Origin: Candidatus Thorarchaeota archaeon
GTDB lineage: Archaea > Asgardarchaeota > Thorarchaeia > Thorarchaeales > Thorarchaeaceae
Reading direction: 5' to 3'
Length of the DNA stretch: 64,000 bases
NCBI GenBank assembly: GCA_029855935.1
Contig: JAGSHN010000027.1
Span: forward strand, 1 to 64,000
Part shown: piece after piece, positions 1 through 64,000 of the stretch
Numbering within the stretch: position 1 is the stretch's first letter
How the letters are laid out: each line of letters starts with the position of its first letter
The notes under the pieces: generated by a model
The model's input: the letters and a program-made list of their open reading frames with translations, nothing else
What the model was told of the DNA's origin: nothing
The model's database searches: none
Position numbers and translations under genes: made by a program

Positions 1-468
1 GATGAGCTGTGTTTCCATTCCGTAGGGCTCGGCCAAGCGTTTCATCTCACGCTCAATCTCGTCGAACGGCGGCTGAATCAGGTCAATCTTGTTTCCGACG
101 AGAATGAACCGGCCGCCATCTCCGTCTCTGAGACGCAGGCTGCTGTTCTCCTCTATTGCAGGAAGCCAATAGCCAAAGACGGCATCGAGTGTCGACATCC
201 GGGTGACATCAAAGAAGAGAAGTCCGAGCTTGGCACCACGGATCATCGTCTTCAAGGTCTCAATGAACCGGAGTTGTCCGCCAAAGTCCCAGATTGATAG
301 CGTGACCGATCGACCGTCACCGAGCGTGACTTTCTTTGTGTCAAAACTTGCGCCCACTGTAGTCCTCAACTTTGCTGGGTCGGGAAAGGTGCCTGTCGTC
401 CAGCGGCTTGTGAATGACGTTTTCCCGCACTCAGTTTCTCCCAGTACGACTGCCTTGAGTATAGCCAT
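1..468 (-). CDS. Ras-superfamily small GTPase (Rab/Roc-like), 3' end runs off the window; missing from the ORF track
   Basis: Manual translation from ATG 468: MAILKAVVLGETECGKTSFTSRW (G1), TTVG (G2), SIWDFGGQ (G3), ILVGNKID (G4). The frame is open to position 1. Confidence 0.93.
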   Translation of the reverse strand, partial: MAILKAVVLGETECGKTSFTSRWTTGTFPDPAKLRTTVGASFDTKKVTLGDGRSVTLSIWDFGGQLRFIETLKTMIRGAKLGLLFFDVTRMSTLDAVFGYWLPAIEENSSLRLRDGDGGRFILVGNKIDLIQPPFDEIEREMKRLAEPYGMETQLI

Positions 469-524
469 CGTCCTGTCGCTCCGTTCTCGCCAGGCTGGTG
501 TAAGATGCCCATCGCCTTTTTACT

Positions 525-1865
525 CTAGCTAGTACGACTTCGTAGACGATGACGGAGTGTCGGGCTGCTCAACAACAGGGAGATGGAAACCCCCACGAAC
601 AGGAACAACGTAATCGGTACGGGGATGACAAATGAGAGCATCACCGCGAACACGAGCAACACAATCGACAGCATGAACCAAGCAAAGTATCCTGCAGCGG
701 TCCGTGCTCCAAGCCTGTACAGACGTCGAACGGTGTACGCATAGGCTACAATCCCCACAACGAGCATCCCGGCGGGCGCCCAGAGGAGCGATTCGAGTGT
801 CCAGCGTCCTGCAGATGCGAAGTCGTGCGCAAGAACGCTGACGACCGTCACAAACACCAAGAAGACGCGACGAGCAAGCGAGACGTATCTCTTCGTTATG
901 GTCGCAATTGCTGCGACGACGAAGGCACCGATGGTGCCGTTTCCAAGCACCCACTCCAGCCACTGAATGTCAAGAAGTACTAAGTTCGGGTAGCTGAAGG
1001 CCCACTCGACTATGTGCAGAGTAACGAGAAGAGAGGCCGCTACAAGTGACGCCGTGATATAGCTTGGCACGGAGGCCTTCGTAGTGGTGGCCTGCTGTGC
1101 GAAGAAGTCAAGGGAGAAGAGACTTGCAAACACGGGTAACGTTGCGATCACAACGAAGGCCAGACGGAAGTAGTCCGCGTCAAGTGCAAGCGCCAAGGCA
1201 ATCGGAGCCACGTTCATCACAGCATAGAATACCGTGTACAGACTCGCAATGAGTCGCCACGGACGAGTCACAGAGGCCAGCAGCGCTGCGGAGAGGGCTG
1301 CGGGAACAAAGACGTAGGGCATCAGCTGCAGATTCGTGATAAGCTGTCCGGTCAGTATCAGGGTCCACACTATCAGGAAAGACCCCTCGATGCCGAGAAG
1401 ACTCGCTGCAAAGGGACTCGGCGAGGAGTAGAGAATCCACACCGTGAGGAGAAGGGTGAGCGTGAAGAGCACGGCGAGGGACAGGACCATCAGCTCGTAG
1501 GTAGTGGTAGGGTCGAGAACTATTGGCACGATCACCGCGAGGCCAATGAGTACCGTTGTCCCGGCGTACCCAAGACGATGTATGACGCTAGAGTCAGTAG
1601 CGATGTGAATGACTGCATTGATGAGGAAGACCATGTAGAAGGTGATTGGCAGACGCTGTGCGGTCAGATCGGGCCAGAACACGCCCACAAGGACTATCAC
1701 CCCAATCGTGACCGTAGCGGCACCAAAGAAGGCGAGAGCTCGTACTGTACTGGACGACAGGCCGTGTCTCACGCCAGCGACTGCTCGCACATAGATGCCC
1801 AGAGCCAGCACAAGCAGAACAAGCGACATCACCGAACCAAACTGGAGAACTGTGTAGTAGTCCAT
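525..1865 (-). CDS. Multi-pass membrane protein (roughly 13-14 TM), paralog of the adjacent gene
   Basis: 446 aa, almost continuously hydrophobic. Shares the MDY start, SPSPF and LDFFxxxAxxTKAxxP with 1872..3284. Confidence 0.85.
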   Translation of the reverse strand: MDYYTVLQFGSVMSLVLLVLALGIYVRAVAGVRHGLSSSTVRALAFFGAATVTIGVIVLVGVFWPDLTAQRLPITFYMVFLINAVIHIATDSSVIHRLGYAGTTVLIGLAVIVPIVLDPTTTYELMVLSLAVLFTLTLLLTVWILYSSPSPFAASLLGIEGSFLIVWTLILTGQLITNLQLMPYVFVPAALSAALLASVTRPWRLIASLYTVFYAVMNVAPIALALALDADYFRLAFVVIATLPVFASLFSLDFFAQQATTTKASVPSYITASLVAASLLVTLHIVEWAFSYPNLVLLDIQWLEWVLGNGTIGAFVVAAIATITKRYVSLARRVFLVFVTVVSVLAHDFASAGRWTLESLLWAPAGMLVVGIVAYAYTVRRLYRLGARTAAGYFAWFMLSIVLLVFAVMLSFVIPVPITLFLFVGVSISLLLSSPTLRHRLRSRTS

Positions 1866-1871
1866 TCTCTC

Positions 1872-3284
1872 TCACGCTCCACGGCTCCTGACCATTGGCC
1901 TGAAACTCCGCTTCAGAGTACCATACGCCTCGGATGGAACGCTCTTCAGTAGGATCAGCCCCGTTAGTACCCATATGATGATATTCACAATCAGTTGAGA
2001 CCTGTCAGAGTACAGAACAACTCCCGAAGCAAGTAGGGCACTGACTGTAAAGGCGAGCAGTCGCTTCGCGGCAGTATCGCGTCCTAGCCGCCTCAGGTCA
2101 ATCATTATCTTTGACATCAGGCCGACCGCTATCACAATGAAGACGATGAGAGGCAGATACAGAAGCTCTAGCTCGTAGCGTCCCGCATTGATCCACGGAA
2201 AGCCGAGTACGATGAGTACTGAGCTGAACACCAGCAAACTGTCAATCCCCCACTCTATTGCCCAGCCACTGTAGGTGGCTGTCAGTGCAGCCAGCATGAA
2301 CGACGACACTGCTACAAGACCCAGTAGCCAGTCGGTGTACACTATGTAGGGGTCCCAGACGCCGTGGATGACGGACAACAGCAGTGTTCCCGCATCTTCT
2401 CCAGACAGGTGGAGCCCCTCAGCAGCGTAAGCCCAGTTCACAAAGTGCGAAACACCAATGAGCAACATAGACGTGGTTGTCAGGGCAAGGAACTTTGGCG
2501 TGCGCGCTTTGGTCTCCGCAGCCTCCTTGGAGAAGAAGTCCAGTGGGAGAACCCACAACAAGGACACAATCATCGACGGAACTACAAATGAGTAGATCGC
2601 AAAGTCATTCGAGAGCATAGACGCAATCACTATTGGAAGCCCTGATCCCAAGGTGATAGAGACCATCGCAAGGTCCAAGATGAGCCTCCTGGGCCGCCCA
2701 ACCGAGGCCAGCGTCGGTGCCATTATTGACACTATCAGCAGAGCAATCGGAGAGTACTGAGGAAACCGAGTGAGTGGTCCCGCAGCCACTATCGACCCAT
2801 AGGCGAAGTTTGCCAAAGAAACTGCAAAGATGGATATTGAGAAGGGAGATGGTGAAACCAGCATCACTTCGAGGGAGACGAGCAGAAGAATCCCAGCAAC
2901 GAGAATTGCCACATAGAACATGAGCCTGAATGCTAGGCCCGTTACAAGGAGCGTGACGATAGTGGCAGTGAGAAAGAACGCCGACAGAATGTAGACAACC
3001 CAGAGCCAAAGCCTGCGCTCAATGTATGCAGTGGCTGCCGATGAGCCCAGAGTCACCAAAGCGATGGCGTAGAGCGTCTTAGTCCATTCAAAGGAGTACA
3101 ACGTTGCAAGGGAAGTCAGCGCTGCAAAAATCAGAGAGAGGGCATAAAGAATGAGCGCCTTCCTTGTCGTTGCCGAGATTGATGAGCCAATCTGTTTCAG
3201 TGTCGCCGCAAATATGACGATGCCCAGAATCGATATCACGATGCCAGCATATGCCGTGAGCAGCAAGACGAGCGCATAGTCCAT
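1872..3284 (-). CDS. Multi-pass membrane protein (roughly 13-14 TM), paralog of the adjacent gene
   Basis: 470-aa hydrophobic ORF with AGGAGG upstream and motifs SPSPF and LDFFSKEAAETKARTP. Confidence 0.85.
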   Translation of the reverse strand: MDYALVLLLTAYAGIVISILGIVIFAATLKQIGSSISATTRKALILYALSLIFAALTSLATLYSFEWTKTLYAIALVTLGSSAATAYIERRLWLWVVYILSAFFLTATIVTLLVTGLAFRLMFYVAILVAGILLLVSLEVMLVSPSPFSISIFAVSLANFAYGSIVAAGPLTRFPQYSPIALLIVSIMAPTLASVGRPRRLILDLAMVSITLGSGLPIVIASMLSNDFAIYSFVVPSMIVSLLWVLPLDFFSKEAAETKARTPKFLALTTTSMLLIGVSHFVNWAYAAEGLHLSGEDAGTLLLSVIHGVWDPYIVYTDWLLGLVAVSSFMLAALTATYSGWAIEWGIDSLLVFSSVLIVLGFPWINAGRYELELLYLPLIVFIVIAVGLMSKIMIDLRRLGRDTAAKRLLAFTVSALLASGVVLYSDRSQLIVNIIIWVLTGLILLKSVPSEAYGTLKRSFRPMVRSRGA

Positions 3285-3296
3285 CAGAAGGTCCTC

Positions 3297-3677
3297 CTAT
3301 CTCCAGAGATCGCCAATCTCTTTACCTCTTCGCCTAAGAGCGCTCTCAACCTCCGATGAGAGCTCCGCATCAGAAGCACTTGGATTCTTCATCACCGCCT
3401 TGAGAGCGTCCTCGACCTCCCGCTCACCATCACCCTCGGAGATGAACACTATGTCATCCACCACGCAGTATCCGATGACACCCCGGTCCGATTTCATAAA
3501 GCTGGGAGTCAGATTGGACATCCCTGAGCCGGTTCCTGAGAGTGCTGCAGAGACCAGCTGAACGATGCCAGTGAGAAGGGCAAGGCGCTGTTCGTCTTCC
3601 TCCCTGTCGGGATATATTATTGCGGACTGCATTGTGTCCATATGAACGCGTACTACAAGTCGAACTGTCAAAGTCAC
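3297..3677 (-). CDS. Longin/roadblock-like small protein
   Basis: 126 aa with an apparent beta-beta-alpha(LALLTGIVQLVSAAL)-beta-beta-beta-alpha-alpha pattern typical of longin folds. The GTG start overlaps the upstream stop (GTGA). Confidence 0.6.
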   Translation of the reverse strand: MTLTVRLVVRVHMDTMQSAIIYPDREEDEQRLALLTGIVQLVSAALSGTGSGMSNLTPSFMKSDRGVIGYCVVDDIVFISEGDGEREVEDALKAVMKNPSASDAELSSEVESALRRRGKEIGDLWR

Positions 3678-3949
3678 TCACCACCAAACGCTCTTGAAAC
3701 CCAGTCGAGTCCGGACACGGGCTTGCTCTCCTCCTCCTTTCTGAGCGGAACGACAACATCCCTGATGCCAAGTCCGTTGGGCGTGTTGTAGAGAGTCACA
3801 AGAAGCTCGTGCCCCTGCTTGCACCGGACTATGATTGTGGGGGAGCGCCCGGTGCTTGTGATCTTGGTCTTGATCTCGGCCTCCTCCTCCCCAGTCATCT
3901 CTATCTCAGCGGGACTCCTGCATTCCGGGCACGAGAACACTATCTTCAT
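3674..3949 (-). CDS. Small Zn-ribbon protein
   Basis: Start at ATG 3949 (MKIVFSCPEC). CxxC...CxxxH metal ligands (CPEC, CKQGH). 91 aa. Confidence 0.8.
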   Translation of the reverse strand: MKIVFSCPECRSPAEIEMTGEEEAEIKTKITSTGRSPTIIVRCKQGHELLVTLYNTPNGLGIRDVVVPLRKEEESKPVSGLDWVSRAFGGE

Positions 3950-3980
3950 CGATGCATCCCTTCGATGCTCGCTCGTGAAC

Positions 3981-3997
3981 AATACTTTAAGCTTCTG
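3981..3997 (-). promoter_or_regulatory. Putative BRE/TATA promoter of the GTPase operon
   Basis: Minus strand CAGAAGCTTAAAGTATT about 35 nt upstream of ATG 3949. Confidence 0.45.
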
Positions 3998-4072
3998 TGG
4001 ATGGACACCACACCGCAACAACGGCTCTGAGAGAGGAGAGCAGATTGTCCAGTCCGTCCACGACAGCCGCCG

Positions 4073-4948
4073 TCATCCGGATGGCCACGAGGGACGCATA
4101 GAGACCCACGGCTCGTCCAGATCACCCGCCATCACACCCACTGGCAGGTATGGAGTATCGAACCCTATGCCGACGTCTCCTTGAGAGTCCACCATTATCA
4201 GTCCGGCCTCCCCCGTCGTGCGATCCCTGAGCACCCTCATTATGTTATGTGTGGCATCCCTCACCGTTGAGCCCTCTTCAACGTAGTGAACGGCCATCCT
4301 CGCCATTGTTATGCGCAGTATCTGTTCACCACGACCAGTGCAGCACGCTGCAGCAACCTCGTTAGCGTAGACGCCAGCGCCCACTATGGGAGTGTCTCCG
4401 ACACGTCCTGGCAGTTTCCCAGTCCAGCCGCTCGTGGAAGCAGCACTTGCAAGACGGCCGTACAGATCCACAGCAACAGCGCCGACCGTATCGCAGCCCT
4501 CAGCCAAGGGAGTCATCCCTGTGACACCGGGAGCGACCTCCTCACGGTAGCCCTCTCTGACCATCTTCTCATACAGTCTGATTGCGCCATCGGCGACGAA
4601 CTGCATGTTCGGCGTTCGCTCAAGCACGTATCTGGCGAGGGAGATCGGATGCGTGATGCCGCGTACCGCCATCACGGCACCGCTCTCAAGACGGTTTCCG
4701 TCCATGATGATTGCATCAAGCTCGACGAACCCCTCTGCGTTTGGAGCGGCGCCCCTCCCCGCGGTGAACAGACCGGAGTCCTCCATTACCCAGACCGCTG
4801 CCTCGACGGCCTCGAGCGCCGTGCCGCGCTCAAGCATCACCGCATAGCCCTTTGATGAAGCCCGCCTCACTGCCTCAAGGATTGCCGGATGATCAGACTC
4901 CTTGAAGGATGTTGCCCCGCCGTGAACGACTATGACCGGACGCCTCAT
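4073..4948 (-). CDS. iaaA: Isoaspartyl peptidase / L-asparaginase type 2 (Ntn hydrolase)
   Basis: VVHGGA, ELDAIIMDG, nucleophile DTVGAVA, STSG..KLPGRVGDTP..GAG.YA, TGRGE. Likely start MRRPV at 4948. Confidence 0.92.
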   Translation of the reverse strand: MRRPVIVVHGGATSFKESDHPAILEAVRRASSKGYAVMLERGTALEAVEAAVWVMEDSGLFTAGRGAAPNAEGFVELDAIIMDGNRLESGAVMAVRGITHPISLARYVLERTPNMQFVADGAIRLYEKMVREGYREEVAPGVTGMTPLAEGCDTVGAVAVDLYGRLASAASTSGWTGKLPGRVGDTPIVGAGVYANEVAAACCTGRGEQILRITMARMAVHYVEEGSTVRDATHNIMRVLRDRTTGEAGLIMVDSQGDVGIGFDTPYLPVGVMAGDLDEPWVSMRPSWPSG

Positions 4949-5399
4949 TTCGGGCACAAGTCGCAGCCACGTTCCAACAAGAAAAAAGTATCGAGAGAGC
5001 ATTGTGGTCGCTGTCGCTCTTAAGCTCCACGCGCCCGGCTGACCACAGCCCCAGAGGACTGCAGGGCATTTGCAATTCTAGACAGTATTGTAGCAACGTG
5101 CCACCAGTGGAGGCTATCATCCCATCACCGTACCAATGGTCAGACAACAAGACACCACACCTGAACGGGGAACCAGTCCGCATGGCCCCTGATCTTCTGC
5201 CCTCCCCCTCCTCTGTTGGTTGCGGTCCTGGTCCCCCAAACGGCGGCCACAATACTGGCGGGTCACGTCCACTCGCCTTGCTCCTTTTCGTGTGGCCGCC
5301 GGACCAGCGACTGTGAGCAGAGCGTGCGAGAGAGAGTGCCAGGTCGCCGGACATTGACCGAGGTCAGCGCTGAGAAGCGTGCGAGTCGGTCACGGTGTC

Positions 5400-6284
5400 T
5401 CAGAAGCCCATCCGATGGAGCTCTCTACGAAGGAACTCTCTCGTCGTCACGAGCTCATTCCACCTTGCCGCAAACTTCTCGGGCTCAATCTCCTGACGCC
5501 TATACTTTAGCTCCAGCTCTTGGAGTTCGAGATCGGTCTCCGTTATGCGATCGCGCAGCATCTGGGCCATCAGTGCCGCGGTCTTCTCCTCGGTGTCCGT
5601 CGGCCGCTGCACAGAGACAATCCGGCCGTCCAGAATCCTGTAGATGCGGTCGGTCTGACGCGCAATGGCGGGGTCGTGCGTCACGATAATGACCGTCTTC
5701 CCCATCTCCTTGTTGACCCTGTGAAGAAACTCGACAACCCTTGCCCCGGTCTCCGTATCGAGATCGCCCGTGGGTTCGTCACAGATGAGGATTGGCGGGT
5801 CGTTTGCGAGCGCCGCTGCAATCGCCACACGCTGCTTCTCGCCACCAGACAGTTCGTCAGGCTTGTGATTCATCCGGTCTTGGAGGCCCACGGTCTCGAG
5901 AAGTATCTCTGCTCGTTTCCTCCGCTCGGACTGAGGAGCATTGACAGCAAGCATCGGGAGCTCGACATTCTCGAACGCGGTGAGCGTGGGAATGAGGTTG
6001 AGAGTCTGGAATATGTGACCAACAATCCTCTGACGTAAGTAGCCAAGCTGAGCAGGCGTGGCTGCAGTGATCTCTCTTCCCGCCACCCACACTTGTCCTG
6101 CTGTCGCTGATGTCAGGCCCCCAATGATGTTGAGCAGAGTCGTCTTGCCAGAGCCTGACGGGCCCACAATGGCAATCATCTCGCCCTGTTCGATGCTCAT
6201 CGAGAGCCCTCTCAAGGCCTGAATCTCCACCTTGCCAATACGATAGACCTTCACCAAGTCTTTCGTCTCTATGTAACTGACCAT
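5400..6284 (-). CDS. ABC transporter ATP-binding protein (LolD/MacB family) with C-terminal helical extension
   Basis: [34 protein letters not shown]. Confidence 0.95.
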
Positions 6285-6294
6285 CCCTTCTCAC

Positions 6295-9075
6295 CTACTC
6301 CCTGAGCACGCTGATCTTCTCCTCTGTCAAGCGCGAGGCCAGTAGCACTGGTATCAGTGCCGCAATGACCACGATCATGACAATCGCAAACATCTCTAGA
6401 CCCACAAGGAGGTCGAGGACGATACGGGGGCGGACCAGCTGCATTGCGTTCTGACTCTGGTTGGCAATCTCGCCGAAGAGCTGTACGAGCCCGGTCCCGA
6501 GCCCCAACAACAATGAGAAGACCACCATGACCAGTACTTCACCGAACAGTACCTTCAGCACTTGCCTGCGCTCGAAACCTCTGACACCAAGGAGAGTCAC
6601 CTCGTACTCCTTCTCCTTCAGTGTCAGCCCCACAACCAGAACCGTACCGACTACGGCAAGAACAAGTGCAAAGAGTATGCCCACCCACCGCGTACGAACA
6701 CCAGCCATCTGAAAGTCATTCTCCTGCAATTCCTGTATCTCTGAGGTCATCGAGTGGGTCTCCACATAGTCTGGAAACATCGATGCAAGCTGTTGCTCAA
6801 TCTCGGTGCCGTTGAGGTCGGGTGCTGTCTTGACCAGCAGATGAGGCTGGCAGGAGGACAACAGTCCTGCCGACTCAAGAAAGTCGGTCGGCACGAACGA
6901 CGGGTACAGTCCCGCAAGGGCGAACTGGCCCACGAACTCCTCGAGAGGACTCGCATAGCCAACGAGCTCCACAATCTCAAGCCTGTAGGCGTCGCCCAGA
7001 GCTCTGATCGTGATGAAGTTCCCCACCCGGAGGTCGAGCTCACGTGCCACGGATATCGAGAGCATCACCTTTGACCCAGTGAAATTGTCAAGCGCGGACA
7101 TCGGATTCCCACTGACGAACCAGCCATTCTCGTAGAACGCCGTTTTGGCCCACTCGGTGGCATTGATACCGCGTACCTCCAATGGACCCATCGTGGTGCT
7201 CAGCGAAATACGGTACTCAACTGTCACCGAGACGACTCCGTCTAGGGTCCGTGTAGCCTCAACGACAGGGGTCATATTGTAGCCGGCCGGAAACACCACG
7301 GAGACATCAGAACCCACGGAGTACTGCATATTGCGGAGCGTCCAGTCGGCCTCAGAGTACAGGCTGCCGACACTGTAGACCCCGTACGCCACAATCAGCG
7401 ACAGGACAAAGACCAGGGCCGCGTTTCTGACGGGGTTCCTCCGTACGTTCCGCGTGGCAAGCCGTCCAAAGGCGCCAAAGAATCGTCTCGCAGCACTGAC
7501 TATCGCCGCCTGAAACTTCTGCGACCCACGAAGCAGTATCTTGGTCAGCCCGTACAGGAACAGAATTGGCCCCACAAATCCGAGAAATACGTCGACAGGT
7601 GTCCATATGGCAACGACAATGTACAGTATCAGATTGACTCCGCGGGCAAGGGCCAGCACTGACAATATGTTGATCCCAAGTGCCCACATGATGATCTTGT
7701 ACGTACCAAGTAGCAGGGCGATTGTGGGCAGCAGTCGCCTATACTGACGACGCTCCTCGATGTAGACGTACTGCTTCAGCGCATCAAGAGGTTCCAAACT
7801 GGCCGCGCGATCCGCTGGTCCACGCACCGACCACACCGCAAGTATCATTGTGAAGATAACTATGACCACAGCATCCATCGGGGTACTGGCAATGACGGGC
7901 ATCAGCGACTCAAGACCGGATCCTGCGATGGCGCATCCCATTCCCGCAGCCAGCACAACGCTCAGGGCGCCGGTGCTGATGCCGATTATCGCGGCCTCCA
8001 TCAACAACATCCCGCGAATTCTCTTCGGGCTGAAGCCCTTCGTCTGCAGCAGACCGAACTCCCGTCTCCGCAGGTTGTAGCTGACATCACTGAGCATCGT
8101 TGACGAGTACCAGCTCATGAATATCACAGGCACGGCCATCGCGACGAAGCTCAAGACGATCAACGAACCTATTGCTGACAGAACCGTCAGCAAAGGCGTG
8201 ATGATGCTGGTGACCCGCGTGTTGTACTCAGCGGTGCGGTCTTCAATCTTCGCAACTGCCTGTTCGACGTTGCTGAGTGATCCTGAGAGATCGTATGGGT
8301 TGATGAGCGTATCACGGTCCAATCTACAGAGAAAGGCAGTCTGAACCGCCATCAGCACCACATCGTCGTGGTTCTCGTACCACTTGAGAAGTGGTGCTAT
8401 CGTCTTCTCCCAGTCTACGAGAAGTACGTTGTAGACCCGCTGATTCTGTTGCCGCTGTCGACCCCCACTCAGCTGCTCAAACACCGAGATACTTGAGGGA
8501 TTGAAGAGACGGGCAGTGTTCTCCGAGACGTCGACAAAGCCAGCGACCGTGAGATTGACGAACACGTGACCCACGAAGGGAGGACCTGACAGAAGAAGAG
8601 GGATGTCAACAGTGAGGACCTCCCCGATGGACAGGAGAGAGGCGTTTACTGAAGAGGCCACCACGTACGTCTCATTCGCGGCCAGTGCTGCCGACCCGTT
8701 GATGTGGTGAAGAGACGACATCACGGACGAGTTATCGAACATCCCTACCACAGTGAACGATTGCCCGAGTGTCGCATTATGGGTATAGGTCATACCACCG
8801 TACCTGTCTGCGATCTCCACCTCCGGTAGAGAGTTCAGTACGCTCTGCACCTCGGACAATTCCGAACGCGTCCAGGTGACGTTGTTGGCCACTACGTGGA
8901 CGTCATAGTCAATCTCGCTCAGCGCCGTGGAGACAGCATCAGACGTGAGAACATCCGCAGACATCAGCATGCTCCCAAAGAAGGTCCCTGCAACCAGCAC
9001 ACCGATTACAAGCGCCAGTGTCAGCCTATAGCCACGAGCAACTCTCTTGAGAGCATACTTGAACATCAACCACAC
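6295..9075 (-). CDS. FtsX/MacB-type ABC permease (duplicated, two large extracellular domains)
   Basis: Two FtsX-like halves with RRREFGLLQTKG and KEYEVTLLGVRG motifs. Adjacent to the LolD-like ATPase. Confidence 0.9.
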   Translation of the reverse strand: MWLMFKYALKRVARGYRLTLALVIGVLVAGTFFGSMLMSADVLTSDAVSTALSEIDYDVHVVANNVTWTRSELSEVQSVLNSLPEVEIADRYGGMTYTHNATLGQSFTVVGMFDNSSVMSSLHHINGSAALAANETYVVASSVNASLLSIGEVLTVDIPLLLSGPPFVGHVFVNLTVAGFVDVSENTARLFNPSSISVFEQLSGGRQRQQNQRVYNVLLVDWEKTIAPLLKWYENHDDVVLMAVQTAFLCRLDRDTLINPYDLSGSLSNVEQAVAKIEDRTAEYNTRVTSIITPLLTVLSAIGSLIVLSFVAMAVPVIFMSWYSSTMLSDVSYNLRRREFGLLQTKGFSPKRIRGMLLMEAAIIGISTGALSVVLAAGMGCAIAGSGLESLMPVIASTPMDAVVIVIFTMILAVWSVRGPADRAASLEPLDALKQYVYIEERRQYRRLLPTIALLLGTYKIIMWALGINILSVLALARGVNLILYIVVAIWTPVDVFLGFVGPILFLYGLTKILLRGSQKFQAAIVSAARRFFGAFGRLATRNVRRNPVRNAALVFVLSLIVAYGVYSVGSLYSEADWTLRNMQYSVGSDVSVVFPAGYNMTPVVEATRTLDGVVSVTVEYRISLSTTMGPLEVRGINATEWAKTAFYENGWFVSGNPMSALDNFTGSKVMLSISVARELDLRVGNFITIRALGDAYRLEIVELVGYASPLEEFVGQFALAGLYPSFVPTDFLESAGLLSSCQPHLLVKTAPDLNGTEIEQQLASMFPDYVETHSMTSEIQELQENDFQMAGVRTRWVGILFALVLAVVGTVLVVGLTLKEKEYEVTLLGVRGFERRQVLKVLFGEVLVMVVFSLLLGLGTGLVQLFGEIANQSQNAMQLVRPRIVLDLLVGLEMFAIVMIVVIAALIPVLLASRLTEEKISVLRE

Positions 9076-9100
9076 TCCAGCACCTTTCCGCCCAAAACCT

Positions 9101-9110
9101 CGTTAAAAGG
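9101..9110 (-). promoter_or_regulatory. Putative TATA box for the ABC permease
   Basis: Minus strand CCTTTTAACG about 30 nt upstream of GTG 9075. Confidence 0.45.
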
Positions 9111-9178
9111 CCACTGTACAAGGCATCTAGACGATTGATGCTGTACCATGCAACACGACTCTACCAGCGACCCTTCTA

Positions 9179-9694
9179 CTAGGATCTCCGCCTTCTGTCA
9201 TAGACGTACGTGACGGCTATGGTCGCCAGAGCAAGCACCAGACTGGAGCCCACCACCCACGGCTCGGTCACCGTCAGGTCGGGGATCTCAGGCGGAACAT
9301 GCGTATCGATGTTGATACGGTAGCTGGTCGCCGAGTTGTTCGCCATATCAAAGGCCATCACATACAGTGCATAGGTGCTGTTCGCCTCCAGACGAGGGAC
9401 TTCCGTGACGTACAGCGAACCATTGAACTGCATCGAATAGTTGTGCAGCGAGACTCCCCGACGCTCCACAAACAGTGTGACGTTACGAACTCCTGACTGC
9501 GGGTCGGACACATTGGCCCATGCCCTGAATGATGCGACCTGCGGATTGCCTTCAATCCCCCACGCACTGATCTCCGGACGTAGAGTGTCTACAGCAGAGC
9601 ATGACCCGACCAACAGAGATGTCGTCAGGACAACCGCAATGAGTGCGGTGACGACCACCCGTAAACGACATCCCAGTGAGGGCTCCGCGGTCAT
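9179..9694 (-). CDS. Small membrane-anchored Ig-like domain protein
   Basis: Signal peptide, then a DTxxP..VSDxxSGVxxV..FNG..YVxAxDxxxN beta domain, then a C-terminal TM and RRRS. Confidence 0.8.
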   Translation of the reverse strand: MTAEPSLGCRLRVVVTALIAVVLTTSLLVGSCSAVDTLRPEISAWGIEGNPQVASFRAWANVSDPQSGVRNVTLFVERRGVSLHNYSMQFNGSLYVTEVPRLEANSTYALYVMAFDMANNSATSYRINIDTHVPPEIPDLTVTEPWVVGSSLVLALATIAVTYVYDRRRRS

Positions 9695-9792
9695 AGTCTC
9701 ACCAGTCCCAGCTCACAAGATATGCTAATCAGTGAACCGATTGAAGCACTCCGGAGCAGAACAACCGCGGACACAGAGAGAGAATAGGGGTG

Positions 9793-9971
9793 CAACAAGA
9801 AGAGGGTGGGCGCAGTTGCCGGGGCAATACGACGCTTGCCGCGCCACCACCTATCAAACACATTTCATTTGAGCGTCGTATTCCACGCGTCCCCTTTTTG
9901 AGACGCGTGCAAGTCACTCGCCGCACGCCAAAGCGAGTGAACGACCCTCGGTCTTGTCGACTGCGCCCATT
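9793..9971 (-). ncRNA. Candidate structured RNA (four-way junction), family unknown
   Basis: Nested perfect stems 9807-9816/9960-9969, 9826-9836/9872-9882, 9884-9891/9902-9909 and 9914-9921/9933-9940. BRE-TATA about 25 nt upstream on the minus strand and a pyrimidine tract downstream. Confidence 0.6.
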
Positions 9972-9990
9972 ATTCAGGTGACAACGAATC

Positions 9991-10005
9991 GGTATAAACT
10001 TTGCC
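9991..10005 (-). promoter_or_regulatory. BRE + TATA box promoter for the structured RNA
   Basis: Minus strand GGCAAAGTTTATACC matches archaeal BRE-TTTATA. Expected TSS about 9970. Confidence 0.65.
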
Positions 10006-10184
10006 AGAACTACGTCATCCCCACCTCACTGGTGAGATGCGGCGATGCTCAGGAGTCCCGGCGAAGACATCCATATCATATCAAATATGCATAAAAAACA
10101 TCTGGTCACATACGCCTCGCGGACGAATCCCGCGCCATAGTATCGGGGGCGCTGAACAGATTGAGTGAGGGGCAGGAAGAGATT

Positions 10185-10224
10185 GGAAAAAGAAAGAGGG
10201 GGTGAGGGGCCAAGCCCCTCTCAC
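10185..10224 (-). terminator. Hairpin plus pyrimidine/T-tract terminator after the giant FG-GAP gene
   Basis: Minus strand GAGGGGC-TTG-GCCCCTC followed by ACCCCCTCTTTCTTTTTCC, 20 nt after the stop at 10244. Confidence 0.7.
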
Positions 10225-10243
10225 TGCGTTGTCTCGACAGATG

Positions 10244-13200
10244 TCACTTGCCCGTCGTGCGTCTGCGACGTCGACGGAGAGCCAGCGCGGCGAGTCCGAC
10301 AAGCAGCGGCGTACCACCTACGGACACGGCGACAGTGAGGCCGAATGCGGAGAAGTCAGACTCGGCCGTGGCAAGGAATGTACCACCCGCGGCTGGCTGA
10401 GTGCCATTCGTCACGACTCCGACGAGGCTGCCCTCGAAGTATGCAACATCCCAGGCAGGCTCCGAGTCAAACTCTGCAGCCACAAAGCCCTCGACGAATC
10501 CCGGTGCTGAATGATACATCGTGGTAGTCGCTGCGTCGGGATCCCATATGACCAGTGTGTTGCCAGCAGAGATCACTGCCGAGTCGTGGTTCCCAGTGGC
10601 GATTGCTCGGACACTCATTGGGCCGACGTAGCTGCCTGCGGACCACAGCGCGACCCACGTCTGGGTAGAGCCTCGACCAAAGTGGACTCCCTCACCCTCT
10701 ACTGCAACGGCCACGCCATCAGCACTGACGCCCGACTCCCATTGTCCTGTGGCGACCGAGGTTATCGCGCCGGTCATTACCTGAAGCCAGAAGTTCTGGC
10801 CAGTCGCTGAGGCATTGATTGTCCTCACGGTCGCGCCCGTGGCTGCGACAACATCGTCGACACCATTCTCATCGAAGTCACCGACAGCGATGTCGGTCAG
10901 GGTGGGACCCGTGAGGTAGTAGTGCTGACGGACGCAGGAGCCCGAGAACATGTACACTGATGTTCCCGCGGCGAGAACAAAGTCAAGCCCTGTCAGGCCG
11001 TCGAACTCTCCTACTTCGAAGTCGACCAGCGATGCGCTGATGTTCACATCGGTGACTGCCTGCTGTACTCCATTCGAGTAGCAGACTGCGTATGTGAGCG
11101 GTGCAGACGTGCTGAAGACCACAACATATTCGTCGCCCAGCACTCCGTGGATGAAGTCGCCAGTCATCACACCAGCGGCCTCGGTGCCGAAGAGGTGGTC
11201 AATCGACGAGATGATGTGACCAGTAGCCCCATCGATGCCGAAGACGCGGGTGAAGCTTGGTGGGTCAGACCGACCAAGGGCCAAGATGTCGAGCACCGAG
11301 TCGCCGTTCAGGTCGCCGAACGTGACCTGCTCCACGTGCGCCCACTGGGACAGGTTCCACAGCACCGACATCGTCTGCGTGCTGTATGCCCAGAGATACT
11401 CGCCCTCCGAGACGATCAGCTCATCCACAGAGTCACCATCGAGGTCCTGTGCCCAGACGCCATCGACATCAGTTGCATAGTTCTGCGACCAGTAGAGGCC
11501 CCAAGATGTGTACGGCGTCGGCCGCGTGTCGGCACCCGCCTCCAGCATCCTGACAACGTACAGTGTGCCGTTGTCAATGGAACCAACGATCTCGTCCATC
11601 CCGTCGCCGTCAACGTCAGCTGCAGCCGCGGCGTTGTAATTCTGGTTCTCGATGTCGAACCAGAGCACGCGACCAGTCAGGGCATCCAGCGCCACAAGGC
11701 CGCCGCTGTCAAGTGCCAGCGCCAGCCCCAGCCGACCATCCGTGAAGGAGCCCTCGTAGGACCCCCGAATCACGCCGGCAAGTGGCGCGTACGTCCAGAC
11801 CTCACGACCCGAGGCGAATTCCTCGTAGTGCACGGCCTTGTTGGTGACCAGCATGGCCTCAAGCTGGGAGTCGTCATCATAGTCTCCAGCGTACAGGAAG
11901 TACGGTAGCTCGCCAGCCGGAAGCGTCTGGGTGGAATTGTAGAGCAGGTCGCCCGTCCGTGGATCCACAATTACAAATCTGTCCCTATAGGTGATGAGAT
12001 CGTCATATCCGTCGCCATTGTAGTCCAAGACCAAGGGGTTGACGTAGGTCGAGCCGACGGTCTCCTCAAGGTGCAGGATCACAGTGCCGTTGCTGCCGTA
12101 GAGAAACGTCACGGTACCGTTCAGGTCGACAAGGGCCAGGTCAAGCTCCGGCCTACCTGAGAAGTTGCCAGCAGCAATCCTCGGCGCCGACAGCAGGCCT
12201 CCTCCAAGGAACCTCGACCAGAGTACGGTACCATTGGCAGCCCACACCTTGACCGTGCTGTTGGAGTTCGTCGCTATCACCTCTGGACCCGGACTTGGAG
12301 CCACATCAGCGACGTATACGTTCCCAGCCCAGTGGAACATAAAGGTGATACCGGTGAACACACGCCGCCACAGGAGAGTCCCATTCGTGGCGTCAAGATA
12401 CGTGTAGTTGCCATCCGAGTGAGACACGCCCAAGCGCAGACCATCGGAAGTGTTCGCAAGGTACATCTCGTGCACACCTGAGCCAGGCCCAGGATAACTC
12501 CACAGAATGCTGCCGCCAGCGCCGTCGAAGGCAGCAATCGTGCCGTTCGTAGATCCCACGATTACCTCATCCTCTCCATCTGAGTCGATGTCATAGGGGA
12601 TGACATACCTGAGAGAGCTGTACGGGACAGCGCCAGCATCGTGGGTCGCCCATACCTGCTCGCTGAACGCAAGCTCCACTGGCGGGAGCGAGGAGTCGTC
12701 AACCTCGAAGATGAAGACCTCTCCGCGTTCGCAGGAGACACCAATCTCCTCGTAGCCGTTGCCGTTGGTGTCATAGACCGTGACACCAGTGACATCGTAC
12801 GGGAATGGGCTCGACACCCAGGCCTCTCTGTGCCTCATCAGTGCACCGCCAAAGTTCGAGTTCTGCAGCTCGTACACGCCGACCCTGTCGTCAAAGCCGG
12901 CTGCGACCTCTCTGCGGCCGTCGTTGTCGGTGTCGCCTGCATCCATCGAGGTGACGCCACCGATGTTGTAGTGGACGAACCGTGACGAGGGGTTGATGCC
13001 GTAGATCAGGTCTGCGTGCTCCTTGTAGAGCTTCCCCGTGTAGTAGGGATTGCTGACATCGAGGAGTCTGCCCTGTGGACCTGCAAGATCATAGATTGTG
13101 CGAATGGAATAGTCAAAGACGTAGACGTAGATGAAGCCACCGCCGACCATTCCAACAATGGCAGGACTGTATGCCGATGGGACGTACAACGGCGCAGGCG

Positions 13201-16200
13201 AGGGCTGGGCCCACGGATGGAGGTACGTGACTGTTCCATCAGGGTTGTCAACCCGCTGCACGTAGTTCGGCAGGCTGGGCATCTGATGACCCTCGTGCCA
13301 GACCAGAAGGTCGTTGGAGTACGCCATCTGCAATCGGTCCTCCACTGGTGCCGCTGGTACCTCGTAGACGACCATCAGAGTGTCCTCAGGCGAGTCCAAG
13401 ACGCCAAGGTCAGGGAAGACCTCGTCAAAGTAGGATGTCGTCACCTGATGCAGTGGCCGGTCGGTCCAGATGAAACTGCTGTTCGTGGTGACAACAAAGA
13501 TGTCGAGATCGGTCTTGGCAACACTGGCGTTATTGGCGGATATGGCCAAGGCCCAGCCTCCATCATTCAGCGCCTCAAGGTCGATGCTGGTCACGGCGTA
13601 GTCCGTGTAGTCCCTGTAGTTGACAGCGATGCCACCTATGTTCCACGTCCCGCTCCAAGACGAGGTATATCCGTAGTAGGGACGTTTGCCAGTCGTCGAC
13701 AGGTAGACAATGCCGAGGGTGCCGTCGCCGAGGAGATAGGGCTTCGGCATTCTCCTGGTCGAGGCAGTGGTTATCTCTATCATGTTGGCCCTGTCCCAAC
13801 CTGTGGAGTCATAGTACCGCATCATGTAGAAGTAGTAGACGTTGGAGGAGCCGGTCCACAGCTCGGCGCGCCACGCAAGGTACAACGTACCGTTGGGTGC
13901 GAAGTACAGTGCCGGATCCATCTCAGCGATGACCGTCCACGTCTGATGTTGTGGGTATGTGTTTGGAGTGACCTGAGCAGTCCCAGACCAGGCATCGGCA
14001 GATACCCCGTAGAGTCGCCAGAAGAGCCGCGGACTTCCCGTGCTTCCGTCAACGAACACGTCCATGATGAAATCGTGGTTTGTGTCCAGATACGCGAGGT
14101 CATTCTGGCCACGGAGGGCGTACAGAGTGGTGTTCTCCTCGCCAGCGCGTGCGGGGCCGGCATCGATGTACGGGTGATTTGGCGAGGATGTCACAATCTC
14201 AGCATTCGTGTAACCAGAGTCCGTACCGTTCCACTCCCAGACATCGAAGCCTTTCCCGTGACCGACGATGATCTCCTGATACGAGTCGTAGTCCTGATCA
14301 TCAATCATCAGGGCCGTGACGGGGTTCCAGTAGACGTACTCGTGAGGCGGGCTCCAGACCTCCTCAAAGCTGAATCCCTTCCACTCATAGATCTTTAGGA
14401 AGCCGTCCTTTCGGCTCTGAGTCACATTGAAGAGACCTCCAAATATCACCTCGCGGTAGCCGTCCTCATCGGTGTCGCCAGCCACGATAGCGTCGATCCG
14501 TGCAGCCTTGAACTTCTCCTGAGCGCCGTTTCCGACGAGATAGAAGAGCCCGTCCATCGAGCCTCCCATGAAGTAGTCAGCTGCGGCGTCCCAGTTGTTG
14601 TACGGGACATTGAACACGAACAGGTATGGCCCAAGAGCAACTATCAGCTCTCGCATATCGTTGTAGTCGAAGTCGTTCCCTGCACCCAGCGCTGTGATCC
14701 GCGGCACATAGCTCCACCCGACCGTCGTGTTGAACTGGGAGTTCCTGAAGTCGATCGTGTAGACTAGCCGGTAGGTGTCGTCGATTCCCGTGTCTTCGAA
14801 GACGTACAACTGCATCCCGGCTGCAGCCACTATCTCCTTCTTGCCGTCAGAGTCGAGGTCAACATCCGCAAGAAGTTCGTCCACGTGATTCCATATCACG
14901 CGGCTGAAGTTGCCCGAGATGCCCTCAAGCTTCTCCCAATAGTACGGGCTCGTTGTGCTCCTGACCGTGTAGTTCACGTCAAACGAGCGGAATGCCCGTT
15001 TGTAGGTGTTGTTGAGCATATGCTCGAACACGTAGAGGTTGTTGTCGTAATCGCCGACTATGAGCTCCCCCTTGCCGTCGCCATCCACATCACCGGACGA
15101 GACCGTCAGAGTCCATCCGTTGAGCTCATCGCGAGTGCTCCAGCTCTCCGTCACGTGATAGCCGAAGTTCCACACGTTTGCATTCTTCGCTATTGAGAAG
15201 TCGTACCTGCGAACTTCGGGATACGTTGCAAGGAGGTAGGAGTTTGACTGATTATAGGATGGCCAGAAGGTGAGGAGATTCGAAGCGACTGACGTGTAGG
15301 CAACAAACACGTACTCGGCTTGGGTGAACGTGGACCATCCGACGTAGTCAAACGTGTACACATAGGAGTCCCAAGGCAGACCGTGTCCCAGCGGCACAAC
15401 GCGGCCCTGTGATATCTTGTAGACCCGGAAGGATGTTTCTGGGTCGGAGTTCACAAAGAGCCGCTTGTTCTCGACCCAGTGCGGGTTGTTTACGTCACCG
15501 ACATTCTCCCAGTAGGTGAAGCCATCACGCCCGTCATAGCTGAGCACCAGATCTATGTCACCGTCGTTGTCAAAGTCGCCAACTGAGGGCTGGCCCCAGA
15601 AATAGTTCATCTCTCGGGAGTTGACCTCCTCGAAGTACCCGGGATGCAGTCGGAACTGTGGCCGTCCAGTCTCGGTCGGACCGATATTCTCGCAGTAGTA
15701 GACGAAGCCTGTGGAGAGGATCATATCATTGTCAAGGTCCCCATCCCAGTCTACGAACTGCACATATGGTCCAGCCTTGGCCTTTGAGAGAGCATCCACT
15801 ATGTCACCTGTCGCATCAATGGCCTCTGGCTTGTAGTAGGCCACATACGGGCTGGAATAGTCCGGTCGGTGGTAGAACGACAGGTATCCGTTCATGCCGC
15901 CCGCGGTGTCGTAGTCCCCACCGGATGCTATGTCGTTACTAAGATAGCTGACGACTGCGTACGGGGCCTCAGGACCATTGTACGGTTCTACAAGCTGACT
16001 GAACATCTCGACCGAGACTATGTCGTACCCAGTCATCGTGTCGATGGCAGAGAAGTCGGCCGTCAAGTCACTATCCACCTCAAGGGAACCGCCCACCGCG
16101 GAGTACACTGTTATTCCGCCAGTCGAGTTGACGGTCAGGACATTCCACGGGTTCGTACCTCCGACCCAGTCGTTTGTGACAACATCGCCAACTGACCAGT

Positions 16201-18184
16201 AGAAATAGCTGGAGTTGGCAATGGGCGTGTAGCTTCCGGGGTAGAGCCAGACAGGGAGCCTGCTGCCGCCGGCCTGCACTGGAATCATATCCCACACGTT
16301 CGTGCCAACCGTGAAGAAGTCGTCACGGCCGGAGTCCCACACAAGATCGTATGAACCACCGTACTTGAACGCGAGGATGTTCCCAGTGACCGTCGCCACA
16401 ATGAGCTTGTTGCTCTGGTCAGGTGGTCCGTTGAGACCGAAGCTCTCGGAGAGCGGGCCGATTGTCACCGTCAGAGCAGTTGTTATCTGCGTGTACACCT
16501 GAGCCAGCTCAATCGAGTCGATGTAGTAGACTCCACCGTTGTACACTGAGATTCGAATGTACCTGAACCAGTCCCACTTTCTGCGACCGAGCGCATCATC
16601 AACATCCACGTACAGGTGATTGCCGATGAAGGAGTATCTGCCCGGGTCAACCTGCTCGAAGTCCGTGCCACTCTGTGAGACCGAGATGTTCATCTCTGAA
16701 CGGACGGACGCGGTCACGGGATCTCTAAGGGTGATGTCAAGATCCCAATCAGGACCAGCACTGCCCGTGCCCTCCTCGTCCTTTCCAAAGTCGATGACAG
16801 CAGTGGCATTATCCACATTCGCTATCGACGAGTCGAACACCGAGTAGTAGCCATCGGTTTCGTTGGCCATTCCAGTGTTGAACGGATAGCACTCCGCATC
16901 GGGATAGAATACGCCGCCACCGACGTACTGATAGCTTATGGGCTCTGGATACAGCGTGCCGTTCCCGAACTGGTAGGACACGTTGTTAGCTGTGACGACA
17001 CTGTCGGCCCAGAAGTCGAGTCTCCACGGAGAGTCGCTCTCAGCCTGCCAGGCCTCCCACGGCCTGTAGACCTTCTCATAGGTGTAGGTCTCACTGGCCT
17101 CGTCCCAGTCCAGCACAAACACACCCTGTCCCTGCGCGACCAGAGCGATCTCGTCGCCTGGTGTGTTGTCGAGCTCTCCGACCTCCATGTCCATTATTGG
17201 AGTCCATGTGTAGTTCTCGGATGTCCACACGAGTCGGTAATGGTTGTCATTGATGAGCGGAAACGGCTCGCCATTGATTGTCATCGTGACGCCGTCATTC
17301 TCGAACACGTAGACACGGCCCTCACGAGTTCCCGCGACAATGTCAGGCAGACCGTTGTTGTTCGTGTCGCCTGTCGCAATCGTGTAGATCCGTCCGTCAA
17401 TCACGTCGCCAGAGTTCCAGACCTCCCGATACGTAATCCAGTGCTCTGGACTGAACGGATAGCCACTATGGTTGTCGTATTCAAAGCACCTCACTTTGCC
17501 ATCCCAAGAACCGACGACAATGTCCGGTCGGTAGTCGCGGTCGACATCGTCGATTCGGACGGCAAATGCCCTGAAGGTGTACGGGCTCGACCAGACGTGG
17601 TCGAACATGTTCTCGGTGTTGGCATAGGGGTCGTAGAGATGCCTCTGCTCGAAGACGTGTACGCGCCCGTCCGAGCTGGCAGCGACTACCTCGAGAAAGT
17701 CGTTCAGGTCGGTATCACCCCAGGCCAGCGACAGTATGTCACCCTGAATGATGCCATCGCCACTGTCCCACACCTTGTCGAAGTTGCCAGTCTCGGGATT
17801 GTACCTGAAGATGTGAATCTCGTTGTCATAGAGATAGCCACCCCCGACAGCAAGGAATCCGGTGTCCTCGTCGTAGGCCAGCGCGTGAACAGCAGCCTTT
17901 GTCTTCCATGGCTCGTACGTCACCCTGTAGTTGTTGGCGCCGTCCTGCAGCACAAGCCCGACATCGTCAGTCGGGTCGACACCCGGTGAGATGTCCTCGA
18001 GGACGCGTGCTATCTCATTCTCACGCAACGGTGAAACTGCCTCCGGAGTGGCTCCCTCTGTTCCGACCTGATCAGCCGCCTCCAAGGCGTTCTCAGATGT
18101 GACTGGAACTGCAGGAACAACAGAGAAGGTTCCCACTATCATCAGAACAAGTGCAAACAGGGTCAGTATTTTCATCTGCTTCAT
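10244..18184 (-). CDS. Giant FG-GAP/VCBS multi-beta-propeller surface protein (~2646 aa), C-terminally anchored
   Basis: True start MKQMKILTL at 18184 with a signal peptide. Dozens of GDxDxDGxxE/D(I/L)V repeats, PQQ-like W-containing blades, many N-x-S/T sequons, C-terminal TM and RRRRRR. Confidence 0.9.
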   Translation of the reverse strand: MKQMKILTLFALVLMIVGTFSVVPAVPVTSENALEAADQVGTEGATPEAVSPLRENEIARVLEDISPGVDPTDDVGLVLQDGANNYRVTYEPWKTKAAVHALAYDEDTGFLAVGGGYLYDNEIHIFRYNPETGNFDKVWDSGDGIIQGDILSLAWGDTDLNDFLEVVAASSDGRVHVFEQRHLYDPYANTENMFDHVWSSPYTFRAFAVRIDDVDRDYRPDIVVGSWDGKVRCFEYDNHSGYPFSPEHWITYREVWNSGDVIDGRIYTIATGDTNNNGLPDIVAGTREGRVYVFENDGVTMTINGEPFPLINDNHYRLVWTSENYTWTPIMDMEVGELDNTPGDEIALVAQGQGVFVLDWDEASETYTYEKVYRPWEAWQAESDSPWRLDFWADSVVTANNVSYQFGNGTLYPEPISYQYVGGGVFYPDAECYPFNTGMANETDGYYSVFDSSIANVDNATAVIDFGKDEEGTGSAGPDWDLDITLRDPVTASVRSEMNISVSQSGTDFEQVDPGRYSFIGNHLYVDVDDALGRRKWDWFRYIRISVYNGGVYYIDSIELAQVYTQITTALTVTIGPLSESFGLNGPPDQSNKLIVATVTGNILAFKYGGSYDLVWDSGRDDFFTVGTNVWDMIPVQAGGSRLPVWLYPGSYTPIANSSYFYWSVGDVVTNDWVGGTNPWNVLTVNSTGGITVYSAVGGSLEVDSDLTADFSAIDTMTGYDIVSVEMFSQLVEPYNGPEAPYAVVSYLSNDIASGGDYDTAGGMNGYLSFYHRPDYSSPYVAYYKPEAIDATGDIVDALSKAKAGPYVQFVDWDGDLDNDMILSTGFVYYCENIGPTETGRPQFRLHPGYFEEVNSREMNYFWGQPSVGDFDNDGDIDLVLSYDGRDGFTYWENVGDVNNPHWVENKRLFVNSDPETSFRVYKISQGRVVPLGHGLPWDSYVYTFDYVGWSTFTQAEYVFVAYTSVASNLLTFWPSYNQSNSYLLATYPEVRRYDFSIAKNANVWNFGYHVTESWSTRDELNGWTLTVSSGDVDGDGKGELIVGDYDNNLYVFEHMLNNTYKRAFRSFDVNYTVRSTTSPYYWEKLEGISGNFSRVIWNHVDELLADVDLDSDGKKEIVAAAGMQLYVFEDTGIDDTYRLVYTIDFRNSQFNTTVGWSYVPRITALGAGNDFDYNDMRELIVALGPYLFVFNVPYNNWDAAADYFMGGSMDGLFYLVGNGAQEKFKAARIDAIVAGDTDEDGYREVIFGGLFNVTQSRKDGFLKIYEWKGFSFEEVWSPPHEYVYWNPVTALMIDDQDYDSYQEIIVGHGKGFDVWEWNGTDSGYTNAEIVTSSPNHPYIDAGPARAGEENTTLYALRGQNDLAYLDTNHDFIMDVFVDGSTGSPRLFWRLYGVSADAWSGTAQVTPNTYPQHQTWTVIAEMDPALYFAPNGTLYLAWRAELWTGSSNVYYFYMMRYYDSTGWDRANMIEITTASTRRMPKPYLLGDGTLGIVYLSTTGKRPYYGYTSSWSGTWNIGGIAVNYRDYTDYAVTSIDLEALNDGGWALAISANNASVAKTDLDIFVVTTNSSFIWTDRPLHQVTTSYFDEVFPDLGVLDSPEDTLMVVYEVPAAPVEDRLQMAYSNDLLVWHEGHQMPSLPNYVQRVDNPDGTVTYLHPWAQPSPAPLYVPSAYSPAIVGMVGGGFIYVYVFDYSIRTIYDLAGPQGRLLDVSNPYYTGKLYKEHADLIYGINPSSRFVHYNIGGVTSMDAGDTDNDGRREVAAGFDDRVGVYELQNSNFGGALMRHREAWVSSPFPYDVTGVTVYDTNGNGYEEIGVSCERGEVFIFEVDDSSLPPVELAFSEQVWATHDAGAVPYSSLRYVIPYDIDSDGEDEVIVGSTNGTIAAFDGAGGSILWSYPGPGSGVHEMYLANTSDGLRLGVSHSDGNYTYLDATNGTLLWRRVFTGITFMFHWAGNVYVADVAPSPGPEVIATNSNSTVKVWAANGTVLWSRFLGGGLLSAPRIAAGNFSGRPELDLALVDLNGTVTFLYGSNGTVILHLEETVGSTYVNPLVLDYNGDGYDDLITYRDRFVIVDPRTGDLLYNSTQTLPAGELPYFLYAGDYDDDSQLEAMLVTNKAVHYEEFASGREVWTYAPLAGVIRGSYEGSFTDGRLGLALALDSGGLVALDALTGRVLWFDIENQNYNAAAAADVDGDGMDEIVGSIDNGTLYVVRMLEAGADTRPTPYTSWGLYWSQNYATDVDGVWAQDLDGDSVDELIVSEGEYLWAYSTQTMSVLWNLSQWAHVEQVTFGDLNGDSVLDILALGRSDPPSFTRVFGIDGATGHIISSIDHLFGTEAAGVMTGDFIHGVLGDEYVVVFSTSAPLTYAVCYSNGVQQAVTDVNISASLVDFEVGEFDGLTGLDFVLAAGTSVYMFSGSCVRQHYYLTGPTLTDIAVGDFDENGVDDVVAATGATVRTINASATGQNFWLQVMTGAITSVATGQWESGVSADGVAVAVEGEGVHFGRGSTQTWVALWSAGSYVGPMSVRAIATGNHDSAVISAGNTLVIWDPDAATTTMYHSAPGFVEGFVAAEFDSEPAWDVAYFEGSLVGVVTNGTQPAAGGTFLATAESDFSAFGLTVAVSVGGTPLLVGLAALALRRRRRRTTGK

Positions 18185-18188
18185 CTCA

Positions 18189-28300: not shown

Positions 28301-28599
28301 GCCGCAACAACCTCTTCTCGTGGAAGACCAGTCTCCTCCGAGACCTTGTCAGCCATCTTGTCGATATTGTTCGGTGTGCCAAGGGACATCAGCTGGTCGG
28401 CCGCATCACCCACAATGTCCTTCACAGCAGACCCAATCACTTCGCTGTCGACGGTCACACCAATCTCGGCCATTGCGCGAGACAGAAACCCACCGACAGC
28501 GGTGGCGGCCACTGGACCGAGGGCCGCTCCCGCGAGCACGGAAGCCGCTGTGACGACCAGACCCTTGCCAGCTCTCTTCAATAGTTTCTTCAGTTCCAT
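25336..28599 (-). CDS. STAND/NACHT-like NTPase with N-terminal hydrophobic helical domain and C-terminal HEAT/PC-like repeats (NLR-like)
   Basis: Walker A GDAGLGKT, Walker B YIFLDGLDE, sensor FILSCR, helical KPYILRL, a Pro/Glu-rich linker and about 10 D.D..VR..AA.ALG repeats. Confidence 0.85.
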   Translation of the reverse strand: MELKKLLKRAGKGLVVTAASVLAGAALGPVAATAVGGFLSRAMAEIGVTVDSEVIGSAVKDIVGDAADQLMSLGTPNNIDKMADKVSEETGLPREEVVAALQYSLREFQGTLTDIVTELRSNTALLQQVVSLATESGVKIDVLLLQSQETTQKLNEVLSRLSAMEHGLDIAYRKFLGRYSAVESLDINRLRVISRLQRQRTVGTSGLGVRYTPDLYVPRTDPEIVFMRFMGDAGISDRNIFLVLGDAGLGKTWFLARMSMRCVEMGSPTFFVPLGHGIKSLTSVFHVESLQALVDLIDPILNSANDHAYIFLDGLDEMDPSNIRYLLGALAACRSDYVSFILSCRTAVWASSKAIAYGAGDLRYYIYENSRATDAAKAVGVMTPVSVLMSEFTESELKAAMQRYGIPESVPFDLLPLLSKPYILRLSAEWYRKMGSLPSPSSPEFLDLFAGGPKYADSVFRRLGILTERDSLYATVEKLIEAQCEALPLFKLPIEAESSTFATLVSSGMLRIRIGKSGTEVSLSKEFTVPLVVLTLLRYEQDRPRLHNLLKRIPAFVPDKARVIQRLVEQLIEGRTQPVEPEPTPERQPGPDVVTTSGETGTTEHEEEKKPEYRPLEQRFGPVSTGQEEVVEDRESVAEPPTPIVSESDVSAPPVPLPLGMTLTPATETLATLMNDSELNVRRSATMAIGIASLALKESERTMLLEPLIDDPDVDVAISSAWALVCTACSIKDGEIRARIARLLLADDDWGVRRAGAALAVLNVIRDRKDVTDITSELLSSDDGQIRTGAIHGLAIGSSLYGDPNQLLRIARSHLSDDHDDVRAAAVLAGGIITPLLEDPSTETEHLIELGDRVFGRMRESYPIALGFVLSRGIESKLFGKIIELLSDSEPMFRASAALGVALASLNKPRPQRFMDYVRPLLEDSDPDVRFRAALSYGIISRGVPEPIKEVQSLTDSSDEMVRAGGAIALGILSTQYRDDTQCVSLLNEMTRASDREVRQAAVKGLGCAMSRGWSEEARVAKLEPFINSEDESLRRAAAVALGVSTRGLDIHYGLALGDVMWRGAPFSYDECILYAMSSSMLLRFGA

Positions 28600-28811
28600 C
28601 CAGAAAAGACCTCACACGAATGGTCGCCCTAGGTTGGCACTCACTACTGATAAGTCATATCCCTACAGTTTACGTCCCGTGACAACCCTAGTCTTCGGAG
28701 GCGCGATTCTGGATCTGTTGGCGAGGACAGAAACCACTCAAAAGCAGTTTCAGCGCCGGGCGAAATCAAACTGAAATGGTAACAGGAACATCGGACAGTT
28801 AACCAAATAAG

Positions 28812-28850
28812 TCAACAATGTGTGATGTTGATAGCCTCGATAAACTATTA
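28812..28850 (+). promoter_or_regulatory. Inverted repeat (operator-like) plus TATA-like element
   Basis: TCAACA-N8-TGTTGA at 28812-28831, just upstream of TAAACTATTA and about 50 nt before ATG 28883. Confidence 0.35.
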
Positions 28851-28882
28851 TGTCGAAACACGAATCCTAGCAGTGAGTGAAT

Positions 28883-29370
28883 ATGGTTGAGCGCAAGAAC
28901 ATAGCAGGGGCTCTGTCCGTCGTATTCAGTTGCGTAGTGACATTGCTGTATCGGATGAGGCAGTCCGTGACCCCCTGTTCTTGCTGACGGTACTTGCGTG
29001 TTGGTGGTTCATCACGTTGTTTGTGCCCGCATACATAATTGACCTTGCCAAGAACCACCTGGAGGGTAGCGGAAAAGGCAAGGTCGAGGACTGCGGTGGT
29101 CTGCCGGACGGTGGATATCTCATTGGCCTTACAGAGAGGAGCCTGATCTTCCTGTTTGGCCTTATGAGTCACTTTGACCCCTCACTGTCTTTCTCTTCGA
29201 CGATGGGCTTTGTATCCATAATAGTGACGGGAAAGGCCATCTTCAGATTCTCCAGTCGACAGCCTGCCGACCGGGCCTGTGCTGACTGGTACATTCTAGG
29301 CACTTTCCTCAGCATCACCGCCGCCGTGACGTTGACTTGGACCCTATTTACGTTCATAATCGGAGGGTGA
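28883..29370 (+). pseudogene. DUF3307-like membrane protein, apparently frameshifted near 28950
   Basis: ATG 28883 reads MVERKNIAGALSVVFSCVVTLLY (TM-like) and then stops. The conserved part (GGYLIGLTER, KAIFRF, WYILGTFLS) is in the -1 frame, which has only a TTG start at 28930. Confidence 0.55.
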
Positions 29371-30023
29371 GCATTCCAGTGATTGCAGCCATCATCGACC
29401 TCAGACGGTCAAAGAGTGTGACGCCTCAGGAGCGAGGGCCGCTATACGAAAGACTCCGGGAACTACTGGAAGAGGTGAGAAAGTGCTTCAAAGACCAGTG
29501 TGTTGCAAGACCAGCCCTGACACAGGGTGATAGTATTGAACTGCTTGTGAGGAACTGGTTGCCGATTGTCTTTGTCTTTCATCGCCTGTTGATGAACGAC
29601 CTGCCGTTCCACGTGGGAATCGGAACAGGCAGTGTGACTGTCATCCGCGACGAGGCAGATGAGTGTGATGGGCCAGCGTTCTGGAATGCGCGGGAGGCCC
29701 TTGAGGAAACCAAGCGCAGAAGGCGTATGAAGATCTCTGCTGACCTCAAGACAGACGAGAGCGGCGACCCGGCCGAGATCAACGAGGCAGTAATTTCCAT
29801 TCTGTTCCTAGCCATTCTTGAGAAGATGACACGAACACAGGTTCACTACTGCTATCACTTTCTCTGGGAGGGCAAGAGTGTTTCTGAAACCGCAGAAACA
29901 ATGGGAACGTCAAAGGGCAATGCCAGCAGGATTCTGAGCAAGACGCCCTGCCACATACTGAGAAGATTGGTCTCGTTTGCCCGCGGGGCGAGAGAGAGGA
30001 GAACTCCGCAAGAGCACCATTGA
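29367..30023 (+). CDS. satD: SatD family protein with C-terminal HTH
   Basis: GTG start overlapping the upstream TGA. IDLRRS, TQGDSIE, GIGTG, DGPAFWNAREAL and an HTH (SVSETAETMGTSKGNASR). Confidence 0.8.
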   Translation: MSIPVIAAIIDLRRSKSVTPQERGPLYERLRELLEEVRKCFKDQCVARPALTQGDSIELLVRNWLPIVFVFHRLLMNDLPFHVGIGTGSVTVIRDEADECDGPAFWNAREALEETKRRRRMKISADLKTDESGDPAEINEAVISILFLAILEKMTRTQVHYCYHFLWEGKSVSETAETMGTSKGNASRILSKTPCHILRRLVSFARGARERRTPQEHH

Positions 30024-30171
30024 CACAGAGAGGCGAACAGGCGATCCGACGTCCGAGCCCGGTCGCGTGATACTGAACCGGTGAATGACAACGCTTTTCT
30101 TCGGACTGGCAGAACCAGTCAGGCACAGTTGGCAGACTGGCAAGGCCCCGCTTGAGCAAGAGGAACACAGA

Positions 30172-31638
30172 ATGATTGACCTCACCATTAACGAGGAGCA
30201 GCTTGAGCGCACCGTGCAGCGGTGTAGAGAGAGAGGCATAATCATCCCAACATTTGATGAGATGAAGCACCCGGAGAAGATCCCACAGAGAATCAAGGAC
30301 GAACTTCGAGAGATTGGTCTGTGGGACATCGCGCCTCAGAACCTGTTCCGAATAACGTGGAAGAACGAGCCTGTAGAGCGGGGCGGTCTGTTCAGACGGC
30401 TACCGAACCATATGGAGATACCTCCGGAGATCAGTGGAGTTGAGGCCCAAATAGTAGCCCTCGTCGGAAAGTGGTTTCCCACTGGTTCCCACAAGGTCGG
30501 TGCAACCTTTGGATGCCTGGTGCCCCCGCTGGTGACTGGTCAGTTCGACCCCACACGACACAAGGCGGTGTGGCCCAGCACAGGCAACTACTGCCGGGGT
30601 GGCGCCTACGATGCGACGCTCCTCGCCTGCGACAGCATCGCCATCCTGCCAGAGGGAATGTCGCAGGAGAGGTTCGACTGGCTCAAGACCGTGGCTGGTG
30701 AGATCATCACGACGCCGGGCTCCGAGAGTAACGTCAAGGAGATCTACGACAAGGTCTGGGAGCTCAGACGAACGCGAGAGGATGTCTTTGTCTTCAACCA
30801 GTTCTCAGAGTTCGGAAACTATCTATTCCATTACGATGTGACAGGTCACGCTATGGAAGAGGTCGTCAACAGGGAGTTGGGCGCAGGGAGGCTCCGGGGT
30901 CTGTGCCTCACCACAGGCTCGGCCGGGACAATAGCCTCAGGAGACTATCTGAAGCAGGTGTTCCCGTCGGTCAAGATTGCGGCAGGCGAGGCCCTGCAGT
31001 GTCCGACACTGTTGCTCAGTGGATATGGCGCCCACAGAATCGAGGGGATTGGCGACAAGCACGTGCCGTGGATTCACAATGTGCGCAATACCGACATGGT
31101 CATAGCCATCGATGATAATGACACAATGAACCTGATGCGCCTGTTCAACGAGCCTGCGGGCAGAGAATACTTGGTGAGGGATGTGGGCGCGCCTCCGGAG
31201 ATTGTAGAGCAACTCAATCTGCTTGGAATCTCCTCCATCGCAAACGTGCTGATGGCGGTGAAGTTCGCCAAGTACTTCGAACTCGGTCCGAGGGACATGA
31301 TCATCACAGTGTTCACTGACTCAATGGACATGTACAGGTCGAGACTCGAGGAGGCCAGAGCGTCTATGGGTGAGTACACCAGAGATGATGCCATCAGAGA
31401 CTATCACCGGCACCTCATCGGCATCAATACTGATGCAATGCAGGAGCTGACGTTCTACGACCGGAAGCGTATCCACCACCTAAAGTACTTCACCTGGATT
31501 GAACAGCAGCAGTTCCCGCTTGACGAGCTGAATCGTCAATGGTATGAATACGATGAGTACTGGCCGGGCGTCCAGAGACTCGTACCGACGATTGACCGCC
31601 TGATAGAGGAGTTCAATAGACGCGTCGGACTGCTGTGA
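30172..31638 (+). CDS. PLP-dependent fold-type II enzyme (cysteine synthase / threonine dehydratase-like)
   Basis: PTGSHK (PLP lysine), STGNY, TGSAGT, HRIEGIG. Likely start MIDLT at 30172. Confidence 0.88.
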   Translation: MIDLTINEEQLERTVQRCRERGIIIPTFDEMKHPEKIPQRIKDELREIGLWDIAPQNLFRITWKNEPVERGGLFRRLPNHMEIPPEISGVEAQIVALVGKWFPTGSHKVGATFGCLVPPLVTGQFDPTRHKAVWPSTGNYCRGGAYDATLLACDSIAILPEGMSQERFDWLKTVAGEIITTPGSESNVKEIYDKVWELRRTREDVFVFNQFSEFGNYLFHYDVTGHAMEEVVNRELGAGRLRGLCLTTGSAGTIASGDYLKQVFPSVKIAAGEALQCPTLLLSGYGAHRIEGIGDKHVPWIHNVRNTDMVIAIDDNDTMNLMRLFNEPAGREYLVRDVGAPPEIVEQLNLLGISSIANVLMAVKFAKYFELGPRDMIITVFTDSMDMYRSRLEEARASMGEYTRDDAIRDYHRHLIGINTDAMQELTFYDRKRIHHLKYFTWIEQQQFPLDELNRQWYEYDEYWPGVQRLVPTIDRLIEEFNRRVGLL

Positions 31639-31684
31639 ATCTGCGAGCTACTCAGCCAACCAGCAGACAGTCTCAGAAGGGGCG

Positions 31685-33154
31685 CTATTGGGCAGCCCTC
31701 TCGCGTCTGCGTTCCACATAGCGCCAGACTCGACCCAGTGCCGCTATGGCCTCTCTGACACTTCTGAAGACAGGAAGTCCTGCCTCCACAAAGATACGCC
31801 ACGTACGAATCCTGGCCTCAGGAAAACCCGTGTCCGGCACCGCCACAAGAACGGGTTTGTTGCGCTTTGCCACGACGTCGCTCGCGGCGCCAGCCATACT
31901 CAACCAGAAGCCGTCAATAACGTCCAGAGCATCCATTATGGTCGCAACACGCTGGATGTTCGGAACATCCGCCTCGATGATCAGCGAGTCGAAGTTCTTC
32001 TCGTCGCCCACGATTCTGATGACCTCTGAGATTGTCTGATCCTGATAGTAGTCTGCCGCCAGGTCGATCGGGTTGCCCAGTCCCGTACCGACGTCGGCAA
32101 TCAGCGGGTCGAGACGTTCAACGGTCTCCTCTGAGGTGCGTGGCACCCTAAGCCCGTTCTCGACACAGAGGTCAGAGTAGACGACACTGGCGCCTCCACT
32201 GATGGCCACCATGCCCACGCGGTTTGACGCAGGTGGTGGACACTGGGAGAAGACGCTGAGTGTGGCCACAAGATCCTCCACGCTTGTGACCGTCACTACA
32301 TTGGCCTGTCTGAAGGCGGCGTTCCATATCTCAGAACTGCCAGCAAGGGCACCTGTATGAGAGGATGCTGCGCGAGAACCCTCCTCAGTCCGTCCGCCCT
32401 TCAGAACAACAAGCGGCTTCTTCTCCGTGAGCCGCATCATCGCATCAAGAAGTGCTCGACCGTCATTCGTACCCTCTATGTATGCGCCAACAACGCTCGT
32501 TTCATCATCATCCGCAAAGTAGTCGACTATCTCGGGAGCAGTGATGTCGATCTGATTCCCGAAGCTGAACAGCTTACTGAAGCCCACGCCTGACAGGGCG
32601 CCAGCTGTGTAGACAGCGATGGCAATTCCGCCGGACTGGGAGAGAAATCCGACCGGGCCTATGCTCCGCTCTGCGGCCGGCATGAATGCGAAGCCAAGAC
32701 GGGGATGGCAGAGTCCCATGCAGTTCGGCCCAAGGACCCGCATCGGAAGAGAGTGGACGAGCTCCCTCAGCTCCTGCTCACGTCGGCGACCCTCCTCCGT
32801 TCCAAGCTCTGAGTATCCGCTTGTGAATATGGTTGCGCCCCTCGCCCCTTTCCTCGCTGCCTTCTCGATGACCTCCGGGACATACCGATTCGGCACTGAA
32901 ACAATGACGTAGTCGATGTTGTCTGGAACATCGTCGAGGTCGCGATATATCTTGTGACCAAGCACCTCGCCCTCGCTCCTCGACACGAGCCAGACCTTGA
33001 GGTCGTGCTCCCACTGCAGCATAGAATGGGGCCAATAGTAGCCCATCTTGGCGCTCACTCCGACGATCGCGACCGAGGATATGTCCAGCATCTCACTGAT
33101 TGAGGGTCTGTCGATGGGGGTCATCGGTGGGGCGCCGAAGCCCGGGCCCATCAT
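31685..33154 (-). CDS. acdA: Acyl-CoA synthetase (ADP-forming) alpha subunit
   Basis: CoA-binding VAIVGVS, GPNCMG, SQSGG, GNQID, phospho-His SHTGALAG, NPIDL. Confidence 0.88.
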   Translation of the reverse strand: MMGPGFGAPPMTPIDRPSISEMLDISSVAIVGVSAKMGYYWPHSMLQWEHDLKVWLVSRSEGEVLGHKIYRDLDDVPDNIDYVIVSVPNRYVPEVIEKAARKGARGATIFTSGYSELGTEEGRRREQELRELVHSLPMRVLGPNCMGLCHPRLGFAFMPAAERSIGPVGFLSQSGGIAIAVYTAGALSGVGFSKLFSFGNQIDITAPEIVDYFADDDETSVVGAYIEGTNDGRALLDAMMRLTEKKPLVVLKGGRTEEGSRAASSHTGALAGSSEIWNAAFRQANVVTVTSVEDLVATLSVFSQCPPPASNRVGMVAISGGASVVYSDLCVENGLRVPRTSEETVERLDPLIADVGTGLGNPIDLAADYYQDQTISEVIRIVGDEKNFDSLIIEADVPNIQRVATIMDALDVIDGFWLSMAGAASDVVAKRNKPVLVAVPDTGFPEARIRTWRIFVEAGLPVFRSVREAIAALGRVWRYVERRRERAAQ

Positions 33155-33289
33155 TTAAGAGTAGTGGGCCCCACCGCCACGTTCAGACGGTCAATCCGAA
33201 AGTGTTTAATTCGGCCGGAAGACGCAAGTCCTGCAAGACTCTCCTCCACAATCGACCTCAGATGGAGTCTAGTCACAGGAGACAGTCCA

Positions 33290-35116
33290 ATGCGTGCATA
33301 TCTTGACGCAAACTTCTTCATCAGCGGATTTAGCGACAGGCCAAAGGACGTCCACATCGTCAAAGAGGCAGCGGACAGAGTCGGAATCGAACTATGGGTC
33401 ACAAGACAGGTCTTCCACGAGCTCAGATGGTACCTCCGACGAGAGGTCGAGAAGGCCATCAAGATTGATGAGACACTGAACAAGGAGGTCAAGGAGTTCG
33501 TCCAGAGCATCAAGAGGCCTGAGTCCTCACTGCCACAGATGAACGACATGTCTCTGGTCCTCGCTGCAATGCGCGCGAAGGATGCCAAGATTGTCACAAG
33601 TGATCTCAAGCTGCTGAACACGATACAGGACTTGAATGTCGATGTCGAGGGAATAGTGGGCTCTGCATTCGTACTTGAGCTCATTGAGTCGCTTGATGAC
33701 GAGAAGCTGCGTCAGCAGCTCGTACCCATTCGTGAACGCATCTACTCTGAGGAGGTCAGGTACAGCATCGCGCGAAGAGAGGCCTACGACCCCGTCACAA
33801 GGATCAGGATCATCGAGGAACACGCGCTCCGAGTGATAAGGACTGTCAAGCGCCCTGTCGAGAAGATGGACAAGAAACTCTCGCGTGGCCAGCCCCTGTT
33901 CGTGTTCGACTTTCTTGAGGAGATAAAAGCGGGCATTCCCGGTATGTTTGAGGACTTTAGAGCCGGCAAGTACGAGACGCTGGCCCAAGAGATTGAGGCG
34001 GTCCAGAACGAGATTGAGAGGATGCTCATAGTCTCAACATTGACAGAGGACAGTGAGACCCATCAGGCTCTTGTCCAACATGCCTCCGACCTGACGCTGT
34101 TTCTCTACTACCTTGAGATGATATGCCACCTCTATCGTGGCACTCGCGAGGGAGTGGAGGATGCGGTCGCCATCAGCGAAGAGGCATTTCGTCTGCTGAT
34201 GTTTGCCTCCGTCAAAGACGAGGAGCTGAAGGCCTCTGTCTTCTTCCTCAGAATACTGCTGGGTCTGATCAAGCAGGACTACCAAGACATCGACTACTTC
34301 TACTCGCTGTACGAGAGCCTGCTTGACAGGGCTGGCCTCGAACAGATGAAGGAGACATCCGAGGGGCTCTACGTGACGATGCAGATCCTGCGTAAGTTCA
34401 TGGGAGGCTTCTCCATCGTCAAGACCAAGCTGAGATATCCCAGTGTCACGGTGGCAATGCTCAACGACATCGCAAAGTACTACATCCAGTTCGAGGAACA
34501 CGACGCCGCATGGCAGCTCGCGGTCAATGCATACAAGATTGGCGTGGCCTACGGAAAGGAGGACGGCGCTCTACAGTCGTTCCTCATGCTCTACAAGATC
34601 AGTGCGTCGGCAGGGGATAGATACAATCCGGCTCTTGAGAAGATTGCAGAGCACGCCCTCAAGACGTTCGTGAAGAACGGCTGGGGTACGAGCGAGATAA
34701 CACCAATACTGAACGAGATACAGGGCAACCCCAACCCGATACCCAAGATGCCCACAGGCAAGCCCACGCTTGTCGACAAACTACCAGAAGAGCTGCGAGG
34801 GTGGATGGATGTCCTTCTGACGCGAAGAATAGGCGATGAAGATGTCCTCGTCGTGCGCAATGCTCCGCTTCAGGCACGGATGGGAATCGTCATCACCGAC
34901 GAACCAGAGCTGAAAAAGCTACGCACCGGCCACAAGATCGCATTGATTGGCGGCAAGTTCCTGCTTGAGGAGCCGGACAAGGATACAATATCTAAGTACC
35001 GTGTGATGCTACTGATAAGGCCTGACGAGAATGCGGAGATAACCTACGAGGGCGAGTACGGGTTCAGCAGGATGCGTGTGACTCGTCCTGAGGTCAGTGA
35101 GGCAGCCACTGAGTGA
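33290..35116 (+). CDS. PIN-domain protein with long helical (TPR-like) region and C-terminal beta domain (608 aa)
   Basis: Start MRAYLDANFF at 33290. PIN acidic residues in LDAN, HEL, NDMSL and TSDLKL. Confidence 0.75.
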   Translation: MRAYLDANFFISGFSDRPKDVHIVKEAADRVGIELWVTRQVFHELRWYLRREVEKAIKIDETLNKEVKEFVQSIKRPESSLPQMNDMSLVLAAMRAKDAKIVTSDLKLLNTIQDLNVDVEGIVGSAFVLELIESLDDEKLRQQLVPIRERIYSEEVRYSIARREAYDPVTRIRIIEEHALRVIRTVKRPVEKMDKKLSRGQPLFVFDFLEEIKAGIPGMFEDFRAGKYETLAQEIEAVQNEIERMLIVSTLTEDSETHQALVQHASDLTLFLYYLEMICHLYRGTREGVEDAVAISEEAFRLLMFASVKDEELKASVFFLRILLGLIKQDYQDIDYFYSLYESLLDRAGLEQMKETSEGLYVTMQILRKFMGGFSIVKTKLRYPSVTVAMLNDIAKYYIQFEEHDAAWQLAVNAYKIGVAYGKEDGALQSFLMLYKISASAGDRYNPALEKIAEHALKTFVKNGWGTSEITPILNEIQGNPNPIPKMPTGKPTLVDKLPEELRGWMDVLLTRRIGDEDVLVVRNAPLQARMGIVITDEPELKKLRTGHKIALIGGKFLLEEPDKDTISKYRVMLLIRPDENAEITYEGEYGFSRMRVTRPEVSEAATE

Positions 35117-35187
35117 GCAGGAATACCAATGAATCACGACACGTTGCGACAACGAACGAGGAGAGATCACTGGGAAGTGAGGGACTG

Positions 35188-35622
35188 ATGATACCCGAGC
35201 TGGCAGTCCTATTGGTTGGGACTGGACTTGCTGCTGCGTTGAACTACTACGTGAACCGCGCGCCCGGCAGCACGCCAGAGGACTTTGCTGTAGGACCAGA
35301 GGAGCTTGATTTGTCCTGTGACTGTTGCCTCGGCCCCCTCATCATTCCGCTGATCGTAGTGGCAGTCTATGCGACCTCTTCGACCTCGTTCGAGAATCGC
35401 TGGGTCATCTACCTTCTCGGTGCAACGGCCTTCTTTGTCGTCCTGGTCGCAGGAGTGCTGGGCCGCTATCGCCGTCGTAGAGAGTGGGCAGAGATGGCAA
35501 GTCTGCTGGAGAGAGTAATTCCGACCGAGTATGCGGCACTGGGCGGCAACACAACAACATACCGACTCGATATCGGTGACGACGAGAACAACGACGAGGA
35601 GGACTCCGGCGATTGGATTTGA
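35188..35622 (+). CDS. Small 3-TM membrane protein with CxCC and an acidic tail
   Basis: Three hydrophobic segments. Alternative GTG start at 35113 overlaps the upstream stop. Confidence 0.65.
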   Translation: MIPELAVLLVGTGLAAALNYYVNRAPGSTPEDFAVGPEELDLSCDCCLGPLIIPLIVVAVYATSSTSFENRWVIYLLGATAFFVVLVAGVLGRYRRRREWAEMASLLERVIPTEYAALGGNTTTYRLDIGDDENNDEEDSGDWI

Positions 35623-35722
35623 CAAGATGGCGGGATGATGATTGCTAACTCGTTGGCGACACGCGATAGGCCCAGTGGCAACGGGCAGCATATGACTGCT
35701 GTGCCGTTGGAGACCGCCGAGA

Positions 35723-36079
35723 TCATCCAATCTCGACCTTGTCCTCCTTGACATTCGGCATCTTGATTGCCATTGCCAGCGCGTCCTTGGTTGCCGTGGC
35801 CTCGAACCAGTGTATCTCGCCACGCTCGACAAGGATAACGTCGCCAGGACCAAGGTCGTAGAGCGTGTCAATGACACCGAACTGCATCTCAGTCAGGGCT
35901 ATGAACAGCTCGTCGAGAGAATTGTGAGTGTGGGCTCTCGTTCTTCCACCAGCAGGAACACGCACAAGAATCGCACCTGCAGTGTGGAGTGGCTCCGGGA
36001 ACTCCAAGTCCGCCAGATAGTATGCGACATATCCAGGACGTTTGACCGGTTCTGTCGCTGACACTAGGTATAGCTTCAC
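35723..36079 (-). CDS. Cupin domain protein
   Basis: HTHxxxxE and GDVILVxxGExHWF cupin motifs. Confidence 0.85.
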   Translation of the reverse strand: MKLYLVSATEPVKRPGYVAYYLADLEFPEPLHTAGAILVRVPAGGRTRAHTHNSLDELFIALTEMQFGVIDTLYDLGPGDVILVERGEIHWFEATATKDALAMAIKMPNVKEDKVEIG

Positions 36080-36283
36080 CGTCTCCAGACCTCACTTGCC
36101 CTCCAGTGACGTAGCTCACGGCGATATTTAAGCAGCGGGATTGGGGAGAGGGCCCTACTGCGCAGCCGGACCGCGAGGGCGATCTGTGTCTCGGGGCCCA
36201 GCCTCGCGATTGGACTTGCCTCAACGTCAGGCTAATTAGAGCGCCGGGCCCGACAGGTCAAATTGTCGGAGATGAAGTGAGCC

Positions 36284-36805
36284 ATGCCACGCGTGATGAT
36301 CTCAGTGATTGGCGGTTCTGAGGTTGACGAAATGACCCTCAGTCTCGCAGAGGAAACGGGAGCGGCGATAGCCAGAAGGGGCGCTGTGCTGGTCTGTGGA
36401 GGCCTCGGTGGGGTGATGGAGGCTGCGTGCAGAGGGGCTAAGAGAGAGGGTGGTCTCACCGTCGGCATCTTGCCAACAGAGTATCATGAACACGCCAACC
36501 CGTATGTCGACATCGCCATTCCAACGGGACTCGGCTACGCGCGCAACTTCCTCGTTGCACGGTCCGGGATGGGAGTCATTGCTCTTGGCGGTGCGGCCGG
36601 GACGCTCAGTGAGATGGCGATTGCGTGGTTCTCAGACAGGCCTATCGCGGCAATCGTCCCCTCCGGGGGGTGGGCGGCACGCCTTGCGGGAGAGAGGATT
36701 GATGGACGCCGACCTGACACGGTGTACGCAGCGAAGACCGCCGATGATGCAGTGGACTACATCTTGAGGACCATCAGAAACCGGCACGGGGTGGACTTGT
36801 CTTGA
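36284..36805 (+). CDS. LOG family (TIGR00725-like) nucleotide-binding protein
   Basis: CGGLGGVMEAACRGA, TGLGYARN, GGAAGTLSE. Confidence 0.92.
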   Translation: MPRVMISVIGGSEVDEMTLSLAEETGAAIARRGAVLVCGGLGGVMEAACRGAKREGGLTVGILPTEYHEHANPYVDIAIPTGLGYARNFLVARSGMGVIALGGAAGTLSEMAIAWFSDRPIAAIVPSGGWAARLAGERIDGRRPDTVYAAKTADDAVDYILRTIRNRHGVDLS

Positions 36806-37641
36806 ATAGCAACATCCTCGACGAACTCGTCCGTGGAGAGAGGAATCTCGGTGAGGCCGAGGCTCTGGACCTGATAGATGAGCTGAGTGGTCTGTACAAG
36901 AAACTGGACAATGTCGTCGAAATCCCTGACAGTGGCATTGTGTTTGTCGGCGACCTCCACGGAGAGCTCGAACAGGCACAGAAGGTAGCAAGGCGATACA
37001 TACGGAGGTATCACGTGGTGTTTCTCGGAGACTACGGCGATCGTGGTCCGAAACAAGTTGAGACCGTCAATCTCGTTGTGGCAATGGCAGTGACCCATCC
37101 CGACCGGGTGACTATGCTGCGTGGTAATCACGAGACGAAGAGCGTGGCCGAGTGGTACGGCCTCTTCGGTGCGGTCTCCGAGGCCTACTCAAGGGAGGTC
37201 TTCGAGGAATACTGCCGCGCGTTCGAGACCCTGCCGCTGGCGGCGATAAATAGCAGGGGAGTGTTCTGCTGCCACGGTGGGGTGCCAGAGGGTGTGACAT
37301 CACTTGCGGACCTTATGGGGGTCAACAGATTCCAGGTCGATCCCACGGACCCCATCGTTCTGCAGATTCTGTGGAACGACCCCAGAGAGGGCGACTTCGC
37401 CTTTATGCAGAACCTGCGCGGAGGCGAGAGCAGATACTTCGGCAGGATGGCCTTTGAGGAGTTCAGGAGAAACCTCGGGATTGACCTGATCGTCCGTGCT
37501 CACGAGGTCCATCCGAACGGCTACATCTGGCTGTTCGACAACCATCTACTCTCAGTGTTCAGTGCCACATATCTTGGCCGTGTGAGTCCAAAGGTTGCGG
37601 TCATTGACAAGAAGGGGCAGATCAAGTTGGACAATCTGTGA
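36802..37641 (+). CDS. PPP-family serine/threonine protein phosphatase
   Basis: GDLHG, GDYGDRG, RGNHE, HGG, LWNDP, RAHE, SVFSA. TTG start overlapping the upstream stop. Confidence 0.92.
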   Translation: MNSNILDELVRGERNLGEAEALDLIDELSGLYKKLDNVVEIPDSGIVFVGDLHGELEQAQKVARRYIRRYHVVFLGDYGDRGPKQVETVNLVVAMAVTHPDRVTMLRGNHETKSVAEWYGLFGAVSEAYSREVFEEYCRAFETLPLAAINSRGVFCCHGGVPEGVTSLADLMGVNRFQVDPTDPIVLQILWNDPREGDFAFMQNLRGGESRYFGRMAFEEFRRNLGIDLIVRAHEVHPNGYIWLFDNHLLSVFSATYLGRVSPKVAVIDKKGQIKLDNL

Positions 37642-37730
37642 GAGGTATGTCGTGAGTCACGTGTAAGGACTGATGAGAGTCGTGGGAGGGGAAGGATTTA
37701 TTCAGTCGTCAGTGAAGGGAAACGAACTCT

Positions 37731-40553
37731 ATGAGCGGTAAGATCATCCTGATTCCACACACCCACTGGGACAGAGAGTGGTACGAGCCCTTTCAGAGGT
37801 TCCGAGCAAGGCTCGTTCGGCTCATAGATGACCTTCTCGACATTCTCCGGACTCAGGACTACAGATTCATGCTCGACGGTCAGACTGTCATCATAGAGGA
37901 CTATGCAGAGATTCGGCCCAATAGAGTCGAGGAACTACTCCAAGAGGTCCGTGCCGGTCGGGTGGCAATTGGCCCATGGTACGTCCTCGCCGATGAGTGG
38001 CTCGTCGGGGGAGAGAGCCTCATTCGAAATCTGGAGTACAGCTACTCGCTTGCCCAACGGCTCGATATCCCGTTGATGGGAGCCGCGTACCTCCCTGACC
38101 AGTTCGGTCACACAAGCGCCATGCCTCAGATCTTGGCGGACCTGACATCACTGGACAGCGTTGTTCTGTGGAGAGGTGTTCCAAGAGACATCCTCACCGT
38201 CCCGTTTGTCTGGAGATCTCACCGTGAATCTGAGGCCAGCGTTCTTGGCGTCTATATGCCCAATGGCTATGGGAACGTCGCCCGTCTTCCAGAGGACTAT
38301 GAGGAGTTCAAGGAACGAGTCCACGAGACTGTTGGAGATCTGCGACCGTTCTCTCCCGTCCCCGTCTATCAGCTGATGAACGGGTCGGACCATCTGACGC
38401 CACAGGCCTTTGTGGCCTCGCACGTTGAGGCCCTGAGAGAGGAGGGCGTTGACATCACTCTCGGTAGCGTCGAGGACTTCGTGCTTGCTCTGAGAGAGGC
38501 CATCGAGTCCGAGGGCTACACTCCGCCCTCATTCAGTGGCGAGATGCGCTCTCCTGCCAGAGCACCGCTACTGCAGGACACGTACTCAGCACGGATGTGG
38601 ATCAAACTGTGGAACCAGCGTGTCGAGGACCTCCTGTGCAGGGAGGCCGAGCCACTCAGCACGTACCTGTGGCTCTATCTCGAACGAGAATTTCCCTCCC
38701 AGCACCTGCTGACGGCGTGGAAGTGGCTCCTCAGAAATCACCCCCACGACTCAATCTGCGGGTGCTCTATCGACAGAACGCACGAGGAGATGCGGACGCG
38801 ATTCTCATGGGCTGAGAGTATCGCTGAGAGCATCATCGACAGTGCCATCGAGGAACTGACGGAGGCATCGCCGACCTCGGACACTTCCTCCATCCTGGTG
38901 TTCAATCCCACCAATGTCGATACCGAGCCGCTGTACGTCGAGTTCACACAGCCTCAGGAGGTACGTGTGAGGGGAGTTAGAGGCCCTGATGGTAGGGTCT
39001 ATCCTGTCCAGAAGATTGTATCGAGCAGCGATGTCTTTATGGACATGACAATTGGTCTCAGAATGGCCCGTATGGGACTGAGGCTGCTCACGGGCAGAAG
39101 GCTCACCAACTTCTACATCAATGGTGCGGAATACTACGATGGTGACAAGGAGGGTCTGCTCGAGCTCCGACTCATCGCTGACATGGAGCCCCTCGGAGAG
39201 TTCGACATAGCAGAGATGAAACAGAGATTCGTCGAGATCATAGAGAGCGGTCGCTACAAGAAGGTGCATCTTGTGGCGAGAAGGCCTACGCAGGTCAGGT
39301 ACGCAGCAGCTCTCCCGCTTCCAGCCCTTGCGTTCTCGGAACTGAGGCCGACAGAAGAGGACCCAGACGCCGATAGCGGATCTCAAGTTGTCACCACCAG
39401 AGACAGGGTGACCAACCAGTTCTATGAGGTCGAGTTCAACCGAGACGGGAGCATCAGCCTGCTCGACAAAGCCAGCGGCCAGCTCTTCGATAGGATGCAC
39501 TTCTTCGAGGACTACGGCGACAGAGGAGACGAGTACACGTGCAGTCAAGTAGGTCCCGAGAGGGCCAAGGTCAAGAGAGTCAGGCGCGAGGTCCTGCTGG
39601 CGGGACCAGCAATTGGCGAGATACATCAGGAACTCGTTGTCGAGGTGTTTGCAGGCCTTGACGAGAGCAGAGAGAAACGGTCGGGTAGGACTCAGCTGAC
39701 CATTGAGAGCACGTTCAGATTCTATGCGGACTCGCCGAGGATAGATGTGGTCACAAGACTCACCAATACCGCCAAGGACCACAGACTCAGAGTGTGCTTC
39801 GACCTCCCATTCAGCTCCAGCACAACAGAGACGTCTACACACTTCGGATATGTTGTCAGGAGGGGCGAGGCCGAAGAGATACCCGGGCCTGAAGAGCTCG
39901 AGAGGACACACGCATCATACCCCGAACACCCGTCACCAGTACAGCCCCAGAAGCGCTTCATCCGTGTCAGCGACGCGGACGGGGTCAACGCCGTGACAGT
40001 CTACAACAAGGGATTGCACGAGGTGGCGCTTGTCAACGGAGAGAGAATCGCACTAACACTTCTGCGGGCCGTCGGCTGGCTCTCGAGGTCGGACTTTCCT
40101 GAGAGGCCGGTACATGCAGGCCCCGCAGAGGAAACACCCGGCGCGCAGGAGTTGGGAGTTGAGTACGTCTTTCACTACGGATTCGCTGTCCATCCTCGCG
40201 AGCTGCCGATTGTGGTCAGTGCCGACTACGGTGATTCGCTTGCAGGACCCATTCTTTCTATCTCTCTCAACAGACGGCGACCTCCGCGCCAGATTCTAGA
40301 GCCCATTGTTCGACTCTCAAACAGGGCGATCAGGATATCGTCACTGCGCGTCCGTGACGACGGACTTGTGGTCACGATGTACAATGTGACCCCCCGACCT
40401 CAAGAGACAGAGATCATCCTACCGCCTGGCCGGTTCGGTCGCATCGAGTCGATTCTCGTCGACGGAACAGTGAGAGAGAGCTTCGACATTGCTGACAACG
40501 CTGTGACACTGAGGTTTACACCAAGACAGATACGTATGTGTCGGCTCGTCTAG
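37731..40553 (+). CDS. GH38 alpha-mannosidase
   Basis: HTHWDREW, LDGQ, GPWY, PDQFGH, HDSICGCS, TLLRAVG. Confidence 0.93.
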   Translation: MSGKIILIPHTHWDREWYEPFQRFRARLVRLIDDLLDILRTQDYRFMLDGQTVIIEDYAEIRPNRVEELLQEVRAGRVAIGPWYVLADEWLVGGESLIRNLEYSYSLAQRLDIPLMGAAYLPDQFGHTSAMPQILADLTSLDSVVLWRGVPRDILTVPFVWRSHRESEASVLGVYMPNGYGNVARLPEDYEEFKERVHETVGDLRPFSPVPVYQLMNGSDHLTPQAFVASHVEALREEGVDITLGSVEDFVLALREAIESEGYTPPSFSGEMRSPARAPLLQDTYSARMWIKLWNQRVEDLLCREAEPLSTYLWLYLEREFPSQHLLTAWKWLLRNHPHDSICGCSIDRTHEEMRTRFSWAESIAESIIDSAIEELTEASPTSDTSSILVFNPTNVDTEPLYVEFTQPQEVRVRGVRGPDGRVYPVQKIVSSSDVFMDMTIGLRMARMGLRLLTGRRLTNFYINGAEYYDGDKEGLLELRLIADMEPLGEFDIAEMKQRFVEIIESGRYKKVHLVARRPTQVRYAAALPLPALAFSELRPTEEDPDADSGSQVVTTRDRVTNQFYEVEFNRDGSISLLDKASGQLFDRMHFFEDYGDRGDEYTCSQVGPERAKVKRVRREVLLAGPAIGEIHQELVVEVFAGLDESREKRSGRTQLTIESTFRFYADSPRIDVVTRLTNTAKDHRLRVCFDLPFSSSTTETSTHFGYVVRRGEAEEIPGPEELERTHASYPEHPSPVQPQKRFIRVSDADGVNAVTVYNKGLHEVALVNGERIALTLLRAVGWLSRSDFPERPVHAGPAEETPGAQELGVEYVFHYGFAVHPRELPIVVSADYGDSLAGPILSISLNRRRPPRQILEPIVRLSNRAIRISSLRVRDDGLVVTMYNVTPRPQETEIILPPGRFGRIESILVDGTVRESFDIADNAVTLRFTPRQIRMCRLV

Positions 40554-40651
40554 CGAGGAGCCTAGACCGCTATGGAGTTACGTTCATAAAGGCTAACCGT
40601 GCGAGAGGAGCAGAGCAGCTCCCAGACTCAACATGGCCGAGATGAAACAGG

Positions 40652-41734
40652 ATGGTTAAGGTCGCTGTGGTGAAGACCACACCCAAGACTGTATTTGACG
40701 ACATTGCGCGTGCGATGGACCTTGCAGAGTATCAGAAGTATATTGACAAGAATGTCGTCACCACGATAAAGCTGAACCTCTCGTGGAGCAAGTTCTTCCC
40801 AGCGTGCTCGACAAACCCCTACATCCTCGACGGTTTTCTCCGCAAGCTGATCAGTGACGGCTACGAGGCGAGAAGGATTCAGGCCGTTGAGAACGAGACG
40901 GTAGTGACCAACATCTATCAGGGTGTCAGAGGGAACAACTGGTATCCCGTCTTCAGGAAACACAGGATACGTTTCCTCCCGCTGATCAAGGCGACCTACG
41001 TGCCTGTCAAGCTGCCGCAGAAGACCATCGCTCTTGAGGACATCTTCGGGGAGGTCATCGCCCCAAAGGAGATCTTTGGCACGAACATCGTCCATCTTCC
41101 CACAGTCAAGACGCACGGTCACAGCCAGATGACAGGAGCGCTCAAAGACTCCTTCGGCCTATACTTGACAAAGAACCGGCATCTTGCCCATCTCAAGATC
41201 CATGAGGTCCTTGTGGACCTGCTACTCCTTCAGAAGACAATCTCCCACTCGGAGTTTGTGCTCACTGATGGGACGATAGTGGGCGACGGTCCCGGCCCAA
41301 GGACGATGATACCGAAGGTCGGCAACATCCTGATAGCAACTCACGACATGGTGGCAGCTGACACTGTTCAGACGCGAATAATGGGCATTGACCAGCGTCT
41401 TGTCCGGAAGCTCCAGATTGCAAAGGAGCTCGGCCTGGGCGAGGCCGACCCGAACAAGATAGAGCTCGTCGGCGATTTCGAGTCCTGGGAGGATCTGCCG
41501 AACTTCCACTTGAGCCCAGGACAGAGCCCGGTCATTGCTTGGAACAGGGGTTTCCTGAGGTTTCCCGGCATGGAGTGGCTTCTGTTCAGGTCACCACTGA
41601 TGTGGCTCCCCACTCAGCTGTCAGCACTCTATCACGACGGGCTGTGGTATCCCTTGAAGGGTAAGAGATGGGTGAATTGGTTCTTCAAGGAAACCGAGTG
41701 GGGGAAGCTGTGGAAGAGCTACTCGGAGGAGTAG
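40652..41734 (+). CDS. DUF362 family protein
   Basis: IKLNL, LPTVKTH, TGALK, DGPGP, DMVAAD motifs. Confidence 0.8.
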   Translation: MVKVAVVKTTPKTVFDDIARAMDLAEYQKYIDKNVVTTIKLNLSWSKFFPACSTNPYILDGFLRKLISDGYEARRIQAVENETVVTNIYQGVRGNNWYPVFRKHRIRFLPLIKATYVPVKLPQKTIALEDIFGEVIAPKEIFGTNIVHLPTVKTHGHSQMTGALKDSFGLYLTKNRHLAHLKIHEVLVDLLLLQKTISHSEFVLTDGTIVGDGPGPRTMIPKVGNILIATHDMVAADTVQTRIMGIDQRLVRKLQIAKELGLGEADPNKIELVGDFESWEDLPNFHLSPGQSPVIAWNRGFLRFPGMEWLLFRSPLMWLPTQLSALYHDGLWYPLKGKRWVNWFFKETEWGKLWKSYSEE

Positions 41735-41741
41735 AGGTCGT

Positions 41742-42698
41742 ATGGGACTCCGAAACTACGTTCAGCTGATGCGCCCGTGGCAGTGGTACAAGAACCTGCT
41801 AGTGTTCCTCGCGGTCATATTTGTTGACATCCCCCACGAGTGGCCCTGGGACAAGACGCCGGCAATCTTCCAGTGGCACTACTATCCGCCGCTGATTCTG
41901 GGCTTCATCGCACTGTGCGCGGTATCAAGTGCAGGATACATAATCAATGACATAAAAGACATAGAGAGAGATGCGGCCCACCCGGAGAAGAGAAATAGGC
42001 CTCTGCCGTCTGGCGAGGTGAGCAAGAACACTGCGCTCGCTTTTGCGTTGATCCTGATGATAGGAGGGCTAACACTCGCATACGCTCTGGACACCGTCTT
42101 TCTGATGCTCGTCATCCTCTACATCATCAACTCACAGCTCTACAACCTGTTCCTCAGAAAGTGGGCAGTCATAGACGTGATCACGATTGCAGTTGGGTTC
42201 ATCATCCGAGCGATAGCAGGAACATTCCTCATACACGTTCCCTTCACTTCTTGGCTGGTGATAGGGGTCTTCTTCTTCGCGCTCGTGCTGGGCTTCGGCA
42301 AACGCAAGAACGAACTGCAGCTCCTCGGGGAGGATGCAGCCATTCACAAACCGGTCTTCCAGCAGTACACTGAGACGATGCTCGACCACGGAATCACAAT
42401 GTCAGCCACGTGGGTACTCTTCTTCTATACGTTCTACTGCTACGAGAACTTCAAGGACGTGATGCAGGCCCAGCCTGTACTCCTCACAGTGCCAGTCGTG
42501 GCGGGGATACTGCTGCGCTACGTCTATCTCGTCTTTGCGGGTAGTCCCGTTGGTCGCAACCCGCACCTCGCGCTGCGGGACAAGGGAATTGCGCTGGGCG
42601 TGATTATCTATGGCATCACACTGTTGTGGACTGTCTTCTTCTGGCAACCAATCTTCGAGTTTTTCTACGACCTGTTCCCACCTCTGTTCCCCCCCTGA
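41742..42698 (+). CDS. UbiA-family polyprenyl-phosphate phosphoribosyltransferase (DPPR synthase-like)
   Basis: MRPWQWYKNLLVF, YIINDIKDIERDAAHPEKRNRP, IDV, GKRKNE. Confidence 0.9.
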   Translation: MGLRNYVQLMRPWQWYKNLLVFLAVIFVDIPHEWPWDKTPAIFQWHYYPPLILGFIALCAVSSAGYIINDIKDIERDAAHPEKRNRPLPSGEVSKNTALAFALILMIGGLTLAYALDTVFLMLVILYIINSQLYNLFLRKWAVIDVITIAVGFIIRAIAGTFLIHVPFTSWLVIGVFFFALVLGFGKRKNELQLLGEDAAIHKPVFQQYTETMLDHGITMSATWVLFFYTFYCYENFKDVMQAQPVLLTVPVVAGILLRYVYLVFAGSPVGRNPHLALRDKGIALGVIIYGITLLWTVFFWQPIFEFFYDLFPPLFPP

Positions 42699-42702
42699 TG
42701 TG

Positions 42703-43386
42703 ATGGTGACGCCATTGACACGCAGACTCTCAGCCTTCGACCTGCACACGCACACTATCCACTCCAAGGACGGACTCACTCCGCCAAGGGATCTCTTCAA
42801 GATAATGCGGAGGAAGAAGCTGCGTGGCGTCGCTGTCACGGAACACATCCGGCCGTCATTCACACGGCCCATCGTGCGCGAGAACAAGTTCCTCATCCCG
42901 GGATGTGAGCACAAGTCGTCAGACTACGGCGAGATCATAGGCCTCTTTGTGACAGAGCGTGTGGAGAACAAGACGTTCGTAGAGATTGCCGAGGACCTCC
43001 ACGACCAGAACGCGCTCACCGTCCTCCCACATCCCCGAGATCCATTGAGAAAATACACAGCACTTCGTCGAGGACTTCCTGACGCGCTGATTGTCAAGCA
43101 TATCGACCTCGTCGAGGGGATAAACTCGCGTTGTGTGCTGCCATCCTTCAACAGAAGTGCGCAGCGGCTTGCGAGACGCCTGGGAAAGCCTATGACGGCA
43201 GGCAGCGATGGTCACAGCTTTCTAGAGATAGGCCACGCTAGGACGTGGCTCGCCGACGTAGAGAGCGTTGACGACATCTACGAGGAGCTGAAGGCTGGCA
43301 GAACCTGGATCTCGGGCCGGCCATCGTTCCCACTGTGGCAGGTGCCAACGATGATGTGGCAGAGGCTGAGGAGGTTCGCTCATTGA
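42703..43386 (+). CDS. PHP-domain phosphoesterase
   Basis: DLHTHTIHSKDG, VTEH, PGCE, PHP, GSDGH. Start at ATG 42703. Confidence 0.9.
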   Translation: MVTPLTRRLSAFDLHTHTIHSKDGLTPPRDLFKIMRRKKLRGVAVTEHIRPSFTRPIVRENKFLIPGCEHKSSDYGEIIGLFVTERVENKTFVEIAEDLHDQNALTVLPHPRDPLRKYTALRRGLPDALIVKHIDLVEGINSRCVLPSFNRSAQRLARRLGKPMTAGSDGHSFLEIGHARTWLADVESVDDIYEELKAGRTWISGRPSFPLWQVPTMMWQRLRRFAH

Positions 43387-44438
43387 ACGAGACAGACAAC
43401 ACGACAAGAGAGTCCTTCATCAGTGTTCACAAGCTTGTGCTGTTCGTCATTGCGGGCGTGGCGGTCTATCTGGCCATCGGCCTGTATGGCAAGTTTGACC
43501 AGATCGCAGCCGCGATCAACAGCATTCCGTGGTACTGGGTGGTCCCCGCTATGATGGGGCTCTCATTCCTCAACTACGCAATAAGATTCATCAAGTGGCA
43601 ATACTATCTGCACAGGATCGGTGTCAACCTCTCCAACTCCGACTCGTTCAGCGTCTTCCTCGCGGGATTCACTCTGACCGCGACCCCCGGAAAGATTGGC
43701 GAGGCGGTCAAGGGGGTCTTCATCAATAGACTCGACGGCACACAGCTCGCCAAGACTGTCCCCGTCGTCGTCTCCGAGCGTGTCACTGACCTGCTGGCTA
43801 TGATCATTCTTGCGGCGCTGGGATTCATCTTTGGTCTCTCCGGCGGCGAGCAGATGTACCTTCTGCTCCTCCTCGGGGCCGTGGCCCTCGTGGGCGCTTT
43901 GATCCTCGGTCATAGCGCGTTCTATCAGAGATTCGTTAAGAAGATGGTCTCTTTTGGGCCACTGAAGAGGTTTCAGGACAGCTGCGATGTGATCGAGAAC
44001 ACGATGGTCCGCACGTTGGGGCCGCGCCCGATGGTTCTTGCCACTGCAGTGAGCATACCCGGTTGGTTCATGGAATGCCTCGAGCTGTGGCTCCTTCTCA
44101 GCCTTCTCTCCGGTGCAGGACTGCCATCGCTGACACCTGCCTCGCTGCTGCTACTGGCGCAGACGACCTTCATCCACGCGGCTGCGTCGACCGTCGGAGC
44201 TCTGCTCTTCTTCCTACCTGGCGGTCTTGGCGGATACGAGCCATTCGCGATATACGTGATGGAGTTCGTACTAGGTCTCACTGCATCGGTCGCGGGCGCA
44301 GCGACAATACTGATCCGCTTTGTCACACTCTGGTTCAGTGTGATGGTCGGCTTCGTTGCGGCTGGGATTGTTACAAGGAGGGCACGTTCCAACAGGCCTG
44401 CTCCTGAGAGCGACAGCCGAGAGGACGACACGGTCTGA
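43383..44438 (+). CDS. Lysylphosphatidylglycerol-synthase TM / flippase-like (UPF0104) protein
   Basis: RFIKW, TPGKIGE, ERVTD, PGGLGGYE, IRFVTLW. Probable TTG start overlapping the PHP stop. Confidence 0.88.
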   Translation: MNETDNTTRESFISVHKLVLFVIAGVAVYLAIGLYGKFDQIAAAINSIPWYWVVPAMMGLSFLNYAIRFIKWQYYLHRIGVNLSNSDSFSVFLAGFTLTATPGKIGEAVKGVFINRLDGTQLAKTVPVVVSERVTDLLAMIILAALGFIFGLSGGEQMYLLLLLGAVALVGALILGHSAFYQRFVKKMVSFGPLKRFQDSCDVIENTMVRTLGPRPMVLATAVSIPGWFMECLELWLLLSLLSGAGLPSLTPASLLLLAQTTFIHAAASTVGALLFFLPGGLGGYEPFAIYVMEFVLGLTASVAGAATILIRFVTLWFSVMVGFVAAGIVTRRARSNRPAPESDSREDDTV

Positions 44439-44521
44439 TGTGCTGGCACTTCGAATAAGTCTCTTCGCTGCTGGCACCACGCTTAAAACGCAAACGCCGC
44501 AACAGGGAACGGGTGAGCAGA

Positions 44522-45541
44522 ATGGCAGACCCGTATGAGATAGCAGCCAGCAACGCCGAAGAGATCGTCACCGAAGAGGAGATTCGCAAGATCCTCGACA
44601 GCGGAGAGGGTTTCAATTTCTACTATGGGACAGCACCAACGGGACCATTCCATTTCGCCTATCTCATACCTCTCAACAAGCTGGTTCAGTTGACCGAGAT
44701 AGGGGGACGTGGCACCATCCTGCTTGCCGACTATCACGCTCACCTCGACGACCGCAAGACAAGCTTCGAGGAGATGGACCTGCGTTCCAAGTACTACGAG
44801 GAGTGCATAAGGGGTGTTCTCGGCGAGCACGCCAACAGGCTCGCGTTCGTGAGAGGCTCCTCATATCAGCACAAGAGAGACTACGTAGAGGATCTATACA
44901 AGATTGCAGCCCGCGTCACGACAAAGAGAGCATTGAGAGCTGCAAGCGAGGTGGTCCGCATCAGGGGAGATGCCAAGGTCTCGGAACTCATGTACCCGCT
45001 TCTTCAGATCCTCGATGTCAAGTATCTGAAGGCGGACATTACCGTCGGCGGCATCGACCAGCGGAATATCTACATGCTCGGTCGAGAGGTCCTCGAGACC
45101 GTCGGCTACAAGAAGGGGGCCTACATCTTCATGCCACTACTGCCGTCACTACGTGGTGGCGGACAGAAGATGTCTGCGAGTGACCCGCTCTCACACATCC
45201 GCGTGACCGACTCGCCTGAGGAGATACGGACGACAATAAGAAAGGCCTACTGTCCTGCAGGCGTCCTTGAGCAGAACCCGATAACCGCGACCGTTCGATA
45301 CATCCTGATGCCCAGGTTTGGAAAGATACTGATTCGACGAAAGGAGAAGTTCGGGGGCGACATCGAGTTCGACTCTGTTGAGGAGTTTGAAAATGCCTAT
45401 GCAGACAAGGCCGTTCATCCTCTCGACCTGAAAGAGGCCGTGGCAGAGGGTCTGATTGAGCTTCTCAGGCCAGCGAGAGAGTACTTCGAGAAACACCCAG
45501 ACCTTCTCGAAGAGGTTGAGAAGACGTTTTCCCAGGAGTGA
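44522..45541 (+). CDS. tyrS: Tyrosine--tRNA ligase
   Basis: YYGTAPTGPFHFAY, ADYHA, YPLLQILD, GGIDQ, KMSAS, HPLDLK. TTAAAA about 35 nt upstream. Confidence 0.96.
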   Translation: MADPYEIAASNAEEIVTEEEIRKILDSGEGFNFYYGTAPTGPFHFAYLIPLNKLVQLTEIGGRGTILLADYHAHLDDRKTSFEEMDLRSKYYEECIRGVLGEHANRLAFVRGSSYQHKRDYVEDLYKIAARVTTKRALRAASEVVRIRGDAKVSELMYPLLQILDVKYLKADITVGGIDQRNIYMLGREVLETVGYKKGAYIFMPLLPSLRGGGQKMSASDPLSHIRVTDSPEEIRTTIRKAYCPAGVLEQNPITATVRYILMPRFGKILIRRKEKFGGDIEFDSVEEFENAYADKAVHPLDLKEAVAEGLIELLRPAREYFEKHPDLLEEVEKTFSQE

Positions 45542-45693
45542 GGAACTCCTCGTTCTGCATATCTCTTGCTGGAGGACCCAGCTGGAGAGACCAGAACCTC
45601 TCACTCATAGCGATGTACACCTGAGTGGAGGCGCGGCCGGGCCGGACACCCGCTTCGGGGCTCGACCCAGCCTTGCCAACTCCTCGCATCCAA

Positions 45694-48600
45694 TCAGTCG
45701 AGGTCAAGCCCAATACTGCGCAACAGTGCCTCAAGGTCGGCCTTTGAGAGTGTCTTTGCCTGTTCGAGTATGATCTCAATCTCATCGGGACCTATGCCCT
45801 TCTGCTCCAGTCTCCTGCGCAGTTCCTCAAGCTGCTCCGGATGCTCCGCCAGGGCCGGCTCACGGACCTCCTGTACCTTACCCTCGGCCTCGGCAATGGC
45901 CTCGGCTCGACGCTGCTCCTCCTGGGCGATGACCTCCCGGAGGAAGCCGACACGCTCGCTGGGCTTCATCCTCGCGAGGTCAGACCTGAAGGCCTCAATC
46001 TCCTCGTCACCAAGACCGGTCAGCTGAGCGAGGTACTCCAGTAGCTCCTCGACCTCTGGTACCACAGCCTTGATTGGATATCCATCAACATCCTCCGACT
46101 CCTTGGCGAGGTTGACAGGAGCCAGCTCTTCATTCGCCATCTCTAGTAGGACGTCCTGCCGCGACCTCACAGGTGGTGCCTTGGGCACCTTGCCGCGCTT
46201 CAGCGCGCCGAGCATTCTGTTGATGTAGCGGATCATCTTTGGCACGCTGAGAACCTTGACATAGAGTAGGAGCAGTAGCGCAAGGATGACCAGAGAGGAG
46301 CCACCGTAGACGGCCACGTTCTGAGCAAAGATCTGCGCCTCACTTGGGCTGGAGTAGATTGTGAATGCGACCTGCTGTGAGACGAAGTCGTCCTTTGAGA
46401 GAGTGACGACAAAGTAGAACGTGCCGGGGTCAGTCACCTGCACAATGAAGACGTACGTGCCGTTGCCAGTGTTGCGTGTGAAGTCGGGGTAGAAGGTGAG
46501 ATTTCCATCGCCACTAATGCCGACCTCATAGTCGGCGTCGTCAATGCCCACGTTGTGGTCGAGGTCCCAGTACTGGACCGTTATCTCAAGACTCGCTCCT
46601 GGGTAGGTCCGAATCTCCTGAGTGGACACGTAGTAGGTCGTCAGCACCTGACGTACCGTGATCTGCACGGTCTTCACCGGGATGAGATAGTAGGGCCCAG
46701 AGAACACAAGATCGACTCGGTAGGTGTCAATCGGCAGGTCTCCGCTCACTGAGAGGAGGTAGGAACCGTTCTCCATCTGGGTCAGAGGAGCAATACCGAT
46801 TCCCTGCCAGTGAGCCTCGGCCACAAGATCAGTGATGATCTCGTCTGTAAGGTCATTGCGCACCGTGAACGCCAGAGAGGCGGTCTCATTGATAGGCAGC
46901 GAGTACGCTCCGACGCCGAGTATAGTGGCCGGAGTCCTGAGCATCACAAGGTTTAGCTCGATTGTGCCAGTCGCATAGTTTGGCACAGTCATCGACACTG
47001 ATACGATGTAGGTACGTGGATTGGTCACATTGACGACCACTGTGATCAGGTACGTGCCATTGCCGAGGTCGGTCACAACAGCGGGGCCACCAGACCAGCT
47101 CGCCGTCACTGAGGCACCGACCACGGGCTGATCGTTGTGGACGTCCCAGTACAACGTCCTGAACTGCACGGTGTCGCCGTAGTAGCCGGACAGAGTCGGC
47201 GCAGTCGAGTTGAGTACCGTGGGGACCTCGAAGACGTTGAATGACACTGTGCGTCGTGCTGTGGCGTAGCCATCCCGGGCTGCAATGACCGACAGCTCAA
47301 GACTGCCAGTGCTGAGCCGACTGGTGTTCACGGTTGTCACATATGTGCCATCAGGCTGCTCGTGGAGCAGACCTGACAGACCGCCCACCACGTAGGTCAC
47401 GCTCGCGCCCGTGACTCGTGTGCCCACAAAGGTATCGTTGTATTCAACAACGAGCTGGACAATGTCACCATAGTATGAGTTGACGAGTATCGCGCCACCA
47501 TTCAGCGTGAGCGATGTCGGTGTAGGCAATACTATGATCGTCACAGGAGTGTCGAGGAAGTCGTAGTTTGGTGCCAGAGCATGTAGTGTCGCCTGATAGT
47601 CGCCAATGGCGAATCCTGTGGAGTTGATGTAGCCGACGTAGTACCCTGGCGTACCGTTCGCATACAGGTGCGCGACTTTGTCGCCCCACAGGAGCGTGAC
47701 ATTGGCATCCTCGATCGGTACATTCCGCGCTGTGGCATTCAGGTACACCCAGAACTCGTTGAGGCCCGACGGATAGACATCCACAACAGAGGACATCGCC
47801 ACTATCGATCCCGAAGCCTTTGTGACAACCAAGGTAAAGGTTGCAGAGCGGGGCTGATAGAACTGCTTGGACGCCACGACCACAGGCTCGTAAGTACCAT
47901 ACCTCTGAGTGGCGGTGTCTAGATGAAGGACGTAGGTGCCGTTGCCAAGGTCGACAAAGGGATAGACCGTACCGTTCCACTGCAGCTCCACCGTCATCTC
48001 TGGGACGGGCGTATTCGTCAACGCCTCGACGACATCGGCGCGAATATCAATGAACTCGCCCCACTCAGCATAGTATGTGGTCTTTGATAGAGTGAGATCG
48101 ACTGTCAGTGCTGCAGGCTGGATCATCACAGTCGCTGTTGCCTGGCGGTAGTCCGTCTTCGTCGCCCACACGGCAAAATAGTACTGCTGAGCCAGCAGAC
48201 CAGTCGTATTGATGGTCAGCTGATAGACGCCACCACCTATCTCCATAATCGTGACCGGAGTGCCATACAGTGACGTCCAGTTGGTCTCCACCGTGGCCCC
48301 AGTCACAACAGTGTCGTGGTCGGAGTCGTACAACGTGACATTGACCACATGTAGGGCTCCCACAGGTAGTGAGGCTGGCGATGGTGCCTCGGTGACCAGT
48401 GTAGTCTGGATGAGCCGGATCACTGCACGGATGTCATACGCCGAGCGCTCAGCATAGTATGGATAGCCCGGGCGACTCGCAGTGAGATTGAAGAAGATAG
48501 AGCCAGTACCGAGGAACTGCGAGGTGGGTATCTCAAGGAGGTAAGAACCGTCGCCGTTGTCGGTGATGTTGTAGATGCCCGGCGAGATATTGAGGAATGC

Positions 48601-51600
48601 GACCGACACGGACGCACCGCTTATGCCAGCTCCGGAGATGAAGTCTGTGTACTCGAACACGATGGATATGTTGTCGCCGTAGGGCGTGGTACCGACAAGC
48701 GGAAACAGTATCTGAGTGGGCCGCTCGGTCGTCGTGGCATAGGTCGTCGCGTTGCGTGCTGCATAGTACGGAGGCTGGCCTGTCTTGTCGATGGTCACAT
48801 AGATGGGAACATTCGATACAAGGTGAGTGGAGTTCAACAGGGTGGAGTTGAAGCTTATCGCGTACTCCGTGCCGAGAGAGGCAAGAGAGTAGTCACCAGA
48901 GCCTATCGGTGTCTGGGCTGGTCCAAAGGTCAGAGCAATGTTCGACTTGGTGATCGATATCGCCTGGCCCGTGAGGAAGTCACTGAACTTGAACTGGAAT
49001 GTCACATTCTCAAGGAACGGTGTGTTGCCCGGCGTCTGGGTGATCAGAATCTGCGTCGGGCGCTCGCCTACACGAATGTAGATCACCCTATGTGCTGGCG
49101 CGTAGAATGGCACGCCCGACCAGCTCAAAGACACATTCACCGGGAAGGCCCCGAGGGAGCCCAGAGACTCACTATCGACGAGAATCCTGAACTGTCCGTT
49201 GCCCAGTGGCACAACCCAGTAGTCAGTGCCCTCAACGAGCGGGCTGACGGATGAGTTTGAGCAGGACACCACCACAGTTGCTCCGTCGATGGGAGAGCCA
49301 TCATTGTCGTCTGTGTACGTGACCACGAAGGTCGCATTCTCAAGGTAGTACGTCAGATCGGGTATCTCATATGCAAGCTGGGTGGCCCGCTCTGAAACAG
49401 CGAACCCGAACACATCGCTGGCATCCGCCTCATAGTTCGAGCCAGTGTAGACAATGGTCGCATTGAGAGTGAAGACGCCATCCGATGGGAACCCTGTGGT
49501 GTTGAGAACGACCTCGTACTGCCCGTTCCCAAGATACGTCACCGTGTAGTAACCTGCCAATGAGGCGTTCAGCGTCAGTGTTCCCGTCATTCCACTGGAC
49601 GACCCAGAGATCAGGTCGGTGTAGGTGAAGACCACAGTCACGTTCATTCCCCACTGGCCCGGCTCGAAGGAACCGTGTGTCAGCTGAGTGTTGCGAAGCG
49701 TGACCCGCAGGGTGAACGACTGGTTTGCCAAGTCCCTGTAGTAAGGCTCACCGCTCCACCCGATGTTCAGGTGCAGCGTGAACGTGCCGACGCCTCCCAG
49801 AGACTGTGTGTCGATCAGCATCGTGAAGAACCGGCTGGAGTCATCGTAGGACAGTGAGTAGGAGACCCAGCCCTCCGCCAGAGAGATCGAGATGGCTGAG
49901 CTGTTGGCAATCCGCTCCGACGAGAGCGAGTCAACGTAGCTGAAATAGAAAGTGGCACTCTCACCAAAGGGCGCAGGCTCAATCGGCACGTAGTCCAGAT
50001 ACGTGAGCCGTTCAAGCACCACGAGGCTGACGGTCATGCTCCTGTTCTCATACAGGGGGGCCTGACCAGAGCGCCACGTGAAGTTCAGTCTAAACTCGAA
50101 TGTCCCAGTTATGAGGAATCTTGATGTGTTGAGCCTGAACTCGTACGTCCCGGGCGATCCACCGAGCTCTGATACGACGAAGTCGGCCTGCGTCACAGGG
50201 TGACCAGCAGTGATTGGTGTGATGTAGACGAACACGTCTCCTGTGGAGTTGGATATGCGGGTTGAGTTGACCTTGTCCCAGTAGACCACCGTGAACGTGA
50301 AGTTCTCAAGATAGTACTTTGCCGTGGGCGCCTGTTCCAAGTAGATGCTCGTGTCAGTACCGAGGATACGCACCGATGTATGGATTGTCCCGTTGTAGTA
50401 CGTCGGTACCGGGCCGGTCCACCGGACTTCGATGGTGATGTCTTTCCAGCCAATCGTTCCCCACTGGTCAGCAGAGAATGTGATGTTGTAGTGGCCTGTG
50501 CCCAGCGTCGAACTCGAGACGCTCCACGTGAGAGTGGCCGTCGGCGACGAAACGGTGATACGGACATACCCGGTGAGGTTGTCGATGCCCACGCCGAGAT
50601 CCAGATCGCGGTACTCCACGAGCACGATCACAGTGCCCGTGTATGGTGTCTGGTCCACAGGCTTGTCAAGCACAAAGAGTGTGTCGTGGCTTCTGATCTG
50701 CACCTCGACAATGAATGTGTGATTCTGATAGTTGGGTCGTGATACGTCGAACTGCACAGTGTAGAAGCCGCCCGGTGAATTGACCGGGTCGTCGTCCTCC
50801 GTGAACAGTGTTATCTCGTACTCACCGGGCGAGACCTCAATGACCGTGTAGTTCTTCTCGCCAGTGGTGTGGAAGCTGGTCCAGTTGCAGACAATCGAGT
50901 TGTTGGCGCCAGTCACCGGCACATTCGAGTCCGTGTCTGTCCACGTCAGACGGAACGAACGCGACTCGCCCACAGGTATTGAGAGCTGATTGGCCGTGTA
51001 GGAGATGGTATTGTAGATCTCGCGTACGTCAACGTACAGGATGAGGCTCTTTGCCACAACAAACGGTGCTGTGGCCTGTACGAGTATGGGGTATTCTCCT
51101 ATCGGGATGCCAGCCGTTGAGAGCGTCACATCATAGAGGCCACCACCGACCTCAGCCACTGTATACGAGGCAGTCCAGTTGCACGTGATGGTTGCACCTG
51201 TTATGCCTGTCCCGTTCACGTTGGTATAGTTGACTCTGAATGTCTGGTCAAGACCAACGGCATTTGAGATTCCAGGATAGTCAGGTGACTCTAGGGTGGC
51301 GTCATAGTAGACGTTGAAGATGATCTGGGCAGTGGAGACGTCATACGCAGTGCGCGACCACGATATGTCCATTGTGAACTGGCCCTTGCCGGGCACAGTG
51401 CTTGTGTCAATGACCTTCGTGTACTCACCGTTGCCGCTATCATCGAATGTACCTGACCCACCAGCCCACGTGTAGCTCATAGTCCCACCCGGGACCAGCA
51501 CGTTGCTGTCTGTGTCATTGACCTTCAGAATCACTAGGACGAGGTTCTCATAGGTGGTGTTGGTCACCCACGTGGACACCGCGTCCGAGAGATATGACAT

Positions 51601-53430
51601 CACAATATTCGAGGTATGTCTGACAGTAAACGGTCTCTTGAAGAAACCGACATTCTGAACAGAGCCGCTTGCCCCCTCGTCGGTGGCATAGGCCTGAACC
51701 ATCCAGTTGCCAGCCGGAGCTGTGGAGCCGTCCATGACAAATACCGAGGAGGTGGCATAGCCCAGAGCGTCCACTGTGGCGTTCTCGGTGTACCAAGTGC
51801 TGCCGTCGGGAGCGAATATCGTGATGTTGACAACCGAGTTTGTGTACTGTGAGCCAGCGTAGACCCGGACCTGGCTGGAGTTGCCCGCACGCAGCTCGAC
51901 AGTGCGCGACCACGTCGCGGTGTTCGGATCATACAACTTAAGGTCTGTGATCATATTGGGCGCAGTGCTCAGTATGCGCCAGTACCCGTACCGACCTGCC
52001 TCGGTCGTCACCTCGTATGCTGAGACGTTCAGGTACCCGTCACCGGGGTCGCCACCACTCCACCCACTGGTGAGATTCTGCGAACTCGTCAGAGGTCGAG
52101 ATACGTTGAACACGTCTCGCGTCGAGGGAATGGTCATATTGAAGAAGTACCTGTTGACGTAGCCCTCGGGGATGTCAGCGTAGAAGTAGTTGGCAAACTG
52201 CGCGTCGGTGCCATTCTGCACCGTAAACGTCTCACCGTAGGCCGTCGGCGAGATGTCGTAGACCGTCAGCGCGTTGTGCCTGCGGGCGAACATATTGATG
52301 TTGACGTCAAACTCCACGATGATGGGCCTGTTAGGTGTGGGATTGGTCGGTGTCGGCCACCACGAGAAGTTCATCGGAATGGGGTTGCCTGTCCACGGCA
52401 TCTGTGGGTCCTGAGTCAGAGAGCCGGTGCCAGTCGTGGTGCCATCGAGGACCGACTCTTCATTCATCTTCAGGTTTACATCTGACGGATTGGCGAGCGT
52501 CTTCACGTAAAGCTCGACATTGTCGAACTTGGCCCTTGGAGCGATGTCAGGATCGTACCCTACGTTCTGCTTGCTCCAGAGGCCCACCTCAATAGACACA
52601 GAGGGCAGGGAGAAGATGTCGCTGGGCACTGACACGAGGCCGGAATCAAACCATGTCTCCTCAGCCCCAATGTCATCGAAGACGAGCTGCCAGACCATAG
52701 AGCCCTCGACACGAGCGTACACTGCAAAGGAACCAGTCATTCCATAGTGGGTGTCATCCCGAGTGTCTGCCCAGTAGTCAAGCCGTAGACCCGCCCAGAC
52801 CACGGGGCCTCTGTCTACAGTCATTGTCTGTGTCGCGTAGGCATAGTCCCCAGCGTCATAACCGTACGGCGCGGACTGCGAGTTGCTGTTGATCTCGACA
52901 TCCACGCACGGTCCGCCACTGGCGTCGCCTGTGGAGTTGTATGACGCTGCAGGAGTGCTGGAGCCACCAGCACCAGTGGTAGCGTAGGTCCAGTCATTCT
53001 GGGTCGCAAAGTCCGGACTATGGACCCACGTCCTGTTCTCGGTGAGCTGAGTCACCTGCAGCTCCGCGTGGTACGCCTCCCAGTCCGGGCCCAGAGACAC
53101 GTTGACCGCAGAGCCGACCGTCGTGTTGTCGGTGTTGTAGCGCAGCGAGACCGCGTCTACAATGGTCGTGCTGTTGCCGTATTCGGCACCAACCCGCGGG
53201 GACGCTATGCCATTCCATTCCACCCAACCCTGGTCTGAGAGAACGAACCTGTGAAGCTCCTCGCCAGGTCCAACCTCGATAGTCTGTCCATTGCCAATGT
53301 CAACTACGCGGTTGGCCCCCTTCTGTCCGTCGGTGGCAGAGGACGGCATCTTGGCCATCTGACCGGCCGAGAGCACAGACACTGTCAGGAACACGAGCAA
53401 CAGGGCAAAGACCACTATCTTCCGCTTCAT
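45694..53430 (-). CDS. Giant single-pass Ig-like-repeat surface protein (~2578 aa) with conserved cytoplasmic domain
   Basis: Signal peptide, an ~600-aa N-domain, roughly 17-19 ~100-aa beta repeats (YxDxxxxxxIxGA..DxGxGxY), a TM and an ~185-aa charged helical tail. Confidence 0.9.
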   Translation of the reverse strand: MKRKIVVFALLLVFLTVSVLSAGQMAKMPSSATDGQKGANRVVDIGNGQTIEVGPGEELHRFVLSDQGWVEWNGIASPRVGAEYGNSTTIVDAVSLRYNTDNTTVGSAVNVSLGPDWEAYHAELQVTQLTENRTWVHSPDFATQNDWTYATTGAGGSSTPAASYNSTGDASGGPCVDVEINSNSQSAPYGYDAGDYAYATQTMTVDRGPVVWAGLRLDYWADTRDDTHYGMTGSFAVYARVEGSMVWQLVFDDIGAEETWFDSGLVSVPSDIFSLPSVSIEVGLWSKQNVGYDPDIAPRAKFDNVELYVKTLANPSDVNLKMNEESVLDGTTTGTGSLTQDPQMPWTGNPIPMNFSWWPTPTNPTPNRPIIVEFDVNINMFARRHNALTVYDISPTAYGETFTVQNGTDAQFANYFYADIPEGYVNRYFFNMTIPSTRDVFNVSRPLTSSQNLTSGWSGGDPGDGYLNVSAYEVTTEAGRYGYWRILSTAPNMITDLKLYDPNTATWSRTVELRAGNSSQVRVYAGSQYTNSVVNITIFAPDGSTWYTENATVDALGYATSSVFVMDGSTAPAGNWMVQAYATDEGASGSVQNVGFFKRPFTVRHTSNIVMSYLSDAVSTWVTNTTYENLVLVILKVNDTDSNVLVPGGTMSYTWAGGSGTFDDSGNGEYTKVIDTSTVPGKGQFTMDISWSRTAYDVSTAQIIFNVYYDATLESPDYPGISNAVGLDQTFRVNYTNVNGTGITGATITCNWTASYTVAEVGGGLYDVTLSTAGIPIGEYPILVQATAPFVVAKSLILYVDVREIYNTISYTANQLSIPVGESRSFRLTWTDTDSNVPVTGANNSIVCNWTSFHTTGEKNYTVIEVSPGEYEITLFTEDDDPVNSPGGFYTVQFDVSRPNYQNHTFIVEVQIRSHDTLFVLDKPVDQTPYTGTVIVLVEYRDLDLGVGIDNLTGYVRITVSSPTATLTWSVSSSTLGTGHYNITFSADQWGTIGWKDITIEVRWTGPVPTYYNGTIHTSVRILGTDTSIYLEQAPTAKYYLENFTFTVVYWDKVNSTRISNSTGDVFVYITPITAGHPVTQADFVVSELGGSPGTYEFRLNTSRFLITGTFEFRLNFTWRSGQAPLYENRSMTVSLVVLERLTYLDYVPIEPAPFGESATFYFSYVDSLSSERIANSSAISISLAEGWVSYSLSYDDSSRFFTMLIDTQSLGGVGTFTLHLNIGWSGEPYYRDLANQSFTLRVTLRNTQLTHGSFEPGQWGMNVTVVFTYTDLISGSSSGMTGTLTLNASLAGYYTVTYLGNGQYEVVLNTTGFPSDGVFTLNATIVYTGSNYEADASDVFGFAVSERATQLAYEIPDLTYYLENATFVVTYTDDNDGSPIDGATVVVSCSNSSVSPLVEGTDYWVVPLGNGQFRILVDSESLGSLGAFPVNVSLSWSGVPFYAPAHRVIYIRVGERPTQILITQTPGNTPFLENVTFQFKFSDFLTGQAISITKSNIALTFGPAQTPIGSGDYSLASLGTEYAISFNSTLLNSTHLVSNVPIYVTIDKTGQPPYYAARNATTYATTTERPTQILFPLVGTTPYGDNISIVFEYTDFISGAGISGASVSVAFLNISPGIYNITDNGDGSYLLEIPTSQFLGTGSIFFNLTASRPGYPYYAERSAYDIRAVIRLIQTTLVTEAPSPASLPVGALHVVNVTLYDSDHDTVVTGATVETNWTSLYGTPVTIMEIGGGVYQLTINTTGLLAQQYYFAVWATKTDYRQATATVMIQPAALTVDLTLSKTTYYAEWGEFIDIRADVVEALTNTPVPEMTVELQWNGTVYPFVDLGNGTYVLHLDTATQRYGTYEPVVVASKQFYQPRSATFTLVVTKASGSIVAMSSVVDVYPSGLNEFWVYLNATARNVPIEDANVTLLWGDKVAHLYANGTPGYYVGYINSTGFAIGDYQATLHALAPNYDFLDTPVTIIVLPTPTSLTLNGGAILVNSYYGDIVQLVVEYNDTFVGTRVTGASVTYVVGGLSGLLHEQPDGTYVTTVNTSRLSTGSLELSVIAARDGYATARRTVSFNVFEVPTVLNSTAPTLSGYYGDTVQFRTLYWDVHNDQPVVGASVTASWSGGPAVVTDLGNGTYLITVVVNVTNPRTYIVSVSMTVPNYATGTIELNLVMLRTPATILGVGAYSLPINETASLAFTVRNDLTDEIITDLVAEAHWQGIGIAPLTQMENGSYLLSVSGDLPIDTYRVDLVFSGPYYLIPVKTVQITVRQVLTTYYVSTQEIRTYPGASLEITVQYWDLDHNVGIDDADYEVGISGDGNLTFYPDFTRNTGNGTYVFIVQVTDPGTFYFVVTLSKDDFVSQQVAFTIYSSPSEAQIFAQNVAVYGGSSLVILALLLLLYVKVLSVPKMIRYINRMLGALKRGKVPKAPPVRSRQDVLLEMANEELAPVNLAKESEDVDGYPIKAVVPEVEELLEYLAQLTGLGDEEIEAFRSDLARMKPSERVGFLREVIAQEEQRRAEAIAEAEGKVQEVREPALAEHPEQLEELRRRLEQKGIGPDEIEIILEQAKTLSKADLEALLRSIGLDLD

Positions 53431-53435
53431 CTCTC

Positions 53436-56400
53436 TCACTCCTCCTCACCCTTCAGCTGCCGCAGCAGCGCGTCTATCTCGGCCTTGGTCAGGGCCTTCG
53501 CCTGTTCCACAATCAGATCTACCTCATCAGGCTCGATACCGAGGCCGAGTAGCTCTTGTCGAAGCTGCTCCAGCTCCTCCTCTGTCAGCGCCCGTGCCGC
53601 CTCAGGTGGCGCCGCCTCCTCGACTTCGGGCGCGGCTGCGACCTCCTTGGCCCGTCTCGCCCGCTCCTGCCTTATGACCTCACGTAGGAACCCAGCACGC
53701 TCGCTGGGTCTCATCTGGTCGAGGTCTGCACGGAGTGTGTCGATGTCAGACTCCGTGAGGCCGACGAGCTCAGCGAGCTCTGCCAAGAGAGCCTCAACAT
53801 CCAAGGCGGACACATCAACCGTCGACGGGGCCACGTCCTCATCCGTCTTCGTTATGTTGACGGGCTCCACCGACTCGTTCATCATATCAAGAATCATTGT
53901 TCTACGGTCACGCACAGGGGCGGCGGTGGGTACACCACCCTTTCGGAGCACACTCTCCATGTGGCGAATCTTGCGCACGAGAGGCGGCACCGAGAGGACC
54001 TTGATATAGAGCGCCGCAAGACCACTCAGCACAAGAATTGCAGCAGCGAGATAGCCGAAGGACGTGAACAGGGCCTGACGCTCGGGCGTCATCACTGTAT
54101 ACACCACGGCCGTGTACTCCGCCGCCTCGTGATCGCTGACGGACAGACGGATGTGAATCTCGTACGTGTTGAGTCCCGGACCAACAAACCCAAAGACATA
54201 GGTCCCGTTGCCCAGGTCGCGATTGAGGTCGGACACCAGTTCAAGTGTCGTCCCCTCGGTGCTGTTGACGGCACCGGGCAGCGGCCTGTCGTGATCAAGG
54301 TCCCAGTATGTCACTGTCACAGTGAACTCCTCACCCTCGTAGAATGTCGATGGATGACTTGCGACCCGCAGCTCGGTGTGGATGAGCCTTATTGTCATAC
54401 TGCTCCTGATCTCAGCGACAGAGTAGTTACCACGGGTCATGGTGACACGGATGGCGTAAGGTGTAGACCGGACCTCCAACCTCTCAATCCCCGTCGCCTC
54501 AGGACCGAAGGCATAGGAGCCGTTGCCCATTGGGACGAGGCTCACTGCTCCAAACTCCCAGATTGCTGCAGCAGTGCAGTTGGTCACGGGCCGGTCATTG
54601 AGTGTGTCCCACAGGGTGAACACGACAGTGTAGTCATCTCCCACTGGGAAGTCCACAGTGGTCGTGCCACGAATCTCCGTGGGTATCGGTCGCACCACCA
54701 ACCTGACTGAGCTAAACGCCGACTCGTACCTGTCACGAGAGAAGGCGAGGAATATGTCGTAGGCAAGAGGACTTGCTGGTTGAATCGTGGAGTTGATTGT
54801 CAGGACGTAAGTGCCGTTGTGGAGATCCACAAGCTGACCTTGTGTCAGACCTATCTCATAGATGGCTGTGGCATTGGTCACTCCCACATCATTGTGAGTG
54901 TCCCAGAACAGTAGGCGGAACGTAGCATTCCTGCCGTAGTACACCTCTACCTGACCACTACCAAGGACATCAATTCTCGTGGGAATACGTAGTACAGTGA
55001 CCACAAGCTGTGTGGTCGCGGGGGTGTGAGCAGCCTTGCTGGCCGTCACAGTCACGACCCAGCCTCTGACATCCAGATTGGCAGTCGGCACAATAGCGGT
55101 GTAATACCCAGGTTGTGTGGCAGGCTGCATCTGGCCCTCAATGTCTGCGATACGGTAGGTCACGTTTGCCTCAGTCACTGGCACCCCGAGATCGGTGTTG
55201 TTATAGTACACCGTGAGGTTGAACGTATCGCCATAGGTGACCGACAGACTTGTGATGCCCTCAAAGGCCAATAGTTCAGTTGATGCCTCTCTCACCTCAA
55301 TCGAGATTGACGAGCTGGCACTACCGTAGTTCGTCGATGTGGCTTGGAACGTCAGCTGATAGCTCCCGACAGGGACATCCGGTACCGACAGCAGGCCCTC
55401 GTACCGAGCAGTAGTGACGTTCCACACCAAGTAGCCACTCCCGCCAGCCCAGCTGAAGGATATTGATCCGACTGGTATCGACGAACCGTTCGCCGCCACG
55501 GTGTAGTAGGCCAGCAGCTCAGTGGTCTGGCCAAGAGTCAGTGTTGACTGACCTATGGACACCACAAGTGAGGCGGGCACCTTCCCTATCCTGATGTCGA
55601 TGTCGACATCACGGGTCTCGTAGTTGGTGAGCTCCGAATGAAACGTGAGTCTGTAGTCTCCAGCCGAGTAGAGTTTGGTCCTGATTGTAACTTGGTAGAG
55701 ACCACCACCGACCTCCGTCAGCACGTAGATGTCGCCAACCATCTTCAGTGTGACGGAGGCACCAGTCACGGGACTGGCATCTCGGAGATCGGACAGCGTG
55801 ACATTGAAGGTCACGAGGTCGCCGTAGATGATGCTCACAGGCGAGAATGTCACGTCGAGGTCCACAGGTACTGGACTGAGGGCGAAGTCCGCCGTCACTG
55901 TCTTGTTGTAGTGGAGATGACGGGAGGCATTGACATGAAACTCGTAGACGCCAGCAGTGAGCCCAGATGTGTCTATTGTCAAGTGATAGATTCCGTTCCC
56001 CACCTCCGCTATCGAGGAGCTGGTGCCATAGAGCGAGGTCCAGTCAGTGACCACAGTGGCACTCTCGATTCCGAGACCTGTCAGTACGTTCGTGAAGTTT
56101 ACATTGAGAATGACTGTGTCGCCGGAATAGTAGGTCACACCAGCTGGGACCGTCACCTCAAGGCTCGTGGACACAGGGTTCACAATGACAGAGAAGAAGA
56201 CATTCGTCTTGTTCTGATAGAACGGCGAGCCGGTGGAGGTGATGTTGAAGACGAAGTGATATCGTCCTGTCGAGCCAAAGGTGCTGGTGTTGACTCTTAT
56301 CTCATAGATGCCGCCACCAAGGTCCAGCACCCAGCTCTGAATGGGAGTCACATTCAAGCATTTGACGGTCACGGTGGCACCCGGAATCCCAGCGCTGGTG

Positions 56401-59400
56401 TCGTAGTCCGCAAACTCGATCAGTGCAGTGGCGTTGTACATGATGTCTGCGGGCGGCGTGGAGACCACTGCAACTTGCGAGGGGCGTCCCGTGATGGTCG
56501 CCTCCGTGGTGGTTGTGGAATTAGAATAGTACGGTGCAGTGTCACCCCAGTAGAACTGAACCTCGATGGGGTGACCCTCGACTAGAACAGAGGTTAGTAT
56601 CGTGGAGTTCAAGGAGATACGGTATCCGGTAGCAGTTAGGCTGAGGGCGTAGTCACCTGCGGAGAGCGGTATGTGAGATGCACCGTGAAACAGCAACAAG
56701 ACATCCTTGCTGAGAGTGACAGACGAACCGTCCAGACCGTCCGTCGCAGCCACAACAAAGGTGACATTGTTGAGAAACGGCGTGTTGAGAGGCGACCTCA
56801 CCACAGACAGGTGGAGGGGACGTCTTGATACCTCGATGGCCACAGAGAGCGTTCTCTCGAGGTAGTAGGGCTGTCCGGTGTAGTTCGCCACTATGTCGAT
56901 TGTGTATGAGCCGAAATTCCCAAGGGCCTGTGTCGAGATTCTCACACGATATCGTCCAGAACCGAGATAGTCAACCCAGTAGTTCACGCCCAACTGGAGC
57001 CCCGTTGCTGCAGTCGTACAGGAGGCATAGATCGATGCGCCAGCGATGCCGACATTCGTTGTGTCATCGAAGTAGAAGACTGTGACGTTGGCCTGCGTGA
57101 GATACGGCGCGGGACCCGGCAGCTCGCTTGTGAGCTGAGTCCTGCGTTGGACCACTGTCAGATAGAATGAGTCTGTGGCGTTCTCACAGTAGCGCGTCCC
57201 ACCATAGGTGATGCTGACATTGATGAGGTAGGTTCCCAGCTGACCGAAGGCACTCGTATTGAGAACCAGCGTGTATGTACCGTCAGCATTGTCCTCGACC
57301 GAGTAGTAGTCTTTCAACCAGGAGTCAAGCGTGAGATTGCCACCGTTCATTCCCGCGGTTGAGTAGTCATCGAGATCCCTATAGGTGAACAGCAGGGTGA
57401 GATTCGCGGCAAACTGAACGGACGTGTAGCTACCGTGCACAAGCTCTGTGTGGCGGTATCTCACGGTTATCGGTACCTCTACAGAGGTCCGGTTTTGGTA
57501 GTAAGGTGTGCCGACCCAAGTTATGTTGATGTGGAACACGCGAGTCCCTGGTGCCCAGGACGAGGTGTCTATCTCCAGATAGAACTCACCTGTTGCGTCG
57601 CCGCCGTAGTATAGTGTGTACGTCACAGCCTCAACAATCTCGATGTGCAGGCTTGAGGAGTTGAGAATCGGAGCGCCAGTGAGCGAGTCACGATACGTGA
57701 GGGTGAGATTGACCAGCTCGTCGTACGGTGTCACGGGCAACGGCGTCCACTCAACGGTCGTCTGTCTCTGTGTGGCACGCACTGTGACAATCAGAGTCTT
57801 GTTCTCGTACAACGGTAGAGCGCCCTTTGTCCAGTTGAACCATACCTCAAGGTCGCAGGATATTGGCCCACTGAGGAAGGCCGAGTCGAACTCGAACCAG
57901 TACTCACCCGGTTGATTGTCGGGGTCGACCTCGTAGATCATCATCTTTGACTGATCAAGGGACTGGCCGGGTGTGAGCACGGTCACAGTGATATGGACAT
58001 TTCCTGCATACGAACCCGTCGAGTTGACGATGCCAGTCTGTGCGCCGACATCGTAATAGACCAGCGAGAAGGTGATGTTCTCATCATACGGCGTCATAAC
58101 AGGGTTCACACCGATGAAGAGCTCGGCCGGGGTGGCTGTCACGACCACGGCGACCTCATCAAGATAGAGCGTCTCGTTGGTGTACTTCTCAGTGGGTCCT
58201 GTCCAGTTGGCGTGGATTGTCACGTTCTTTCCGCCAATCGAGCCCCACGAGTCAGCAGGGATGAGGACCAAGTACTCTCCCGGTGCGGAACCGTTGGTGA
58301 CGGTGTACGGCAACGAGGGGATGTCCGCGACTGCATAGATATAGACATAGTAACCTGTGGCGGAGCCGTTCTCTATCCCAACCTCCGCATCGACATCCCA
58401 GTACATCACTCTGATCTCAATCGTCCCCGTGTAGGGTGTGGGTTCAACCGGATTGACAAGATACAGCGATGTCAGATGCGTCCTCAGTTCGAGTTCAATA
58501 TAGAATGTATGGTTCTGAACACCGCCCTGCTCCACATCCACCTGCACCGTGTACAACCCGAGCGTGTCAGTGTCGACAGAGTAGATTGAGATGTTGTACT
58601 CGCCAGGAGTGGACGTCTCGACGACGGTGTAATGACCGTGTGAGCCAGTCCAGTTCAGCGTGAAGGCGCTCTCTGCACCTGATATTGGGAGGTTGTGGTC
58701 GGTGTCCCGATACGTGACCGTAAATGATGCGACGTAGCCAACCGGTAGAGAGAGATGACTTGTTGAGGGGGACGCCGACGTGAACAGCTCTCGAACCTGA
58801 ACAGACAGCTCAATCGTTCTGCGCTCCACAAAGTCCTTTGACGCCGTTATCTGGACCACGTACGTCGCCAGTGGGGCGGTACTCGTGTCGAGCGACAGTG
58901 TGTAGTAGCCCGGATTCCCTGCCTGTGGAGTGACCGTGTAGGTGCCGAGTGTCCAATTGCAGGTTATCGTGGCCCCAGTGATGCCGTTACTCCTCTGATC
59001 CTCGTAGTACAATGTGAGGTCAGCCGAATATCCCTTTGGAACATCGATGCCCGGCGCGTCGGGTGAGAGCAAGTCACTCAAGTAGATCACATTGATAGTA
59101 AAGGTGGCCGAAACGGAATCGTAGTATCCCTTTGTCCATTGCAGGGCCACGTCGTATTGCCCATTGGATGCCAAGAGCGATGTGTTCAACGCAATGTTGT
59201 ACTCGCCAGTACCGAGGTCATTCATAGTACCCGACCCGGCCGCCCAGCTGTATGCCATCACACCCTCTGGGAGAAGTTCGCCGTTGTCCGAGTCGTTGAC
59301 TCGCACCTGGAGAAGAACGACATCGCCATAGGTCACGTTGACACTCCACGTCGTGCGACCCTCAACAGGATATGTCACAGACATGACGGTACCGTGCTGG

Positions 59401-62120
59401 ATGCTGAAGCCTCGCCTGAAGTACCCAACATTATGGATCTCTCCTGCGGACGCGCTGTCGTTGACGAAGGCCTGGACCTCCCACGGGCCAACTGAGGCGT
59501 TGTAGGCTCCCAGAGTCACGGTGTCCGTCACCGCATATCCGTTCGAGTCAACCGTTGCAACCATTGAAGTCCACGGATTTCCGAGCGGGTCGTATATCGT
59601 GAAGCCAACAATGTCGTTGGCGTAGGCTGGGGACAGCGTGGCTCTGAACCGTGTGACATCATTGGCACGAAACGTCCTGGTGCGCACCCACGCCGAACCG
59701 TCCCAGACCTCAAGGTCGCTTATCATATTCGGTGACCAGCCCTTCAGATACCAGAAGCCGTTCTGAGCGGTGGTGGTCACCTCGAAGGCTGACACATTCA
59801 GAAGCCCATCTCCCGGGTCTCCATAGCTCCATCCATACGTCAGGTTCGTGTATCTGTCAGTGGGCTGCCCCACGTGATCGATGTCACGGTTGAGCGGAAT
59901 TGACACGTTGAAGAAGAACTTGGGCTCATAACCACCGGGAACAGCTGCGTAGTGGTTTGTTTCCCAGCGGACCGCCGTAGCATTCTCGACGTAGTAGCTG
60001 TCACCCGATGCGAAGTTGGCTGTGTTGTAGACCGTATCGAGGCCATACCTGCGAGCATATGCCGTTACACTCGCATCCATTGTAACCCGAACCTCAAGAT
60101 TCGGGACCGGAGGCAGTGGGACCGGGGTCCACGTGAAGTTCGCATAGGCCTTACCCTTGGTCCACGGCGTCGGTGGACGATACGTGACAACGCCCTCGCC
60201 ATACACCGGGGTCGAGCCCTGCATCACGTTCTGAACAGGAACTCCGTCCATCGTCAGGTTGACCTGCTCTGGAGTGGCCTTGGCCTTGATGTACAGGACT
60301 ATGTTGTCGAACCGACCCTCGGGCAAGATATCATTATATCGATACCACTCCTTTTGTGTGACCCTCAGGCCTATCATCAGGGGAACGTTCGGCAGCGACA
60401 GGGATGTGTAGTCCACCGGCACCAAGCCCGTGGAGTACCACGTGTTATCATCAGCGATGTAGTCGAACTTGGAACTCCAGAGATAGGAGCCGCCGTAGTC
60501 GGGATCGCCGACAGAGACGAAGAGCTCGAAGAAGCCGGTCATATACGATCCCCATCCGCGGCAGTCAGCATAGTAATCGAGCATGAGGCCGGCCCACGTG
60601 ACCTCCCCACGATTGATTGTCAGATCCTGTCGGACGTACGCCTTCTCACCCGGGCTATACCAGAAGCCGTACAGGCCAGAGACCGGGTCGGAGTGATAGT
60701 ATCCTCCAATCTGAGCGATGATCGCCCCGTCTCCAGCGGCGTGTCCATTCGGGGACCAGGTGATAGACGTGCGAGATGTGCCATCGCGTTCGACTGTATA
60801 CACGTAGCCACTGGCGTTCACGGCAACTCCATAGATGAATCTGAACTGGGCGTTTCCTGTGCCATCGCCACCCCAACGTCCCGAGTACGAACCAGTCTGT
60901 GTAAAGTACTGCACACGGTCGTTGCCCATGTCAGCCACGTAGATGGTACCATCAGAGGCAACATCAACGTCAGCAGGATCTCGGAAGGACCCTGCCGATC
61001 CACTACCAGCGAAGCTTCCGCCCGAACCGACAAGGCTGAGGTAGGTCCCCTGATAATTGAACCTCTGAACCCTGTTGTATGTGCTGTCGACAACAATTAC
61101 CTCATCATTGTTTGGATTGACGCCAATTCCCGTTGGGGCGTTGAACTGACCAGTACCAGTCCCCTGAGAGCCCCAAGAGCCTACAAAGTTGTAGTTAGAG
61201 TCAAAGTACTGGACACGGTCATTGCCCATGTCCGTGACATAGATGTATCCGTTGACGCTACCTACCGCCACGTCAACCGGACCGTGGAATTGACCGTTGC
61301 CCGTACCGGGACTGCCAAATTCTGCAATGAAACTACCAGAGGAGTCGAAGACTTGGATTCTGTCGTTACCGTGGTCCACAACATACACGTGGCCCGAGGA
61401 GTCCACATCGATGCCGAGCGGTCTGTCGAACTGACCCTGACCTGTGCCGAATGATCCCCACTGTGTGACGAAGTTTCCTGAGGCATCAAAGACCTGAATG
61501 CGATGGTTGTCAGTGTCCGCGACGTACACATACCCAGAGGAGTTGATTGATATGCCCCACGGATTGAGGAACTGTGAGGAGGAGGATCCGCGGGATCCCC
61601 ACTGACCCTGATAGTTGCCCGTAGAGGTGAAGAACTGAACACGGCTGTTGCCCTGAAAGCCGCTCACTGTCCGGTTTGTCCGGAAGGTCCAGTCGTCCTC
61701 GTTGGCGAACCCGTAGTTGACCACCCAGCTCCTGTTCTCCGCTATGTTGCTCACTCTCGACGTGACCTGATACGACTCCCAACCAGAGCCCACGGGGACT
61801 GTCCGCACGGCTGTACTTCTCGCCTGCGTGCTCGGGTCGTAGACCATACCAATGTCCGAGAAGACATCTGTCCGATTACCGTACTCGGCCACGGACAGAG
61901 GGTCCCCTACGCCTGTCACCGAGGTGGGCGCCGTTGAGATCACGTATTTGTAGAGGACCTCATCAGGACCTACCTCCACATACTGACCATCTCCGACCTC
62001 GACCATTCTTGGTCCGGCAGAACTCTGCTGGCTGGCAGGCGGGAGGGGCATGCTTGTCAGGACCGACAACACAAGGGGCACGAATACCAGCACCAGGCTC
62101 AGGCTCCGAACTCTCTTCAT
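53436..62120 (-). CDS. Giant single-pass Ig-like-repeat surface protein (~2894 aa) with NHL propeller and conserved cytoplasmic domain; paralog of the downstream gene
   Basis: Start MKRVRSL at 62120. Collinear with 45694..53430, plus six NHL repeats. Confidence 0.9.
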   Translation of the reverse strand: MKRVRSLSLVLVFVPLVLSVLTSMPLPPASQQSSAGPRMVEVGDGQYVEVGPDEVLYKYVISTAPTSVTGVGDPLSVAEYGNRTDVFSDIGMVYDPSTQARSTAVRTVPVGSGWESYQVTSRVSNIAENRSWVVNYGFANEDDWTFRTNRTVSGFQGNSRVQFFTSTGNYQGQWGSRGSSSSQFLNPWGISINSSGYVYVADTDNHRIQVFDASGNFVTQWGSFGTGQGQFDRPLGIDVDSSGHVYVVDHGNDRIQVFDSSGSFIAEFGSPGTGNGQFHGPVDVAVGSVNGYIYVTDMGNDRVQYFDSNYNFVGSWGSQGTGTGQFNAPTGIGVNPNNDEVIVVDSTYNRVQRFNYQGTYLSLVGSGGSFAGSGSAGSFRDPADVDVASDGTIYVADMGNDRVQYFTQTGSYSGRWGGDGTGNAQFRFIYGVAVNASGYVYTVERDGTSRTSITWSPNGHAAGDGAIIAQIGGYYHSDPVSGLYGFWYSPGEKAYVRQDLTINRGEVTWAGLMLDYYADCRGWGSYMTGFFELFVSVGDPDYGGSYLWSSKFDYIADDNTWYSTGLVPVDYTSLSLPNVPLMIGLRVTQKEWYRYNDILPEGRFDNIVLYIKAKATPEQVNLTMDGVPVQNVMQGSTPVYGEGVVTYRPPTPWTKGKAYANFTWTPVPLPPVPNLEVRVTMDASVTAYARRYGLDTVYNTANFASGDSYYVENATAVRWETNHYAAVPGGYEPKFFFNVSIPLNRDIDHVGQPTDRYTNLTYGWSYGDPGDGLLNVSAFEVTTTAQNGFWYLKGWSPNMISDLEVWDGSAWVRTRTFRANDVTRFRATLSPAYANDIVGFTIYDPLGNPWTSMVATVDSNGYAVTDTVTLGAYNASVGPWEVQAFVNDSASAGEIHNVGYFRRGFSIQHGTVMSVTYPVEGRTTWSVNVTYGDVVLLQVRVNDSDNGELLPEGVMAYSWAAGSGTMNDLGTGEYNIALNTSLLASNGQYDVALQWTKGYYDSVSATFTINVIYLSDLLSPDAPGIDVPKGYSADLTLYYEDQRSNGITGATITCNWTLGTYTVTPQAGNPGYYTLSLDTSTAPLATYVVQITASKDFVERRTIELSVQVRELFTSASPSTSHLSLPVGYVASFTVTYRDTDHNLPISGAESAFTLNWTGSHGHYTVVETSTPGEYNISIYSVDTDTLGLYTVQVDVEQGGVQNHTFYIELELRTHLTSLYLVNPVEPTPYTGTIEIRVMYWDVDAEVGIENGSATGYYVYIYAVADIPSLPYTVTNGSAPGEYLVLIPADSWGSIGGKNVTIHANWTGPTEKYTNETLYLDEVAVVVTATPAELFIGVNPVMTPYDENITFSLVYYDVGAQTGIVNSTGSYAGNVHITVTVLTPGQSLDQSKMMIYEVDPDNQPGEYWFEFDSAFLSGPISCDLEVWFNWTKGALPLYENKTLIVTVRATQRQTTVEWTPLPVTPYDELVNLTLTYRDSLTGAPILNSSSLHIEIVEAVTYTLYYGGDATGEFYLEIDTSSWAPGTRVFHINITWVGTPYYQNRTSVEVPITVRYRHTELVHGSYTSVQFAANLTLLFTYRDLDDYSTAGMNGGNLTLDSWLKDYYSVEDNADGTYTLVLNTSAFGQLGTYLINVSITYGGTRYCENATDSFYLTVVQRRTQLTSELPGPAPYLTQANVTVFYFDDTTNVGIAGASIYASCTTAATGLQLGVNYWVDYLGSGRYRVRISTQALGNFGSYTIDIVANYTGQPYYLERTLSVAIEVSRRPLHLSVVRSPLNTPFLNNVTFVVAATDGLDGSSVTLSKDVLLLFHGASHIPLSAGDYALSLTATGYRISLNSTILTSVLVEGHPIEVQFYWGDTAPYYSNSTTTTEATITGRPSQVAVVSTPPADIMYNATALIEFADYDTSAGIPGATVTVKCLNVTPIQSWVLDLGGGIYEIRVNTSTFGSTGRYHFVFNITSTGSPFYQNKTNVFFSVIVNPVSTSLEVTVPAGVTYYSGDTVILNVNFTNVLTGLGIESATVVTDWTSLYGTSSSIAEVGNGIYHLTIDTSGLTAGVYEFHVNASRHLHYNKTVTADFALSPVPVDLDVTFSPVSIIYGDLVTFNVTLSDLRDASPVTGASVTLKMVGDIYVLTEVGGGLYQVTIRTKLYSAGDYRLTFHSELTNYETRDVDIDIRIGKVPASLVVSIGQSTLTLGQTTELLAYYTVAANGSSIPVGSISFSWAGGSGYLVWNVTTARYEGLLSVPDVPVGSYQLTFQATSTNYGSASSSISIEVREASTELLAFEGITSLSVTYGDTFNLTVYYNNTDLGVPVTEANVTYRIADIEGQMQPATQPGYYTAIVPTANLDVRGWVVTVTASKAAHTPATTQLVVTVLRIPTRIDVLGSGQVEVYYGRNATFRLLFWDTHNDVGVTNATAIYEIGLTQGQLVDLHNGTYVLTINSTIQPASPLAYDIFLAFSRDRYESAFSSVRLVVRPIPTEIRGTTTVDFPVGDDYTVVFTLWDTLNDRPVTNCTAAAIWEFGAVSLVPMGNGSYAFGPEATGIERLEVRSTPYAIRVTMTRGNYSVAEIRSSMTIRLIHTELRVASHPSTFYEGEEFTVTVTYWDLDHDRPLPGAVNSTEGTTLELVSDLNRDLGNGTYVFGFVGPGLNTYEIHIRLSVSDHEAAEYTAVVYTVMTPERQALFTSFGYLAAAILVLSGLAALYIKVLSVPPLVRKIRHMESVLRKGGVPTAAPVRDRRTMILDMMNESVEPVNITKTDEDVAPSTVDVSALDVEALLAELAELVGLTESDIDTLRADLDQMRPSERAGFLREVIRQERARRAKEVAAAPEVEEAAPPEAARALTEEELEQLRQELLGLGIEPDEVDLIVEQAKALTKAEIDALLRQLKGEEE
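60790..61650 (-). repeat. Six NHL repeats (beta-propeller)
   Basis: GxGxGQFxxPxG(I/V)xVxxxGxVYVxDxxNxR(I/V)QxF units, six copies. Confidence 0.92.
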
Positions 62121-62578
62121 CTGACAACCTCCGGGTCGCGCACGCTCGACCTTCGGTATGCCCACAAGGGGCCTCCGCGGTTAGACAATCTTCAACCCGC
62201 CAATCCGCCCTAAAAAAGGTGCTGCGCGACAGATGGTTCACAAAACAGTCAGGATTGACAAAAAATCGAAACTCTGTGGTGGGCCTGGGAGCATTGCCCA
62301 GAGCAGTGAACGTAGCCGCAGCTTCAATCCACAGACCGGGGGCAGATTCTTCTCGCAATCATCGGCGTGGCGCCCAGTGCGCGACGGCTCCCAGCAACTA
62401 GTCAGGTCATTCGAATAATGTTAGTCTCGATTCCCGGACGGGGGGTTCGAAAAATACTGGGACGTAGAAACCGTCGTGGAGGGCCCACTGATGTATTCTG
62501 GCGATAGGCCGACGTATGGACTGGGCTCACGCCGAATCTCAGGTCAATCTTCTCAGACGCCCTGATGACGCCTAGAAG

Positions 62579-64000
62579 CTATGAGGATGGATGTCTACGT
62601 TTTCGCATCACAACAACCAAGACAGCAACGAGGGCAATCGTCCCGGCCGCAGCCGCCACTGGCAAGAGCGGCAGGGGTGAAGGACCCCCAGTTTCGGTGA
62701 CAGACAGGAGGGTCAGAGTGGTGCTGGCCGTGTTCAGGCCCCAGTCCTGAACGTATACGGCAAGAGTCACGAGGTGTGCGGTGGTCGGGACGGCAGGGAG
62801 CAGGCCCGTCCAGAGGGTACCATTGAACGAGAGATCAATCGTGGAGCCTGTCCCATCGATGTCAATCACTGCTTGCACACTGTAGACGCCTGAGAAGTCG
62901 TCATGGGTTGAAACATCAATCTCGGCGCCGTCGTAGAGGTTCGAGATGTTGACCACGATGTCCTCGATCACTGGCGGAGCGGTGTCCACTTTGGAGAAGT
63001 AGAGACGACGAATCCAATGCTTCGCCTTGAGCAACGTGCTGTAGGCGCCCTTCCAGTCCATCCGGTTGAGCTGGCCCAGCGCCTGCAACAGCAGTTCTTC
63101 CGCTCTGTCACGTGCAGTTGCTGTCTCTGGGCGCGGGTTATCACCGATACTGGCCACCTCCTCTGAGAGGTCGCTGGCCACACTCACGTACATCTGATCC
63201 GTGTAGGTGCCCTGTGCCCAGTTCTGCTCGAACGACGAGGTGCCGTTGTGAAATGAGTAATACCCCATCGGTCCATAGTAGAAGTCAGCCGCATAGTGGT
63301 GTACACTCCACGAGTGGCCGAAGCCAATCGCGTGCATGGTCTCGTGAAGCTGTATCGCCGAGACTCCCGCCTTGGGAGTCACGCCGTCAGGGAGATAGTA
63401 TCGCTCCCAAGACTTCCAGATCACAGTCTGACCACCCCCGCCAAGCCCGGTGAAAGTCCTGTTCCCATAGACCATTACCATCTTCTTCTTGATGAATACG
63501 ACCGAGAACACGTTGACATCATACAGCTCCGAGATGTAGTTGGGGCGCATGGTCTGATAGATTGCATTGAAGAGTCCCGCACCATCAACGTAGGTCGTAC
63601 CATCGTCAACCCAGGCGAATTGCCAGAAGAGATTCTTCCACGCGGGATAGTCGTCGATGTCAAGATATTCGACACTGACGTCCCAGTCGATGAACGGTAT
63701 CAGCTCATTCAGGTGAGCAAGCTGTAGGTCGGCACTGGTCACCCACTCGAGGCTCTCTACGCTCACGCCAGCGGCCACATCCATACAGAACACCAGGCAC
63801 TTGACCCGCCCAGATTCAGCATAGGAGGTTGGAATGTGCTGACCTGGAAAGAAGAGATAGGTGACTGGATCGTAGATGTATTCTTGGAGATACGAGTTGA
63901 GCACGATTCTATCGTCCTGCTGCGTCAGGTTGAGGGTCGAGACCAGCTCGTCCATATCATAGAAGGTGTACTGCGGATCGTCATCATATGGGGCCTCGCC
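62579..64000 (-). CDS. Membrane-anchored zinc metalloprotease (metzincin), 5' part outside the window
   Basis: HETMHAIGFGH (HExxHxxGxxH) plus a Met-turn (PMGY), an Ig-like domain, a TM and RKRR. The frame is open to 64000. Confidence 0.88.
   Translation of the reverse strand, partial: GEAPYDDDPQYTFYDMDELVSTLNLTQQDDRIVLNSYLQEYIYDPVTYLFFPGQHIPTSYAESGRVKCLVFCMDVAAGVSVESLEWVTSADLQLAHLNELIPFIDWDVSVEYLDIDDYPAWKNLFWQFAWVDDGTTYVDGAGLFNAIYQTMRPNYISELYDVNVFSVVFIKKKMVMVYGNRTFTGLGGGGQTVIWKSWERYYLPDGVTPKAGVSAIQLHETMHAIGFGHSWSVHHYAADFYYGPMGYYSFHNGTSSFEQNWAQGTYTDQMYVSVASDLSEEVASIGDNPRPETATARDRAEELLLQALGQLNRMDWKGAYSTLLKAKHWIRRLYFSKVDTAPPVIEDIVVNISNLYDGAEIDVSTHDDFSGVYSVQAVIDIDGTGSTIDLSFNGTLWTGLLPAVPTTAHLVTLAVYVQDWGLNTASTTLTLLSVTETGGPSPLPLLPVAAAAGTIALVAVLVVVMRKRRHPSS

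What the first reader, a model, noticed from the sequence alone, without database searches (positions are those of the whole stretch)
1..3949. Five-gene small-GTPase signalling operon: Zn-ribbon, longin-like protein, two paralogous polytopic membrane proteins and a Rab/Roc-like GTPase
Seen: five co-oriented genes with a GTGA overlap and gaps of 12, 6 and 56 nt behind one TATA-like box. The GTPase has intact G1-G4 motifs and is absent from the ORF track. Known: longin/roadblock folds act as GEFs, GAPs or scaffolds of small GTPases (TRAPP, Mon1-Ccz1, Ragulator, MglB) and are enriched in Asgard archaea. Inference: a membrane sensor or transceptor heterodimer coupled through a longin adaptor and Zn-ribbon protein to a GTPase switch, loosely analogous to SLC38A9-Ragulator-Rag. 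I do not recognise this architecture as described.
Basis: partly seen in the sequence, partly recalled or inferred. Interest (0 to 1): 0.85.

Follow-up and report, generated by a model that had tools for sequence, protein, structure and literature searches.

The report
Asgard double-7TM, longin, Rab-like GTPase operon
A Thorarchaeota (Asgard archaeon) operon keeps a Rab-like GTPase switch next to its own longin-fold protein, a small zinc-binding protein and two copies of a 15-helix membrane protein shaped like two receptor-type seven-helix bundles, so one switch, its likely regulators and its likely membrane partner can be read from the genome and tested.

Summary
Five co-oriented minus-strand genes show the stated GTGA overlap and 12, 6 and 56 nt gaps. 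The GTPase is cut only by the contig end; its last 16 codons open contig C12.

The core is four genes: a CPxC...Cx3H zinc protein, a single-longin protein, a 15-TM protein and a Rab-like GTPase. It is kept in order in Thorarchaeaceae and in very divergent homologues labelled Odinarchaeia. The membrane gene was duplicated at least three separate times.

- **126-aa protein:** it models as a longin fold.
- **Membrane protein:** it models with high confidence (pLDDT 92.6) as 7 + 1 + 7 helices, N-terminus out and C-terminus in. Each half is nearest to 7TM receptors, not transporters, and conservation sits on the cytoplasmic face.
- **Predicted complex:** zinc protein, longin and GTPase gave only weak support.

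My reading is a membrane-coupled G-protein system, closest in logic to actinobacterial conservons. The SLC38A9-type transceptor analogy is not supported.

None of the six literature searches returned a paper describing this gene set. This scan had already reported the same module in other genomes.

The parts
3981..3990 (-). TATA-like box (TTAAAGTATT) upstream of the first gene
   Evidence: Read directly. It lies about 32-41 nt upstream of the ATG at 3949, in the 123-nt intergenic space after the asparaginase gene. It is a consensus resemblance only, and no transcript data exist.
3674..3949 (-). Gene 1: 91-aa zinc-binding protein (CPxC...Cx3H, Brz-type zinc beta-ribbon) with a conserved DWxxxFG tail
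   Evidence: ORF. C7, P8, C10, C43, H47, G34, S36, P37, R63, D64, W84, F89 and G90 are invariant across 18 sequences, including the Odinarchaeia-type ones. PF23454 Zn_ribbon_Brz scores 21.1 bits here, below its 27.9 cutoff. It is matched by 16 of 18 family members, best E 6.3e-7.
3297..3677 (-). Gene 2: 126-aa single longin-domain protein, start overlapping the stop of gene 1 (GTGA)
   Evidence: The AF2 model has pLDDT 78.8 and topology beta-beta-alpha-beta-beta-beta-alpha-alpha. VIA Z is 9.6 to the Nyv1p longin, 9.3 to the DENND1A longin lobe, 9.0 to a Lokiarchaeota longin and 8.6 to Mon1. The Foldseek list holds only longin and roadblock proteins. There is no Pfam or PDB sequence hit.
1872..3284 (-). 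Gene 3: TM1, 470-aa 15-helix membrane protein ('up' paralogue, orthologous to the single-copy form)
   Evidence: The AF2 model has pLDDT 92.6 and pTM 0.91, with helices arranged 7 + linker + 7. Each half is nearest to 7TM receptors, at Z 13.1 and 13.0. Loop charges give an N-out, C-in topology.
525..1865 (-). Gene 4: TM2, 446-aa paralogue ('down' clade, next to the GTPase)
   Evidence: Searches give 24-28% identity to TM1. It belongs to a supported clade of 'down' copies from 8 genomes, support 98/99. It keeps the cytoplasmic motifs but has changed residues on the outer face of the C-terminal bundle.
1..468 (-). Gene 5: Rab-like small GTPase, first 156 of about 180 codons (cut by the contig end)
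   Evidence: Pfam Ras E 2.9e-22, 79.4 bits against a 21.6 cutoff, and Roc 2e-18. The nearest solved relatives are Rab28, Ypt7/Rab7 and the Thorarchaeota Rab 7ezb. The window is the start of contig C4. The C-terminal 16 residues and the stop lie at C12:3-53.

Best explanation
This is a self-contained, membrane-coupled small-GTPase switch, in effect an archaeal G-protein system.

- **Membrane proteins.** The 15-helix proteins each form two receptor-like 7-helix bundles joined by a linker helix. The N-terminus is outside and the C-terminus inside. They present a conserved cytoplasmic surface. In this genome there are two diverged paralogues, probably working as a pair.
- **Soluble regulators.** The zinc protein and the longin protein are translationally coupled. 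They probably form a soluble subcomplex that docks on that surface and controls the nucleotide state of the GTPase, as exchange factor and/or GTPase activator.
- **GTPase.** The Rab-like GTPase has no lipid anchor of its own, so it can act at the membrane only through these partners.

A signal sensed by the membrane proteins would be passed through the longin/zinc pair to the GTPase. The downstream effector is unknown.

**Shown:** gene order, co-inheritance, the folds, the topology and the location of conservation.

**Inferred:** the physical contacts, the direction of signal flow, GEF versus GAP, and the sensor role.
For: 1. **Linkage.** The order Zn - longin - TM (one or two copies) - GTPase is found in all 12 related loci fetched. 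Some genomes carry two whole modules in tandem.
   - The same order holds around the most divergent membrane homologues (profile E 6e-18 to 4e-4) in L061, L063-65 and L068; L066 keeps the first three gene types (two TM copies) before its contig ends.
   - In two of them, L061 and L063, all four proteins are still detectably homologous: Zn E about 1e-22, longin 1e-5 to 1e-7, GTPase 1e-55 to 1e-62.
   - Flanking genes differ between lineages.
2. **Co-inheritance.** In the 24 same-family genomes searched with both queries, 17 have both the longin and the TM gene and 7 have neither.
3. **Translational coupling.** The Zn stop and the longin start overlap by 1-4 nt here and in at least six other loci.
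4. **Longin fold**. Longin and roadblock domains are established platforms for small GTPases (PMC3747258).
   - A Thorarchaeota cluster of 283-aa GTPase proteins contains a domain that superposes on this model, TM-score 0.68.
5. **GTPase.** G1-G4 are intact and the catalytic Gln is present. Orthologues have no C-terminal Cys and no N-terminal Gly2.
6. **Membrane protein.** The model has pLDDT 92.6.
   - Loops assigned to the inside carry 13.3 K+R per sequence, against 2.8 on the outside.
   - Most of the strongly conserved residues lie on the cytoplasmic side: SPSPF, RPWR, FFxxQAxxTxARTP, GxxxAAxxF and SxP.
   - 7TM receptors dominate the structural neighbours of both halves.
   - Prokaryotic 7TM sensor modules appear among the Atlas neighbours: 7TMR-DISM, histidine kinases and rhodopsin.
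7. **Predicted complex** of Zn + longin + GTPase, with the GTPase as the scored partner. The verdict was 'weak support'.
   - The median score was 0.43 and the best control 0.01. Replacing the longin gave 0.00.
   - The mark was reached by 58 of 80 solved complexes and by 2 of 110 mismatched pairs. At 0.60 or under it was reached by only 7 of those 80 solved complexes and by both mismatches.
   - The runs agree in at least 48% of contacts, and the partner's pLDDT is at least 79.
   - Longin-GTPase complexes are already solved, so part of this pass may be memory of those structures.
8. **Dimer hint.** The TM gene was duplicated in tandem at least three separate times: the 'down' clade, G008 and the L066 lineage.
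Against: - No experiment or transcript data exist for any of these genes.
- The complex prediction is weak by the tool's own calibration. No interface was reported, and contacts with the membrane protein were not tested.
- The 7TM-receptor likeness is borderline for a helical bundle. Z 13 is at the tool's caution line, and Foldseek E-values are 0.06 or worse.
- No ligand site, effector or output is identified.
- No residue distinguishes a GEF from a GAP. No arginine is invariant across both lineages of the longin protein.
- The module is patchy within the family (39 of 85 genomes), so it is accessory.
Confidence: 0.55

Rival explanations
1. Membrane-identity or trafficking module. The membrane proteins are landmarks or anchors, not sensors. 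The longin/zinc pair acts as a constitutive exchange factor that loads the Rab-like GTPase on that membrane, as Mon1-Ccz1 does for Rab7. Alternatively, the longin is an effector that binds the GTP form, as the SRX domain binds SR-beta. The output would be membrane remodelling or protein targeting.
For: The GTPase profile is closest to Rab28 and Ypt7/Rab7 among solved structures. The longin model matches Mon1, Ccz1, DENND1A, TRAPP sedlin and the SRX domain at Z 6.3-9.3. A language-model search places it near Asgard clusters named after the first longin domain of FUZ/MON1/HPS1, score 0.88-0.89, which is a lead only.
Against: The module is absent from about half of the family's genomes, which fits an accessory function better than core membrane organisation. 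The longin protein has one domain, not the three of Mon1/Ccz1. No coat, tether or SNARE-like gene travels with it. The receptor-like fold and the diverging outer face are not explained by a passive anchor.
Confidence: 0.2
2. Regulated transporter. The 15-TM proteins move a solute, and the GTPase/longin pair either gates transport or reports it, as in SLC38A9-Ragulator-Rag.
For: The proteins are large and polytopic with two structural halves in the same orientation, as in some transporter families. LYCHOS (GPR155), a transporter-receptor fusion, appears among weak Foldseek hits at E 0.1-0.3 and TM-score 0.24-0.29.
Against: There is no Pfam or NCBIfam transporter hit. Apart from LYCHOS, no transporter is in the VIA top 50 or the Atlas rows for either half, and 7TM receptors fill the lists. 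The halves share no detectable sequence repeat. Conservation lies on the cytoplasmic loops, not along a central path.
Confidence: 0.1
3. Gene-regulatory output through the zinc protein. The Brz-type zinc-ribbon protein is the effector, a small nucleic-acid-binding regulator, and the GTPase/longin/membrane parts control its availability.
For: 16 of 18 family members match the Brz zinc beta-ribbon model. Brz is a small zinc-finger protein encoded just upstream of the 7TM bacterio-opsin gene, and it is needed for that gene's mRNA (PMC2253796). Conservons also end in transcriptional changes (PMC13343842).
Against: The match is below the curated cutoff for the window's own protein, 21.1 against 27.9 bits. 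CPxC zinc ribbons are very common in small archaeal proteins of many functions (PMC2253796). Translational coupling to the longin gene suggests a stoichiometric partner rather than a free regulator. No DNA-binding domain was found.
Confidence: 0.1
4. The genes are neighbours by chance or shared ancestry only, without a joint function.
For: None beyond the fact that synteny among close relatives can be inherited passively.
Against: The order survives between lineages whose ribosomal protein L3 is only 57% identical and whose membrane proteins are 13-19% identical, in different genomic surroundings. The genes are gained and lost together.
Confidence: 0.02

Closest known systems
Actinobacterial conservons / actinobacterial G protein systems (CvnA-D; Mfp system)
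   Same: [quoted passage not shown] In Mfp the roadblock protein is a GAP and the small protein likely a GEF (PMC13343842). The logic and the number of parts are the same.
   Different: The sensor here is a double 7-helix bundle with no histidine-kinase domain. The regulator is longin-type, not MglB-type roadblock. The small protein is a zinc ribbon, not the CvnC domain of unknown function. The GTPase is Rab-like. The host is an Asgard archaeon. No sequence homology links the non-GTPase parts.
MglA-MglB of Myxococcus and related prokaryotic pairs
   Same: A small Ras-like GTPase encoded next to a roadblock/longin-superfamily regulator. MglB appears among the structural neighbours.
   Different: MglB has the roadblock topology and acts as a homodimer. 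No membrane protein or zinc protein belongs to that pair. The GTPase here has the canonical DxxGQ motif.
Eukaryotic longin-domain Rab regulators (Mon1-Ccz1, Fuzzy-Inturned, DENN, TRAPP)
   Same: A longin fold paired with a Rab-type GTPase. The structural matches are Z 8.6-9.3, and the nearest solved GTPases include Ypt7/Rab7.
   Different: There is a single 126-aa longin domain instead of tri-longin or multi-subunit assemblies. No Pfam longin family is matched. The partner is an integral membrane protein rather than lipids or other Rabs.
LYCHOS(GPR155)-GATOR1-Rag and SLC38A9-Ragulator-Rag nutrient sensing
   Same: A polytopic membrane protein signals through longin/roadblock proteins to a small GTPase. 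LYCHOS contains a receptor-like 7TM part and appears among weak hits.
   Different: The GTPase is not Rag-type: it has no C-terminal roadblock domain and is not a heterodimer. No transporter domain was detected. The similarity lies in the wiring, not in ancestry shown here.
Asgard operon of a LAMTOR1-like roadblock protein, a Rab-like GTPase and a DENN protein (10.1101/2020.10.19.343400)
   Same: It is one of the few conserved Asgard neighbourhoods that pair a Rab-like GTPase with a roadblock/longin-superfamily protein.
   Different: The partners differ: a DENN protein there, a double-7TM membrane protein and a zinc protein here. That operon is reported in most Asgard lineages. This one was found only in Thorarchaeaceae and some Odinarchaeia-labelled assemblies.
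7TM receptors with G proteins (GPCR signalling); prokaryotic 7TM sensor modules
   Same: A seven-helix bundle with N-out, C-in topology, encoded with a GTPase. The best structural neighbours are GPCR 7TM domains.
   Different: Two bundles sit in one chain, joined by an eighth helix. The GTPase is a small Ras-superfamily protein, not a G-alpha. No sequence homology to any GPCR family was found, and the structural scores are borderline for helical bundles.

Membership tests
Ras-superfamily small GTPase (Rab-like) | G1-G5 nucleotide-binding motifs | tested here: met
   G1 GETECGKT, switch I TT, G3 DFGGQ and G4 NKID are in the window. G5 SAK is present in 13 of 14 orthologues (SAR in one). In this genome it lies in the roughly 8-codon assembly gap between C4 and C12.
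Ras-superfamily small GTPase (Rab-like) | Score above the curated family threshold | tested here: met
   Pfam Ras 79.4 bits against a 21.6 cutoff, and Roc 67.2 against 27. TIGR00231 small_GTP scores 46.9 against 42.5 for the full-length orthologue.
Eukaryotic Rab family proper | C-terminal cysteine motif for prenylation | tested here: not met
   None of the 14 full-length orthologues ends in a Cys-containing motif. The C12 fragment ends ...EKYA.
Longin domain | beta2-alpha-beta3-alpha2 topology beginning with strands | tested here: met
   DSSP on the model gives E5-12, E18-22, H29-48, E55-63, E66-73, E76-82, H85-96 and H103-124.
Longin domain | Structural similarity to solved longin domains | tested here: met
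   VIA Z 9.6 (Nyv1p), 9.1 (VAMP7), 9.0 (Lokiarchaeota longin 8yqg) and 8.5 (Sec22, sedlin), with 105-118 residues aligned. The Foldseek top 50 holds only longin and roadblock proteins, best E 1.7e-3.
Longin domain | Sequence match to a curated longin family | tested here: not met
   No Pfam family for the window protein. Among 18 members there is only one faint Robl_LC7 hit, E 0.077. The PDB profile search found nothing.
Roadblock/LC7 (MglB type) | N-terminal helix before the first strand (alpha-beta2-alpha-beta3) | tested here: not met
   The model starts with two strands and ends with two helices.
Tri-longin-domain Rab GEF subunits (Mon1, Ccz1, Fuzzy, Inturned, HPS1/4) | Three consecutive longin domains | tested here: not met
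   The protein is 126 aa with one domain.
7TM receptor fold (GPCR-like) | Seven-helix bundle with N-terminus outside and C-terminus inside | tested here: met
   The model has 7 + 1 + 7 helices. K+R per sequence is 13.3 inside against 2.8 outside under this topology.
7TM receptor fold (GPCR-like) | Structural or sequence relationship beyond a generic helical bundle | tested here: inconclusive
   VIA Z 13.1 (191 aligned, rmsd 3.1) and 13.0 (210 aligned, rmsd 4.4) are at the tool's caution line for helical bundles. Foldseek E is 0.06 or worse. There is no Pfam hit.
Actinobacterial conservon (CvnA-D) | Histidine-kinase-like membrane sensor (CvnA) | tested here: not met
   No HisKA or HATPase domain in TM1 or TM2. 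The model is entirely transmembrane helices.
Actinobacterial conservon (CvnA-D) | [quoted passage not shown] | tested here: met
   Searches show analogous parts, but no homology was shown for the non-GTPase genes.
Brz-type zinc beta-ribbon (PF23454) | Curated family score | tested here: inconclusive
   The window protein scores 21.1 bits against a 27.9 cutoff. 16 of 18 members match at E 0.01 or better, best 6.3e-7.
Brz-type zinc beta-ribbon (PF23454) | Two paired Cys/His knuckles, one of CPxC type, 7-40 residues apart (definition in PMC2253796) | tested here: met
   C7-P8-x-C10 and C43-x3-H47 are invariant in 18 sequences.
Amino-acid transporter / transceptor (SLC38A9-like) | Transporter fold or family match | tested here: inconclusive
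   No transporter family in Pfam or NCBIfam. Only LYCHOS appears among the listed structural neighbours. Absence from a list does not exclude the fold.

The most novel reading that the evidence does not exclude
Asgard archaea carry a true receptor-to-G-protein pathway. A double-7TM receptor senses an external or membrane signal. In this genome it would be a heterodimer whose second subunit has a diverged outer face, somewhat like class C GPCR heterodimers. Through a longin/zinc-ribbon exchange factor docked on its conserved cytoplasmic face, it switches a Rab-like GTPase. That would be a prokaryotic counterpart, and possibly a relative, of the eukaryotic membrane-receptor, longin-complex, small-GTPase wiring seen in LYCHOS-GATOR-Rag.
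Probability: 0.3. Interest if true: 0.85.

Novelty: new variant of a known kind. Interest (0 to 1): 0.72.

Why it matters
Asgard genomes encode dozens of small GTPases and many longin and roadblock proteins. A structural study of these proteins states that in the cultured Asgard strain MK-D1 they are generally not in operons, so GTPases cannot be matched to regulators from the genome layout (PMC10933270). This module is an exception. It names one GTPase, one longin protein, one zinc protein and one membrane partner that have stayed together since before Thorarchaeia and Odinarchaeia-type lineages diverged.

The proteins are small and suited to biochemistry. [quoted passage not shown] The receptor-like double 7TM fold, if confirmed, would add a membrane input to that picture.

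Tried and rejected
- **Family searches.** Pfam and NCBIfam gave nothing for the longin and membrane proteins. A PDB sequence-profile search with the longin alignment found nothing.
- **Internal duplication.** A profile-profile comparison of the two halves of the membrane protein gave probability 4-6%, so no sequence trace of a duplication was found.
- **Defence system.** PADLOC models gave no hit for the five proteins.
- **Expression.** No RNA holder is listed for the stretch. The only holder is a hydrothermal-vent metagenome DNA run that may be the source of the assembly.
- **Taxon of the divergent loci.** The record behind L064 is not held. I placed that lineage indirectly, by ribosomal protein L3 identity and by NCBI names on two divergent-group longin clusters, one on L068's contig.
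- **Wider distribution.** The membrane profile matched no genome outside family f1 among 400 genomes of the phylum, 0 of 315. That means not found in those searched, not absent.
- **Conserved fifth gene.** A highly conserved 161-aa convergent gene abuts the GTPase in Thorarchaeaceae, but not in the Odinarchaeia-type loci. I do not count it as part of the module.

Full report
**What is in the sequence.**
One search lists five minus-strand ORFs.
- Zinc protein: 3674-3949.
- 126-aa protein: 3297-3677, GTG start.
- TM1: 1872-3284, 470 aa.
- TM2: 525-1865, 446 aa.
- GTPase: 1-468, open at its 3' end.

A TTAAAGTATT element lies about 32-41 nt upstream of the first ATG.

The window begins at base 1 of contig C4, so the GTPase is cut by the assembly and not by biology. 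Orthologues are about 180 aa. The last 16 codons plus the stop open contig C12. They sit next to the same convergent neighbours as in relatives. About 8 codons, including the G5 SAK motif, fall in the gap.

**Organism and conservation.**
Record titles of related loci name Candidatus Thorarchaeota. The genome is 2.97 Mb, 97% complete, and came from a hydrothermal-vent metagenome.

The order Zn - longin - TM - GTPase is kept in all 12 fetched loci from the same family.
- Four genomes have one TM gene per module and eight have two.
- Two genomes carry two whole modules in tandem.
- The longin and TM genes are present together in 17 same-family genomes and absent together in 7.
- Overall the TM family was found in 39 of 85 genomes of the family and in none of 315 other genomes of the phylum that were searched.

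The families are very narrow.
- A profile search of 1.84 billion representative proteins found only 66 relatives of the membrane protein.
- A search of 5.8 billion clusters found 26 relatives of the longin protein. Every one that carries a name is called hypothetical.

The most divergent membrane homologues have profile E-values of 6e-18 to 4e-4 and 13-19% identity. They sit in the same order in L061, L063-65 and L068. In L066 the first three gene types are in order, but the contig ends after the second TM gene.
- For L061 and L063, all four proteins are homologous to those here.
- NCBI names two divergent-group longin clusters as Candidatus Odinarchaeia, one of them on L068's contig.
- The ribosomal protein L3 of L063 is 57% identical to the Thorarchaeaceae protein and 62-65% identical to other Asgard families.

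Flanking genes differ between lineages. The four genes are therefore an old, self-contained unit.

**The soluble parts.**
*GTPase.* It passes the Pfam Ras and Roc thresholds. Its closest solved relatives are Rab28, Ypt7/Rab7 and a Thorarchaeota Rab. It has the catalytic Gln and no lipidation motif at either end. The genome holds 13 other small-GTPase matches at 26-39% identity, so this one is a distinct orthologue group.

*126-aa protein.* It has no family hit. Its model has pLDDT 78.8 and the longin strand-helix order.
- Its neighbours are longin domains: Z 9.6 to Nyv1p, 9.3 to the DENND1A longin lobe, 9.0 to a Lokiarchaeota longin and 8.6 to Mon1.
- The Foldseek list is exclusively longin and roadblock proteins.
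- It is a single longin domain, neither roadblock-type nor tri-longin.

*Zinc protein.* It has an invariant CPxC...Cx3H site plus GRSP, RD and C-terminal DWxxxFG motifs. 16 of 18 members match the Brz zinc beta-ribbon model.

The longin protein also ends in an invariant Trp, LW(R/G). Its start overlaps the zinc gene's stop in many genomes.

**The membrane proteins.**
With a 47-sequence alignment, TM1 folds at pLDDT 92.6 and pTM 0.91 into 15 long helices: seven, a linker helix, then seven.
- Under an N-out, C-in topology, inside loops carry 13.3 K+R per sequence and outside loops 2.8.
- Most of the strongly conserved residues are on the cytoplasmic side.
- Residues 1-199 align best to a designed GPCR-like fold (Z 13.1) and to class C GPCRs (Z about 10.7).
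- Residues 226-465 align best to adhesion and class A/B GPCR 7TM domains (Z up to 13.0).
- Atlas neighbours include rhodopsin, 7TMR-DISM and histidine-kinase sensor modules.

These scores are borderline for helical bundles, and Foldseek E-values are weak. I therefore call the fold receptor-like and claim no homology. No transporter ranked except LYCHOS, weakly. The halves share no detectable sequence repeat.

**The duplication.**
The tree gives three results.
- The copies next to the GTPase ('down') from eight genomes form one clade with support 98/99.
- The copies next to the longin gene ('up') group with the single-copy forms.
- Separate tandem duplications occurred in G008 and in the L066 lineage.

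The 'down' clade keeps the cytoplasmic core motifs. It has changed residues conserved elsewhere, and 8 of the 14 lie on the outer side of the protein, most of them in the C-terminal bundle. I infer a heterodimer with a shared coupling face and different outer faces. This was not tested.

**Contacts.**
The single complex job used Zn + longin + GTPase, with the GTPase as the scored partner. The verdict was 'weak support'.
- The median score was 0.43 and the best control 0.01. Replacing the longin gave 0.00.
- The mark was reached by 58 of 80 solved complexes and by 2 of 110 mismatched pairs. Scores of 0.60 or under were reached by only 7 of those 80 solved complexes and by both mismatches.
- The runs agree in at least 48% of contacts, and the partner's pLDDT is at least 79.
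- Solved longin-GTPase complexes exist, so part of the pass may be memory of those structures.

**Interpretation.**
The best reading is a membrane-coupled small-GTPase switch. Receptor-like membrane proteins present a conserved inner face. A zinc-ribbon/longin pair regulates the GTPase. The anchorless GTPase works at the membrane through these partners. The output is unknown.

The closest known system in logic is the actinobacterial conservon: sensor, roadblock GAP, small GEF-like protein and Ras-like GTPase (PMC13343842). Every non-GTPase part here has a different fold.

The SLC38A9-type transceptor idea is not supported. LYCHOS-GATOR1-Rag is a nearer eukaryotic analogy.

**Novelty.**
- Tran et al. 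note that in the cultured strain MK-D1, GTPases are generally not in operons with longin or roadblock genes (PMC10933270).
- Liu et al. describe a different operon of a LAMTOR1-like protein, a Rab-like GTPase and a DENN protein (10.1101/2020.10.19.343400).
- None of my six searches of the held library returned a paper on this gene set.
- This scan had already reported the same module in several other genomes, with the same reading. I reached mine before reading those notes.

New here are four points:
- the Odinarchaeia-labelled homologues, which contradict earlier 'Thorarchaeota only' notes;
- the history of the TM duplication;
- the in/out map of conservation;
- the location of the missing GTPase end.

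Noticed in passing
G000 contig C12:1-2606 (outside the window); L014:2208-4578: A very conserved 161-aa gene (63-73% identity, no Pfam family, ExxH-rich) lies convergent to the GTPase, immediately beside it in most of the 9 of 11 related Thorarchaeaceae loci that have it. A thioredoxin-fold gene and an LRR gene follow it. In this genome the trio opens contig C12, which therefore abuts the window's start.
   Followed up: partly
L017:8870-11562 and L018:8744-11421: A second, paralogous module type occurs in tandem with the first in two genomes. Its membrane protein carries a C-terminal extension (LDELSxxGxxEDGSI..W), and its longin protein ends in SLWG.
   Followed up: partly
window 10244-18439 and 18189-24851 (minus strand): Two giant ORFs of 2731 and 2220 aa. 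The first has FG-GAP and beta-propeller repeats with faint BBS2/BBS7-type hits. The second has bacterial TSP3 repeats. The listed ORFs overlap by about 250 nt, so the TTG start of the downstream one (10244-18439) is probably too early.
   Followed up: no
window 4073-9075 (minus strand): Directly upstream of the operon lie an Asparaginase_2 (isoaspartyl peptidase type) gene and an ABC ATPase with a 926-aa FtsX-type permease. These genes did not turn up beside the module in the related loci I examined.
   Followed up: no
G000 contigs C4:111871-113053, C12:52105-53184, C16:1286-3791, C21:298809-301156: The genome holds 13 further small-GTPase matches at 26-39% identity to the module's GTPase. Several sit as adjacent pairs.
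   Followed up: no
L014:8929-9990 (+): In the same-genus relative, a HisKA/HATPase histidine kinase gene lies divergently upstream of the module. Similar genes are near the module in only 3 other loci, so the link is probably not conserved.
   Followed up: no

Follow-up and report, generated by a model that had tools for sequence, protein, structure and literature searches.

What is encoded by the strongly self-complementary stretch that lies upstream of a small membrane protein gene and an ABC exporter operon near the start of a Candidatus Thorarchaeota contig (JAGSHN010000027.1)? The DNA analysed here (the window) comprises the first 64,000 nucleotides of this contig, and an earlier note made from the letters alone had proposed a four-way-junction RNA read from the minus strand, either a new Asgard non-coding RNA or a riboswitch or attenuator for the gene starting at 9694. 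We find that the stretch is a real, single-copy gene for a folded RNA of ~164 nt that matches no catalogued RNA family. The four stems of 10, 11, 8 and 8 bp that had been described are all in the sequence. Within the interval 9790–9975 the outer inverted repeat is 10 nt (9807–9816 with 9960–9969) and the inner ones are 11 nt (9826–9836 with 9872–9882), 8–11 nt (9881–9891 with 9902–9912) and 8 nt (9914–9921 with 9933–9940). At minimum energy the minus strand folds into a four-way junction of −76.7 kcal/mol (z = −2.6 relative to dinucleotide shuffles), and the plus strand likewise folds as a closed four-way junction (−73 kcal/mol, z = −3.7). The fold of this one sequence is only moderately beyond chance, short of the earlier view that chance could hardly explain it, and with z-scores of this size the case for structure rests on comparison with relatives.

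The comparison is decisive, and it vindicates the proposed fold where the single sequence does not. We built a covariance model (R1) of 156 positions and 42 pairs, and in the alignment of 68 homologues 96.9% of the cells pair, compared with 80.1% in column shuffles and 32–48% when the partners are slid by one to three columns. Compensatory changes on both sides are seen in 31 of the 42 base pairs; this alignment is fitted to the covariance model, and independent MAFFT alignments give the same pattern. The strand is equally clear. On the minus strand RNAalifold recovers 44 pairs (−52 kcal/mol), and 27 of these show compensatory changes; on the plus strand, where the helices have many A.C mismatches, it recovers 25 pairs (−23 kcal/mol). 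When the final alignment is read on the minus strand there are 340 G.U or U.G cells and 23 A.C or C.A cells, an excess that fixes the RNA on the minus strand and agrees with the call that had been made from the promoter.

The RNA (9805–9968, minus strand) runs from a 5′ GGGC to a 3′ GCCC-A-CC and consists of a P1/P2 stalk carrying hairpins P3, P4 and P5 on the four-way junction. R1 matches the window at full length (9802–9968, minus strand, 142.8 bits), and all of the helices P1–P5 are kept by covariation. P1 is 9 bp, with its 3′ strand (ACUGCGCCC, 9808–9816) pairing with 9960–9968 (GGGCGCAGU) as part of inverted repeat I3; the four outer pairs (GGGC/GCCC) are invariant, and there are compensatory changes from G-C to A-U at the fifth, sixth and later pairs. 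A variable internal loop separates P1 from P2, which is 5–7 bp and is formed by a 3′ strand at 9819–9825 (GCCC plus CGG) and the segment 9944–9951 (CCG-A-GGGU, with the A bulged). The pairs of P2 covary among G-C, A-U and G.U. The continuation of the outer stem that had been drawn between 9819–9824 and 9946–9951 does not hold as described, since it needs the bulged A. A mutual-information scan for a pseudoknot or tertiary pairs recovered the pairs of the model and one extra covarying pair in P2, and no others; we note that the invariant loops cannot covary. The pseudoknot or alternative conformer that had been suggested between CGACAAGA and TCTTGTTG does not hold up, as both of these regions vary even within the genus.

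The three hairpins show a common pattern in which the stems evolve by compensatory change around conserved unpaired segments. Hairpin P3 (9912–9942) has an invariant loop (UGGCGUGCG, 9922–9932) on a stem in which eight of ten pairs change on both sides. Hairpin P4 (9884–9909) has an A-rich loop (consensus CAAAAU), and all five of its inner pairs change on both sides. The stem of P5 (9826–9882) has such two-sided changes in nine of its ten pairs. Its loop is variable and A/U-rich on the 5′ side and consists of the near-invariant UAGGUGGUGGCGCGGCA on the 3′ side (9837–9853), and a 22-nt stretch is 100% identical across genera. The invariant parts of the RNA are thus the junction (CUUGC, UGGAA and GGGUCG), the P3 loop and the 3′ part of the P5 loop (AGG-UGG-UGG-CGCGG), and the loops of both P3 and P5 are G-rich.

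In three genomes the P5 loop carries hairpin insertions of 29–65 nt (L036:1366–1547, L136:3501–3721 and L137:3501–3691). They fall precisely at the boundaries between the AGG, UGG and UGG units of the motif, such that their removal would restore the invariant sequence, and two types of insertion have common 3′ ends (GGUAAGAY and GGCCGAW) across genomes. A strict scan for bulge-helix-bulge motifs of the kind cut by the splicing endonuclease found none whose removal restores the invariant loop, and the insertions may be tolerated expansions or relaxed introns. A small insertion is also seen in a different RNA of the window's own genome: at the 3′ end of the 16S rRNA (contig C23, ~1259–1288) GGATGGA is followed by ~29 extra nucleotides and then by ATCACCTCCT, which places an expansion or mini-intron just before the anti-Shine-Dalgarno sequence.

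There is a single copy of the element in its own genome (2.97 Mb in 32 contigs, 97% complete). Searches by blastn give one match per genome within the genus at 80–87% identity, together with matches in many other genera of the family, and the edges of conservation are sharp, from GGGC on the 5′ side to GCCCACC on the 3′ side. Of 86 genomes of the family, 68 have exactly one R1 match each, and these 68 include all 16 genera and 21 of the 23 high-quality genomes. When the phylum was sampled evenly, the model hit 29 of the 32 genomes from this family and had no hit among 119 genomes representing 25 other families; the sister family, with one genome, gave no hit either. Searching metagenomes with a pattern of two motifs returned 62 contigs: 31 have full-length R1 matches and are true homologues, and in the other 31 the pattern falls in high-GC bacterial coding sequence and reflects composition. 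Judged from these searches, the RNA family is confined to one family of Thorarchaeota within the Asgard archaea. A few good genomes have no copy (e.g. G012, which is 97% complete, and G013), and the RNA may therefore be dispensable. The apparent absence from the single-contig genome of genus g11 says nothing in this regard, since record CP070761.1, which is probably that genome (the 'complete' chromosome of Thorarchaeota bin27), has a run of 100 N (L060:2759–2859) that falls exactly where the N-terminus of the neighbouring K0 gene and the RNA gene are expected.

These data also bear on whether the element acts as DNA or encodes a peptide. A selfish or DNA-level element (a MITE, a palindromic repeat or an integration site) or a small protein-coding gene might be favoured by the good fold of the plus strand and by the short ORFs that overlap the region on both strands. 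However, the G.U pairs are on one strand only, the compensatory changes keep the helices and not any reading frame, the loops change in length by steps that are not multiples of three, and neither the ORFs nor their start codons are conserved; the 18-codon leaderless ORF of the earlier note has no ATG in most relatives. The element is found once per genome across the family, and a MITE or dispersed repeat is rejected by the one copy in 2.97 Mb and the one per genome in 68 genomes. Copy number and covariation already refute the DNA-element and small-ORF readings, to which we give almost no weight.

The RNA does not correspond to any of the known classes against which it was compared. A search of the whole window with Rfam 15 gave no match at gathering score, and at E≤10 the interval 9650–10250 has none on the RNA and one chance microRNA match beside it; at the RNA position of 12 homologous loci there is likewise no Rfam match at E≤10. 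ARAGORN identifies no tRNA or tmRNA in the window, and none at the RNA when the contig is searched with introns allowed. The RNA has no cloverleaf, D-loop, anticodon arm or T-loop, and no Rfam tRNA match at E≤10. It is not the RNase P RNA, the SRP RNA or 5S rRNA, copies of which lie elsewhere in the same genome and score above the Rfam cut-offs (C5:8597–8941, C14:186572–186882 and C17:75217–75336, respectively). The earlier note had likewise seen no tRNA, SRP or RNase P signatures in the sequence. A tmRNA is rejected, as neither ARAGORN nor Rfam gives a match, the third pair is an invariant G-C in place of G3.U70, and there is no conserved tag ORF. A T-box riboswitch is rejected also, with no match to RF00230 and with downstream genes that encode a membrane protein and an ABC exporter, not an aminoacyl-tRNA synthetase. 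An intron-containing tRNA-Leu(CAA), which the CUCAAAA loop had brought to mind, is discounted because that tRNA is present elsewhere, the loop has 6 nt and a T-loop is missing. The described aptamer classes have no Rfam 15 match here either at gathering score or at E≤10, and a full-text search of the literature found no description of this RNA. Taking the comparative and class-specific results together, we have little doubt that this is a real, new, stand-alone RNA gene on the minus strand.

The ends of the gene are informative. As the earlier note pointed out, the minus strand has a BRE-like GCAAAG (10004–9999) followed by the TATA box TTTATA (9998–9993); this promoter (9993–10004) precedes the first G of the RNA (9968) by 30 nt. 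Most of 65 homologues, and most genera, have a similar BRE/TATA element (of the CCGAAAG-TTATAAC, AAAGGTATATC or GGGTTAAC type) 30–47 nt upstream. A second conserved intergenic block lies ~100 nt upstream of the promoter (10063–10111), between the RNA gene and the end of a gene for a giant FG-GAP protein; it is conserved within the genus only (81–89% identity in G001–G004). At the other end, P1 is directly followed by an unpaired ACC (9805–9807, minus strand), which is invariant in alignments A2 and A3 and resembles a tRNA discriminator base plus CC. The base after it is T in 51 of 65 homologues, C in the other 14, and never A. Beyond this is a pyrimidine-rich trailer (CUCUUCUUGUUG, 9793–9804), a likely termination region whose presence had been noted before and which is conserved in kind: the first 12 nt after ACC are 83% pyrimidine and 59% T across the family. 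The same value, 83% pyrimidine, is found for the trailers of 27 tRNA genes of this genome, where the genome-wide figure is 50%. The transcription of the RNA, its processing and its exact ends are inferred.

The resemblance to tRNA genes extends to several other features. The GGGC...GCCC-A-CC termini are like the acceptor ends of tRNA-Val and tRNA-Ile in the same genome, and several of its tRNA genes begin with GGGC and end with GCCC-A. (A tRNA-Sec gene is also present in this genome.) As in tRNA genes and in tRNA-like RNAs such as the tRNA-like domain of tmRNA, bacterial YrlA and mascRNA, the terminal helix (here GGGC/GCCC) is followed by an unpaired A and CC. The promoter a few tens of nucleotides upstream, the trailer in the style of the tRNA genes of the same genome, the single highly conserved copy, and the duplication of the 3′ end around inserted DNA in some genomes are further points in common with tRNA genes. 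This last feature is seen in four genomes of one genus (L105, L109, L111 and L122, from G072, G075, G058 and G056, respectively), in which the last 33–49 nt of the RNA gene recur as a direct repeat (88–97% identical) 1.9–3.4 kb downstream of the RNA, bracketing genes for an M3 oligopeptidase, an MFS transporter and a NosD-like protein. No integrase is found in the bracketed DNA, which appears to stem from old insertion events in the 3′ end of the RNA gene, as occur at tRNA genes.

There are, however, substantial differences. At ~164 nt the RNA is built differently, its four-way junction standing on P2, an internal loop and a 9-bp P1, and it is without the D-loop, anticodon loop, T-loop, tag ORF, G3.U70 pair or encoded terminal A of tRNA or tmRNA. 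All 27 of the intron-less tRNA genes checked in this genome encode N-CCA. With no cloverleaf, no match to a tRNA or tmRNA model and no A after ACC, it is thus solely the termini that suggest a tRNA-like maturation.

One reading of these features is that the RNA is a true tRNA relative whose function lies at its 3′ end, acting either as an aminoacylated carrier or mimic (compare the tRNA-like domain of tmRNA) or as a T-box-like sensor or sponge of uncharged CCA ends. It would account for the acceptor-like helix with its A and CC, for the tRNA-style trailer and for the 3′-end repeats around the 1.9–3.4 kb insertions in four genomes, and the invariant loops include the complements of ACCA and GCCA, namely UGGU and UGGC. 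In addition, a 17-nt segment of the P5 loop (AUUAGG-UGGU-G-GCGCGG) resembles the bacterial T-box consensus that pairs UGGN with the NCCA end of tRNA, a likeness that we regard as a lead only. The RNA differs from a T-box in being archaeal, in having no specifier loop or Stem I, and in placing the motif in a hairpin loop and not in an antiterminator bulge. It has no match to a tRNA, tmRNA or T-box model even at E≤10, nor a T-loop, G3.U70 or a conserved tag ORF; no homologue encodes the final A of CCA, whereas every tRNA gene checked in the window's genome encodes it, and the bracketed insertions are without an integrase. We consider this reading unlikely. Still more doubtful is the stronger version in which the RNA would be a working tRNA relative of a kind new to archaea, matured by RNase P and the CCA-adding enzyme and serving as a charged carrier or mimic or as a reader of uncharged CCA.

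The genes downstream raise the question of whether the RNA is instead a leader. Its usual neighbour is K0 (9179–9694, minus strand), which is not part of the RNA and encodes a 171-aa protein with an N-terminal hydrophobic segment. K0 has no Pfam or NCBIfam match, and its protein sequence used as a query for related loci gave no match; its homologues are 171–200 aa and lie on the same strand, 3′ of the RNA, in most genera. K0 is followed by a duplicated permease of the FtsX type (9075–6295, minus strand; Pfam FtsX) and an ABC ATPase (6284–5400, minus strand; Pfam ABC_tran, NCBIfam LolD/MacB-like). Together the permease and ATPase (5400–9075) form a MacB/LolCDE-type exporter by Pfam and NCBIfam, and they are relevant here as context only. 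The order RNA-K0-FtsX-ABC is kept in most genera and the genes upstream of the RNA vary. Ahead of K0 is an AT-rich motif (CACTGATTAGCATATC, 9719–9734, minus strand) that is the local version of a conserved, partly palindromic element of the CTAATTAAGG type. This is found 21–45 nt before the K0 start in many genera (CCTTAATTAAGG in one genome), and it stays with K0 even where K0 is 0.6–1 kb from the RNA. The element could be a promoter with an operator. It is preceded by RTGCGY, and in several genera there is a 6-codon frame from an ATGCGY start to the TAA of the motif.

A rival reading is a cis-acting leader (a riboswitch, an attenuator or a protein-binding leader) controlling the K0/FtsX/ABC operon; the earlier note had offered a riboswitch or attenuator for the gene at 9694 as its second reading. 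On this view a ligand-dependent P1 would decide between a stop in the pyrimidine tract and run-on into the operon. The position of the RNA is in keeping with this, since in most genera it lies upstream of K0 and/or FtsX on the same strand, often no more than 47–165 nt from the K0 start, and has differing genes on its other side, and the 47-nt gap in G053 leaves little room for a separate promoter. The anatomy is also that of a typical aptamer, with a multi-stem junction and invariant unpaired bases closed by P1, and K0 in the window's genome (G000) is preceded by a GGTGA ribosome-binding site, which would call for a 5′ untranslated region. We note that in this genome the peak of Shine-Dalgarno signals lies at −16 to −10, with TATA-like hexamers scattered over −68 to −30, so that short leaders are usual. 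Opposing cis control are the genomes in which the RNA and operon have come apart. An opposite-strand ORF is the next gene after the RNA in seven (G020, G024, G044, G045, G048, G060 and G064), where the RNA still scores 104–135 bits, and in further genomes unrelated genes intervene between RNA and operon or follow the RNA, which is intact in all of them. The AT-rich motif points to an independent promoter or operator for K0, and there is one copy of the RNA per genome, in one gene context, with related operons in Bathyarchaeia having no such RNA. Furthermore, no conserved alternative pairing with the downstream region and no expression platform was found.

The four-way-junction riboswitches provide a useful comparison. 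The NiCo, yybP-ykoY manganese and cobalamin classes share with this RNA a junction closed by P1, invariant junction and loop positions and covarying stems, as well as the usual location upstream of a transporter operon on the same strand. The RNA differs in matching no Rfam riboswitch, in occurring once per genome, in having no expression platform that we could find, and in being often split from the operon by genes, including ones on the opposite strand, with the operon having a promoter-like motif of its own. The intervening opposite-strand genes (in at least seven genomes) and the motif of K0 make a riboswitch unlikely and a stand-alone RNA the best reading, and a leader of any kind, including one working through a switchable P1, seems to us improbable. 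The evidence against cis control is stronger than the gene-order evidence for an operon link, although the same-strand adjacency to K0/FtsX in most genera, with varied genes upstream, still fits some functional link. Thus the observation made from the sequence is confirmed and its interpretation partly so: a new Asgard non-coding RNA with its own promoter on the minus strand is borne out by the covariation, the asymmetry of G.U and A.C, the single copy, the lack of an Rfam match and the conserved promoter, and the riboswitch is not favoured, with the pseudoknot and the ORF not conserved.

Our preferred account is of a free-standing RNA of a new family, with its own promoter and a tRNA-like maturation, that acts in trans on a C-rich partner, and as a whole statement we regard it as probable. 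The BRE/TATA promoter would direct a minus-strand transcript of ~155–165 nt that ends in the pyrimidine-rich terminator region. It may then mature as a tRNA does: cleavage at the first G would take off the 5′ leader, and trimming would bring the 3′ end back to ACC, perhaps followed by completion to ACCA. The mature RNA would act in trans and would bind a C-rich partner through its invariant G-rich loops; this partner could be a CCA end, UGGU and UGGC being complementary to ACCA and GCCA, or a protein. The position upstream of the K0/FtsX/ABC operon would be inherited gene order and not a sign of cis control. Considered separately, the tRNA-like maturation and the binding of a C-rich partner are tentative suggestions that derive from the termini and loops. 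When the whole genome was searched for sites complementary to either loop (P3 or P5) or to the tail, the duplexes found were at background level only.

Among archaeal RNAs, sRNA154 of Methanosarcina is a lineage-specific trans-acting sRNA with conserved loops. Like it, the thorarchaeotal RNA is restricted to one lineage, free-standing and equipped with its own promoter, and has several stem-loops of which the loops are most conserved. It differs in being more elaborate, with a closed four-way junction, in having G-rich loops that are not anti-Shine-Dalgarno-like, and in that no target was found.

Asgard archaea are the closest known prokaryotic relatives of eukaryotes, and to our knowledge almost nothing is known about their non-coding RNAs. 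The RNA described here has a strongly supported structure and invariant loops; it is maintained in single copy throughout a family and has no counterpart in Rfam. The tRNA-style ends make it concretely testable, through RNase P processing, CCA addition, and possible charging or binding of CCA ends. If it were aminoacylated, it would be a non-ribosomal aminoacyl carrier or a ribosome-directed mimic; if its UGGU and UGGC loops read the CCA ends of uncharged tRNA, it would bring the principle of the bacterial T-box to archaea in trans-acting form. Cataloguing the RNA would stop its annotation as spurious small ORFs in these genomes, and the covariance model and an alignment of ~100 sequences make this straightforward.

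What the first reader, a model, noticed from the sequence alone, without database searches (positions are those of the whole stretch)
45694..62120. Tandem giant Ig-repeat receptors sharing a highly conserved ~185-aa cytoplasmic domain
Seen: two collinear paralogs 5 nt apart. Their ectodomain repeats are strongly diverged, but the post-TM tails (about 45694-46265 and 53436-54010) are conspicuously alike: Y(V/I)KVLSVP..(I/V)R.I..M...L..G.VP.A.PVR.R, VE.LL..LA.L.GL....I...R.DL..M(K/R)PSER.GFLREVI.QE..RRA and LE.LR..L...GI.PDE...I.EQAK.L(S/T)KA...ALLR. Known: ordinary archaeal surface proteins end in a few basic residues, while folded conserved tails typify eukaryotic adhesion receptors that couple to cytoskeleton or signalling. 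Inference: a cadherin/integrin-like transmembrane adhesion-signalling or cytoskeleton-anchoring heterodimer, with a rod potentially tens of nm long.
Basis: partly seen in the sequence, partly recalled or inferred. Interest (0 to 1): 0.82.

Follow-up and report, generated by a model that had tools for sequence, protein, structure and literature searches.

The report
Paired giant tailed surface proteins, Thorarchaeota
Two neighbouring genes of an uncultured Asgard (Thorarchaeota) archaeon encode paralogous, sugar-coated, ~2,600-2,900-residue surface rods that each end inside the cell in the same folded ~185-residue helical tail, which matches no described family and probably docks an unknown partner.

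Summary
B is 53436-62120 and A is 45694-53430, both on the minus strand, 5 nt apart. Each protein has a signal peptide, a carbohydrate-binding-module-like head, about 20 Ig-like domains, one TM helix and a ~184-aa all-helical tail. Charge bias and sequon counts place the tail in the cytoplasm.

The contrast between tail and ectodomain is overstated. A and B are collinear at 35% identity overall (100-column windows 20-46%), and their tails are 46% identical. Among orthologues the whole tail (0.58) is no better conserved than a third of equal-sized ectodomain windows. Only its two three-helix cores stand out (0.77 and 0.67).

The tail has no relative in Pfam, NCBIfam or PDB. A profile found 133 representatives among 1.84 billion proteins. 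It is in 80 of 85 genomes of the family, 2-5 copies each, always at the C-terminus of giant proteins. This genome has a third bearer. The B-A tandem recurs in at least 23 genomes, usually behind a conserved metzincin-motif membrane protein.

Best reading: lectin-headed surface fibres sharing a cytoplasmic docking module, partner unknown. Pairing of A with B and any cytoskeletal link are inferred, not shown. This scan has found the same family before in other genomes. I found no paper describing it.

The parts
53436..62120 (-). Gene B: 2,894-aa type-I membrane protein (ATG start at 62120; an upstream in-frame GTG at 62165 gives the 2,909-aa P0002 numbering)
   Evidence: ORF list and translation. 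Orthologues fall into two length classes, 2,552-2,617 aa and 2,870-2,923 aa.
60786..61673 (-). Six-bladed NHL beta-propeller, found only in B, inserted into the CBM-like head domain
   Evidence: Pfam NHL E 1.4e-26, DUF5128 and SGL. The A/B alignment shows B residues ~165-460 opposite a gap at A residues 154-158, which lies inside the A jelly-roll domain.
53994..54059 (-). B transmembrane helix (P0002 residues 2703-2724)
   Evidence: Kyte-Doolittle 19-mer score 2.25; the only hydrophobic segment besides the signal peptide.
53439..53993 (-). B cytoplasmic tail (185 aa)
   Evidence: 46% identical to the A tail, E 5e-37. B-type tails have 71% mean column identity across 31 orthologues. 9 K/R against 2 D/E in the 35 residues after the TM.
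45694..53430 (-). Gene A: 2,578-aa type-I membrane protein (ATG at 53430; P0001 numbering starts 3 codons upstream at a GTG)
   Evidence: An identical 2,578-aa database protein starts at MKRK. Orthologue lengths are 2,559-2,600 aa, with one of 2,629.
52495..53040 (-). A head: beta-jelly-roll resembling carbohydrate-binding modules (P0001 residues ~134-315)
   Evidence: AF2 model of residues 30-900, pLDDT 88. VIA-align: alginate-binding CBM 8zqf Z 12.8 (164 aligned, rmsd 4.0); hyaluronan-binding module Z 12.3; CBM16, CBM61, CBM4, CBM36 and MAM Z 10-12.
46315..52494 (-). A stalk: about 20 tandem Ig-like beta-sandwich domains carrying most of the protein's 67 N-glycosylation sequons (counted over the whole ectodomain)
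   Evidence: Foldseek: titin I65-I70 E 1.3e-13; Nitrosopumilus S-layer 8c8m 3e-13; complement C3 MG domains. VIA: titin Ig, filamin rod, SbsC Z ~10. Only residues 30-900 were modelled; the rest is inferred from repeat similarity. 67 sequons against 25 +/- 4 in shuffles.
46249..46314 (-). A transmembrane helix (P0001 residues ~2376-2397)
   Evidence: Hydropathy 2.42.
45697..46248 (-). A cytoplasmic tail (184 aa). It consists of a cationic amphipathic juxtamembrane helix, a further helix, module 2 (three helices, nt ~45877-46059), a variable acidic linker, and module 3 (three helices, nt ~45712-45840).
   Evidence: AF2 model pLDDT 78, all-alpha, 8 helices. The juxtamembrane 18-mer has hydrophobic moment 0.74, the maximum in the protein (99th percentile 0.44). 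Net charge is +7 in the first 36 residues and -19 in the rest. No sequons in the tail.
62579..64000 (-). Upstream neighbour, running off the window (whole gene is G000:C4:62579-64756, 725 aa). It has a signal peptide, an ectodomain with a conserved HExxHxxGxxH motif followed by PMGY, a C-terminal TM helix and a short basic tail.
   Evidence: Translation. The motif is conserved in 8 of 8 orthologues aligned. The gene lies directly upstream of B in at least 15 genomes of the family. No Pfam hit.

Best explanation
B and A are an ancient tandem pair of paralogous, heavily N-glycosylated type-I membrane proteins of Thorarchaeota. Each presents a lectin-like (CBM-fold) head on a fixed-length stalk of about 20 Ig-like domains; B adds an NHL propeller. 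If the stalk is extended it would reach roughly 80-100 nm. Each protein is held in the membrane by one C-terminal helix.

Inside the cell each carries a lineage-specific folded tail. The tail starts with a cationic amphipathic helix that probably lies on the inner leaflet, followed by two small acidic three-helix bundles. Every giant surface protein of this group in each genome has the same tail (3 in this genome, 2-5 in relatives), whatever its ectodomain. The tail is therefore most likely a common docking module, through which the surface fibres are tethered, clustered or positioned by a shared, still unknown cytoplasmic partner.

The two proteins probably act together as adhesion or surface-coat fibres.

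Shown: the architecture, the topology signals, the conservation, the distribution and the synteny. Inferred: glycan binding by the head, association of A with B, and docking by the tail.
For: Topology. Both proteins have signal peptides. After the TM there are 10 K/R against 1 D/E in A, and 9 against 2 in B. The ectodomains hold 67 and 66 sequons against ~25 +/- 4 expected, and the tails hold 0 and 2. Ectodomain lysine is 1.1%, against 6% in the tail.

Fold. The tail model has pLDDT 78 with 8 helices. The ectodomain model has pLDDT 88, with a CBM-like head (Z 12.8) and Ig tandems (Foldseek E 1e-13).

Conservation. Module 2 scores 0.77 mean pairwise identity, above every 56-aa ectodomain window. 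Module 3 scores 0.67. The linker scores only 0.27. dN is 0.15 in both modules, against 0.28-0.44 in the ectodomain, in a same-genus comparison. Twenty-five columns are invariant across the 19 aligned tails (A-type, the window's B tail and two DUF2341-type tails), including polar residues on the long helix of module 2.

A shared module on different ectodomains. The genome has a third bearer on contig 16. DUF2341 giants carry 4-5 copies of module 3. Bearers reach 5,543 aa, and the tail is at the C-terminus in nearly every non-fragmentary hit.

Distribution. 80 of 85 genomes of the family and 1 of 1 in the sister family have it. Divergent versions occur in four other Asgard families, and 0 of 135 and 0 of 31 genomes have it in two further families.

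The pair. The tail tree separates A, B and C clades (SH-aLRT 98-99). The tandem, with ~7.7 kb spacing, is listed in 23 genomes of more than 10 genera. There is a 5-nt gap with a purine-rich (GGAGG) run before A's ATG. Orthologue lengths are nearly constant.

Argument against an export role. The tail leaves the ribosome only after ~2,400 ectodomain residues, so it cannot start export (inference).
Against: No partner has been identified. Nothing links the tail to actin, ESCRT or GTPases. Taken as a whole, the tail is no better conserved than much of the ectodomain. The ectodomain itself is unusually conserved and of fixed length, which suits a structural coat as well as an adhesin. The CBM-like assignment rests on fold only (Z ~12, 12% identity), with no binding residues checked. 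The three-helix bundles are generic folds (best Z 7.5; Foldseek E > 0.6).
Confidence: 0.5

Rival explanations
1. Envelope or coat scaffold. A and B are the main structural surface-layer or sheath fibres of Thorarchaeota. The tail only stabilises and spaces the anchor in the membrane, through a lipid-binding amphipathic helix and an acidic domain that acts as a spacer or lateral organiser. There is no dedicated cytoplasmic partner and no signalling.
For: The ectodomain is strongly conserved (0.53 mean, up to 0.68) and its length is fixed, which is unlike variable-repeat adhesins. The pair is nearly universal and single-copy in the family. The ectodomain model matches the Ig-domain S-layer protein of Nitrosopumilus (8c8m, E 3e-13) and SbsC/Sap S-layer domains. 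Two-gene S-layers are known (SlaA/SlaB; established knowledge). Cultured Lokiarchaeia have no ordered S-layer but do show complex surface proteins (PMC9834061). The juxtamembrane helix is strongly amphipathic and cationic.
Against: A mere spacer would not keep invariant polar residues across three paralogue classes, nor multiply module 3 four to five times. The neighbouring membrane protein manages with a 7-9-residue basic tail. A lectin-like head and an NHL propeller suggest ligand binding.
Confidence: 0.28
2. Proteolysis-gated receptor. The adjacent metzincin-motif ectoprotease sheds the ectodomains. The TM-tail stub, or a released tail, then signals inside the cell, as with Notch, cadherins or anti-sigma factors.
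For: A membrane-anchored protein with a conserved HExxHxxGxxH...PMGY motif lies directly upstream of B in at least 15 genomes. The membrane-proximal stalk is the least conserved part of the protein (0.38-0.47). 14 of 19 tails give weak, sub-threshold matches to the RecX three-helix domain.
Against: The protease assignment rests on a motif alone, with no Pfam, PDB or NCBIfam match. It is separated from B by 458 nt that contain a T-rich promoter-like stretch, so co-transcription is not shown. The tail modules are strongly acidic (net -19), which argues against DNA binding. No intramembrane protease is linked to the locus.
Confidence: 0.08
3. Biogenesis handle. The tail recruits machinery needed to make or position giant glycoproteins, such as insertion, glycosylation, quality-control or turnover factors, and does not tether the finished fibres.
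For: The tail is shared specifically by the giant proteins of the genome. The ectodomains are heavily glycosylated.
Against: Its C-terminal position means it emerges after translocation of the ectodomain (inference). Other Asgard groups have giant surface proteins without this tail: 0 of 135 and 0 of 31 genomes in two families.
Confidence: 0.1

Closest known systems
Fibrillar or giant Ig-repeat adhesins of bacteria (head-stalk-anchor proteins such as SiiE, LapA, FdeC, invasin)
   Same: A distal binding-type head (here CBM-like, with an added NHL propeller in B) on a long stalk of tandem Ig-like domains. FdeC and filamin-type tandems appear among the structural matches.
   Different: Those are anchored by the outer membrane, T1SS retention or sortase, and have no cytoplasmic domain. 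Their repeat number varies between strains, whereas here the length is fixed. There is no sequence relationship.
Archaeal S-layer glycoproteins built of Ig-like domains with a C-terminal membrane anchor (Nitrosopumilus maritimus SLP, PDB 8c8m; Haloferax SLG)
   Same: Arrays of Ig-like domains, dense N-glycosylation and a single C-terminal anchor. 8c8m is the second-best Foldseek match (E 3e-13).
   Different: A and B are about twice as long, come as a paralogous pair, and carry a 184-aa folded cytoplasmic domain in place of a few basic residues or a PGF-CTERM signal. No lattice evidence exists.
Eukaryotic type-I adhesion receptors (classical cadherins and protocadherins; integrin alpha/beta)
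   Same: The overall logic: beta-sandwich repeat ectodomain, one TM helix, a basic juxtamembrane segment and a conserved cytoplasmic domain shared among paralogues; and a pair of co-expressed chains.
   Different: No cadherin, integrin or catenin-binding domains were detected. A and B are paralogues, unlike integrin alpha and beta. No cytoplasmic partner is known. The resemblance is one of architecture only.
DUF2341 (PF10102)-containing and other 3,000-5,500-aa Thorarchaeota proteins carrying the C-type version of the same tail
   Same: The same juxtamembrane motif, module 2 and module 3: 33% identity for the DUF2341 giants and 42% over the juxtamembrane part plus module 2 for this genome's third bearer.
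   Different: Different ectodomains, longer acidic linkers, and 1-5 copies of module 3.

Membership tests
Ig-like beta-sandwich tandem-repeat surface proteins | Tandem ~100-aa beta-sandwich domains | tested here: met
   AF2 model of A residues 30-900 (pLDDT 88) is all-beta. Foldseek: titin I65-I70 at 1.3e-13. VIA: titin, filamin, SbsC at Z ~10. The rest of the stalk is inferred from repeat similarity.
Carbohydrate-binding module-like (beta-jelly-roll) head | Jelly-roll fold similar to CBMs; ligand-binding residues | tested here: inconclusive
   Fold match Z 12.8 to 8zqf, with many CBM families at Z 10-12. Sequence identity is ~12%, there is no Pfam CBM hit, and binding residues were not examined.
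NHL repeat propeller (PF01436), B only | Six NHL blades | tested here: met
   Pfam NHL E 1.4e-26 (4 stretches), DUF5128 6-bladed propeller 1.6e-13; NCBIfam ScyF-like 9e-52, below its cutoff.
Classical cadherins | Cadherin repeats (PF00028) and the catenin-binding cytoplasmic domain (PF01049) | tested here: not met
   No such Pfam hits at E <= 0.1 on the whole proteins or at E <= 10 on the tails.
Integrins | FG-GAP propeller / beta-I domain and integrin cytoplasmic motifs | tested here: not met
   No Pfam hits. A and B are paralogues of each other.
Archaeosortase-type or short-tail C-terminal anchors (PGF-CTERM and similar) | Motif + TM + a few basic residues at the extreme C-terminus | tested here: not met
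   The TM is followed by 184-185 folded residues. No NCBIfam hit at E <= 0.01.
Known archaeal S-layer protein families | Sequence membership in a described S-layer family | tested here: not met
   No Pfam or NCBIfam S-layer family hit. PDB profile search of residues 30-900 found nothing at E <= 0.01. Fold-level likeness to 8c8m is generic Ig.
Any described family for the tail | Significant sequence or fold match | tested here: not met
   Pfam best is sub-threshold RecX_HTH1 (E 0.0011 against a 26-bit cutoff). NCBIfam none. PDB profile search found only a designed protein. Foldseek E >= 0.64. VIA best Z 7.5, within the generic helical range. Atlas gave nothing.
Metzincin metalloproteases (upstream neighbour) | HExxHxxGxxH zinc site plus a Met-turn; protease fold | tested here: inconclusive
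   The motif and a downstream PMGY are conserved in 8 of 8 orthologues. There is no Pfam or PDB match. The fold was not predicted.

The most novel reading that the evidence does not exclude
Thorarchaeota have a true transmembrane adhesion-receptor system. Lectin-headed A/B hetero-oligomeric rods bind a partner cell or matrix, and their shared cytoplasmic tail plugs them into the Asgard cytoskeleton or membrane-remodelling machinery, possibly regulated by the adjacent ectoprotease. This would be a prokaryotic counterpart of cadherin/integrin-type outside-in coupling in the closest relatives of eukaryotes.
Probability: 0.15. Interest if true: 0.88.

Novelty: new variant of a known kind. Interest (0 to 1): 0.62.

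Why it matters
Cultured Asgard archaea lack an ordered S-layer and show unidentified 'complex surface proteins' that are thought to mediate the cell-cell contacts relevant to eukaryogenesis (PMC9834061). This locus names concrete, nearly universal Thorarchaeota candidates for such structures. It also defines an undescribed cytoplasmic domain that can be used directly as bait to ask whether Asgard surface proteins are wired to the cell interior. Even if the proteins prove to be only a coat, they would be the first defined envelope components for this class.

Tried and rejected
- **Complex prediction of the A tail with the B tail**: no verdict. It counts neither for nor against binding.
Not supported.
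- **dN/dS**: synonymous sites are saturated even against the same-genus genome (pS ~0.8), so only dN could be compared.
- **Fold searches of the tail** (Foldseek PDB, VIA wide, ESM Atlas by shape and by features): only generic three-helix-bundle matches. These absences do not show that the fold is new.
- **Cytosolic proteins carrying module 3** (lead from e1-5383784): a module-3 HMM run on a six-frame translation of the whole genome found only the three tails. The next hits were an XPD helicase and one membrane protein, at E 0.02-0.03.
- **Small 'soluble' hits with module 2 or 3** (P0137, P0139, P0155, P0145, P0157): they sit on 0.7-2 kb contigs and look like fragments or chimeras, so I did not use them.
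- **Literature** (5 searches, 3 papers read): no description of these proteins or of the tail was found. This is a limited library, so it is not proof that none exists.
Full report
**What is there.** Two long ORFs lie on the minus strand, at 45694-53439 and 53436-62165. Read from their ATG codons, gene B is 53436-62120 (2,894 aa) and gene A is 45694-53430 (2,578 aa). B's TGA stop is followed by 5 nt and then A's ATG. A purine-rich GGTGAGGAGG run sits just upstream, which is the usual signature of translational coupling. The closest named database relatives are MAG proteins of Candidatus Thorarchaeota. The window is contig 4 of a 2.97-Mb genome that is 97% complete.

**Architecture and topology.** Each protein has exactly two hydrophobic segments: an N-terminal signal peptide and one helix about 185 residues before the C-terminus. 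The 35 residues after that helix hold 10 K/R against 1 D/E in A, and 9 against 2 in B. The ectodomains hold 67 and 66 N-x-S/T sequons, against 25-26 +/- 4 in shuffles, while the tails hold 0 and 2. Ectodomain composition (K 1%, T 11-12%, Y 6-7%) contrasts with the tail (E 15-16%, K+R 13-15%).

An AF2 model of A residues 30-900, built with 38 orthologues and paralogues, has pLDDT 88 and is all-beta.
- Model residues 105-286 form a jelly roll. Its best structural matches are carbohydrate-binding modules: 8zqf at Z 12.8, with hyaluronan-binding, CBM16, CBM61, CBM4, CBM36 and MAM domains at Z 10-12.
- The remainder matches tandem Ig-like domains: titin I65-I70 at Foldseek E 1.3e-13, the Nitrosopumilus S-layer protein 8c8m, complement MG domains, filamin and SbsC.
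- B carries a six-bladed NHL propeller (Pfam E 1.4e-26), inserted opposite A residues 154-158, which is inside this jelly roll.

At about 100 aa per domain, the 2,340-aa ectodomain would hold roughly 23 domains. An extended length of 80-100 nm is my inference from typical Ig-domain dimensions.

**The tail.** Nineteen tails were aligned (A1). The resulting AF2 model has pLDDT 78 and eight helices. In order along the tail:
- A juxtamembrane helix with hydrophobic moment 0.74, the highest in the whole protein (99th percentile 0.44). Net charge is +7 over the first 36 residues.
- A further helix.
- Module 2, with three helices, the last one long.
- A variable acidic linker that is poorly modelled.
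- Module 3, with three helices.

The distal part of the tail has net charge -19. Neither module has a significant relative:
- Pfam gives only sub-threshold RecX_HTH1 matches (14 of 19 members, best E 0.0011).
- NCBIfam gives nothing.
- A profile search of PDB sequences finds only a designed protein.
- Foldseek gives E >= 0.64.
- VIA gives a best Z of 7.5, which is in the generic range for helical bundles.
- The ESM Atlas gives nothing.

The suggestion that modules 2 and 3 are duplicates is not supported (hhalign probability 5.6%).

**How conserved is the tail?** A and B are collinear at 35% identity. In 100-column windows the ectodomain runs from 20 to 46% and the tail is 46-47%. The tail-only comparison gives 46% identity at E 5e-37.

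| Region (17 A-type orthologues) | Mean pairwise identity |
|---|---|
| Head and first half of ectodomain | 0.55-0.68 |
| Membrane-proximal stalk | 0.38-0.47 |
| Whole ectodomain | 0.53 |
| Whole tail | 0.58 |
| Module 2 | 0.77 |
| Module 3 | 0.67 |
| Linker | 0.27 |

The whole-tail value is matched or exceeded by 34% of equal-sized ectodomain windows. Module 2 is above every ectodomain window and module 3 is in the top 3%. B-type orthologues behave alike. Against the same-genus genome G313, synonymous sites are saturated. dN is 0.26 for the tail, 0.30 for the head, 0.28 for the middle, 0.44 for the stalk and 0.15 for each module.

The striking facts are two: the whole protein is under strong constraint, and the two helical cores are its most constrained parts. 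Against the third, more distant paralogue the tail is clearly better kept (42% against 26-29%).

**Distribution.** A profile of the tail, searched against 1.84 billion representative proteins, found only 133 hits. Nearly all non-fragmentary ones carry it at the extreme C-terminus of proteins of up to 5,543 aa. Named members are from Thorarchaeota, with divergent forms in Odinarchaeota and other Asgard MAGs.

Across 400 genomes of the phylum:
- 80 of 85 genomes of the family have the tail, with 2-5 copies each.
- 1 of 1 genome in the sister family has it.
- Four other families give weak hits (1e-6 to 1e-11).
- Two large families have none (0 of 135 and 0 of 31).

The weak hits are also C-terminal tails of long TM proteins. 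They share the juxtamembrane motif and have different helical-hairpin repeats downstream.

This genome has three bearers: A, B and a protein of at least 2,889 aa at a contig end on C16. A module-3 HMM run over the six-frame genome finds nothing else. A maximum-likelihood tree of 114 tails resolves A, B and C clades (SH-aLRT 98-99). Each of the A and B clades spans many genomes, so the duplication is old. DUF2341 giants carry the C-type tail with 4-5 copies of module 3.

**Synteny.** In the listing, A-type and B-type tails lie 7.6-7.9 kb apart on the same contig in 23 genomes from more than ten genera, including the sister family (checked directly in L007).

Directly upstream of B lies a 725-aa protein that runs off the window. 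It has a signal peptide, an ectodomain with HExxHxxGxxH followed by PMGY, a TM helix and only a 7-9-residue basic tail. Its orthologues sit immediately upstream of B in at least 15 genomes, and the motif is conserved in all eight that I aligned. It has no Pfam or PDB relative, so 'metzincin-like protease' rests on the motif alone.

**Interpretation.** What has been shown is the anatomy, the topology signals, the conservation pattern, the restricted distribution, the sharing of the tail among different giant ectodomains, and the conserved locus.

From this I infer, at about 0.5 confidence, that the tail is a common cytoplasmic docking module. The reasons are as follows:
- Polar residues stay invariant across the aligned A-, B- and DUF2341-type tails.
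- Module 3 is multiplied in some bearers.
- The linker is free to vary.
- The tail is made last, so it cannot direct export.

That A and B act together follows only from their coupling, collinearity, fixed and similar lengths, and joint retention. A structural coat role with a purely membrane-organising tail is nearly as compatible (0.28). A protease-gated receptor (0.08) and a biogenesis handle (0.10) remain possible. Cadherin or integrin membership is excluded at the sequence-family level, so the resemblance is architectural only.

**Context and novelty.** Cultured Lokiarchaeia lack an ordered S-layer and show unidentified complex surface proteins (PMC9834061). I found no paper describing these Thorarchaeota proteins or the tail. 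Earlier reports of this scan have described the same family on other genomes, with similar conclusions. I reached my conclusions from my own tests. On two points I differ: the internal duplication is not supported, and no cytosolic protein with the module was found in this genome.

**Limits.** Only one third of one ectodomain was modelled. The complex prediction gave no verdict. No partner was identified.

Noticed in passing
window 62579-64000 (-), continuing to G000:C4:64756 (L005:580-2757): A 725-aa membrane-anchored ectoprotein with a conserved HExxHxxGxxH...PMGY (metzincin-type) motif and a short basic tail. It lies directly upstream of B in at least 15 genomes of the family and has no Pfam or PDB relative. 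It could be a processing or shedding enzyme for the giants.
   Followed up: partly
window 60786-61673 (-): The NHL propeller of B is inserted into a loop of the CBM-like head. B-type orthologues come in two length classes, ~2,600 aa without and ~2,890 aa with the propeller. One MAG (locus-tag prefix EU527) has both forms with nearly identical tails.
   Followed up: partly
G000:C16:131856-140546 (L004:7854-16523, -): A third tail-bearing giant protein of this genome, at least 2,889 aa and cut by the contig end. It has the C-type tail: a long acidic linker, plus a weaker extra match (iE 4e-8) to the module-3 profile in the segment after module 2. Its stalk is built of the same repeat type (26-29% identity to A).
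   Followed up: partly
P0126 (341 aa, 2.1-kb JGI contig) against window 25336-28599 (-): One metagenomic protein joins the post-NTPase domain of the window's STAND/NACHT-like protein (37% identity to its residues 389-573) to a tail-like juxtamembrane-plus-module-2 segment without a TM helix. It may be a real domain shuffle or an assembly chimera. STAND genes lie within 3-20 kb of the B-A cluster in several genomes.
   Followed up: partly
L008-L014 (genomes G107, G300, G006, G299, G304): Other Asgard families have long TM proteins whose tails share the juxtamembrane motif (xVPxxVRKxxxMxxxIxxGKxP). Downstream they carry repeated L-x-G-L-S/T-x-x-E...E-R helical hairpins. This suggests a wider Asgard tail superfamily.
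   Followed up: partly
G000:C27:28315-29103 (-): A 263-aa multi-pass membrane protein whose C-terminus weakly resembles the first two helices of module 3 (E 0.03), followed by a helix-hairpin-helix-like segment.
   Followed up: no
window 45694-62120 against G313:C4 (L006): Synonymous sites are saturated (pS ~0.8) between two genomes placed in the same genus, while the giant proteins stay 52-70% identical, depending on region. 'Genus' here spans deep divergence.
   Followed up: no
window 44513-45541 (+): A class-I Tyr/Trp-tRNA synthetase gene (PF00579, E 7e-48) converges on the 3' end of gene A. A hairpin followed by a T-run on the + strand lies at 45730-45748, inside the 3' end of A.
   Followed up: no
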